From: a bacterium
Lineage (GTDB): Bacteria; Patescibacteriota; Saccharimonadia; Saccharimonadales; HK-STAS-PATE-42
Assembly: GCA_029781075.1 (NCBI GenBank)
Contig: JAKOXJ010000042.1
Span: forward strand, 1 to 30,401
Direction of reading: 5' to 3'
Length of the DNA stretch: 30,401 nucleotides
Below are positions 1-30,401 of this stretch, piece after piece. Positions within the stretch are counted from its first letter, which is position 1. Each line of letters begins with the position of its first letter. The position numbers were made by a program, and so were the translations under genes. The notes below the pieces were generated by a model. It saw nothing but the letters and a program-made list of their open reading frames with translations. It did no database searches and was not told the DNA's origin.

Positions 1-324
1 CTGCCCAGTTCTCATCGAAAAATCACCTGCTAAGAATATTTTAACCATATTACCGTTAAACTCTATCTCGTGGTTCTTTCCAATAGGATTATTGTTACCA
101 GTCTCAATTACTCTATGGTTCCTCAGTATGTGCTGGAGTTTTTCTTGCTCTGAGAGGAGCACTGCCTCTTTGGCCTTGGCATTATCCCAAGGAGAGTTAT
201 CATGCCAAGTCTCTGAGCTCTCGGTTAGCGTTTGCCTAAACTCAGCAGCAAGTTCTCTCAGCTCTAATTTGAGCTCTTCTAGTCTTTCTACAACTAGTTC
301 TTTGTCTTCTTGTAGTATTTCCAT
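1..324 (-). CDS. GreA/GreB-like transcription elongation factor, partial (runs off window start)
   Basis: Not in the ORF track. Manual translation from ATG at 324: MEILQEDKELVVERLEELKLELRELAAEFRQTLTESSETWHDNSPWDNAKAKEAVLLSEQEKLQHILRNHRVIETGNNNPIGKNHEIEFNGNMVKIFLAGDFSMRTGQ, open to base 1. Helix-tip-helix coiled coil with WHDNSPWDNAK resembling the Gre DLxENxEYxxAK tip. Confidence 0.7.
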   Translation of the reverse strand, partial: MEILQEDKELVVERLEELKLELRELAAEFRQTLTESSETWHDNSPWDNAKAKEAVLLSEQEKLQHILRNHRVIETGNNNPIGKNHEIEFNGNMVKIFLAGDFSMRTGQ

Positions 325-364
325 ATTTTTAATAGTTTAGTTTATTTGATCTGGGATGTCATTC

Positions 365-393
365 AAAAAGTAAAAGACACCCTCTAGGTGCCT
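365..393 (-). terminator. Terminator-like hairpin inside the 5' leader of the Gre-like gene
   Basis: Minus strand AGGCACC-TAGAG-GGTGTCT (7 bp, one G-U) running into TTTTACTTTTT. Confidence 0.5.
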
Positions 394-426
394 GAAGGAG
401 CCACTTTGCCCCGGTTGATGCTATTG

Positions 427-456
427 ATTATAGCAAAAACCACTTGTGTGTGGCAA
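427..456 (-). promoter_or_regulatory. sigma70-type promoter for the Gre-like gene
   Basis: TTGCCA (456-451), 18-nt spacer, TG-C-TATAAT extended -10 (435-427). Confidence 0.65.
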
Positions 457-464
457 GTGGTTTT
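436..464 (-). terminator. Intrinsic terminator downstream of rpsJ
   Basis: Perfect 11-bp inverted repeat AAAACCACTTG/CAAGTGGTTTT with a 7-nt loop; T-run at the 3' end on the minus strand. Confidence 0.7.
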
Positions 465-605
465 AAAGGGTGATCGGTTAAAATCTTTTGTTTTCTTGTT
501 TTTAATTCCTTTTTTATTTTATTTTTACTTCTCTAGTTGTTACTATTGCAAAAATCTAGGATAAAAACAAGACTGCAAATTTAAGCAATTTTATTGCGCT
601 TGAGT

Positions 606-929
606 TTACATCTTGATCTCAACATCGCAACCGGCAGGAAGGTTCAAACTCATCAACCTGTCGATTGTCTGCGGAGTTGGATCAAGCACATCGATTATGC
701 GCTTATGCACGCGAGATTCGAATTGCTCCTGAGAGTTTTTGTACTGAGCAGGAGCCCTAACTACGCTATAAAGCGTACGGCGAGTTGGTAAAGGGATTGG
801 CCCGTTAACCTTAGCACCAGTCCGAGTAGCAATATCTACGATCTGTTTTGCAGATAGATCTGCTACTTTGTGATCAAAAGCTTTAAGTCTGATTCTGATC
901 TTTCCCGTTGCTTTAGCTGCTGTTGCCAT
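606..929 (-). CDS. rpsJ: 30S ribosomal protein S10 (uS10)
   Basis: [22 protein letters not shown] and HKRIID motifs. Confidence 0.98.
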
Positions 930-959
930 ATCCCTTTATCTCTAACCTGATCCTCTTTA

Positions 960-2147
960 TTACTTGACGATCTTTGTTACTACACCAGCACCAACTGTAC
1001 GTCCACCTTCACGGATAGCTAGGTTTAGACCTTCTTCCATCGCAATTGGTGAGATTAGTTTAACTTTGAAAGTTACTGTATCGCCAGGCATTACCATTTC
1101 TTTGTCAGCTGGGAGCTCAATTTCTCCGGTCACGTCAGTTGTTCGGAAGTAGAACTGCGGCTTATAACCCTTAAAGAATGCTGAGTGACGTCCACCTTCT
1201 TCTTTAGTTAGGATGTAAACCTCTGCTTCGAACTCTGTGTGTGGAGTTATTGAACCTGGTTTAGCAAGAACCTGACCACGTTCGATCTGTTCACGCTCGA
1301 TACCGCGAAGTAGTAATCCTGCGTTATCACCGGCTTGACCCTGATCTAGAGACTTCTTAAACATCTCAACACCAGTGATTGTAGTCTTCTGAGTATCTTT
1401 AATACCAACGATTTCTACTTCGTCACCAACCTTAACGATACCTTGCTCAATTCTACCTGTAGCAACAGTACCACGTCCTTTAATACTAAAGACATCTTCG
1501 ATCGGCATTAGGAATGGCTTATCTAGATCACGAACTGGCTCTTTGATCCATTCGTCAACAGCGTCCATTAGCTCCATGATTGAATCTTCAGCAGCACTGT
1601 CGCCTTCTAGAGCCTTAGTAGCAGAACCTTTAACGATTGGTGATTTCTCATCGAAGCCTTGCTTCTTAAGCTCTTCACGGATTTCATCTTCTACTAGTTC
1701 AACTAGATCTGGATCAGCAAGGTCCATCTTGTTTAGGAAGACAACGATAGAAGGTACACCGACCTGCTTAGCAAGGAGTATGTGCTCTTTAGTTTGAGCA
1801 AGAGGTCCATCGTTACCAGCAACTACTAGGATAGCTCCGTCAATCTGAGCAGCACCAGTGATCATGTTCTTGATGTAATCAGCGTGACCTGGCATGTCGA
1901 CGTGAGCGTAATGACGCTTTTCTGTCTCATACTCAACATGTGAAGAGTTAATAGTAATTCCACGTTCTTGCTCTTCTTTGGCACCATCAATGGTAGCAAC
2001 AGTAGCGACTACGTCGTTAGCTCCACCAGGTACTCTTTTTGCTAGAACAGCTTTAATTGCAGCCGTAAGGCTTGTTTTACCGTGGTCAACGTGTCCCATT
2101 GTTCCAACGTTAACGTGTGGCTTGGTTCTTGAATAAGTATCTGCCAT
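960..2147 (-). CDS. tuf: Elongation factor Tu
   Basis: [44 protein letters not shown]; 395 aa. Confidence 0.99.
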
Positions 2148-2205
2148 ATCTTTTTTAGATTTTAACCTTTTTAATTAATGTTTTTTATTAATTTGATATT
2201 TCAGT

Positions 2206-2339
2206 TTTCTCTGATAGAAGATCTTCGTCCACAATAACTGCTTACTGGCAGTTTGCCTCACTATGCAGCCTTAACGTTTTAGCCTGCATAGCTGGCATTT
2301 GTTTTTAGTGGAACTCGGATCTTAAAATAGTCAGAGAAA
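2206..2339 (-). ncRNA. Unassigned 134-nt structured RNA upstream of tuf (leader or 6S-like)
   Basis: Nested helices: TTTCTCTGA/TCAGAGAAA, AAGATC/GATCTT, TCCAC/GTGGA, TGCC/GGCA, CTATGCAG/CTGCATAG, plus side hairpin AACTGC/GCAGTT. No credible ORF; starts about 5 nt after the predicted transcription start. Confidence 0.65.
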
Positions 2340-2351
2340 TACTAAGTACTA

Positions 2352-2381
2352 ATTTTACACTAGTGGTAGTGGTTTTTGCAA
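2352..2381 (-). promoter_or_regulatory. sigma70-type promoter for the structured RNA and tuf-rpsJ
   Basis: TTGCAA (2381-2376), 18-nt spacer, TAAAAT (2357-2352). Confidence 0.6.
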
Positions 2382-2393
2382 ACCCCTATTAAT

Positions 2394-2657
2394 TCACTTC
2401 CACCAAGGACGCTCATCCTCAAAAAACCATCCAAATACTTTAGGCGGTATATCAAAAGCCATACCTACTATCTTAGCCCCAGTAGCAGATATGAAGTCTC
2501 GTGCTACGCCAAGCTCTTCATCAAAAAGACCCGGCACTTTTACCGAGTCATTCATAAGGGGAGGATGCACAAAAGCCTCATCTGGATGTTGACACCCTAC
2601 AGATCTGATATCTTCTGTAGGATCTTCGTAGGGTCTATCTAACTCTAATAATGTCAT
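2394..2657 (-). CDS. Hypothetical protein, 87 aa, acidic
   Basis: ATG-started ORF co-oriented with fusA/tuf, TATAAT at 2693-2688 upstream; no recognised family. Confidence 0.5.
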   Translation of the reverse strand: MTLLELDRPYEDPTEDIRSVGCQHPDEAFVHPPLMNDSVKVPGLFDEELGVARDFISATGAKIVGMAFDIPPKVFGWFFEDERPWWK

Positions 2658-2671
2658 CGGACAGCTTAGGT

Positions 2672-2821
2672 TTATAACTTAAGCAGAATTATACTCTTAG
2701 ACCTAGAATAATCAATCTTCGTTGTGCTCTTGAACATGTTGCCAAGGGCATGGTTGGTCATGAAGTCTCTGTAGGGCTGCGATGCCCTGTGAAGGAAGTT
2801 TAACCAATCATACACTGGCAT
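2672..2821 (-). CDS. Possible small ORF, 49 aa (MPVYDWLNFLH...)
   Basis: Manual translation; GGGAG shortly upstream of ATG; overlaps the preceding small ORF by 14 nt. Confidence 0.2.
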   Translation of the reverse strand: MPVYDWLNFLHRASQPYRDFMTNHALGNMFKSTTKIDYSRSKSIILLKL

Positions 2822-2957
2822 CAAATATGCTCCCTGCTATATAGGATACAGACCCTGCCGCTTCTCCGAGCCTAGAGATAATAATCAAATCTCTAGGATT
2901 ACCAGGCCGACCTTGGACCTCTTTACTAGGTCCTGAATCATACGTTGGCATGGCCAT
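2808..2957 (-). CDS. Possible small ORF, 49 aa (MAMPTYDSGPSKEVQGRPGNP...)
   Basis: Manual translation; ATG 12 nt after the fusA stop; ends at TGA 2810-2808. Confidence 0.3.
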   Translation of the reverse strand: MAMPTYDSGPSKEVQGRPGNPRDLIIISRLGEAAGSVSYIAGSIFDASV

Positions 2958-2969
2958 ATTATCTTCTTT

Positions 2970-5057
2970 CTATTCTTCGGACTTTTTGCCACGCTTAGAG
3001 ATGATCTCTTCGGCAACATTTGGTGGTACTTCTGCGTAGTGGTCAAGCTCCATAACAGAGTTAGCGCGACCTTGTGACATTGACCGTAGATCAGTAGTGT
3101 ATCCAAACATGTTACCAAGTGGAACGAAAGCGATAACTTCTTTAGCTCCGTAAGCATCTTCCATACTTTCGATACGTCCACGCCTTGAGTTTAGATCTCC
3201 GATAACATCTCCCATGAAGTCCTCTGGCGTAGTTACCGTAACCTTCATGATTGGCTCCATAATTATTGGGGCAGCAACCTTAACAACATTTTGTAGACCG
3301 ATTGAACCTGCAATCTTAAATGACATTTCTGAAGAGTCGACATCGTGATAAGTTCCGTCGAACAAAGTGACTTTGACATCTACGACTGGGTAGCCGGCAA
3401 TAACACCACTTGCCATAGCTTCTTCGATACCGGCGCGAACTGCTGGGCGATATTCTTGGGGCACAACACCTCCTTTGATCTCATCAACAAATTCGAATCC
3501 AGCACCGCTTTCTTGTGGCTCAATGCGTAGGTGCACATCTCCGTACTGACCACGTCCACCGGACTGACGGACAAATTTACCTTGTGCCTCAGCTGTTTTC
3601 TTGACAGTCTCACGATAGGCCACCTGTGGAGCACCGATATTTGCTTCTACTTTAAATTCTCTCTTCATTCTATCTACTAGAATCTCTAGGTGAAGCTCAC
3701 CCATTCCACGGATAATTGTCTGGGCGGTTTCTGGGTCAGTTGCTACTTTAAAGGTTGGGTCTTCTTCTGCCAAGCGCTGAAGAGCGAGTGACATTCTCTC
3801 TTGATCCTGTTTAGTCTTAGGTTCAATAGCAATAGCTACTGGTGGCTCTGGGAAGTCAATGTTCTCTAATAAAATTGGCTTTGCAACGTCACAAAGCGTA
3901 TTTCCGGTAGTAGTATTTTTAATACCAACAATTGCAGCAATGTCGCCGGCACGGATCTCATCAATATCTTCACGCTTATCAGCACGAAGTCTCACTAGAC
4001 GGCCGACACGCTCTTTCTCTCCAGTCGAAGCGTTAAGCACATAAGAGCCGGTCTTAAGTACTCCAGAGTAAACACGGAAGTAACAAAGTTTACCTACAAA
4101 TGGATCGTTAGTTAACTTGAAAGCAAGACCAGAGAGCGGCTCATCATCACTTGGCTTCCTACTTATAGTGTCATCAGACTTAAGATCAGTCCCCCATGTC
4201 TCACCCTTATCAATCGGAGAAGGCAGATAATCGACCATTAGATCTAATAGGGCCTGAACGATGACACCGCGTCCATCTCCACCAGAGACTATATAAAGTT
4301 CTCCACTTATTACAGCTTTTCTTAATGCTACTTTTAGTTCATCTGTAGTGATTGAGTCTTCACCCTCTTCTAAGAAGCGCATCATTAGTTCGTCATCGGC
4401 CTCAACTGCACTTTCAACTAATAGGGAGCGAGCGTTCTTGGCTTTTTCGACCATGTCAGCTGGGATTTCTCCTTCGACTAGTTCTTTATCGGTAAAGTCG
4501 CTGTAGGTGTAGGCCTTCATCTCAACAAGGTCGACAATACCGTTAATATCTTTTTCAAAACCGATTGGTAAATGAACAGGAACGGCTTTTTTGCTGAGGC
4601 GAGCATGAATACTTTCGAGTGATTTATAGAAGTCACCTCCGATCTGGTTGATCTTGTTAATAAAGCAGATTCTTGGGACTCCGTATTTTGTAGCTTGACG
4701 CCAAACCGTTTCTGTTTGAGCTTCAACGCCTGATTTACCATCGAAGACAACAACCGCACCATCAAGTACACGCATCGAGCGCTCTACCTCAACAGTAAAG
4801 TCTACGTGACCAGGAGTATCAATAATGTTAATTTGTTTACCCTTCCAGAAGCATGTTACTGAGGCAGCAACGATGGTAATACCACGTTCACGCTCCTGAT
4901 CCATCCAGTCGGTAGTTGTTTCACCTTCGTGAACTGCCCCAATTTTATGGCTTAAACCTGTTCTATACAGGATTCCTTCTGTGGTTGTAGTTTTACCGGC
5001 GTCAATGTGAGCGATAATACCAATATTTCTGAAGTCGTTGATGTCTGTCTTGGCCAT
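2970..5057 (-). CDS. fusA: Elongation factor G
   Basis: [48 protein letters not shown]; 695 aa. Confidence 0.99.
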
Positions 5058-5103
5058 AATGTCCTAAATACTATTTCTTATTCTTAAATTAATTTTTAGA
5101 TTA

Positions 5104-5147
5104 AAAAGTCGAGATTATATTTAAAAGAGTAATCTCGGCTGACTTTT
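5104..5147 (-). promoter_or_regulatory. Hairpin in the fusA 5' leader
   Basis: AAAAGTC/GACTTTT (7 bp) plus GAGATTA/TAATCTC (7 bp) with a 4-nt bulge and 12-nt loop. Confidence 0.5.
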
Positions 5148-5155
5148 ATAGGGAT

Positions 5156-5164
5156 ATTATAGCA
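5156..5164 (-). promoter_or_regulatory. Extended -10 promoter for fusA
   Basis: TG-C-TATAAT on the minus strand, about 100 nt upstream of the fusA ATG; divergent from a TATAAT (5193-5198) before tRNA-Ser. Confidence 0.6.
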
Positions 5165-5214
5165 CAACTGGTAGAGGTGAGTATATTTGCGGTATAATAA
5201 GATGTAATCACTAG

Positions 5215-5306
<92 letters not shown>

Positions 5307-5319
5307 ATTAATTGAATAT

Positions 5320-5565
5320 ATGAAACCTACAGATCTAGCTAAGATTCAGGTCATGATGAAGTGCCAAAAATGTGGTGGCCAACTTAAAAAAGTAAGTTGG
5401 AAAATTACTGCCGGAGCATTTGATGCGGGTAAAGAAGTTGAACAAACCGTATTTCAGTGCCCAGACGACAAAGAATTTATAAGCTTAGAAATATCCACTG
5501 GTAATGAGTCAGAATTTGCCTTTACGTTTGATGATGAGTCCTACGACCAAGAAGATACTGATTAG
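5320..5565 (+). CDS. Small Zn-ribbon-like protein, 81 aa, acidic tail
   Basis: Start moved to ATG 5320 because the track start lies inside the tRNA; CQKC and CPDD motifs. Confidence 0.65.
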   Translation: MKPTDLAKIQVMMKCQKCGGQLKKVSWKITAGAFDAGKEVEQTVFQCPDDKEFISLEISTGNESEFAFTFDDESYDQEDTD

Positions 5566-5660
5566 ACATAGACGACTTATATTACATTCATAGACTATGA
5601 GGGTTATAGTGACCTTCTTTTCTTATAGTGACAAAACCGATAACTGTTAGAATACTCTAT

Positions 5661-6161
5661 ATGAAGAAGGTTACCGTAAACGATATAATGCAACAGGGCT
5701 ACACTTATGAGCTTACTGAGCCAATGGGTAAGAACTTTGATGAGAGATTTAGACCAGAACTAACTCCAAAAGAAATGCTAGAACTAGGTGTATTTGGTGG
5801 TAAGTACATGACCGATTGCCAAGATGAATTTCCTAAAGATTGGTTCGATAACGCAAAGCTCTGTCATGAATTCCATGATGCAAAGTTAAATTGCTTCGGA
5901 GTGAATGCTAGCCAGAGTTTACAGGTTTGGAGAGAAAAAGGCTGGATACATGATGATGATCCCAGGGGGTGGTTTCAATGGTACTGCAGATATTACATGG
6001 GAAGACGTCACGAAGATGATGAGAGACAGATTAAGCGCTGGATAAATATGAGAAGACACATTGCTCAGATAAAGAATGCTTGTATGCAGGGCGACTTTGA
6101 CTGCCACAGGAAGCAACGTCAGGCAGTACTTCACTGGGCTTATGACAGTAGAAAGATCTAG
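5661..6161 (+). CDS. Conserved uncharacterised Trp/Arg-rich protein, 166 aa
   Basis: TPKEMLELGVFGGKY and DPRGWFQWYCRYYMGRR...DDERQIKRW motifs; ATG 5661 is 7 nt after TG-T-TAGAAT. Confidence 0.8.
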   Translation: MKKVTVNDIMQQGYTYELTEPMGKNFDERFRPELTPKEMLELGVFGGKYMTDCQDEFPKDWFDNAKLCHEFHDAKLNCFGVNASQSLQVWREKGWIHDDDPRGWFQWYCRYYMGRRHEDDERQIKRWINMRRHIAQIKNACMQGDFDCHRKQRQAVLHWAYDSRKI

Positions 6162-6171
6162 ATATATTTTT

Positions 6172-6867
6172 TTAATTTAAATTTAGAAATTGCCTAGCAA
6201 AGACGAGACCATGGACTTCTTTAGCGCCAGCATCCTTAAGGACCTTTGCGGCAGAATTCAATGTAGATCCTGTAGTTGTGACGTCATCAATTAAAATAAT
6301 GGCATCTCCGTTTATTAGGGCTTTGCGATGAGCAATAAAGAACTTCTTAGAGGCTTCAGAGCGTTGCTGCTTAGTTGATCCAATTTGATCAAATGAGCTC
6401 GTTCTAATAAGCAAAGACTTGAATCTAAGCCCCTCTTTTTTGGCAAAACCTTTAGATATGAGATATGATTGGTCCCAGCCTCTTTTACGGGCTCTTCTTC
6501 CTGCGGTAGGGACTGGGCTAACGATAATGTTCTTTATACTTGATATTCTTGAAATTGTAGAGATTGCCGACGACATTGGCTTGGTCGCGGCGTAGGTGTT
6601 GTCAAATTTTAAAGCTTTAACTAAATCTGAACTTAAAGTATTTTTATAATCGGAATACCAAGCTATAGAATCGAGGCTCTGTTTAGGTTTGCATCTACCG
6701 CAAATACCAAGATCTTTGCATTTTTGGTTACATTTATAGCAAGTTTTGCCGGAGGATTTATCCATAACTTCTTCAAGGCATTTTTGACAACAAATGAAAC
6801 CTTCCTCATTACAGCTTAAACAGTGGTGGGGTGCTACAAAACTAAGGGCATAATCTAGGTATTTCAT
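6172..6867 (-). CDS. comF: ComF family protein (double Zn ribbon plus PRTase-like domain)
   Basis: CLSC, CQKC, CYKC, CGRC; VPVP...RKRGWDQS; LIDDVTTTGSTL PRPP-binding motif. Start set at MKYLDY (ATG 6867). Confidence 0.85.
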   Translation of the reverse strand: MKYLDYALSFVAPHHCLSCNEEGFICCQKCLEEVMDKSSGKTCYKCNQKCKDLGICGRCKPKQSLDSIAWYSDYKNTLSSDLVKALKFDNTYAATKPMSSAISTISRISSIKNIIVSPVPTAGRRARKRGWDQSYLISKGFAKKEGLRFKSLLIRTSSFDQIGSTKQQRSEASKKFFIAHRKALINGDAIILIDDVTTTGSTLNSAAKVLKDAGAKEVHGLVFARQFLNLN

Positions 6868-6996
6868 GGCAGTATTGGGGTTAAGTTTACTCGGCAATCT
6901 TGCAATAACTTCTATTGTAGGTTTAGAATGTACCTTAATACAAATTTGATTTGTGAAATAGAGAAAAACCTGGAGGGGTAGTAAACTAAAATAGCT

Positions 6997-7500
6997 ATGG
7001 CTAGAAGAAAACAATTGCCTACAAATGATGACAGCATGTTACTAGAAGATGATTTTGGGGCAGCTTTTTTGGATGAAGAAATAGTACTTGAAGGAGATCA
7101 AGAACCTACCGTAGAAGAGCCTGCAGAAGTTGAAGTGGTTGAAGAAGAAGTTGTAGAGCTTGGCGAGGAAGATGCGCAGCTCGCAGTAGATCTTTACGAA
7201 ACTGAGGAAAAACTTATTCTTAAAGCACGCGTCGCTGGAGTAGATAAGAGCGATATTGATTTAGAGCTTAACGAAGGTGTCATAACTATCAGTGGAGTTC
7301 TTAGTAGCAACGATAGCGATGAGATTACTCAGTACCATCTCCAGGAGTGCTATTGGGGCAAATTTTATCGTCAGGTAAAATTCCCTGTCCCAGTTAAAGA
7401 GGATGAGGATTCTATTGATGCGGTGCTAGATGAAGGAGTTCTAATCCTAACATTTATAAAAGAGAAAACTGACACAGCAAAGAAGATCAGAATTAGTTAG
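6997..7500 (+). CDS. Hsp20/alpha-crystallin small heat shock protein with acidic N-terminal arm
   Basis: AVDLYET...ARVAGV...ECYWGKFYRQVKFP...LDEGVLILT. Confidence 0.9.
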   Translation: MARRKQLPTNDDSMLLEDDFGAAFLDEEIVLEGDQEPTVEEPAEVEVVEEEVVELGEEDAQLAVDLYETEEKLILKARVAGVDKSDIDLELNEGVITISGVLSSNDSDEITQYHLQECYWGKFYRQVKFPVPVKEDEDSIDAVLDEGVLILTFIKEKTDTAKKIRIS

Positions 7501-7530
7501 CTAACTTAATTTAGAATCTCGTATATAAAT

Positions 7531-7551
7531 ACCTCTAAATATAGGGGTTTA
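7531..7551 (+). terminator. Possible weak terminator after Hsp20
   Basis: ACCTCTA-AATA-TAGGGGT stem with G-U pairs; short T-run. Confidence 0.3.
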
Positions 7552-7592
7552 TGTGCATTATAAATCTAATTATATGGGAGATAGGACTAGTT

Positions 7593-7922
7593 ATGAGTTT
7601 AAAACTTAAAGAAATAATAAGAAATAAAGCTAAGTGGCCAATGATAATCATGGTACTAGCATCCATACTATCGCTACCAATGTGGTTAGATGCGACCCTG
7701 GTTAGCTATAGTTACCAGACGTTTGGTGATAGAGTTGGTATATTTTATATATTAAGCCTCGTATTATCTTCGGCAGGTCTTGCCATGGAGGTTTTATTAA
7801 ACAGTAAAGAAGGACGTAGTCGATTATTAATAGTGCTATTAATAATTAACTTCTCAATTTTTATTTATAGTGGATACGTAGTATTATTCCTTGGCTTTAC
7901 GGCACGTACAAGTGGTGCTTAA
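7593..7922 (+). CDS. Hypothetical membrane protein, about 3 TM helices (alternative start 7551)
   Basis: Three hydrophobic stretches; no family recognised. Confidence 0.6.
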   Translation: MSLKLKEIIRNKAKWPMIIMVLASILSLPMWLDATLVSYSYQTFGDRVGIFYILSLVLSSAGLAMEVLLNSKEGRSRLLIVLLIINFSIFIYSGYVVLFLGFTARTSGA

Positions 7923-7928
7923 AAACTA

Positions 7929-10415
7929 TCAATCACCAATTACCTTAATAACTTCTTCTGTGTTAAGGGTTCTTTCTGGGTGATAGAAAGTTATACTAAA
8001 GGTTATCTTTTTTGGTGATTTTGGATCTTTCTGAAAAATAGAGACCGGCTTTATATAAAATTCTGCACCACTCTTATTTGTTGGTTTAGAGATTTTAGAT
8101 ACTAATTCATCTTCGACTTCTTGATACTTTTTATCGGAAGATACTTCTATAGTGACGTCTTGAGTTAGCTCCGGGAACCTATTTAGGGGTTTATAAACTG
8201 GATCTTGATTGAAGTTCTCACTCAAATACCCCAGGTCAAGCTCAAAGCCTGCAGAAGCCTCTGGAAGTTTAAAGCTTTCATATACCTGTGGTGTAAATTC
8301 GCCAATTAGTCCCCGTAGTTGACCATCGATCTCAACTCCAGCTGTTCTGCTAAACTGGAACGGTGAACAAATTGGATGTTTAGACCCGAAAATATCCTGC
8401 TTCATTTCTACTAGCCTGAACTTAGCGCCTAAAGATTTTAGAAGTTCATCTAGATATTTCTTAACTACAAAATATGGCGAACCTTCAGCCTTATCCTTAT
8501 TAGCGTATACAAAGCCAAGATGCTGGTATTCTATTGGTAACTTATCTTTTTTATCTAAGTGGTCTTTTATGTGAGATTTACCCAGCTCGTAAAGAGCAAA
8601 TTCGTCCTCCCCAGACTTAATATTCATATGGACCTTATCGAGTAGGTTGGGGACCATGCTTAGCCTGTACCTTTGCAGGTCAGGACTTAGGGCATTTCTG
8701 ATTTTGTAGGCCATTTCTGGATCCTGACCAGCTTTTCTGATTAGATTCTCGTTAACAAAATTATAAGTTAATACTTCATTAGCCCCATGTCTGGATAAGT
8801 TGTTTCGAATTGCTTTTTTTAGATTAACCATAGGGTTTTCCTGAGCTGGGGATATGCGCCTAATTGGTAACTCGGCTTCGATCTTGTTGAATCCATAAAG
8901 ACGACCGATCTCTTCGATAATATCCTCGTCAATCTCTAGGTCTGTGCGCCAGAAAGGTGGAGTAAAACAGACTTCATCAAGCATCTCGTGAGAATCAATC
9001 TCTACACTATTAAGAATCTTTGAGATCTTCTCTCGATCTAGTTCGAGGCCCAATATCTTATTAACTTTTGAGACTTCGATGTTTAAATGCCTGTACTCAA
9101 ACTTTTTATCGTTTTGGTCGAATACCTCACCATGTTTAGAGTTTGGGTTGAATTCTTTAACTAGATCCATAGCCTTTAACAGGACAACTAGCGTCTGGGC
9201 TTCTGGCTGGCCTTTTGTATAGCGAGTGACGGCATCAGTAAATACGCCAGTCTTCATCGAGGTTCTTCGGATTGAGTACATGTCAAAGCTGGCAGACTGG
9301 AGGATAATCCTCGTAGTATCATTATCTATTTCTGAGTTTGCCCCACCGTTAATCCCCGCAAGATCTATCGGGATATCATCCTTGTATATTGTTATGGCAT
9401 CCTCTGGGAGATCTATATCTTTACCCTGTAGAACTTTGAGCTTATCACCCCTGCTCGGCTTTCTTATTGTTAACTTAGCAACCGAATCATTTTGTTTTAA
9501 CTTATCAAAATCAAAAGCGTGCATTGGCTGGCCAGTCAAGATCATCATGTAGTTGGTAATATCGACTATGTTATTAATTGGACGAATCCCTAAACGAGTT
9601 AAGAAGGCTTTTAGCCACATCGGGCTTGGTGCTATCTTGATGCCTTCTATGCAGACAGCCGTGTAACGTGGGACTAGCTCAGGGATCTTATTATCGATCT
9701 CGAGCTTGAGACTAGATTCTGCTTTGGGAAACTGAGGCTCAAAGTTTTTGTACCACTCGGGTGATTTAAAGTTAATGTTTTGGATCCCAGCGATCTCACG
9801 AGCAACCCCTAAATGCCCAAAACAATCAGGGCGGTGGGTAAACATCTTATTCTCAAAATCAACAATTATGTCATCTAAATCGTAGAGATTTTTGAATGGA
9901 TTGCCTGGTTTTAGTAAAGTATCTTTTACTTCAGGAGATTCAAGCTCAATAACACCTTCATGATCGTTGGAAAGAGAGAGCTCCTTAGGTGTAGCTAGCA
10001 TGCCGCTACTTTCAACTCCCCTAAGTTTTATCTTAGAGAGGATAAAAGGTTCTTTATCATCAAAAGTTGATGGAATGGTTGCTCCCGGCGATACCCAAGC
10101 CGTAGTTAAGCCTTCTCTGGCATTTGGTCCGCCGCAGACTACCTGGACAAAACCATCTTTATCCCGATCGACTTTCTTTGCTGCACCACCATCATCGATT
10201 AGACAAATATTTAGTTTTTCGGCATCGGGATGTTTTTCTACCTTGACTATCTTTACGACATAGACTCCTTCGTAGCGAGCTCCCCAGTCGATGATCTCAT
10301 CAAAAGCTCCGATTTGAGAGTTTAGTTTTTCGGCAAGGTCATGAGCACTAAGCTTTAATATCTTAGAGATATCTACTGATGAATTTTTCTGGCCGAGTTT
10401 GAATGAGTATTTCAT
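7929..10415 (-). CDS. pheT: Phenylalanyl-tRNA synthetase beta subunit
   Basis: HPDAEKL, VCGGPN, RGVESSGML, NRPD-like HRPDC, PINNIVDITNY, GQPMHAFD, DIIEEIGRLYG, FDX-ACB-like end. Confidence 0.97.
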   Translation of the reverse strand: MKYSFKLGQKNSSVDISKILKLSAHDLAEKLNSQIGAFDEIIDWGARYEGVYVVKIVKVEKHPDAEKLNICLIDDGGAAKKVDRDKDGFVQVVCGGPNAREGLTTAWVSPGATIPSTFDDKEPFILSKIKLRGVESSGMLATPKELSLSNDHEGVIELESPEVKDTLLKPGNPFKNLYDLDDIIVDFENKMFTHRPDCFGHLGVAREIAGIQNINFKSPEWYKNFEPQFPKAESSLKLEIDNKIPELVPRYTAVCIEGIKIAPSPMWLKAFLTRLGIRPINNIVDITNYMMILTGQPMHAFDFDKLKQNDSVAKLTIRKPSRGDKLKVLQGKDIDLPEDAITIYKDDIPIDLAGINGGANSEIDNDTTRIILQSASFDMYSIRRTSMKTGVFTDAVTRYTKGQPEAQTLVVLLKAMDLVKEFNPNSKHGEVFDQNDKKFEYRHLNIEVSKVNKILGLELDREKISKILNSVEIDSHEMLDEVCFTPPFWRTDLEIDEDIIEEIGRLYGFNKIEAELPIRRISPAQENPMVNLKKAIRNNLSRHGANEVLTYNFVNENLIRKAGQDPEMAYKIRNALSPDLQRYRLSMVPNLLDKVHMNIKSGEDEFALYELGKSHIKDHLDKKDKLPIEYQHLGFVYANKDKAEGSPYFVVKKYLDELLKSLGAKFRLVEMKQDIFGSKHPICSPFQFSRTAGVEIDGQLRGLIGEFTPQVYESFKLPEASAGFELDLGYLSENFNQDPVYKPLNRFPELTQDVTIEVSSDKKYQEVEDELVSKISKPTNKSGAEFYIKPVSIFQKDPKSPKKITFSITFYHPERTLNTEEVIKVIGD

Positions 10416-10424
10416 ATCTTTATA

Positions 10425-11453
10425 TTAAAACTGCTTTAAAAACTTAAGTTTGGCAGAGTGGAATAAGCGGACATCTTCAACACCGTATTTCATCATAATT
10501 AGTCTCTCTATTCCACAACCAAAAGCAAAACCTGAGTACTTTTTAGAGTCGATGCCAGCCATTTCTAGAACGTTGGGATGTATCATTCCGCAGCCTAAAA
10601 GCTCGATCCAGCCAGACTGTGAACAGATATGACAGCCTTTCTTATCACAGAACGGGCAAGAAAGGGCGAATTCGAAACTAGGTTCTGTGAACGGAAAATA
10701 AAATGGATTGATTCGTGTTTCGACTTCTTTACCGTAATAAGCAGAAAGGAATGTTTTAAGGGTTGCAATGAGATTTCCAACATTAACATCTTTATCAACA
10801 TATACCCCCTCTAGTTGATGAAAGGTGTGCTCATGACGAGCATCAACATCCTCGTTTCTATAGACCCTATCTGGTACGACACCAGCAATTGGGCGACCTT
10901 CTTCTAGATCTGACTTTCTAAGGCTTAGTATTCTACTTTGCATCGTTGAGGTGTGTGCGGGCGCTACAAGTTCTTCTTCCGTTACGAAAGTATCGTAGTC
11001 ATCTCGTGCAGGGTGATCTTCTGGGAAGTTAAGAGATGTGAACATGTGCCAAGCATCATCTAGATTCCTAGATTCGAAGATCTCAAAACCAATTGAATTG
11101 AATATCTCAGATACCTTTTCTATCTCCTGAGAAATTGGATGAATACTACCATTCTGGGCTGGTAAAAGTGATGGTTCTTTGGCATTAATATCAAAGGGTG
11201 CTGTAAGATCGATCGGTCTCAAATCTTCGACTTTTTTTTCATTATCGTCTTTCAGCCAAGATTCAACTTCTTTTTTTAGATCGTTTATAGCCAGACCCAG
11301 CTCTCTCTTCTGTTCTGCAGGAACTTTAGGAAGTAGTGCGTAAAGTTTCTTGAGATGATCGGATTTAAGAATACGAGTTTTATCGTCTAAGTTTTTAAAC
11401 TCAGCCGCAAGTTCTTTTTTGGCCGCTTCGACCTGGCTATTCCAGTCTGACAT
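10425..11453 (-). CDS. pheS: Phenylalanyl-tRNA synthetase alpha subunit
   Basis: HPARDDYDTF, HTSTMQ, FHQLEG, YFPFTEPS, GCGMIHPNVL, GFAFGCGIER. Confidence 0.98.
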   Translation of the reverse strand: MSDWNSQVEAAKKELAAEFKNLDDKTRILKSDHLKKLYALLPKVPAEQKRELGLAINDLKKEVESWLKDDNEKKVEDLRPIDLTAPFDINAKEPSLLPAQNGSIHPISQEIEKVSEIFNSIGFEIFESRNLDDAWHMFTSLNFPEDHPARDDYDTFVTEEELVAPAHTSTMQSRILSLRKSDLEEGRPIAGVVPDRVYRNEDVDARHEHTFHQLEGVYVDKDVNVGNLIATLKTFLSAYYGKEVETRINPFYFPFTEPSFEFALSCPFCDKKGCHICSQSGWIELLGCGMIHPNVLEMAGIDSKKYSGFAFGCGIERLIMMKYGVEDVRLFHSAKLKFLKQF

Positions 11454-11517
11454 TTTTTATTGGTATACAGTTAATTTTAACACTTAGAGCTCCATTTTGT
11501 GCTAGAATTAACTGCAT

Positions 11518-11787
11518 ATGGAAAATGCATTCAACATCTTAGTCATTATTCTAAGTATCTTCTTAGCAATCTTTTTAATCCTTTGGATTATTGTTTTAAT
11601 CTATGCTTGGAAGATAGCTCGGGCAGCTAGAAGAATAACTGATAAAACAGAAACTGCAGTTAATGATGCCGGCACACTTATCAGCAACGCAAAGGATGCA
11701 GTTGCACCAGCAGTTGCTGCTAAAGTTTTGACTAAGGCAATTAAGAACTTTACTAATAAGAGCAAGGTAAAAGTTAAGAAGAAGTAA
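11518..11787 (+). CDS. Hypothetical single-pass membrane protein, 89 aa
   Basis: N-terminal TM helix, amphipathic tail, Lys-rich end; TG-C-TAGAAT 9 nt upstream. Confidence 0.75.
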   Translation: MENAFNILVIILSIFLAIFLILWIIVLIYAWKIARAARRITDKTETAVNDAGTLISNAKDAVAPAVAAKVLTKAIKNFTNKSKVKVKKK

Positions 11788-11788
11788 C

Positions 11789-12061
11789 TTGAGCACCCCA
11801 AGATCCCTTGAAGCCACAATAGATAGGCAGGTAGAAGCACTCTGCATCGCAGAAAAAGCCGGAAAATTAGCTGCCACAATGTTTAATGTACCTGGCGGAC
11901 ACGTAAAAATGCCGGACATTAAAGAACAATATGATTCTCTAATACTAGAGATGAGTGGCTTACCTTTAGATGAAGAGACCAGAAGAGGCGTCTGGGAGCG
12001 CTATGCAAATGTATTTGTCCAAAATAGTATGACATGCGCACCGAGTTATCCTATTGTTTAG
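11789..12061 (+). CDS. Hypothetical protein, 90 aa
   Basis: TTG start 1 nt after the previous stop; no family recognised. Confidence 0.5.
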   Translation: MSTPRSLEATIDRQVEALCIAEKAGKLAATMFNVPGGHVKMPDIKEQYDSLILEMSGLPLDEETRRGVWERYANVFVQNSMTCAPSYPIV

Positions 12062-12075
12062 GAGGGCATACTTTT

Positions 12076-12360
12076 TTATTTTTTTCCTTTCTTTTGTATC
12101 TTGTAGTGTTGCTGGATGAAGAGAAGTTCATCAATAATATCTTGAAGATGGCGGACTTGGAGTTCATCACCTTTTTTTAATTGATCGCTTAACTTATCTA
12201 GTCTAGTTGCTAAAGTTGTAAAGTATTGCCCAGATCGAATTAGCACATCCGTCTCACTCAAATCAGTGAATCTGGCTATATCAGCCAAGAATAACTCGTT
12301 AGTCAGCATAGAATATGTGTCTTTTTCTTTAGTATCACGCATAGATTTTATTCTCTTCAT
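12076..12360 (-). CDS. Hypothetical helical protein, 94 aa, downstream of radC
   Basis: ATG 12360 lies 4 nt after the radC stop; GQYFTTLATRLD...LQDIIDELLFIQQHYKI. Confidence 0.7.
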   Translation of the reverse strand: MKRIKSMRDTKEKDTYSMLTNELFLADIARFTDLSETDVLIRSGQYFTTLATRLDKLSDQLKKGDELQVRHLQDIIDELLFIQQHYKIQKKGKK

Positions 12361-12364
12361 ATTT

Positions 12365-13117
12365 TTATTCTTGAATGAAATTAAGTACACTAGTATAACT
12401 TTTTGATGTAATTATCAGATGATCTAAGAGCTCTACGCCCAAAACATTGCCCGCCTCAACAAGCTGCCTAGTTGTATTAATGTCCGCTTCAGTTGGCTCA
12501 AGACTACCCGATGGGTGATTATGGGCAATGAGCACTGCAATTGCTCCCTGTTCTATGGCGGGCTGGAAGACCTCTCTAGGGTGCACTATATTAGAAGTTA
12601 GGCTACCAACCGAAATAATTTCATCATGAATTATCTGGTACCTACTATTTAAATAAAGTGCACGAAGTTGTTCTTTTTTGCCATACGATATTACCTTTAA
12701 GTGTTCATAGGCTTGCTGTGATGTCTTAATATATGCAGGCTTACCATACTTTTCACTAAAGAACCTTCTACCAATCTCTAGGGCTGCAATTATTTGTGAA
12801 GCCTTACCAACAGGTATATCAACAAGTTCTGCAAACTTTTTTGGACTCAACTCGCTAGTAAGAGCTTTTTCGCCATACTCGCGTAGTATTCTTTGGGCCA
12901 TAGACATTACTTCTTCTTTACGTGTACCTGTACCCAATAAAATTGCGACTAACTCGGCAATGGTTAGGGACTTTGCACCAAGCATATACATCTTCTCTCG
13001 AGGCTTTTGCTCTGTTGGAAGATCCTTAACTTTGATGGTATAGCGACCTGAAGGTATATCACTGTGTGCAAGAGTGATATCATGGTCCGCAAGTCTATAG
13101 GAGTCTGTTTGAGTCAC
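12365..13117 (-). CDS. radC: RadC family JAB/MPN-domain protein
   Basis: KPREKM, ELVAILLGTG, VHPREVF, AHNHPSGSLEPTEAD, LLDHLII. Confidence 0.95.
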   Translation of the reverse strand: MTQTDSYRLADHDITLAHSDIPSGRYTIKVKDLPTEQKPREKMYMLGAKSLTIAELVAILLGTGTRKEEVMSMAQRILREYGEKALTSELSPKKFAELVDIPVGKASQIIAALEIGRRFFSEKYGKPAYIKTSQQAYEHLKVISYGKKEQLRALYLNSRYQIIHDEIISVGSLTSNIVHPREVFQPAIEQGAIAVLIAHNHPSGSLEPTEADINTTRQLVEAGNVLGVELLDHLIITSKSYTSVLNFIQE

Positions 13118-13208
13118 TTAATACCGACTTTCTGGCGTTTAGTTATTTTAACTTAGCGGCCTTAAAAGTTTGTGTGGCTCAATATGCTAAAATAGAGTGT
13201 AATATTTT

Positions 13209-13913
13209 ATGTCGGGACATAGCAAGTGGGCGACAATAAAGCGCCAAAAAGATGTTAAGGACTCCAAACGTGGAGCCCTGTTTACACGTATTGGTAACCA
13301 AATTGCCATGGCAGCTCGTTCTGGGACTGATCCAGCAACAAACCCTAGTCTAGCTGCAGTAATTGAGAAGGCTAAGTCTGCCAACATGCCAATGAGTAAC
13401 ATCGAACGAGCAATTAAACGAGTAGCTGATAAAGATGCCGCTCAACTGGAGGAAGTCTTGTACGAAGGTTACGGGCCAGCTGGAGTAGCCGTTATGGTTG
13501 AGTGTGCAACAGATAATAAGAACAGGACTTACCCGGAAGTTAAGCATGCTTTTTCTAAGTTTGGTGGTAATATCGCTGAAGGTGGAGCAGTCGCCTTTCA
13601 ATTTGAGAGGCAAGGAGTTATTGTGGTTAAAGCCTCTGGAGAAGACGCGCTTCTAGAGGTTTTAGAAGCTGGAGCGAATGATGCCAGTGAAGAAGAAGAT
13701 ATTATTGTTGCTTACACCGACCCAAAAGATCTTCACAGTGTTAAAGCAAAGCTGAATGAATCTGGTTTAGAAACTGAAAGTGCCGAACTTAGCTGGCAGC
13801 CTAAGAATACTGTGCCTATGGACGAAGAAGCTCAGACTAAACTAGAAAAGATCATTGATGCTCTTGAAGATCTACAGGACGTTGTAAATGTCAGTCATAA
13901 TGGCGGTGATTAG
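13209..13913 (+). CDS. yebC: YebC/PmpR family protein
   Basis: MSGHSKWATIKRQK, YEGYGPAG, TDNKNRT, EDLQDVVNVSHN. Confidence 0.97.
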   Translation: MSGHSKWATIKRQKDVKDSKRGALFTRIGNQIAMAARSGTDPATNPSLAAVIEKAKSANMPMSNIERAIKRVADKDAAQLEEVLYEGYGPAGVAVMVECATDNKNRTYPEVKHAFSKFGGNIAEGGAVAFQFERQGVIVVKASGEDALLEVLEAGANDASEEEDIIVAYTDPKDLHSVKAKLNESGLETESAELSWQPKNTVPMDEEAQTKLEKIIDALEDLQDVVNVSHNGGD

Positions 13914-14874
13914 AAAGCTCACTCTTAACCTCTTCTACTGTTTTACAATTCATCAATTTTACTCTTAGGTCTGATGCGCCATCGAAGTCTCGAATGTATA
14001 CCTTAAAGAAGCGTTTGAGGGGATCAAACTTCTTTTGGGGGTTTAACCTGACTTCTTCTTCGAAAAGGTCTAGGTGACAATTTAGGAGTTCCAGTAGCTC
14101 TTTTTTTGATTCTGGTAGCGATAAATCTAGGGGATCTTCTCTAAAGCATGTAATGTTTTGGAATATTCCTCGACCGATCATTACCCCATCCAGATTGTGC
14201 TTTTTAACTAATTCTTCACCATGCTTACGAGTCATGATGTCACCGTTACCAATAATTAGAGTCCTTGGAGCGACCTTATCTCTTAATTTAACTATGTCAG
14301 AAAAAAGCTCATGGTGGGCCGGAACTTTGGACATCTCCTTTTTGGTCCGGGCATGGATTGTTAGAGCGTCGATGTTTTGTCTTAAGAGATGAGTAATCCA
14401 CCCTTCCCATTCATCAACTTTAGAGTAGCCCAAACGAGTCTTAACGGAAACAGGTAGCCCACCGGCCTTGGCTGCCTGGATCATCTCTGCAGCGAGTTCA
14501 GGATGGAGTATCATCGCCGAACCAGAGGCATGCTTGGTGGCAGTTTTAACAGGGCAACCCATATTAAGATCAATCCCATCAAAGCCCATCTTTTTTAAAG
14601 CTTTTGACATCTTTTCGAGATTATCTGGGTTAGATCCCCAAACTTGTGCAATCAGAGGCTTTTCTGACCTTGTAAAAGAGAGTCTTCGACCAACCACTTT
14701 TTTCCCCTCAGAGTTCCAGCCTTCGACATTTGTAAACTCGGTGAAGAATAGATCTGGACGTCCGGCCTTAATAACAACTCTTCTGAAGACCGTATCTGTT
14801 ACGGCCTCCATTGGTGCAAGCACAAAAAGTGGCTTTGGCAACTTCTGCCATACTATTTTCCTATTAAATATCAT
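13891..14874 (-). CDS. tRNA-dihydrouridine synthase (DusB/DusC family)
   Basis: LAPMEAVTD, GIDLNMGCP, PVSVKTRLG, LTIHART, GNGDI, GVMIGRG. Confidence 0.95.
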   Translation of the reverse strand: MIFNRKIVWQKLPKPLFVLAPMEAVTDTVFRRVVIKAGRPDLFFTEFTNVEGWNSEGKKVVGRRLSFTRSEKPLIAQVWGSNPDNLEKMSKALKKMGFDGIDLNMGCPVKTATKHASGSAMILHPELAAEMIQAAKAGGLPVSVKTRLGYSKVDEWEGWITHLLRQNIDALTIHARTKKEMSKVPAHHELFSDIVKLRDKVAPRTLIIGNGDIMTRKHGEELVKKHNLDGVMIGRGIFQNITCFREDPLDLSLPESKKELLELLNCHLDLFEEEVRLNPQKKFDPLKRFFKVYIRDFDGASDLRVKLMNCKTVEEVKSELSNHRHYD

Positions 14875-14932
14875 TACTATTGATTATACCAGGGAAGATG
14901 ATGCGAATGTGTTAGAATTAGCATAAACATTT

Positions 14933-15949
14933 ATGGGTAGTAACTCTAAGAATAATTCTAGTAAAGGTACTTTCTCTAAGATCAAAAGAGAAGTAAGACT
15001 AATGTATCGAGAGTTTTCTGGCTGGATAAAGCAGAAGGTTGCAAATAGAAAAATAGAGGGCTCGCCAAGATCTTTTAGGAAGAAGAAACGGACTAAAACA
15101 AAAAGTATAGAGAAGAGCTCTAGGCTAATTAAAGAAAGTCTGAAGTTTGTTGGTGAGCACTGGAAGACCTTAGGATTAATACTACTTGCTTATATCGGGG
15201 TTTACTTTGTCCTGGCTTACGCCACGCCTAATATAAATTTGCAAAGTATATTTAATGAGGCTAGCCAAGCTGGAGCCAAGCCAGGGATAGCAAGTAAACT
15301 GGAGACCTTGACCGGGGCTTTATTCACCTACCGTAGTGAAGCAACGGACTTTGCCAGATGGGCTCAGTTCTTTTTGGCAGTTATCTTCAGTATTATATTT
15401 ATCTACGCTATTAGGAACCTACATAGAGGCACACCTACTAGGGCTAGGGACGCCCTATATAGTGGTACCGTTAACTTGATACCATTTGTGCTGGGCATAT
15501 GTTTGATCGCCATAGAATTAATACCATTTACTCTTATTGGGGTAAGTTATAACCTTGGTATGTCCAGGGGGTTATTTATTGGAGCCTTGGAGAAATATAC
15601 GGCCGTAGTAGTTCTAGTCCTCGCAGGACTATTGACCTTCTGGTTTATTCCTACGGCAATTATTTCTCTTTATGCGGTTACTGTCCCTGGAGTGTATCCC
15701 TCAAAAGCAATGCAGGCAGTTAGGATAATGGTTAGTAACAGAAGACTGGAAGTTGTTAGGCATCTGACCGTATTTGTTCTGTTTATCTTTGTCAGCTATA
15801 TGGTCCTACTCCTTTTACTGGTTACATATCTCCCTCGCTTTGCTAACCTGAGCCTAGATTTATTCTTTTTAACTGCACTACCACTTATACATGTAATGAT
15901 GTACAAGCTCTACCTGCGGTTGCTAGAAGGCGCTCAAAAACAATCTTAA
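14933..15949 (+). CDS. Multi-pass membrane protein of unknown function
   Basis: Basic N-terminal region, then about 6-7 hydrophobic helices. Confidence 0.75.
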   Translation: MGSNSKNNSSKGTFSKIKREVRLMYREFSGWIKQKVANRKIEGSPRSFRKKKRTKTKSIEKSSRLIKESLKFVGEHWKTLGLILLAYIGVYFVLAYATPNINLQSIFNEASQAGAKPGIASKLETLTGALFTYRSEATDFARWAQFFLAVIFSIIFIYAIRNLHRGTPTRARDALYSGTVNLIPFVLGICLIAIELIPFTLIGVSYNLGMSRGLFIGALEKYTAVVVLVLAGLLTFWFIPTAIISLYAVTVPGVYPSKAMQAVRIMVSNRRLEVVRHLTVFVLFIFVSYMVLLLLLVTYLPRFANLSLDLFFLTALPLIHVMMYKLYLRLLEGAQKQS

Positions 15950-16000
15950 CAACACCTGATTATTTAGTAGCCCACTAAGTGTTATGCTTAGTGTTAAGTT

Positions 16001-16897
16001 ATGGCACAAAATATATCGCTTCAGACATGTCCAGGCTTTTACCGTGGATTGTTAGATATAGAAAATGATGGCAGCGCCCAAGTTAGCTCTTTTACGATAC
16101 TCAACCCCTTTGAAACTACAGAAGCTACACCTCTTGATAGACCTAAAGCAGGAAGATACGACATTGTATTGAAGAGTACTGATACAGTACCAGGTTTTGA
16201 GCTTGTCTCCACATTCCCTGACGATAACCAGGAAGAAGTAAGATGGGAAGAAAGGAATGGGGATAGAATCGAAACACCATCATATGCTTCTTGCACCTTC
16301 GACTCACGAGCGAATATTGGTGGCTCGGCAAAAGTAGAACAAACCTTAAAATATATAGTTGATTCAGGTGGTGTTGGGGGGCCTAGATTTAGTGCACAAC
16401 TCAGAATTCATAACTCCCCTAGGGGAGGTCAAGTCGCTGTCTTACCTGTCTTCAAGGCTATTATAGATGGCTTGAATTTGGTAGATGGTAGTGATTTGTT
16501 TGATAGAGATCATACAATTATACCTGGTAGTTTTATGGAGGACCCGTTTACAATACCCCTGGGGCCACCTAGGAGAGCATACTATGATGAAAGCCCAATT
16601 GACGGATGGTATGACACCGATGCGGACAAACCGGAAGAGTATACTTATGCCCTATGGCTAACGACCAACACTGAGTCCTACGGCAACAGACACCCAATTT
16701 TAGCAAGCTTTGAACAACTTGGGAGGGATAGTTGTTTGTTAACAGCTGTACCAACATCAACCGTTAGTCCTCAGGAATGTAGAGTTAGGGTGTTGGATCC
16801 AGGAGAAATGATAAGTTATGGTGTCTCTTTTAATATCGCAGAATCAGGAGATGTTCCCTTGAGATTCCCAGCTCGCTCTACCACTGTTAAAGCCTAG
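16001..16897 (+). CDS. Hypothetical protein, possibly a degenerate galactose-mutarotase-like fold
   Basis: 298-aa beta-rich ORF with LW-T and L-PGE-ISYGVSF end motif; fold call is weak. Confidence 0.55.
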   Translation: MAQNISLQTCPGFYRGLLDIENDGSAQVSSFTILNPFETTEATPLDRPKAGRYDIVLKSTDTVPGFELVSTFPDDNQEEVRWEERNGDRIETPSYASCTFDSRANIGGSAKVEQTLKYIVDSGGVGGPRFSAQLRIHNSPRGGQVAVLPVFKAIIDGLNLVDGSDLFDRDHTIIPGSFMEDPFTIPLGPPRRAYYDESPIDGWYDTDADKPEEYTYALWLTTNTESYGNRHPILASFEQLGRDSCLLTAVPTSTVSPQECRVRVLDPGEMISYGVSFNIAESGDVPLRFPARSTTVKA

Positions 16898-16922
16898 CTT
16901 AAGTTTGTTATAATTAAGATAA

Positions 16923-18926
16923 ATGAATATCGCCCAAGCAGAAAAGCGAGTTGCCAAGCTTCGAGAATTAATTAACGATTATCGCTATAAATATCACGTG
17001 CTCGATGAGAGTACTATGAGTGAGGCGGTAGCTGATAGTTTAAAGCATGAGCTGGCCGAGCTTGAAGCTAAATATCCAGAGCTAGTTACTCCCGATTCTC
17101 CAACTCAGAGTATCCCAGGTGAAATAGCCAAAGGTTTTAAGAAGGTGCAGCACCAGACTCGCATGCTAAGTTTAAATGACGTATTTAGTAAAGAAGAGAT
17201 CGAAAATTGGGTTGTTAGGATTAAGAAATTAGTTCCGGATGAGAAGTTAGAGTATTTCTCTGACATAAAGCTAGATGGACTTGCATGCTCCTTGGTTTAC
17301 GAAGATGGAGTTCTTGTAAGAGGAGCAACTAGAGGTGACAGTTTTGTTGGTGAGGATGTAACCTCTAACATAAAAACTCTAGAAAGTGTGCCCTTAAGAT
17401 TAAGAGGAGCTAGTGATTTTAGTAAAGGTAGGACAGAGGTAAGGGGCGAAATAGTGATCTTTAAAGAAGAATTCACCAAACTTAATGCCAAGTTAGAAAA
17501 AGATGGCCTAAAAACTTATGCCAACCCCAGAAACCTTGCCGCAGGAACGATTAGACAACTAGACCCAAAGCTCGTGGCTGCTAGACCGCTCACCTTCTTT
17601 GCGTATGATCTTATCCATGAAGGTTTTGATGCAACACATGAGCAAGTTTACACAAGCTTAAACAAACTTGGTTTTAAAACCTCTGGTGTCCATAGGGTAT
17701 TCAACAATGTGGATGGCCTTGAGAAGTATATCTCGCAGTGGGCAGATAAAAGACAGGAGCTTAAGTTCAATACAGATGGCTTTGTTATTAAAGTTAATGA
17801 TCGGGAGTTATACGAAAAACTTGGTGTAGTGGGTAAGGCTCCTAGAGGTGCTGTTGCATATAAATATCCGGCAGAACAAAGTACAACTAAAGTAAGGGAC
17901 ATATTTATATCAATCGGTAGGACTGGCTCTGCTACTCCAGTGGCAATTCTTGAACCAGTTAATCTGGCTGGAACTACGGTATCGATGGCTACTCTACATA
18001 ATGCTGGTGAGATTAAGAGAAAAGACATAAGAGTTGGCGATACAGTTATCGTAGAAAAAGCTGGAGATATTATTCCAGCTGTTGTGGAAAGCTTAAAAGA
18101 CTTGAGATCTGATAATGAAGAAGAATTCAAATTTCCAACTAAATGTCCTGAGTGTAATACGGATCTAGTAAAACTAAAGGAGGATGAGGCTGTCTGGCGC
18201 TGTCCTAATAACTCGTGCCCTGCTAGGGTTAGTAAGAGAATACAGCACTTTGCCTCTCGCGGAGCACTCGACATTGACGGCATGGGAGAAAAGAACGTTG
18301 AGGCACTTTTAGAAGCCAAGTTAATATCTGATTCAGCGGATCTATATTCTTTAAAATACGAAGATGTCTTAGATTTAGAGCGCTTTGCAGAGACATCTAG
18401 TAAGAATTTAATTGAAGCCATCAGTGCTAAGAAGAATCCGCCCTTAGCTAAGTTCATTTATGCTCTTGGCGTTAGACAGGTTGGTGCTCAAACTGCGATT
18501 GATCTAGCTAATAAATTCAAAACTATTGACAAGCTTAGTGAAGCAAACCTAGAGGATCTATTAGAGGTCGAAGGTATCGGCGAAGTTGTGGCAGAGAGCA
18601 TTTTGACCTGGTTCGGAGATCCAGATAATCAAAAGTTGCTGGAGAAGTTTTATAAGAATGGAGTTAGGCCCGAGAATGTCGAAGATGTCTCCGGAGGCAA
18701 GTTGGAAGGGATCAGTTTTGTTATAACCGGTAGTATCTCTGGCATGAGCCGTGAAGAAGCAGCAGATAGAATTAGAGCTCTTGGAGGAACCTTCCAAAGT
18801 TCTGTAGGCAAAGGAACTACCTATTTAGTTGCGGGTGGAGCCGTTGGAGAATCTAAACTCAAAAAAGCCGAGCAATATGGAACAAAAGTTATAGATGAAG
18901 AAGAATTTATCAATATTATCAAGTAA
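16923..18926 (+). CDS. ligA: NAD-dependent DNA ligase
   Basis: MLSLND, KLDG, VRGE, NPRNLAAG, AVAYKY, GDIIP, CPEC...CPNNSC zinc finger, HhH repeats, BRCT. Confidence 0.99.
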   Translation: MNIAQAEKRVAKLRELINDYRYKYHVLDESTMSEAVADSLKHELAELEAKYPELVTPDSPTQSIPGEIAKGFKKVQHQTRMLSLNDVFSKEEIENWVVRIKKLVPDEKLEYFSDIKLDGLACSLVYEDGVLVRGATRGDSFVGEDVTSNIKTLESVPLRLRGASDFSKGRTEVRGEIVIFKEEFTKLNAKLEKDGLKTYANPRNLAAGTIRQLDPKLVAARPLTFFAYDLIHEGFDATHEQVYTSLNKLGFKTSGVHRVFNNVDGLEKYISQWADKRQELKFNTDGFVIKVNDRELYEKLGVVGKAPRGAVAYKYPAEQSTTKVRDIFISIGRTGSATPVAILEPVNLAGTTVSMATLHNAGEIKRKDIRVGDTVIVEKAGDIIPAVVESLKDLRSDNEEEFKFPTKCPECNTDLVKLKEDEAVWRCPNNSCPARVSKRIQHFASRGALDIDGMGEKNVEALLEAKLISDSADLYSLKYEDVLDLERFAETSSKNLIEAISAKKNPPLAKFIYALGVRQVGAQTAIDLANKFKTIDKLSEANLEDLLEVEGIGEVVAESILTWFGDPDNQKLLEKFYKNGVRPENVEDVSGGKLEGISFVITGSISGMSREEAADRIRALGGTFQSSVGKGTTYLVAGGAVGESKLKKAEQYGTKVIDEEEFINIIK

Positions 18927-18948
18927 CAATCTGTATAATTATTGATTA

Positions 18949-19368
18949 ATGAATAGATTGATTATAGAGTACCCAGAGATATCTTCAAAAGTTATTATTG
19001 TTAATGAGGATAAGGCGCTATTGATTAAGAGACGTACATTAGATCCTTACGCTCCAAGAAGATGGGACATTCCAGGCGGTGGCTCTGACCCAGGTGAGGA
19101 TGCCATCCAGACAGCTATTAGAGAGCTAGAAGAAGAGATTGGTCATAGAGCTGATAAAGATAAAGTCTTCTTGCATAATAAAAAGAAGGTTAATAAACCA
19201 AATACAATCTACCACCGTCATACTTTTGTATACAAGATTGATAAAAGGTTTGATCCTAAACTTAGTAAAGAGCACTCAGAATTTAAATGGATGGGCATAA
19301 AGGAAATAGAAGAGACAAATCTTCCTGATCATTACAAAGTAGTGTGCAGAGAAGTTTTAGCTAATTAG
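18949..19368 (+). CDS. NUDIX hydrolase
   Basis: WDIPGGGSDPGEDAIQTAIRELEEEIG Nudix box; SKEHSEFKW. Confidence 0.9.
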   Translation: MNRLIIEYPEISSKVIIVNEDKALLIKRRTLDPYAPRRWDIPGGGSDPGEDAIQTAIRELEEEIGHRADKDKVFLHNKKKVNKPNTIYHRHTFVYKIDKRFDPKLSKEHSEFKWMGIKEIEETNLPDHYKVVCREVLAN

Positions 19369-21125
19369 CCGATATCGAACTTCTCTAATGCTTTCTTGGC
19401 GGCTCTTGTACCAGAGTTTTGTAGGTTAAGTAGCTCTGCATAGACTCCGCCTGTTTTAGCAAGTTCTGTTGGAGAACCAACTTCGTCAACCTTACCTCCC
19501 TTGAGAGTCACGATTACATCCGCGCCAGAGATTGTAGAGAGTCTGTGGGCGATAATAAGCGTAGTCTTGTTTTGCATCAAATGATCAAGGGCGACCTGTA
19601 CTTCTTTTTCTGCCTTAGAGTCTAGTGAGCTTGTTGCCTCATCTAGAACTAGTATTGGAGCATTCTTAAGAATTGTCCTAGCGATAGTAACTCTTTGTTT
19701 CTGTCCTCCAGAGAGTTTTACCCCACGCTCACCGATATATGATTCATAGCCATCTTTAAACTTAGATATAAATCCATCTGCGTTGGCGGCCTTAGCGGCT
19801 GCAATGATTTCTTTCTTAGTAGCTTTGGGATTCCCATAAGCGATGTTTTCATAAATCGTGCCAGAAAAAAGTGCTGGCTCTTGCAAGACTAGGCCTATTT
19901 GCTTTCTGAGATTAACGGTTTCTAGCTCATTGATATCAACTCCGTCGATATAAATAGATCCAGAAGTGGGTGTATAGAGTTTAAGTAGTAAGTGAGCTAG
20001 AGTAGATTTGCCTTGTCCGGATTCTCCTACTAAAGCCACTTTTTGACCTGGCTTAATTTCAAAATTGACATCTTTAAAAACCTTTTCTCCGTGCTTATAA
20101 GAAAAATTGACATCTTTAAACTTGACAGAGCCTTCGACTTTTTCCAAGACTTTAGTAGCAGATCGGTCTTCTTCTAAAACATCTAGGGTAGCAAAATAAT
20201 CTTTAGAACTTGTGATTGCCCTTTGCATTTCATCAATAAGGTAAGAAATTGTGAAGATAGGCATACGAATGATCATTGAGAACTGGAAGAGTGCCATAGC
20301 TTGACCTAGGGTAATTGTCTTAGAGTAAAGCTGTAAAATAATCGTCAAATAGACCATCCCAAAGATCACGTTAACTACAGCTCTTCTTTCAACATCCTTT
20401 TTGTGCCAATAAATACTTTGTTTGACATTTATAGGTATTAACTTGGATAGAGTTTTGTTGAAAAAGCTTAGTTCTCGATCTTCTGAACTAAAGCTTTTAA
20501 TGGTCTTTATATTTGAGACTACCTCCTGAAACCTACCTGCTGCAGTGTCCTTAAGTGTGTTCTTTTCAAGCTCATAGCCCTGCCAAGTATCAGAGCTCCG
20601 CTTAGTGAGCCATATATAGATTGGGTAAAGCGAAGCAAGAATTATGCCGACTGGAATGCTGAATTTAAAAACAATGAACAATGACAGCACGGTGGTAGCT
20701 ACAAAATTTAGGAAGCCGTTGGAAAAAGCTTGTAGAAATTGGGCAATACCGTTAGTAGAACGACCAAGACGACTTGTTATAGTACCGGTCAACTCTTCAT
20801 CGAAGTAGCCTTGGGGTAATCTAAGCATTTTTTCGTAAAATTTGTCAGCGAGAAAGTTAAAAGTCTTAGTACTCATCTGATCTCCAAGGTAGCCGTTGAT
20901 GTTTTCTATGACAGTTGTACCAAAATCTGCACTAAATAGAAGAAGTACTAGGTATACAGCGGCAGTTTGAGTAAGAGCTCCGGACGTAAAACCATCTACT
21001 AATTTTTGAGTAATAAGGGGGGTAAACTGGCTTAGAATAGCCATGAGCAAACTTAAAATACCAATGGAGATATAATACTTCCACAAGTGTCCACAAAACT
21101 TTAATATTTTTATAAGGGGCTTCAT
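19365..21125 (-). CDS. ABC exporter, fused permease and ATPase (MdlB/MsbA-like)
   Basis: Six TM helices, Walker A GESGQGKST, LSGGQKQR signature, LVLDEATSSLD, IAHRLST. ATG 21125 preferred over TTG 21128. Confidence 0.95.
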   Translation of the reverse strand: MKPLIKILKFCGHLWKYYISIGILSLLMAILSQFTPLITQKLVDGFTSGALTQTAAVYLVLLLFSADFGTTVIENINGYLGDQMSTKTFNFLADKFYEKMLRLPQGYFDEELTGTITSRLGRSTNGIAQFLQAFSNGFLNFVATTVLSLFIVFKFSIPVGIILASLYPIYIWLTKRSSDTWQGYELEKNTLKDTAAGRFQEVVSNIKTIKSFSSEDRELSFFNKTLSKLIPINVKQSIYWHKKDVERRAVVNVIFGMVYLTIILQLYSKTITLGQAMALFQFSMIIRMPIFTISYLIDEMQRAITSSKDYFATLDVLEEDRSATKVLEKVEGSVKFKDVNFSYKHGEKVFKDVNFEIKPGQKVALVGESGQGKSTLAHLLLKLYTPTSGSIYIDGVDINELETVNLRKQIGLVLQEPALFSGTIYENIAYGNPKATKKEIIAAAKAANADGFISKFKDGYESYIGERGVKLSGGQKQRVTIARTILKNAPILVLDEATSSLDSKAEKEVQVALDHLMQNKTTLIIAHRLSTISGADVIVTLKGGKVDEVGSPTELAKTGGVYAELLNLQNSGTRAAKKALEKFDIG

Positions 21126-21142
21126 CAACTAAAAATTATAGA

Positions 21143-21934
21143 CTACTCCTCTAGGCTAATTAGAAGGCTGAGCAGGCCCTGCCAATTACCAAGTGAGAGT
21201 TGTTCTGCCCTAACTTCTGGATCTAGTGTCAGTGGGGAAAGCAGCTTTGTGACCTCTTGCTTAGTTTTATGTAAACCAGCTGCCAGGTTATTTATTAAAG
21301 TTTTTCTTGGTGAAGAAAAAGCAAACTTAACAAGCTGAGAATATTCTTTAAAGTTTAAATTTGAGAAGAGAGGTTCTTCTCTTTTATCGAGAATGATGAC
21401 CTGGGAATTAACTTTAGGAGGCGGGTTGAATGACTTTGGTGACACTTTAATGCCAAGTTCTGTGGAATAGTAATATGCAGCAAGCATAGCTAGTTTATTA
21501 CTGTCTCCTTTTTCTGGAGATTGGACAATCTTCTCAGCGACTTCTTGTTGAACCAATACGACTGCTCTCTTTGGCTTATTGTTAGTTTCTATAATTATTC
21601 TAAAAAAGATACCAGAAATATAATAAGGAAGATTAGTCACCAATTTGTAGTCTTTAGGTAGTTCTTCAAAGTTAAACTTGCGGATATCAGAATTCTGAAC
21701 TTTCAAGTTACTTTTGCCTGGAAAACTCTTTGGAAGATTCTCAGCCAAAGTTTCGTCATACTCAACCGCTAAAACTTCTGCACCTGATTTAAGAAGTCTT
21801 GAAGTGAGCGTCCCTAGCCCAGGCCCGACCTCTACTATAAAATCGTCTTTATTGAGCTCAGCGTAGTCTGTAATAGTCTGTAATATCAGAGGATCCTGTA
21901 GCCAGTGCTGACCAAGCTTCTTATTTGCTGGCAT
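21143..21934 (-). CDS. rsmA: 16S rRNA m6,2A dimethyltransferase
   Basis: KKLGQHWL, VEVGPGLGTLT, NLPYYIS, SFNPPPKVNS, VRAEQLS. Confidence 0.96.
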   Translation of the reverse strand: MPANKKLGQHWLQDPLILQTITDYAELNKDDFIVEVGPGLGTLTSRLLKSGAEVLAVEYDETLAENLPKSFPGKSNLKVQNSDIRKFNFEELPKDYKLVTNLPYYISGIFFRIIIETNNKPKRAVVLVQQEVAEKIVQSPEKGDSNKLAMLAAYYYSTELGIKVSPKSFNPPPKVNSQVIILDKREEPLFSNLNFKEYSQLVKFAFSSPRKTLINNLAAGLHKTKQEVTKLLSPLTLDPEVRAEQLSLGNWQGLLSLLISLEE

Positions 21935-22781
21935 TTAAACTTTCTAATATCTTAATTCTTTCTTCTATTGGAGGATGAGTAGAGAAGAGTCGGCTGACCT
22001 TATTCGACTTTAGTGGGTTGGCAATAAATAGATGAGCTGTTGAGGTAGAGGGTCTACTTAAAGTTGACTTACCACTTATCTTTCTAAGAGCGCTAGCCAG
22101 ATCTTTTGGCTTATGAGTAATCTCTGCACCAGACAGATCGGCTGCATATTCTCGCTGGCGAGATACAGCAGCCTGGACTAAGAATCCTATAAGAGAAGAT
22201 ATCATAGAGATGACTATATAGCTCAAGAAACCTCCCCTGTCTTCGTCTCCAAAGAGAATCGTTCTTAAGAAGAAATCGATAATCAGATTTAGTGAAGTTA
22301 TACAGGCAAATACAATCATCATTAACCTAATATCATAATTCTTAACATGCGATATCTCGTGTGACAGAACCGCCCTAAGCTCATCCTCATTGAGAACTTC
22401 TAGTATTCCAGCTGTAACCGCAACGTGGGCGTTCTCTGGAGACCTTCCTGTGGCGAATGCGTTTGCTCCTTTGTCTGGAACGACGTAAAGCCTTGGCATT
22501 GGTAGGCCTGCATCTTTGGTAAGATCACTTACTATTCTGTATATATCTGGGGCATCTTTTTTGGTGATTGGTTTTGCACGATTTACTTTTAGTGCGATAC
22601 TGGCTGCAGAGAAGTAACTTATAATAGAATAAACTAGCCCAAAAACAACTGAGAAAATAATTGCCGTATTATTTCCAGTAAATTGATAATACAGCCAGCC
22701 TAAGAAGGCTGTGAATAATAATAGACAGAGAATAATAAAGTTGGACTTTAGCTTATTTCTTGTTGCGGAATGTGTATGCAT
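21921..22781 (-). CDS. htpX: M48 family zinc metalloprotease HtpX
   Basis: NAFATGRSP, AVLSHEISH (HExxH), SRQREYAAD, FSTHPPIEERI. Confidence 0.95.
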   Translation of the reverse strand: MHTHSATRNKLKSNFIILCLLLFTAFLGWLYYQFTGNNTAIIFSVVFGLVYSIISYFSAASIALKVNRAKPITKKDAPDIYRIVSDLTKDAGLPMPRLYVVPDKGANAFATGRSPENAHVAVTAGILEVLNEDELRAVLSHEISHVKNYDIRLMMIVFACITSLNLIIDFFLRTILFGDEDRGGFLSYIVISMISSLIGFLVQAAVSRQREYAADLSGAEITHKPKDLASALRKISGKSTLSRPSTSTAHLFIANPLKSNKVSRLFSTHPPIEERIKILESLNASK

Positions 22782-22803
22782 ACATCCCAGATTATATCAG
22801 TTA

Positions 22804-23220
22804 TCAGCTTGAGGCACTCTTTTTGGTGAATTCAGCTTCTTTTTCTAGGTTAACCTTGATCTCGTAGGATTTACATAGGCCATTTGAGCAATCCGCTGGA
22901 TAGTATCTGTACTCAGCATTTGGCTGGCCTAGTATTACTCCCTTAGTATCAACAAGTGCCTCGGGATCTATGCCATTTAAGTTACCCTGAGTTATTGTCT
23001 CTGGATACAAGTTATCCTTTTTACTAGCTTCTAGGGAAAAGTAAATCGCGCTAATGTCCCTTTTTCTTTGGACATCACGCGCATCTGCAGCATTTTGTCT
23101 TAGAAGATAGGAAAATAGAATACCAAGTACAGAAAATATAACTAGAACGACCAGTAGTTCTAGCGCTGTGTAGCCGAAGTTATCAAGTTTTTTAAGTTTC
23201 ATATTACTTAAGTTTATCAT
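22804..23220 (-). CDS. Type IV pilin / pseudopilin-like protein (alternative start 23202)
   Basis: Class III signal G-YTALELLVVLVI, RD-QRKRDI, one Cys pair near the C-terminus. Confidence 0.85.
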   Translation of the reverse strand: MINLSNMKLKKLDNFGYTALELLVVLVIFSVLGILFSYLLRQNAADARDVQRKRDISAIYFSLEASKKDNLYPETITQGNLNGIDPEALVDTKGVILGQPNAEYRYYPADCSNGLCKSYEIKVNLEKEAEFTKKSASS

Positions 23221-23270
23221 AACTTATATTATGATCTTTATCATAAAATATGATACAATTTAACAGTGAT

Positions 23271-23345
23271 GCGGGTGTGGTATAATGGCTATTATTCCTG
23301 CCTTCCAAGCAGGCGATGAGAGTTCGATTCTCTCCACCCGCACCA
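23271..23345 (+). tRNA. tRNA-Gly, anticodon TCC
   Basis: Acceptor GCGGGTG/CACCCGC, anticodon arm CCTGC-CTTCCAA-GCAGG, T arm GAGAG-TTCGATT-CTCTC, CCA; TG-A-TACAAT at 23251-23259. Confidence 0.97.
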
Positions 23346-23362
23346 AGCCTAATCTTATATAT

Positions 23363-23388
23363 GACTCTTCTATGTAGGAGTCTTTTTT
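23363..23388 (+). terminator. Intrinsic terminator after tRNA-Gly
   Basis: GACTCTT-CTATGT-AGGAGTC stem followed by TTTTTT. Confidence 0.7.
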
Positions 23389-23535
23389 ATTTATCTGATT
23401 TGTTCTTTTGAGATCTCTGGTCAATAACACTCTTTGCAACAAGTAAAGATAGGATGCTTGCTGATCTTTTTGCTTTCAGTTTCATGATTTATGTATAGAT
23501 TTAGTCAATTAATAATACTAAATGATACACTTAGC

Positions 23536-24312
23536 TTAATGGCCGAGCTTATCCAGAGCTTCTCCTGCCGCAGCCTGCTGAGCTGTTTGTTTGCTGTGAC
23601 CAGTTCCCTTACCATAGATCTTACCCTTTATATAAGCACCAAGGGTGAAGGATTTATCATGGTCGGGACCAGATTCTTCTAGAACTCTATAGACTGGGGG
23701 TACACCAAACCTTGACTGGGCAAGCTCCTGAAGGATAGACTTTGGATCTCGCCAACTTTCAGTCTCTATCATTGTGCTAGTTTTTGTTAATAGGTTGTCT
23801 GCAATGAATTTTTCTGCAACATCAAAACCGAACTCGAGATAGAGTGCTCCAACGAATGCCTCAAAAGTATTAGCTAGAATTTGTAAACGAGACCTTTCTA
23901 GGTTTAGCTTCTCCCCCTTACTTAAGCGAAGAAATCTATCCATTTCTAATGAATCTGCTACGGCGCCAATGCTTTCTGTCCTAACTAGTGCGGACCTCCA
24001 GGCAGTTAGAACCCCTTCCGGCTCGTCTGGATACTCAGCATAGAGATATCTAGTGACTGCAAGTTCTAGAACTGCGTCGCCTAAGAATTCTAGGCGCTCA
24101 TTATTCTTGAACTTAGACTTTTTGTGCTCATTGACATAGCTCCTGTGGGTGAATGCATTTAGAAGGAGTCCTAGATTAGAGAATTCTTTAGAGATAACCT
24201 CTGCTGAGAAAGTCTGATATGGAGTCATGTCAACTCCCTGAAAGAATATTCCTGGGTTTTTGGCCTCTTGAGGCGTTTCTTGAGGCTTTGGTTTTAAACT
24301 TTGACGTGGCAT
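23536..24312 (-). CDS. rnc: Ribonuclease III
   Basis: AFTHRSY, NNERLEFLGDAVL, ANTFEAFVGALYL, dsRBD with GPDHDK. Confidence 0.97.
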   Translation of the reverse strand: MPRQSLKPKPQETPQEAKNPGIFFQGVDMTPYQTFSAEVISKEFSNLGLLLNAFTHRSYVNEHKKSKFKNNERLEFLGDAVLELAVTRYLYAEYPDEPEGVLTAWRSALVRTESIGAVADSLEMDRFLRLSKGEKLNLERSRLQILANTFEAFVGALYLEFGFDVAEKFIADNLLTKTSTMIETESWRDPKSILQELAQSRFGVPPVYRVLEESGPDHDKSFTLGAYIKGKIYGKGTGHSKQTAQQAAAGEALDKLGH

Positions 24313-24329
24313 ATTTTAGTTTATTACTC

Positions 24330-24950
24330 TTAAGCAGATATTTTAGCACCCGGGGTTCTTTCTCTTATCTTACGAAGACCTACGAGCATTAATGTCTCAA
24401 TTGCTTCATACTGTATCAGGTCTAGAGCGGTAGAGAATTCGAACCACCCGATACTTTTCATCCAAGGATCTACAGTGCGAATGGCAGAAGTATCTCCTCG
24501 TGCCTCTATTAAGAAGATGTGCATGGTCATGAGTACTAAAGTGTTTTGACGTCTATATTGGAATGTTGATTTACCTAAGTGCTCATAGACTTTCATCTCC
24601 TGGAGGTCAGTCTCTTCGCGAACTTCTCTTTCTGCAGTCTGGCTAGTAACTTCTCCAGGCTCTACATGACCTTTTGGAATTGTCCAGCGATCACGAGAGT
24701 CTTGGGCTAATAAAATCTCTATTACACCGGCTTTATTGATTCTGTAAACGACTCCTCCTGCTGTAACTTCTTTTACGGCTTCTTTTATAAGAGGTCTTTT
24801 GACGATACGTCCAAAGCTTTTGAGAGGTGAGCCGGACTTATTGTTCTTCAAGTCTCCCTGGTAGCTGTTTTCTTGAGAAGAATTAACACTACTCTTAGGG
24901 TGATCTTTGCCCCTTGGAGATTTATTATTGTCCTTTTCTTGTTCTGACAT
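24330..24950 (-). CDS. NUDIX hydrolase with low-complexity N-terminal extension
   Basis: AGGVVYR, WTIPKGHVEPGE...AEREVREETDL. Confidence 0.88.
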   Translation of the reverse strand: MSEQEKDNNKSPRGKDHPKSSVNSSQENSYQGDLKNNKSGSPLKSFGRIVKRPLIKEAVKEVTAGGVVYRINKAGVIEILLAQDSRDRWTIPKGHVEPGEVTSQTAEREVREETDLQEMKVYEHLGKSTFQYRRQNTLVLMTMHIFLIEARGDTSAIRTVDPWMKSIGWFEFSTALDLIQYEAIETLMLVGLRKIRERTPGAKISA

Positions 24951-24956
24951 TACTTT

Positions 24957-25409
24957 TTATTTTTTAGCTTTAATTTCTTGAGTGAATAAACTCTTATATA
25001 CACTACCTAGTACACCGTTTATGAACTTAGCCGCATTATCACCGCCAAATTGCTTAGCTAGTTCAACGGCCTCGTCTATTGCCACCTTATAGGGAACGTC
25101 CTGATATGGGAACTTAAGCTCGTAGACCGCAAGCCTAATGATTGATACTTCTACCATCGGTATCTGATCGAGTGGCCAGTTGGTTGCAAATGGCAACCAT
25201 AACTTATCTAGCTCCTCTTGCTTATCTACAACTCCCTTTATTACAGCTCTTACAAAATCCGTATCCTGGATGTTATCTTTATGGACGGAAAGGGCCCTAG
25301 CAGAGATATCTTCAATGGCAAGGTTAGGATCTTTAAGACTACTCCGAACGAAGTACTCGTAAAGAGCCTGCATTGCTACGATTCTGCCAAGGTGCCGGTT
25401 TGCCGCCAT
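24957..25409 (-). CDS. nusB: Transcription antitermination factor NusB
   Basis: RIVAMQALY, IIRLAVYE, VAIDEAVELAKQFG, KFINGVLG. Confidence 0.96.
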   Translation of the reverse strand: MAANRHLGRIVAMQALYEYFVRSSLKDPNLAIEDISARALSVHKDNIQDTDFVRAVIKGVVDKQEELDKLWLPFATNWPLDQIPMVEVSIIRLAVYELKFPYQDVPYKVAIDEAVELAKQFGGDNAAKFINGVLGSVYKSLFTQEIKAKK

Positions 25410-25475
25410 ACTGTCCTAATTCTACCCTATCTTCTAGGATAATTGAAGCTGAGATTTACTAAACTTATTGTGCTA

Positions 25476-25652
25476 CTATTTCTTAGCTTTAACTTGAGAA
25501 GTGAGTCTTTTGCCACTTTCTCTTTTTGTTGTAAAAGCTTTAACTGGACTCTTGCTGTTTACGGCCCTAGCTAGAGTTAAACGGAGATGAGATCGCCTTA
25601 AGCCGGTTTTTCTGTGTGAGGTTCGCCTCTTTGGTACTGTATTCTTTGCCAT
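25476..25652 (-). CDS. rpmF: 50S ribosomal protein L32 (bL32), cysteine-free form
   Basis: Missed by the ORF track. Manual translation: MAKNTVPKRRTSHRKTGLRRSHLRLTLARAVNSKSPVKAFTTKRESGKRLTSQVKAKK; VPKRRTS...RRSH motif; directly upstream of nusB. Confidence 0.9.
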   Translation of the reverse strand: MAKNTVPKRRTSHRKTGLRRSHLRLTLARAVNSKSPVKAFTTKRESGKRLTSQVKAKK

Positions 25653-25729
25653 TTTAGTTTAAATAAGTTTATTGGTTCAGACCTATATTGTATATTAACA
25701 GAGCCAGAAAGTCTATATTTGTAATAGTT

Positions 25730-26611
25730 TTATTCTCGCTCAGAAACCCTATGTTTAAGCTTCGTACGTTTGACTCCAAAAATTGATGCACTGGTTGCAG
25801 CGATGACTGCGGCGATAATAATACTAATAGTTAGTACAGAACCAGTCTTAGGTGGTTTAACTGTAGAATTAGCGATAGTTTGTGGCACACAATTTGAGTC
25901 ATCATATGTGACTTCGAGATATACATAATCTAGGTATCCCGAGATATTTATCACGTCACCTAATCCTCCCTGACCCATAGAAACTATAATCCGAGAACTA
26001 GGGTCATTTATATCATTATTTGTCATTAGGGTTTGAGTTGGGGCGGAACTTTGAGTAAGGGTTGTTGGGACAATACCACTGAAAGGTTGGCCGTTTGACA
26101 TGTTCATAGATATTAATAGACCACCGAATATATTATTCAGGTACTGGATGGCTCCAGTAGAAGAATTTATTCGTACACTTATATTAGGTACACCATTGTC
26201 AAAATCTACCTCTCCTACTACTGCTAGGTCGCTGGGCTGAGTCTTAGCTTCGCTTGACCTCCAGGTAGAATGCACTGTAACTCCTTGTATCGTAGCTCCA
26301 GAACAAATAGCATTTTTTTCATAATCAATCATCATTATCGTACTAGCAGGATAATCACCTGGGCCTGGCAATTGTGGGTCAAATAAAACGAACTGGCCAT
26401 CTTCGGCAAGTATATTACTTAGATCTGTACCACCTCCACCAGAAATTATGTTCGGAATTGTTGAATTGTCGTTGTAAACATATGCCTTTCCTAACTTAGC
26501 GTCAATAGGCTTCAGTATCTTTGTCTGTGTTGCAGCAAAACTAGTTGCCGAAACTACGAAACAACTTAGTAATGGTGCTAGAAATAAGAGGGCTTTTGTT
26601 TTCTTCATCAT
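25730..26611 (-). CDS. Secreted surface protein with LPXTG-like C-terminal anchor
   Basis: Signal peptide ending SFA-A; C-terminal PPKTG, hydrophobic helix and basic tail KRTKLKHR. Confidence 0.75.
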   Translation of the reverse strand: MMKKTKALLFLAPLLSCFVVSATSFAATQTKILKPIDAKLGKAYVYNDNSTIPNIISGGGGTDLSNILAEDGQFVLFDPQLPGPGDYPASTIMMIDYEKNAICSGATIQGVTVHSTWRSSEAKTQPSDLAVVGEVDFDNGVPNISVRINSSTGAIQYLNNIFGGLLISMNMSNGQPFSGIVPTTLTQSSAPTQTLMTNNDINDPSSRIIVSMGQGGLGDVINISGYLDYVYLEVTYDDSNCVPQTIANSTVKPPKTGSVLTISIIIAAVIAATSASIFGVKRTKLKHRVSERE

Positions 26612-26626
26612 TTAAGACAAATTTTA

Positions 26627-28120
26627 TCATAATGCCCTGTTGCTGTTTCTTGATAACCTATTTCTTGAGATCTTGATAAAAATACCGATGAGCAGATAGC
26701 AACTTATCATCCCAGGCTGGCTAAGCTTTAGCTGGACAGAAGCCCAGGGTAGGCTAGATAGCCTTTGGATTACTAAGATTATTGGGGTTAGAACTATTTT
26801 TGGAGTCTGGTAGAAAAGCCTTGCTATAACTGAATTAAGATTTAACATACCGAAAATTCCTACTACTAGGACTAGGAGCATCACGAATGGTATCCATGGT
26901 ACAACTAATATATTTGCGACTAGTGAGATTACGGAGAAAGTTCCAAAGATATGAGCTATAAGTGGAGCTGTCATAATTTGAGCGCATAGAGATTCAATGA
27001 AAACTGAAGCCAACAAGCCGGGTTCCTGGTTAGTGCCAGAATAGAACAAATTAGTTACAGTTGGAGCGAGTACTAGTACTCCAAAAAATGCCAGAAAGCT
27101 TAGCCACCAACCTATGTCCTCTAGAAGGTAGGTTGGATTTACGGCAGATGTTATAAACGCTGATAATAATATAAGGTTTATCGGCGATATTTTTCTGCCA
27201 TAGTAAGAGCAGATTATTGATATAAGGCATACAACAGCGGCCCTAACTACACTGGGAGAGAAACCCGTTACCAGTAAAAATAAGAATATTAGACTAAGTG
27301 ATACAATGGTTTGCTGGTATTTAGATAGTTTCTTACCCAACCGGCCAATAGCAAGGACTATAATGGTAAGGTTGTACCCACTAACAGCAATTATATGAGT
27401 CAGCCCAACGCGAGATAGCTGATCCTGAAGATCCTTGGGTATTGACGATCTCACTCCCGCCAGGAATCCTATCCCTAATGAAGCGTGAGGTTCAGGTAGA
27501 GAGGAGTAGATGGAAGAGAAGAACCTTAGACGATACCTCTCTAACTGTGAGGAGTTTTGCTGAAGGATTTCTACGCTAGAATAGGATATCGACCCCGTCC
27601 TGGCTCCTAAAGCTGGTTTAATCGTGCCATTTACATAGATTTTATAGCCCCGATAGACTGCTATATTTTGTTTTGTCCTAACTCTTATCCTTCCGGGAAG
27701 ATATTCTCCACTTTTTGCGAAGTTGACTCTGGTAATATTGAACTCATAGTCTCCATAGTCATTATAGGCAGCATCGTCCTGAACTACGCCCACCAAACTA
27801 ACTTCTTTGCCAAAGAGCTGACCATAGACTTTTAAGCTATTCTGAAAATTTGAAGAACTAACATACAGAGTTAAGCAGCAAATAATTAAGAGGAGTGCCC
27901 TCCCCAGTATTGGCTTTTTTATAAAAATGAATATTGAGATTACTAACAGTAGGGACAGCAAATAATTTGGTATAAGTATCGGTGAGCTCAGAGCTAATAT
28001 CTTACCTAAGAAGATAGAGATTATGCCTGATAGACACAGCAGAGCTATAAAATCTGACTGGTTTTTGAATGGTTTGAATCTGTGAGCGGACGATGAGGAT
28101 CTGTCGGAAGATTTGGGCAT
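26627..28120 (-). CDS. comEC: ComEC/Rec2 DNA uptake channel (no metallo-beta-lactamase domain)
   Basis: GLTHIIAVSGYN, SPSVVRA, GWWLSFLAFFG, SLVANILV; OB-like DUF4131 region; 497 aa. Confidence 0.93.
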   Translation of the reverse strand: MPKSSDRSSSSAHRFKPFKNQSDFIALLCLSGIISIFLGKILALSSPILIPNYLLSLLLVISIFIFIKKPILGRALLLIICCLTLYVSSSNFQNSLKVYGQLFGKEVSLVGVVQDDAAYNDYGDYEFNITRVNFAKSGEYLPGRIRVRTKQNIAVYRGYKIYVNGTIKPALGARTGSISYSSVEILQQNSSQLERYRLRFFSSIYSSLPEPHASLGIGFLAGVRSSIPKDLQDQLSRVGLTHIIAVSGYNLTIIVLAIGRLGKKLSKYQQTIVSLSLIFLFLLVTGFSPSVVRAAVVCLISIICSYYGRKISPINLILLSAFITSAVNPTYLLEDIGWWLSFLAFFGVLVLAPTVTNLFYSGTNQEPGLLASVFIESLCAQIMTAPLIAHIFGTFSVISLVANILVVPWIPFVMLLVLVVGIFGMLNLNSVIARLFYQTPKIVLTPIILVIQRLSSLPWASVQLKLSQPGMISCYLLIGIFIKISRNRLSRNSNRAL

Positions 28121-28193
28121 GGTTATTCGGCAATAAAGGTATTGAGTCTAAACCCTAACTTTAGACTACTTAGCTGATAGAATAAAGACTATC

Positions 28194-28826
28194 ATGGGCT
28201 CCAAGTATAAATCAGTAAGAAAATCCTACGGTCAGCAAGACTTTAGTAGTGAGCTGGCAGATTGGCTGAAATCTGATAATACTAAAACGCTTTTGGAGCT
28301 TGATAAGTTTTTTGGCGACAGGACCTTTGCAATTCTCTTTATGTTTTTAATGGCAGCGAGTGCTTTACCAATACCGACAGGTGGAGTGACTGATGTCTTC
28401 GCAGTTATCACCATACTCTTTGCCCTGCAAATGGTTTTGGGCAGGAGAGATCTGTGGCTACCGAAAAGATGGCAGAGAATGAAGCTAGGGAGCGTGTTTA
28501 CCATGAAGCTTCTACCGGGCTTGGTAAAGTTGATCCGGTGGTTAGAGAGATTTTCTAAACCAAGATTATCCTGGATTCTTAGAGGTAAGACTTCTGATGT
28601 TATTTTGGGCTTATCTGTTGCAATACTGGCCACTGCTACTATTGCTGCGCCTCCATTTTCTGGGCTTGACACAATTCCGGCGCTTGGGATCGTAATAATA
28701 TCAGCAGGCATGATCCTGAAAGATGGAGTAATGACTTTAGTAGGCTGGTGTCTTGGGGCTAGTGGGATCTTGATCCAACTCCTCTTGGGCAAGGCTGTAC
28801 TCGAGGTCATTCAACGGATTATTTAG
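28194..28826 (+). CDS. exoD: ExoD family membrane protein
   Basis: LPIP-GG, QMVLGRR-LWLP, RWLERFSKPRL, PPFSGLDTIPALG. Confidence 0.85.
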   Translation: MGSKYKSVRKSYGQQDFSSELADWLKSDNTKTLLELDKFFGDRTFAILFMFLMAASALPIPTGGVTDVFAVITILFALQMVLGRRDLWLPKRWQRMKLGSVFTMKLLPGLVKLIRWLERFSKPRLSWILRGKTSDVILGLSVAILATATIAAPPFSGLDTIPALGIVIISAGMILKDGVMTLVGWCLGASGILIQLLLGKAVLEVIQRII

Positions 28827-28951
28827 GCTGTTGTATATAAAGCATCACTGCCTAAAGTGTTTGTGCTTTGTACAAATACGTAACTGAGAATATAATCCTT
28901 AAAAATAGTGAATTTATAAATAAAAAATTAAAGTTGTAGTGGGTTTTTAAT

Positions 28952-29332
28952 ATGGGCAGAAAGAAGAATATTACCAAACTAAGTGAAGCATACCAGGTAA
29001 GAGAGTTTATCGATACGCCATTTCTAGATTGGCAGATTGCCAGGATTGGTCACTTTTTAAATATCGGTCTTCTGGCAGTTGTTAGCTTTTACTTTATGGG
29101 TAATCTAAATATGCTGGATAAATTTTGCACATTCATGATTAGTGGTAAGCTAGTCGGCACCGATTATGCACTGACCTTTAGTAATGTTTGCTGGATAAGC
29201 GCTGGAATAGTAGCGATTATTCTTGCTAAATCAGTCTACGGTTATTTCAGACTTGCTAAGAATAGGAACAAGATTAAACTTCAGATCAAGGATGCTTCAC
29301 CACTTGCTCTTAGTGTCAGAATAACAGCTTAG
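28952..29332 (+). CDS. Hypothetical membrane protein, 2 TM helices
   Basis: 126-aa ORF with TATAAT at 28891-28896 upstream. Confidence 0.6.
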   Translation: MGRKKNITKLSEAYQVREFIDTPFLDWQIARIGHFLNIGLLAVVSFYFMGNLNMLDKFCTFMISGKLVGTDYALTFSNVCWISAGIVAIILAKSVYGYFRLAKNRNKIKLQIKDASPLALSVRITA

Positions 29333-29344
29333 ATCTCTTAGCTA

Positions 29345-30400
29345 CTAGCTCATAGGTAGACGTTTGCGCCAATGTGCAGAATCGAACTCATGGCGCATCA
29401 TTGTTACTAGATCTTCTTTTGTTGTCCCAAATTTTACGCCTGGATTAAGGATATTGTGTGGGTCGAATATCTGCTTAACTCTTGCAAAGGCTTCATACAC
29501 ACTTGGTGGATACATCGTCTTCATATAAGGAGCTCTAAGACGACCATCGTTATGCTCGCCCGATATAGTCCCTCCGAGATCTAGGACTAAGCCGTAATAT
29601 GAGTCCATTATTTTGAAGGCTTTTTGGCGATCTCCTAGAACTCCTAGATTCAACATTGGTTGGAGGTGAATGTTTGCATCACCAGCATGCCCCCATACGG
29701 CAACGTCTAAGCCGTATTTACTAAAGAGCCCATAGGTACCGGAAATCAACTTAGTGAAGTTTTCTGGAGGGACACATCCATCTTCTATGATAGGTACTGC
29801 CGCCTTGCCACCCTGAAGCTCTCCCATAACGATTGCAGCAGAGTTTCTGACTTGCCAGATATTCTCCCTTTCTTCCGGATCGGAGGTTTCTCTTAGAATT
29901 GTCGCACCGGCATCTTCTGCAAAAGCTCTAAATTTTTTGAGTTTTTTGGCACGATCTCTTTCTCTTTGGTCATCAAATTCTACTATAAGTACAAAGTTTG
30001 GATACGGCTCTTCTATAAGACCAGCAAGTTGATTTGGCTGTAACCTGTGAACCTCATTAAGCAAGTTTTTATCCACCAGCTCAATTGCCGAAGGGGTTAG
30101 ACTTAATGTGTTGAGATTGAGCTCAGAGAGATCTTCAAGCTTTGTTAGACCAACCATAATGACTGTTGTGTTTGTGTTATGAATACTAGCCTGCAGCTGT
30201 ACGGCGGTAACAACACCAAGTGTACCCTGAGAGCCAACGATTAGAGGGGTTAGATCGAATGATCCGTCTTTTCCATATACCTGTGCAAGGGCATAGCCTG
30301 ATGAGTTCTTTGTAGTTGAGAGTTCTGCTTGGTCAAGAGAATCTTTTACTTCATGAATTAGTTCATCTACCTGGCGATATATTTCTCCTTCGAAACTATT
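29345..30400 (-). CDS. FAD-binding oxidoreductase (GlcD / D-lactate dehydrogenase family), 5' part outside the window
   Basis: Frame is open to the window end (..GSQGTLGVVT..); IEDGCVP, WGHAGDANIH, SGEHNDG, FDPHNILNPG. Confidence 0.92.
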   Translation of the reverse strand, partial: NSFEGEIYRQVDELIHEVKDSLDQAELSTTKNSSGYALAQVYGKDGSFDLTPLIVGSQGTLGVVTAVQLQASIHNTNTTVIMVGLTKLEDLSELNLNTLSLTPSAIELVDKNLLNEVHRLQPNQLAGLIEEPYPNFVLIVEFDDQRERDRAKKLKKFRAFAEDAGATILRETSDPEERENIWQVRNSAAIVMGELQGGKAAVPIIEDGCVPPENFTKLISGTYGLFSKYGLDVAVWGHAGDANIHLQPMLNLGVLGDRQKAFKIMDSYYGLVLDLGGTISGEHNDGRLRAPYMKTMYPPSVYEAFARVKQIFDPHNILNPGVKFGTTKEDLVTMMRHEFDSAHWRKRLPMS

Positions 30401-30401
30401 G

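What the first reader, a model, noticed from the sequence alone, without database searches (positions are those of the whole stretch)
2206..2381. 134-nt multi-helix RNA between its own promoter and tuf: new leader or miniature 6S-like RNA
Seen (minus strand, 5' to 3'): TTTCTCTGA(2339-2331)/TCAGAGAAA(2214-2206) 9 bp; AAGATC/GATCTT 6 bp; CG/CG; TCCAC/GTGGA 5 bp; a junction with unpaired TAAAAACAAA on the 5' side and a 6-bp hairpin AACTGC-CAGTAA-GCAGTT on the 3' side; then TGCC/GGCA, an AG/TGA internal loop and CTATGCAG/CTGCATAG 8 bp closing a 15-nt apex. The fold starts about 5 nt after the start predicted from TTGCAA-N18-TAAAAT. No terminator separates it from tuf. Established: 6S RNAs are rods with a central bubble, sometimes with a small hairpin on the 3' side, and E. 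coli 6S is processed from a longer co-transcript; they are usually 160-200 nt with a longer apical arm. Inference: either a cis-regulatory leader of tuf-rpsJ, or a shortened 6S. A short apical (-35-mimic) arm would fit a genome whose promoters are mostly extended -10 type. I could not match it to any RNA family I know.
Basis: partly seen in the sequence, partly recalled or inferred. Interest (0 to 1): 0.78.

Follow-up and report, generated by a model that had tools for sequence, protein, structure and literature searches.

The report
Expanded structured 5' leader of tuf
The 134-nt fold is real, but it is the folded front end of the EF-Tu (tuf-rpsJ) messenger RNA of a Saccharibacteria clade, an enlarged version of a short hairpin that starts the tuf message across the whole order, and not a 6S-like RNA.

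Summary
It sits behind a promoter conserved in all relatives, and no terminator lies before tuf. No Rfam family matches.

Ten related lineages carry a homologous leader of 103-203 nt. They share an invariant closing helix at the predicted 5' end and a fast-evolving but always paired rod. Nine of the ten also carry an apical hairpin with covarying stem pairs and an invariant 14-nt loop (GCUAAAACGUUAAG).

More than 25 other families of the order have only a 25-55 nt hairpin at the same place. A covariance model of that hairpin finds the tuf leader as the best hit in families it was not trained on. The published TM7x "tuf promoter" cassette contains the hairpin too.

The genomes encode RNase J, Y and III. 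RNase E/G was not found.

Best reading: a cis-acting 5'-terminal leader that protects tuf mRNA from decay, enlarged in this clade and given a sequence-specific apical recognition loop. The 6S reading is rejected.

One untested lead: the loop is complementary to tuf codons 12-14. The one lineage that lost the hairpin also rewrote those codons.

Expression and the transcription start remain unverified.

The parts
2352..2381 (-). tuf promoter: -35 TTGCAA (2381-2376), 18-nt spacer, -10 TAAAAT (2357-2352)
   Evidence: Found by the promoter scan. Conserved as TTGCAAA/TTTACAA-N17/18-TAnAAT in all clade members and in more than 25 other families. The TM7x equivalent drives reporters.
2343..2345 (-). 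Predicted transcription start (7-9 nt after the -10), at the foot of the closing helix
   Evidence: Inferred from promoter geometry only. There are no RNA data.
2331..2344 (-). P1 5' strand: UAGU-A-UUUCUCUGA. The block UAGUAUUUCU is invariant in 10 lineages.
   Evidence: Folds. Invariant columns in alignments A1 and A4.
2202..2214 (-). P1 3' strand: UCAGAGAAA-ACUG
   Evidence: The variants seen keep pairing: A to G in G001 (U-G), A to U in L150-153 (the bulge shifts), GAGAAA to GGGAAA in L149 (U-G).
2215..2330 (-). Variable interior: rod helices (AAGAUC/GAUCUU, UCCAC/GUGGA) and a multibranch junction. It cannot be aligned between lineages, but it is always paired.
   Evidence: Per-lineage folds with z from -3.9 to -6.9. 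Alignment A4.
2261..2291 (-). Apical hairpin: 8-bp stem CUAUGCAG/CUGCAUAG, a G.G mismatch, C-G and U-A pairs, and a 9-nt loop. The 14 nt GCUAAAACGUUAAG (2283-2270) are invariant, apart from one A/G site, in 9 lineages.
   Evidence: Covariation count: 14 pairs, 6 with changes on both sides, 92.9% paired against 21-48% in slid controls. New lineages. One copy per genome.
2236..2253 (-). Side hairpin AACUGC-CAGUAA-GCAGUU. Its sequence is lineage-specific. Other lineages have a different hairpin here, or none.
2193..2204 (-). Conserved single-stranded tail CUGAAAUAUCAA (CUGCAAAUAUUAA in L150-153). It can also pair with the 5' end in a second register.
   Evidence: Alignments. The second register comes from reading the sequence and is not tested.
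2148..2192 (-). A/U-rich unstructured spacer up to the tuf AUG. It holds only a distant SD-like AAGG about 20 nt before the AUG.
960..2147 (-). tuf (EF-Tu, 395 aa)
   Evidence: Pfam GTP_EFTU with domains 2 and 3.
2106..2113 (-). tuf nt 35-42, UUAACGUU (codons 12-14). This is the perfect complement of the apical loop AACGUUAA and a candidate long-range partner.
   Evidence: This is a lead, not an established interaction.
606..929 (-). rpsJ (S10), 30 nt after tuf. It is the second and last recognisable gene of the unit.
   Evidence: Pfam Ribosomal_S10. The next ORF has no Pfam family and has its own promoter-like site.

Best explanation
The fold is the 5'-terminal domain of the tuf-rpsJ mRNA and acts in cis. 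Across the order, the tuf message begins with a hairpin a few nucleotides after the start site. In this clade the loop of that hairpin has grown into a 100-200 nt rod with branches. The closing helix (UAGU-A-UUUCUC / GAGAAA-ACUG) still clamps the 5' end.

Most likely mechanism (inferred): a base-paired 5' end denies entry to 5'-end-dependent decay, namely RNase J 5'-exonuclease and 5'-end-stimulated RNase Y. That gives the most heavily used mRNA of the cell a long life. The fold ends 54 nt before the AUG and hides neither the ribosome-binding region nor a terminator, so it does not work as an attenuator or an RBS-sequestering switch.

The clade-specific apical hairpin, with its invariant 14-nt loop, is an added sequence-specific recognition site. 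Its partner is unknown. It could be a protein or another RNA segment.

What is shown: the structure, its conservation, its specificity for tuf, and the nuclease repertoire. What is inferred: the start site, the stabilising role, and the role of the loop.
For: - **Structure:** z = -6.4 here and -1.8 to -6.9 in nine homologues.
- **Apical stem:** 6 of 14 pairs show compensatory changes, with 92.9% paired.
- **P1:** it is present in every lineage, and its few changes keep pairing.
- **Rod helices:** they differ in sequence between lineages but always pair.
- **Position:** the element starts 6-7 nt after a conserved -10 in all lineages.
- **Other families:** 20 of 20 sampled families have a hairpin at the same place, with 85.6% paired against 26-59% in slid controls.
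- **Specificity for tuf:** covariance model R1 finds the tuf leader as the top hit in five untrained families. Only two non-tuf hits reach E < 0.01 in 41 genomes.
- **Published cassette:** the TM7x tuf promoter cassette that drives strong reporter expression carries the promoter, hairpin and SD (PMC10633639 Table S4).
- **Nucleases:** RNase J, RNase Y and RNase III are present, and RNase E/G was not found in five genomes. This is the B. subtilis-type decay set, in which 5' stem-loops are known stabilisers (review PMC3997798; hbs 5' UTR PMC5737220).
- **No attenuator features:** there is no terminator and no RBS occlusion.
Against: - No transcript data exist. The start site, co-transcription with tuf and any processing are all unverified.
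- P1 is invariant, so it offers no covariation test of its own.
- A pure stabiliser needs no sequence conservation. Yet the P1 strands, the tail CUGAAAUAUCAA and the 14-nt loop are invariant while synonymous sites in tuf are largely saturated (only 15.7% of degenerate codons are invariant). This points to specific recognition, which the stabiliser model does not explain.
- A crude scan of other promoters in this genome shows no general habit of 5' hairpins.
- G001 does without the apical domain, so that domain is dispensable.
Confidence: 0.55

Rival explanations
1. Autoregulatory operator. A protein made from the operon or tied to translation (EF-Tu, S10/NusE or another factor) binds the invariant apical loop, or in other families the conserved short hairpin, and feeds back on tuf-rpsJ translation or decay, as ribosomal-protein leaders do.
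For: The 14-nt loop is invariant, with a conserved G.G or G.A mismatch beneath it, in nine lineages whose stems covary. The short hairpin keeps conserved sequence (GGUAAC-UCGYGUGAG) across families and is specific to tuf. An r-protein gene (rpsJ) lies in the unit.
Against: No similarity to the organism's own 16S or 23S rRNA beyond chance: best 15 of 23, a score about one third of shuffles reach. The fold neither overlaps the RBS nor forms a terminator, so the usual ways of acting are missing. G001 lost the loop. No partner has been identified.
Confidence: 0.18
2. Long-range RNA-RNA contact. The apical loop AACGUUAA pairs with tuf nt 35-42, UUAACGUU (codons 12-14), about 170 nt downstream. This closes the leader onto the start of the coding region to modulate early translation or to mask a cleavage site, comparable to the 5'/3'-UTR interaction of B. 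subtilis hbs mRNA.
For: The 8-nt complementarity is perfect. GUUAACGU is invariant in all nine hairpin-bearing lineages, although only 15.7% of degenerate codons are invariant. G001 is nested inside the clade (81% and 95% support) and lost the hairpin. It changed codons 12, 13, 14 and 16 synonymously, using its only two GTG codons in tuf. Only 7 of 46 otherwise invariant codons changed in G001, and three of them lie here.
Against: The hypothesis is post hoc and rests on one evolutionary event. The first 75 nt of tuf are generally conserved at synonymous sites: five of the eight longest invariant runs lie there. GTTAACGT also occurs in 6 of 20 other families that have no such hairpin. G003 and L149 carry GUC, which cuts the duplex to 7 bp with no matching change in the loop. 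AACGUU is a palindrome, so the match is partly a matter of composition.
Confidence: 0.12
3. RNase III processing site. The long, nearly continuous rod (P1 plus P2, about 20-25 bp with bulges) is cut by RNase III. The cut separates tuf from upstream read-through transcripts or sets its 5' end.
For: RNase III is encoded, including in this window at 23782-24168. The rods reach two helical turns in several lineages. No terminator separates the upstream ORF from the tuf promoter.
Against: The homologous hairpins in other families have only 8-9 bp, too short for RNase III. A conserved promoter sits immediately upstream, so the 5' end needs no processing.
Confidence: 0.08
4. Independent small RNA, a miniature 6S-like RNA that binds RNA polymerase.
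For: A rod-like overall shape with an internal junction. No recognisable 6S gene was found elsewhere in five genomes.
Against: No match to any 6S model, even at E = 10. No 3' end signal. Length and junction are not conserved, the apical arm is lost in G001, and the element is reduced to a 25-55 nt hairpin in other families.
Confidence: 0.02
5. Leader peptide. The apical hairpin encodes a 10-24 aa mini-ORF (M-Q-A-K-T-L-R-L-H...) whose translation regulates tuf.
For: An AUG or GUG followed by an open frame is present in eight lineages. The only two loop substitutions (UUA to UUG, AGG to AGA) are synonymous in that frame (reading of the sequence).
Against: L152 and L153 keep the hairpin through a compensatory G-C to A-U change that destroys the start codon, and an in-frame UAG precedes it. 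There is no SD. The start codon is buried in the stem. The C-terminal part and the length are not conserved.
Confidence: 0.03

Closest known systems
5'-terminal stabiliser stem-loops of bacterial mRNAs (E. coli ompA and papA 5' UTRs; B. subtilis aprE leader)
   Same: A hairpin within a few nucleotides of the mRNA 5' end of a highly expressed gene. It acts in cis and does not cover the RBS. The host has 5'-end-dependent nucleases (RNase J and Y here). Review: PMC3997798.
   Different: Those elements are short, simple hairpins with no need for conserved sequence. This one is 134 nt and multi-branched, with invariant strands and an invariant apical loop. It is specific to tuf. Stabilisation has not been tested here.
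B. subtilis hbs mRNA 5' UTR (PMC5737220)
   Same: A highly structured 5' UTR of an abundant housekeeping mRNA in an RNase Y / RNase J1 organism. Long-range pairing with a distant part of the same mRNA controls nuclease access.
   Different: No sequence relation. In hbs the partner is the 3' UTR, and protection depends on a strong SD. Here the candidate partner is codons 12-14, and the SD is weak and distant. Nothing has been tested.
Autogenous ribosomal-protein and translation-factor leaders (E. coli S10 leader/L4, str/S7, L10 leader)
   Same: A structured leader ahead of a translation-gene operon that includes rpsJ. It is lineage-restricted, as such leaders usually are.
   Different: No rRNA mimicry was detected. 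There is no terminator and no RBS overlap. No Rfam r-protein leader matches.
6S RNA (Rfam RF00013)
   Same: An elongated helical RNA with an internal unpaired region.
   Different: No model match, no defined 3' end, variable size, a dispensable apical arm, and an internal bubble that is not conserved. It is attached to an mRNA.

Membership tests
6S RNA | Match to the 6S covariance models | tested here: not met
   No hit at gathering score or at E up to 10 in the region. RF00013 found nothing in five genomes, while the control genomes were detected.
6S RNA | Conserved architecture: closing stem, large central bubble, terminal arm, about 160-200 nt | tested here: not met
   Homologues range from 103 to 203 nt. 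The junction differs in every lineage. G001 lacks the apical arm. Other families have a 25-55 nt hairpin.
6S RNA | Discrete stable RNA that binds RNA polymerase holoenzyme | not testable with these tools
   There are no RNA data. No terminator precedes tuf.
5'-terminal mRNA stabiliser stem-loop | Helix begins within about 5 nt of the transcript 5' end | tested here: inconclusive
   P1 starts 6-7 nt after the conserved -10, that is at about +1 to +2. In other families the stem starts at about +5 to +7. The start site is inferred, not mapped.
5'-terminal mRNA stabiliser stem-loop | Host uses 5'-end-dependent decay enzymes | tested here: met
   RNase J and RNase Y are present in 5 of 5 genomes. 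RNase E/G was not found.
5'-terminal mRNA stabiliser stem-loop | Removal of the hairpin shortens mRNA half-life | not testable with these tools
   This needs reporter or half-life experiments.
Autogenous r-protein/translation-factor leader | Lies in the 5' UTR of an operon that encodes the regulator | tested here: met
   It lies upstream of tuf-rpsJ.
Autogenous r-protein/translation-factor leader | Mimics the regulator's rRNA (or tRNA) binding site | tested here: not met
   Best ungapped match of the apex to the 16S plus 23S of G003 is 15 of 23, a score about one third of shuffles reach. Structural mimicry was not tested.
Autogenous r-protein/translation-factor leader | Structure overlaps the RBS or forms a terminator/attenuator | tested here: not met
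   A 54-nt unstructured spacer separates the fold from the AUG, and there is no terminator-like site.
Riboswitch | Conserved ligand-binding core with a linked expression platform | tested here: not met
   The junction and interior cannot be aligned between close relatives. There is no expression platform. No Rfam match.

The most novel reading that the evidence does not exclude
The clade-specific apical loop is a functional partner of the tuf coding region. It would form an 8-bp contact with codons 12-14, or a shared factor would bind the ACGUUAA motif present in both. This would give the first described post-transcriptional control circuit built into a bacterial EF-Tu mRNA. It would have evolved by expansion of an order-wide, tuf-specific 5' hairpin and been lost together with its target codons in one lineage.
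Probability: 0.15. Interest if true: 0.7.

Novelty: new member of a known kind. Interest (0 to 1): 0.42.

Why it matters
EF-Tu is among the most abundant proteins of a bacterial cell, yet no conserved RNA element controlling tuf is catalogued in Rfam. This work defines one for Saccharibacteria, ultrasmall episymbionts of the Patescibacteria/CPR with tiny genomes and few known regulators. The short hairpin is tuf-specific and found across the order. One clade has a greatly enlarged version with clear covariation and an invariant loop.

The short form already sits inside the "tuf promoter" cassettes used for genetics in cultured Saccharibacteria. Its contribution to expression therefore has practical value and can be tested directly in that system. 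The family also offers a clean natural series, from 25 to 200 nt, for studying how a simple 5' hairpin grows into a multi-helix domain.

Tried and rejected
- **Rfam:** the whole window at gathering score, the region at E up to 10, and 14 related loci at E up to 1 gave only chance-level hits such as CRISPR-DR10, mir-4657 and SNORD105.
- **6S model:** nothing in five genomes.
- **rRNA mimicry:** the apex resembles 16S GCUAACGCGUUAAG, but 15 of 23 matches is at shuffle level. k-mers shared with the rrn leader are at chance level.
- **BoxA-like or SD-pairing explanations:** reading the sequences gave no convincing match.
- **Apex loop pattern across 400 genomes of the order (2 mismatches):** hit counts were close to the reversed-pattern control. 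Exact copies occur only in the genus.
- **Metagenome scan of the loop pattern:** only copies identical to G003 and G004 turned up. The rest were unrelated.
- **Genome-collection scan of the tail pattern:** it gave the taxon names but no new homologues.
- **RNA evidence:** no RNA holder is listed for the window. For the G003 homologue, one metatranscriptome held only the conserved tuf coding part, from other organisms. Nothing can be said on expression.
- **Second copies of the loop motif in the clade genomes:** none, so there is no regulon.
- **General 5' hairpins at other promoters of this genome:** the crude scan found only 16 promoters, and they fold no better than random 60-mers.
- **Small hairpin between the distant AAGG and the AUG:** not conserved (reading).
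- **Pair count on P1 over the 221-column alignment:** not run, because the structure string would have been a long typed string. P1 was read from alignment A4 instead.

Full report
**Context**

On the minus strand the window reads as follows:
- fusA (5057-2970)
- small ORFs without a Pfam family, including an 87-aa ORF at 2657-2394
- a 246-nt intergenic region (2393-2148)
- tuf (2147-960)
- rpsJ (929-606), 30 nt after tuf
- an unrelated ORF with its own promoter-like site, not rplC

The unit that the element heads is therefore tuf-rpsJ. Record titles of relatives name the group Candidatus Saccharibacteria. The close relative G003 turns up in activated-sludge and wastewater runs from several studies.

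**The observation**

MFE is -48.8 kcal/mol, and dinucleotide shuffles give -26.9 +/- 3.4, so z = -6.4. Within the full intergenic region the fold is unchanged, and the closing helix gains UUAGU/ACUGA around one bulged A. The promoter TTGCAA-N18-TAAAAT is detected, and no terminator-like site separates the fold from tuf. No Rfam family matches, neither at gathering score over the window nor at E up to 10 in the region.

**Homologues in the clade**

BLAST against relatives found homologous leaders in the four other species of the genus. EF-Tu homologues of 84-98% identity led to six more contigs. All carry three things in the same order:
- the same promoter
- 6-7 nt later, the invariant block UAGUAUUUCUC
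- near the 3' end, (A)GAGAAA-N-CUG followed by a conserved tail, CUGAAAUAUCAA or CUGCAAAUAUUAA

Leader domains measure 103 nt (G001), 130-150 nt (most lineages) and 203 nt (G004). Each one folds with the two conserved blocks as the closing helix and a rod-and-branch interior. The z-scores are -1.8 (G001) and -3.9 to -6.9 for the rest. The interior cannot be aligned between lineages, yet it is always paired, which is the pattern expected when shape rather than sequence is under selection. The few changes in the closing helix keep pairing:
- A to G in G001 gives a U-G pair.
- A to U in L150-153 shifts the bulge.
- GAGAAA to GGGAAA in L149 gives a U-G pair.

These G-U pairs, the promoter and the direction of tuf assign the RNA to the minus strand. 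In this genome alone the two strands fold equally well.

**The apical hairpin**

Nine of the ten lineages have an apical hairpin whose top is invariant: GCUAAAACGUUAAG, with one A/G site. It sits on C-G and U-A pairs above a G.G or G.A mismatch. The stem below covaries:
- CUAUGCAG/CUGCAUAG in this window
- UUGAUGCAG/CUGUAUCAA
- GCCAUGCAG/CUGCAUGGC
- GUGCAG/CUGCAC
- GCUACAG/CUGUAGC

On four sequences, 6 of 14 pairs change on both sides and 92.9% of cells pair, against 21-48% when the partner strand is slid. The motif occurs once per genome. It does not occur outside the clade in 400 genomes of the order or in the metagenome collection.

A tuf tree places G001, the lineage without the hairpin, inside the clade, with 81% and 95% support. 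G001 therefore lost the hairpin secondarily.

**The wider order**

I fetched the tuf upstream regions of 20 other families. All show a conserved promoter (CTTTACAAA-N17-TAnAAT). Five to seven nucleotides later comes GGUAAC, then a hairpin, then an A-rich stretch and a canonical AGGAG. There are two size classes:
- A short form of about 35 nt, with stem CGYRUGAG/CUYAUGCG.
- A longer form of about 50 nt, with conserved internal sequence.

The sister genus has an 84-nt version. On ten short forms, 85.6% of cells pair against 26-59% in slid controls, with modest covariation.

A covariance model built from these ten was run over 41 genomes. It found the tuf leader as the best hit in five families that were not in the training set. 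Only two non-tuf hits reached E < 0.01, one upstream of an L32 gene and one inside a coding region. None of these leaders matches Rfam.

The published TM7x "tuf promoter" cassette drives hygromycin resistance and reporters in Southlakia. It consists of exactly this promoter, a hairpin of the same class, and the SD (PMC10633639, Table S4).

The window's 134-nt fold is therefore a clade-specific enlargement of an order-wide, tuf-specific 5' hairpin. The homology rests on position and architecture. The sequences themselves have diverged.

**Mechanism**

Some mechanisms can be excluded. The fold ends 54 nt before the AUG, in front of an unstructured A/U-rich spacer. No U-tract follows any helix. 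It is therefore neither a terminator-attenuator nor an RBS-sequestering switch.

The closing helix sits at the predicted 5' end. The genomes encode RNase J, RNase Y and RNase III, and RNase E/G was not found. This is the Bacillus-type decay set. In that setting, and in E. coli for ompA and papA, a 5'-terminal stem-loop is an established stabiliser (review PMC3997798). The structured hbs 5' UTR is a related case (PMC5737220).

I therefore take 5'-end protection of a very highly expressed mRNA as the base function (inference). It does not explain the sequence invariance of the helix strands, the tail or the apical loop. These point to specific recognition by a partner I could not identify.

**The rivals**

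- **Protein operator.** This is attractive because of the invariant loop. However, I found no rRNA mimicry and no way for binding to reach the RBS.
- **Long-range RNA contact.** This is the most interesting lead. The loop AACGUUAA is the exact complement of tuf nt 35-42 (codons 12-14, GUU AAC GUU). These codons are invariant in all nine hairpin-bearing lineages, although only 15.7% of degenerate codons are. G001, which lost the hairpin, reads GUG AAU GUG and also changed codon 16. It used its only two GTG codons there. Three of the seven changes G001 made among 46 otherwise invariant codons lie here. Against this: it is one event, found post hoc. The first 75 nt of tuf are generally conserved. 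The same codons occur in 6 of 20 families without the hairpin. Two lineages have a 7-bp version with no matching loop change.
- **RNase III processing.** The long rods make this possible, but the 8-9 bp homologues could not be substrates.
- **Mini-ORF in the apical hairpin.** L152 and L153 argue against it. There, a compensatory stem change removes the start codon while keeping the hairpin.
- **6S RNA.** This reading fails every test I could run.

**Limits**

No transcript data could be found, so the start site and co-transcription are inferred. The clade sample is ten lineages. The closing helix is invariant and cannot be tested by covariation.

**Verdict**

This is a real, well-supported and uncatalogued structured leader of tuf. 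It is new as a motif and ordinary in kind, and it carries one lead worth testing.

Noticed in passing
window 2148-2175 (minus); L148-L153 upstream of tuf: In this clade tuf has no Shine-Dalgarno at normal spacing. There is only a conserved AAGG(A/U)U about 19-24 nt before the AUG, and G001 has none. Other families have AGGAG at -8 to -12. The 16S anti-SD (CCUCCU) is intact in G003 and G004.
   Followed up: partly
L061-L080, L159-L163 (tuf upstream regions of other families): An order-wide, tuf-specific leader motif: promoter, GGUAAC, a hairpin (CGYRUGAG/CUYAUGCG) and an A-rich tail. A longer variant keeps conserved internal sequence (GAGGGCUUUUG ... AAUAUGGA). Neither is in Rfam. It would merit its own covariance model and a phylum-wide survey.
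   Followed up: partly
window 2287-2234 (minus): The apical hairpin contains a short ORF (M-Q-A-K-T-L-R-L-H...). The two loop substitutions seen in relatives are synonymous in its frame, but L152 and L153 lack a start codon.
   Followed up: yes
window 1-606 (minus): rpsJ is not followed by rplC. Next comes a promoter-like site (456-427), a leader with a terminator-like hairpin (393-375), and an ORF with no Pfam family. In relatives the same place holds a 128-146 aa ORF with no family, and in some of them dnaE follows.
   Followed up: partly
window 2394-2969 (minus); L148, L152, L153: Between fusA and the tuf promoter lie one to three small ORFs (60-108 aa) with no Pfam family. The C-terminal motif of the last one (W-x-F-E/G-D-x-R-P-W) is shared with G003, L152 and L153. 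In several other families fusA abuts the tuf promoter directly.
   Followed up: no
window 2193-2214 and 2331-2346 (minus): The invariant 5' block can pair in two registers: with GAGAAAACUG (the P1 helix) or with the tail GAAAUAUCAA (9 of 10 pairs). In the outlying lineage L155 a single continuous 12-bp helix replaces both. This may be a conformational alternative, or a remnant of a duplication.
   Followed up: no
L157 (G031:C11:11009-11047): A hairpin scoring 29 bits with the tuf-leader model lies about 115 nt upstream of an L32 (rpmF) gene. It may be chance.
   Followed up: partly
L002 and L126 (G003): The G003 tuf leader and its rRNA operon leader share the 10-mer ACTCTAGCGG, next to a boxA-like UCGUCUUUUAC in the rrn leader. 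About 0.7 such matches are expected by chance, and it is not conserved in other lineages.
   Followed up: partly

Follow-up and report, generated by a model that had tools for sequence, protein, structure and literature searches.

Introduction

[quoted passage not shown] In canonical GTPases, the hydroxyl group of the Ser or Thr in the G5 motif hydrogen-bonds this Asp, as Ser145 and Asp119 do in Ras. Canonical elongation factor G (EF-G) combines NKxD with a G5 motif of the form (C)G(S/T)A(L/F)KN.

Engineered EF-Tu D138N, Ras D119N, and Ypt1 D124N, which use XTP, carry an Asp-to-Asn substitution at the fourth NKxD position, as cited in PMC7952092 (see also PMC2120555). Each of these proteins contains a single laboratory substitution and has an untouched G5 motif. 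SpoIVA and YchF/OLA1, ATPases derived from TRAFAC GTPases, have also lost the G4 Asp, and SpoIVA additionally has an acidic residue in G5. The G4 motif of YchF reads NxxE, with the Lys lost. In SpoIVA, which is not a translation factor, the G4 Lys is lost as well (NSxR) and the acid lies two residues past the G5 Ser (SxE); both the Asp loss and the new acid have been shown to set base preference (PMC7952092). Finally, a survey of the PDB indicates that guanine can be read by Asp or Glu residues outside NKxD in proteins without this motif (PMC11594714).

Here, we analyze a Saccharibacteria EF-G in which the two guanine-recognition motifs are replaced by NKIN and GGDGRG and in which the segment spanning G4, the G′ subdomain, and G5 belongs to a clade separate from that of canonical EF-G. 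A full-text literature search found no published description of this trait and none of a relocated base-reading residue in a translational GTPase.

Results

The window analyzed here is a stretch of 30,401 nucleotides from a Saccharibacteria genome (assembly GCA_029781075.1, contig JAKOXJ010000042.1, positions 1–30,401). Its fusA gene (2970–5057, minus strand) encodes a 695-amino-acid EF-G. Whether this is the only fusA had been left as a point to check in the first-pass annotation of this DNA; within the source assembly (563 kb, 101 contigs, 74% complete), it is the sole full-length EF-G match, and the weaker matches are EF-Tu, LepA, TypA, and IF2.

The fusA product scores 1030.8 bits against the TIGR00484 equivalog model (cutoff 659.4), which covers residues 3–690 of 695, and it displays the five-domain EF-G architecture in order (PF00009, PF03144/PF22042, PF14492, PF03764, and PF00679). 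EF-G2, Tet(M)/Tet(O), and mitochondrial EF-G2/RRF2 are EF-G superfamily paralogues of divergent function. In contrast to its score above the EF-G equivalog cutoff, the fusA product falls below the cutoffs of the EF-G2 model (508 versus 890) and of the Tet(M)/Tet(O) ribosomal protection model, tet_protect (363 versus 775). The closest solved structures are the EF-Gs of Staphylococcus aureus and Thermus thermophilus, with E values of ∼1e-258 (4e-258 for S. aureus). An AlphaFold2 model of the G domain matches solved EF-G structures with TM scores of 0.8–0.88 in Foldseek, confirming the EF-G fold. The mean pLDDT of this model is 81; a strand (residues 255–259) leads into a lower-confidence loop (260–266) followed by a helix (267–277), and the G5 loop shows a dip in confidence, with a mean pLDDT of 77 over residues 261–270.

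The protein therefore resembles canonical FusA (2XEX, 1DAR/2BM0/2BV3, and E. coli 7N2C) in its domains, its length, its G1, switch I, and G3 motifs, and its single-copy housekeeping role. The gene neighborhood is also similar, as fusA adjoins tuf and a presumed rpsJ. The tuf gene (960–2147, minus strand) encodes an EF-Tu with canonical NKMD and GSA motifs, which serves as an internal control from the same genome. A 107-residue open reading frame farther downstream of fusA and tuf (606–929, minus strand) is presumed to be rpsJ, assigned by position and size only. Neither rpsL nor rpsG is present upstream of fusA; a divergent tRNA-Ser(UGA) gene (5215–5304, plus strand) instead occupies the usual place of rpsG. 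We conclude that fusA is the housekeeping, single-copy EF-G gene of this Saccharibacteria genome and, judged by position and copy number, that its product is essential.

Other features of the surrounding DNA can be summarized briefly. A listed 114-residue open reading frame (5221–5565) begins within the tRNA-Ser(UGA) gene, which makes its N-terminus, at the least, a probable misprediction. The 822-nucleotide gap between fusA and tuf (2148–2969) contains only short overlapping open reading frames (2376–2642, plus strand, and 2394–2657, minus strand). A 280-residue open reading frame at 6172–7014 (minus strand) has Cys-rich motifs at its N-terminus and a phosphoribosyltransferase-like motif (DDVTTTGST) at its C-terminus; by eye, it appears ComF-like.

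We next consider the nucleotide-binding motifs, all encoded on the minus strand. The P-loop (G1, AHIDAGKT, residues 16–23, 4989–5012), switch I (RGITI, residues 58–62, 4872–4886), and switch II with its catalytic His (G3, DTPGH, residues 80–84, 4806–4820) are canonical. The G4 motif (residues 134–137, 4647–4658) is read from the codons AAC AAG ATC AAC as N134-K-I-N137, with Asn137 in place of the guanine-reading Asp. The G5 motif (residues 259–264, 4266–4283) is GGDGRG and includes new Asp261 and Arg263 residues; the corresponding canonical motif, CGSA(L/F)KN, is one residue longer. Both canonical features of EF-G, NKxD in G4 and G(S/T)A followed by a stacking Leu or Phe in G5, are thus absent. 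The first-pass annotation had reported the loss of both guanine motifs (NKIN at 134–137 and G260-D-G-R-G at 4280–4266), the integrity of G1, switch I, and G3, and the retention of NKMD and GSA by the EF-Tu in the window. Each of these readings is exact. The base-binding pocket of this EF-G is rebuilt while its phosphate-binding and catalytic elements stay intact.

The other translational GTPases of the source genome keep the G4 Asp (EF-Tu NKMD, LepA NKID, TypA NKID, and IF2 TKTD), a clear sign that the cell uses GTP.

The motifs NKIN and GGDGRG recur in all 120 nearest homologues, which are 77–100% identical over the G domain; those that carry a source name are Saccharibacteria or Patescibacteria. 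We aligned 104 G domains, comprising 67 variants, 23 canonical sequences belonging to this phylum, and 14 from outside it. The pairing of G4 and G5 forms is absolute in this set: 67 sequences have Asn137, Asp261, and the one-residue deletion, 37 have Asp together with Ser, Thr, or Ala, and mixed forms are not found among the 104. Residues N134, K135, N137, G140, G260, D261, and R263 are invariant in 67/67 variant G domains, which represent more than 40 families. The pocket has gained exactly one new invariant acidic residue where the old one was lost.

Six further positions split the variant and canonical classes completely or nearly so. Residue 138 is Gln or Leu in variants and Arg, Lys, or Ala in canonical sequences; residue 171 is Ile, Leu, or Val versus Phe or Tyr; residue 259 is Gly (rarely Thr or Ala) versus Cys (also Ala, Thr, or Val); and residues 262, 264, and 266 are Gly, Gly, and Ile versus Ala, Asn, and Gly, respectively. 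Residue 109 (4731–4733) is a class-linked position that lies outside the exchanged block described below: it is Met in 62/67 variants and Ala, Asn, Gln, or Glu in canonical sequences, and the EF-G of the window has Ser.

The register of the G5 loop bears on what Asp261 might contact. In an L-INS-i alignment, Asp261 faces the G5 Ser/Thr and the following Leu/Phe is deleted. A HMMER pairwise alignment instead opens the gap ahead of the Gly, which sets Asp261 opposite the G5 Ala. We favor the L-INS-i placement because Gly260 then matches an invariant canonical Gly, the Thr and Ala found at position 259 fit the canonical Cys, Ala, Thr, or Val, and Arg263 matches a Lys or Arg. The earlier motif alignment was correct in recognizing a changed G5, but its placement of Asp261 opposite Ala gives way to one opposite Ser/Thr on the basis of the L-INS-i result and the substitution pattern at 259 and 260.

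In a tree of the 104 G domains from which the motif columns had been removed, the 67 variants group as a single clade (SH-aLRT 97), corresponding to one change. A tree of the block alone, with motif cores removed, likewise unites all variants (94). The tree of the rest of the protein is different. GTDB families f20 and f54 each contain both EF-G types; the f20 variants and canonical sequences interleave (95), and the f54 variant is sister to the f54 canonical sequences (100), so at least three changes would be forced on this tree.

Identity profiles and the comparison of block and rest-of-protein trees delimit the exchangeable segment. Its core, at approximately residues 129–300 (4158–4673, minus strand), contains G4, the following helix, the G′ subdomain, and G5. 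The block is ∼170–260 residues long, with a sharp left edge at approximately residue 129, directly before NKxN/D, and a gradual right edge between approximately residues 300 and 395. Within f20, the variant G150 and the canonical G202 are 90% identical over residues 1–125 and 91% over residues 401–690, versus 46% over residues 126–300, a region in which f20 pairs of the same type are 73–77% identical. Across f20 and f54, variant and canonical sequences share 82–91% identity outside the block and 43–50% inside it, where same-type pairs share 62–77%.

These trees and identity profiles indicate that the variant pocket arose once, within a block that has since been swapped into and out of otherwise near-identical EF-G genes by homologous recombination. 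The first-pass annotation had proposed that the two changes co-evolved. They do always occur together; repeated independent co-evolution was dropped as an explanation, because both sites lie in one recombining block of single origin and their covariation reflects one historical event plus linkage. Both pocket types function in near-identical EF-G backbones and, presumably, with near-identical ribosomes. Since GTP and ATP are both abundant in cells, this interchangeability is compatible with the use of either nucleotide.

To describe the distribution of the trait, we use 401 sampled genomes of the phylum, a set that takes in one unpublished genome (G154); this genome enters the tallies only, its sequence being left aside, and no conclusion depends on it by itself. 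An EF-G match at E ≤ 1e-60 is present in 386/401 genomes, with exactly one match in 385 of these 386. A strict DNA pattern, NK(I/L/M/F)N-x2-GGDF, occurs in 128/401 genomes, with one match each and none in the reversed control; it undercounts, as GGNF, GGSF, and GADF forms are missed. When G(G/A)(D/N/S)F is allowed, the pattern is found once each in 141/401 genomes (35%) and in 105/320 genera, with one match in the reversed control. Within the window's own class, all 25 genomes, including the source genome, are positive for the variant G4. Many of the variant genomes are 99–100% complete or closed and have one EF-G, which makes the variant the sole translocase where it is present. The earlier suggestion that similar motifs might be a clade trait of Saccharibacteria is borne out, and the trait reaches far beyond this group.

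The variant pattern also occurs in at least 118 stretches of a species-representative genome collection. Among the matches listed, 114 are EF-G and four (L103, L119, L154, and L215) were rejected as chance occurrences in other genes. Names on the EF-G matches listed (at least 114) include Saccharibacteria, Berkelbacteria, WWE3, Doudnabacteria, Dojkabacteria, 'Nomurabacteria', and the Patescibacteria group. Four EF-Gs among the matches listed are on short metagenome-assembled contigs labeled as Proteobacteria (Bordetella, Methylococcaceae, and Gammaproteobacteria). These contigs (L110, L158, L162, and L209) are probably mis-binned Patescibacteria sequences: the EF-Gs of L110, L158, and L162 look mis-binned because they are 76–86% identical to CPR EF-Gs, and L209 has Dojkabacteria-like motifs.

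Among 150 EF-G-like cluster representatives listed (50% identity, all life), 140 have a readable G4, and 138 of those have NKxD; together with the invariance of the variant residues, this shows that the difference did not arise by chance. Only one short fragment among the 150 carries the variant motifs. The only other non-Asp G4 among the 140 is that of P0207, a 495-residue EF-G-like representative with NKME, an Asp-to-Glu change. We also noted differences in EF-Tu within the phylum. The EF-Tu genes beside fusA in L240 (G094, f27) and L239 (G207, f102) encode NKFP and NVFG, respectively, without the G4 Asp, and both retain GSAL in G5; EF-Tu is canonical in families f14 (NKVD), f52 (NKVD), and f75 (NKTD).

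Discussion

The variant EF-G has Asn at the fourth G4 position, as do the engineered XTP-using GTPases, and lacks the G4 Asp, as do SpoIVA and YchF/OLA1. It differs from both. Unlike the engineered proteins, it occurs naturally, is fixed in an essential gene of hundreds of species, and comes in every case with a rebuilt G5 that has a new Asp; Asn137 is thus present, but not in an otherwise canonical pocket. Unlike SpoIVA, it retains invariant N134 and K135, and its acid aligns with the G5 Ser itself, so that neither a degenerate G4 without Lys nor an S-x-E acid is found.

The explanation that we prefer, and to which we assign an even chance of being correct, is that the carboxylate once provided by G4 now sits where the G5 Ser would be and that GTP is still used. 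In the geometry that we infer, the carboxylate reading guanine N1-H and N2-H2 would have shifted from G4 to Asp261, at the G5 Ser/Thr position. As Asp is one carbon longer than Ser, Asp261 could reach the place left by the G4 Asp, and Asn137 would brace it in what amounts to a reversed Asp–Ser pair. O6 would continue to be recognized by backbone NH groups of the Gly-rich loop, Arg263 may take over stacking from the deleted Leu/Phe, and the protein would remain a ribosome-activated GTPase that drives translocation. A relocated carboxylate is plausible in principle because guanine is read outside NKxD in other proteins (PMC11594714). Several points argue against it. In the HMMER register, Asp261 aligns with the G5 Ala and would lie beside O6, a location in which a carboxylate would be unfavorable for guanine, and the structural model is less confident in the G5 loop. 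Engineered replacement of the G4 Asp with Asn moves specificity off GTP, as cited in PMC7952092, and a preference for ATP results when SpoIVA and Era lack the G4 Asp and have an acidic residue in G5 (PMC7952092).

These points lead to the possibility, which we regard as rather doubtful, that base specificity has relaxed or switched and that the variant EF-G accepts ATP, alone or besides GTP. The amide of Asn137 would donate to adenine N1, and a G5 Asp near position 6 would accept from N6 and repel guanine O6. Both canonical guanine determinants are gone, the HMMER alignment pairs Asp261 with the O6-reading Ala, the base-stacking Leu/Phe is deleted, and six further positions in the pocket region are class-specific, completely or nearly. 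There is also a precedent, as SpoIVA, a descendant of TRAFAC GTPases, became an ATPase via loss of the G4 Asp and gain of a G5 acid, and transplanting these features made Era prefer ATP (PMC7952092). The parallel is inexact, however: the EF-G retains the G4 Asn and Lys, whereas SpoIVA (NSxR) loses the Lys (PMC7952092), and Asp261 is not at the S-x-E position, where the variant has either a deletion or Arg. By the L-INS-i alignment and the substitution patterns, Asp261 takes the place of the Ser, on the side of the base that bears N1 and N2, and the other translational GTPases of the genome (EF-Tu, LepA, TypA, and IF2) are unchanged. Extended to the phylum, and held just as loosely, this idea would mean that about one-third of Patescibacteria, including human-associated Saccharibacteria, drive translocation with ATP or any purine triphosphate, through a sole EF-G whose non-discriminating pocket spreads as a recombining block. 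It is less probable that the pocket has simply weakened, binding guanine nucleotides less tightly and less specifically, with Asp261 and Arg263 kept for loop structure rather than base reading. The nucleotide affinity of EF-G is intrinsically low, and with GTP at millimolar levels and no requirement for an exchange factor, the protein would tolerate a weaker pocket. The f27 and f102 EF-Tu motifs (canonical GSAL with NKFP or NVFG) indicate that the G4 Asp can be lost in this phylum without an obvious new acid. For the EF-G variant, on the other hand, Asp261 and Arg263 are invariant in 67/67 deeply divergent sequences, and neither the G4 nor the G5 change is observed without the other; both facts suggest a specific functional pairing.

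Specificity for XTP or ITP, as in the engineered Asp-to-Asn GTPases, was suggested in the first-pass annotation as suiting an organism that scavenges nucleotides, and it seems very improbable. Known cells contain very little XTP or ITP, making such use physiologically unlikely. The G4 Asp-to-Asn change does switch Ras and EF-Tu to xanthine nucleotides, as cited in PMC7952092, but these switches leave G5 intact, whereas it is rebuilt here. The link to scavenging is not supported, given the four other translational GTPases that retain the Asp and the sister genomes of the same families, presumably with the same lifestyle, that have either the canonical or the variant block. Because the assembly is 74% complete in 101 contigs, one could suspect an artifact, whether misread or misassembled sequence or a degenerate paralogue accompanying a canonical fusA, but we consider its likelihood negligible. 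All 120 nearest homologues, which come from independent assemblies, have the same motifs, and so do 141 sampled genomes; many of the latter are 99–100% complete, some consist of a single contig, and each has one EF-G. The fusA reading frame itself is uninterrupted, and its product greatly exceeds the EF-G equivalog cutoff.

Conclusions

A textbook-invariant residue, the Asp of NKxD, is missing from the essential, single-copy EF-G of hundreds of species, and the residues that replace it are under strict purifying selection. One practical consequence is that motif-based annotation of GTPases will misjudge these EF-Gs. Natural, near-isogenic EF-G pairs, 82–91% identical outside the block, have either pocket, which makes the nucleotide question directly testable. 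If a carboxylate on another loop reads guanine, as in the relocation that we prefer, these proteins would be an instructive natural example of the rewiring of a nucleotide pocket. If translocation instead runs on a different energy currency in a major bacterial radiation, the finding would be larger. In oral Saccharibacteria, the variant pocket could also be useful as a marker or target specific to the lineage.

Follow-up and report, generated by a model that had tools for sequence, protein, structure and literature searches.

Extended −10 boxes next to start codons point to leaderless-type mRNAs in a Saccharibacteria genome

Start-proximal boxes in the window

The window analyzed here is a stretch of 30,401 nucleotides from a small uncultured Saccharibacteria (TM7) genome, which is AT-rich with 41% GC. 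The genome is a MAG of 74% completeness, and its own 16S gene is absent from it. Eleven window genes carry a −10 box 7–10 nt before the ATG, and five others carry one at a longer gap (Table 1). The sequence bears out the initial annotation for all eleven boxes with their gaps and for the five longer gaps. Two tRNA genes are also preceded by such a box, while tuf, fusA, and rpsJ of the window have none in start-proximal position. Family searches confirm the identities of the Hsp20-like, DusB, LigA, NUDIX, MsbA-like ABC, HtpX, NusB, ExoD, YebC, and PheS proteins. The ORF at 12368–13117 was considered as comF and rejected, as it encodes RadC; comF is the minus-strand ORF listed in Table 1. In more distant Saccharibacteria relatives, ligA is SD-led.

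Table 1. Boxes upstream of window genes, with their counterparts in related genomes. The gap is counted in nt from the box to the ATG or, for tRNA genes, to the mature tRNA.
Box	Position	Strand	Gap	Start	Gene and context	Relatives (gap)
extended −10, TGTTAGAAT	5645..5653	+	7	5661	hypothetical protein, no family match	
TAAACT, no TG	6979..6987	+	9	6997	Hsp20-like	region almost identical in G003
extended −10, TGCTAGAAT	11500..11508	+	9	11518	89-aa hypothetical protein	
extended −10, TGGTATAAT	14883..14891	-	8	14874	DusB	TGTTATAAT: G003 (8), G002 (8), G004 (10); flanks unalignable
extended −10, TGTTATAAT	16906..16914	+	8	16923	LigA; within 25-nt intergenic spacer	congeners: TGCTAAACT (8–12); G005: TGTTAAACT (14)
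TATAAT	18934..18939	+	9	18949	NUDIX; within 22-nt spacer 3' of ligA	
TATAAT	21135..21140	-	9	21125	MsbA-like ABC exporter; box abuts stop codon of upstream gene	TATAAT: G003 (7), G002 (9), G004 (9)
extended −10, TGATATAAT	22791..22799	-	9	22781	HtpX; within 22-nt spacer	TGATATAAT: G003 (8), G002 (7), G004 (7)
TAGAAT	25419..25424	-	9	25409	NusB	TAGAAT: G003 (10); TAAACT: G004 (12)
extended −10, TGATAAAAT	26621..26629	-	9	26611	hypothetical protein; box overlaps end of upstream gene	
extended −10, TGATAGAAT	28175..28183	+	10	28194	ExoD family	TGCTAGAAT: G003 (11)
−10 box			12	16001		
extended −10, TGTTAGAAT	14910..14918	+	14	14933	short-leader class; divergent from dus promoter	TGCTAAAAT: G003 (14)
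extended −10, TGCTAAAAT	13185..13193	+	15	13209	YebC; short-leader class	G003 (15), G002 (16), G004 (11)
−10 box		-	16	6867	comF	
extended −10, TGTTAAAAT	11474..11482	-	20	11453	PheS; short-leader class	
extended −10, TGATACAAT	23251..23259	+	11	23271	tRNA-Gly, mature 5' end	
TATAAT	5193..5198	+	16	5215	tRNA-Ser	

We inspected the start codons on which these gaps depend. In nine of the 11 window genes no other possible start precedes the ATG, and an in-frame stop lies 0–15 nt upstream; across all genes of this first-start kind the stop lies 0–42 nt upstream. Since an in-frame stop just upstream precludes a start further 5', these ORFs cannot be extended. Profile N-termini match the chosen ATGs to within a few residues. 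The gene starting at 5661 has an alternative in-frame start, a GTG 33 nt upstream. Reads from four metatranscriptomes (three from the source study and one with RNA of a relative) were compared with positions 5001–25000, and yielded only tRNA-like scraps from other organisms.

Genome-wide enrichment and conservation

The gene set comprises 469 genes, whose starts come from a crude custom caller favoring ATG, without validated annotation. A strict box was defined as TA[TAG]AAT at a gap of 7–10 nt before the first ATG, and the background as AT-matched shuffles of the proximal 30 nt of upstream regions. Strict boxes precede 75 of the 469 genes (16%), compared with 10.3 ± 3.2 in the shuffles (z ~20) and with ~2% of genes at control offsets. 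The looser TAnnnT occurs at the same gaps in 145 genes against 70.6 ± 7.4 (z ~10). Hence both forms of the motif are enriched at this spacing in the comparison with an AT-matched background that the initial annotation had proposed. The box rate at internal in-frame ATGs is ~0.1% per position. When annotation was set aside, TATAAT-N7-10-ATG was counted 88 times against ~28 expected from other gaps. The same treatment of 186 genes of other phyla gave 1.6% versus 1.2% and no peak.

Strong boxes were those scoring 9 bits or more with the PWM, and the background was taken from gaps 31–100. Such boxes lie at a gap of 6–11 nt in 57 genes against 3.4 expected (Poisson p ~1e-48), with the gap mode at 8–9 nt. 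A high-scoring box at 6–11 nt is found in 65 of the 469 genes (14%), and the excess of TAnnnT gives ~17–20%; from these counts, about 13–20% of genes are predicted to have a leaderless-type promoter. The start is ATG in 64 of the 65, under a start rule that itself preferred ATG. An SD 4-mer occurs in ~13–15% of genes with a peak at gap 7–11, and ~70% have neither a start-proximal box nor an SD motif. In ~58% of all genes the base at −1 is U.

The start-proximal peak was found again in the complete genome of a congener, G003, whose reciprocal-best pairs with the present genome have a median amino acid identity of 79%. Among 22 strict-box genes with an in-register G003 orthologue, TAnnnT at gap 6–11 is kept in 18, compared with 31 of 96 controls (Fisher p = 3e-5), and the flanks around the kept boxes are unalignable. 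At the window loci, where congeners and relatives G002, G003, G004, and G005 were compared, the dus, ABC, htpX, nusB, exoD, and ligA boxes are each kept in two to four relatives. A set of 37 Saccharibacteria ligA loci was rejected as a sample of the lineage, being orthologous regions and not independent. That the recurrence of CTCTGTTATAAT reflects a mobile repeat was also rejected; by eye, the flanks of the copies inspected share only the motif.

Promoter identity of the motif

The consensus of the motif is TnTGnTAnAAT, in which, relative to the hexamer, T at −3, G at −2, and T at −5 occur in 55%, 56%, and 54% of boxes, respectively. We then scanned 85 boxes for a −35 element with a spacer of 16–18 nt. 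TTG[AT] is present in ten of them (1–3 at control offsets) and absent from 88%, TTGAC is present in five, and base composition is flat across the −35 region. The initial description of the boxes as extended −10 elements mostly lacking a −35 is thus consistent with both the TG, carried by ~56% of boxes, and the −35 scan.

The genome has a single RpoD/SigA-like sigma factor, closest to Firmicute SigA structures. When it was aligned to these structures, region 3.0 (RIPVHMFENINKL) was found to keep the TG-reading His and Glu (PVHM-x-E), which we take to contact the TG as E. coli sigma-70 H455/E458 do. Region 4.2 (TRERIRQIEAKAL) is canonical, which led us to reject loss of sigma region 4 as an explanation for the absent −35. 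By sequence and position, the boxes are extended −10 promoters. The ribosome side was inspected through nine relatives, including G003: the 16S 3' end reads ...ACCTCCTTTCT and the anti-SD is intact. The initial annotation had singled out both places, sigma regions 3 and 4 and the 16S 3' end, for inspection.

Leaderless expression and its alternatives

In the proposed mechanism, the boxes would act as −10 elements of housekeeping (SigA/RpoD-type) extended −10 promoters, mostly without −35. RNA polymerase would start ~7 nt past the hexamer, placing the 5' end at the A of ATG or 1–4 nt before it, and the ribosome with initiator tRNA would bind the 5'-terminal AUG directly. In 49 bacteria, transcription starts center 7 bp past the −10 (PMC12641261); the term leaderless usually covers mRNAs that start no more than 5 bp from the start codon (PMC3898074). 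A box 7–10 nt from the ATG leaves no room for an SD motif, so translation would have to take the leaderless route, which we infer for the mRNAs of box genes. These mRNAs probably begin at or a few bases before the AUG; we infer their exact start, with leaders of 0–4 nt, from initiation ~7 nt past the hexamer. The modal gap of 8–9 nt exceeds by 1–3 nt the 6–8 nt reported for group C genomes (PMC6028130), so that many of them may have 1–3 nt ahead of the AUG and thus fall short of being leaderless in the strict sense. Overall, it is likely that SigA extended −10 boxes 6–11 nt before ATG give rise to leaderless-type mRNAs. The leaderless class would stand alongside an SD-led minority and a majority of genes with neither signal.

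The initial annotation went further and envisaged gene-by-gene leaderless expression with a small class of long leaders. The boxes that individual genes have of their own agree with the first part, but gene-by-gene is overstated for a feature of 65 genes in 469. The second part does not hold: a strong box occurs in the 189 nt upstream of 141 genes, at 6–11 nt in 57 of them and at 12–189 nt in 82, so the leadered class is not small. Around 40–46% of recognizable strong promoters are at leaderless distance.

The boxes could be active and yet add little where genes follow each other on the same strand. The rows for ligA, NUDIX, ABC, htpX, and 26611 would then reflect mostly read-through from upstream, with leaderless mRNA as a minor or conditional supplement. 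Spacers of 22–25 nt have no room for a terminator, and the ~70% of genes without a start-proximal signal fit polycistronic expression. Strict boxes are most frequent before divergently oriented genes (24%), and half as frequent in tight same-strand genes, whose neighbor ends at most 25 nt upstream (14 of 119, 12%). Those 14 genes nevertheless compare with 1–2 at control offsets, an enrichment of ~7–14 fold, in line with the earlier claim that genes inside apparent operons have their own promoters. Moreover, the ABC and htpX boxes keep their distance in three congeners despite an upstream gene end that overlaps or abuts them. We regard predominant read-through as unlikely.

Far less probable is that the A/T-rich motif serves leadered mRNAs as a non-SD element for ribosome binding or translation enhancement, the situation of GeneMarkS-2 'group B' genomes. 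The motif does sit at ribosome-binding-site distance, the sequences upstream of genes are throughout rich in A and poor in C, and the genome has bS1. It agrees, however, at every base with the extended −10 consensus of sigma-70, TG included, is commoner before first than before internal genes, and also occurs 12–189 nt before other genes. It precedes most of the 33 tRNA genes of the present genome and of the 24 found in the initial 400 kb of G003, including most stand-alone ones, and mostly lies 10–17 nt before the mature 5' end. As tRNA genes are untranslated, the TGnTAnAAT motifs before them indicate a promoter rather than a signal for translation. Loss of bS1 as a driver of leaderless translation was rejected, with a short (~379 aa) S1 found in five of five genomes searched. 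Finally, an origin of the pattern in AT-rich intergenic DNA, in stop codons, or in a wrong choice of start codons would suit the base composition and a TAnnnT background of ~4% per position in upstream regions, but is hardly conceivable given the excess over AT-matched shuffles, a peak confined to gaps 7–10 that persists without annotation and is missing from genes of other phyla, and boxes conserved across species amid diverged flanks.

Meaning and comparison with known systems

Leaderless expression is established biology, its mechanism being well known in Actinobacteria and Deinococcus; the present reading changes no concept and its use is practical. No paper on leaderless expression in Saccharibacteria, Patescibacteria, or the Candidate Phyla Radiation turned up in a literature search. 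We put forward, tentatively and with more doubt than confidence, that Saccharibacteria, together with other Patescibacteria families in a patchy distribution, would form a large undescribed leaderless lineage, with TnTGnTAnAAT lacking a −35 as the default promoter, set 8–9 nt and not 6–7 nt from the ATG. If so, polymerase would start unusually far from the −10, or 'mini-leaders' of 1–3 nt (often A-U before AUG) would be the norm. With the frequent U at −1, the start-site context would favor SD-independent initiation genome-wide.

Cultured Saccharibacteria have Actinobacteria as their hosts, the classic phylum for leaderless mRNAs, which may be a coincidence. Almost all knowledge of Saccharibacteria and other Patescibacteria comes from metagenomes, and gene finders and start calls need the initiation signals of the lineage. 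The new genetic systems for Saccharibacteria rely on promoters borrowed from tuf and rpsJ (PMC10633639). In such work, a unit of ~20 nt with TGnTATAAT set 8 nt ahead of ATG would provide a minimal, testable expression signal.

GeneMarkS-2 'group C' genomes, mainly Actinobacteria and Deinococcus-Thermus, have frequent leaderless transcription, with a Pribnow box ~10 nt from first-gene starts, a box-to-start spacing of 6–8 nt, an estimated 25–50% of operons leaderless, and coexisting SD-led genes (Lomsadze et al. 2018, PMC6028130). To judge from its predicted promoters, the present genome fits this leaderless-rich kind: it has the start-proximal box peak, SD-led genes beside it, and a share of ~40–46% of strong promoters at leaderless distance. 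It differs in its modal spacing of 8–9 nt, in being AT-rich and very small, and in its lineage, which is absent from the main text of that paper (PMC6028130).

In Mycobacterium tuberculosis, where start sites were mapped, the −10 is TANNNT with no recognizable −35; leaderless genes make up about a quarter of those with a primary start site, and translation-apparatus genes are not among them (Cortes et al. 2013, PMC3898074). The present genome is similar in the mostly absent −35 and in tuf, fusA, and rpsJ lacking a start-proximal box. In contrast, TGn accompanies 7% of the M. tuberculosis TANNNT motifs (PMC3898074) and ~56% of the boxes here, and the starts here are predicted from the boxes.

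For Nanosynbacter lyticus TM7x, 188 start sites derived from RNA-seq coverage were used in PMC12641261, which reports an unusually variable start-to-(−10) distance and does not discuss leaderless mRNAs. This set, whose starts were inferred indirectly, is the sole Saccharibacteria promoter data that we found.

The extended −10 (TG/TRTG) promoters of Firmicutes and E. coli are read by sigma region 3.0. The boxes described here share with them the TG one base before the hexamer, the T two bases further 5', and a largely dispensable −35. They differ in that the base between this T and the TG is not restricted to purine, often giving TCTG, and in that the class is seemingly the default promoter type, set beside start codons.

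Enrichment of -10 boxes next to start codons

The window belongs to a 563-kb metagenome-assembled genome (MAG; 101 contigs, 74% complete, 41% GC), which genetic code 11 suits, and is contained in DNA runs from anaerobic digester and activated-sludge metagenomes. Its LigA shows a best identity of up to 62-63%, to Candidatus Saccharibacteria/Saccharimonadales MAG proteins. A simple caller based on codon usage gave 529 genes, whose upstream regions we aligned at the first ATG. The hexamer TA[TAG]AAT peaks sharply where 7-10 nt separate it from the ATG (the gap), with a summed rate of 16% of genes; the rate per position is about 0.5% in the rest of the upstream region and about 0.1% before in-frame ATGs inside genes. 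The genome-wide comparison with an AT-matched local background, namely shuffles of each gene's proximal 30 nt, confirmed the enrichment: this strict box occurs 75 times versus 10.3±3.2, and TAnnnT 145 times versus 70.6±7.4. Counted without gene calls, TATAAT followed by ATG occurs 19, 23, 26, and 20 times at gaps 7, 8, 9, and 10, versus about 7 at each other gap. The negative control, 186 genes taken from other-phyla loci, gave no box peak in the same pipeline (1.6% versus 1.2%); these genes have a clear Shine-Dalgarno (SD) signal.

All 11 boxes that the initial annotation placed 7-10 nt before window genes are present at those gaps, as are its five longer-gap boxes. In nine of the 11 genes, no possible start comes before the ATG, and an in-frame stop lies 0-15 nt upstream, so these starts cannot move upstream. 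Family searches recovered its gene names Hsp20-like, DusB, LigA, NUDIX, MsbA-like ABC, HtpX, NusB, ExoD, YebC, and PheS, with profile N-termini at most a few residues away from the ATG we chose. The RadC-like ORF, tried as comF, was rejected on its family match. Three divergent gene pairs share spacers of 58-73 nt.

Coordinates of features in the window and, for bS1, on contig C66
Feature	Position	Strand	Observation
rpsJ, tuf, fusA	600-5057		Without start-proximal box; purine-rich SD-like stretches near start
tRNA-Ser box to tRNA start	5193-5215		TATAAT
comF of the initial annotation	6867 (ATG)	-	ORF
hsp20 upstream motif	6965-6996		GGAGG ~20 nt before ATG; too distant for SD
pheS/11518 spacer	11454-11517		Divergent; back-to-back boxes, one per strand
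RadC-like JAB-domain protein	12368-13117	-	PF04002 and UPF0758 N-terminal domain; GTG start; no box within 25 nt
dus/14933 spacer	14875-14932		Divergent; back-to-back boxes, one per strand
Third divergent spacer	28121-28193		Box on exoD side only
tRNA-Gly box to mature 5' end	23251-23271		TGnTAnAAT
T at -1 (examples)	11517, 14875, 16922
bS1 (L136)	C66:1678-2712		Short form

The box as a promoter element

Aligned on the hexamer, the boxes have T (55%) and G (56%) at the TGn positions and T (54%) two bases further upstream. Their base composition defines a consensus TnTGnTAnAAT, which corresponds to an extended -10 or TRTG-like element (PMC12641261). Nearly every stand-alone tRNA gene of the MAG (all contigs) and of the first 400 kb of G003, a complete 692-kb genome of the same genus, is preceded by its own TGnTAnAAT box. 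This is the decisive point, and it argues that the box is a promoter element rather than a signal for translation. Most tRNA boxes lie 10-17 nt upstream of the mature 5' end; pre-tRNA leaders would thus be only about 3-10 nt. No stand-alone tRNA gene in the two genomes has a gap below 9-10 nt, which fits transcription starts 7-9 nt after the hexamer.

The -35 region is flat in base composition, and the initial view that -35 boxes are mostly absent held, as TTG[AT] at a 16-18 nt spacer occurs in only 10 of 85 boxes (1-3 at control offsets). The one RpoD/SigA-type sigma factor of the genome resembles SigA structures from Firmicutes most closely. Its region 3.0, RIPVHMFENINKL, retains the His and Glu that we take to contact the TG in E. 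coli sigma-70. Region 4.2, TRERIRQIEAKAL, is unchanged, which argues that the missing -35 is a property of the promoters rather than of a degenerate sigma.

Leader length and start context

Transcription starts in 49 bacteria are centred 7 bp after the -10 (PMC12641261), and a working definition of leaderless is a start at most 5 bp from the start codon (PMC3898074). With gaps of 7-10 nt, we infer leaders of about 1-4 nt, or 0 nt if transcription starts at the pyrimidine-purine step T(-1)/A(+1). Box genes are enriched in A at -2 and their commonest triplet before ATG is TAT, so a two-base leader would be as plausible as none. In the source-study metatranscriptomes, and in a run containing RNA of a relative, the only matches to the window were tRNA-like fragments of other organisms.

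T at -1 is found in 57-59% of all called genes in the MAG and G003, at equal rates in box, SD, and 'neither' genes. Other Saccharimonadales samples have it in 34-49% of genes, and other-phyla loci in 36%. It is possibly a translation-initiation context; U at -1 can extend pairing with initiator tRNA.

Conservation among relatives

The box peak recurs in the first 400 kb of G003 (12% versus 1.9%). Reciprocal-best orthologues of the two genomes have a median protein identity of 79%. With N-termini in register, TAnnnT at gap 6-11 is kept by 18/22 G003 orthologues of strict-box genes versus 31/96 for genes lacking a box (Fisher p = 3e-5), and the sequence around kept boxes is unalignable. Among three congeners and one same-family genome, the window boxes of dus, ABC, htpX, nusB, exoD, and ligA, and the short-leader boxes of yebC and 14933, are each kept in two to four. 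Gaps mostly shift by only 1-3 nt, whereas those of ligA span 8-14 nt. Such leeway suggests that transcripts need not begin precisely at the A of AUG. The congeners G003 and G004 keep the hsp20 upstream motif as AGGAGG ~23 nt upstream; hence it may be a regulatory element or part of an upstream signal.

Share of genes and the Shine-Dalgarno system

We scored the 11-nt motif with a position weight matrix, setting the minimum at 8 bits for a box and 9 bits for a strong box. A box at gap 6-11, the leaderless distance, precedes 65/469 genes (14%; 1.5% at control offsets), and 'gene-by-gene' expression was therefore overstated; the TAnnnT excess suggests 17-20%. An SD 4-mer at 4-13 nt precedes about 15% of genes, and about 70% have neither signal. 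Across the genome, upstream positions -14 to -2 are rich in A and poor in C. Strict boxes precede 24% of genes in divergent orientation. Where the upstream neighbour is on the same strand, the share is 20% at spacers of 26-60 nt, 12% within 25 nt, and 10% at longer spacers. Tightly packed genes thus often do have their own box, as initially proposed, and some boxes overlap the upstream stop codon (ABC, 26611). Leadered units are not the small class once supposed: a strong box lies within 189 nt upstream of 141 genes, and only 57 of them have it at leaderless distance (45/98, or 46%, in G003).

The 16S gene is missing from the MAG, and the anti-SD could be checked only in relatives, nine of which, including G003, have the canonical 3' end ...ACCTCCTTTCT. 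SD-led initiation could thus still operate, and a minority of genes use it. The five Saccharimonadales genomes searched (the MAG, G003, G005, G008, and G011) all encode a short bS1 of about 355-379 aa, which aligns to positions 4-350 of the rpsA profile (516 positions) and scores under the family cut-off. In the about 45 nt before ligA of more distant Saccharibacteria (L001-L038), GGGAG/AGGAG lies 6-8 nt before the start, inside the conserved C-terminus-coding end of the upstream gene, which ligA directly follows. In the MAG's genus, this arrangement has given way to a spacer of 25 nt that holds an extended -10 box; hence the signal type has switched for the same gene within the class.

Spread and comparison with known leaderless systems

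In samples of four other families of the order, the box peak is weaker, at 4-10% of genes, and SD is more frequent, at 13-25%. For 120 Patescibacteria genomes, we computed a crude index that needs no annotation, TATAAT-N7-10-ATG versus the reversed pattern. It is 88/41 for the MAG, and the ratios are 2.2, 3.8, 1.1, 1.9, and 2.0 for five same-order genomes; the rest are patchy, with ~15-20 genomes at 2 or above and about half near or below 1 (table read by eye). Full-text literature searches returned no paper tying leaderless mRNAs to Saccharibacteria, Patescibacteria, or the Candidate Phyla Radiation. On promoters of Saccharibacteria they found only 188 TM7x start sites inferred from RNA-seq coverage, with leaders not commented on (PMC12641261).

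Both the leaderless mechanism and the signature it leaves in genomes are established (PMC6028130, PMC3898074, PMC3160421), and we therefore regard the MAG as a further case of a known kind. Its rpsJ, tuf, and fusA agree with the M. tuberculosis rule that translation-apparatus genes are not leaderless. In group C genomes, the GeneMarkS-2 class with frequent leaderless transcription, the gap is 6-8 nt (PMC6028130); the modal gap in the MAG (8-9 nt) and in G003 (7-8 nt) is a little wider. The 40% of strong-box genes at leaderless distance in the MAG sits inside the group C range of 25-50% of operons (PMC6028130).
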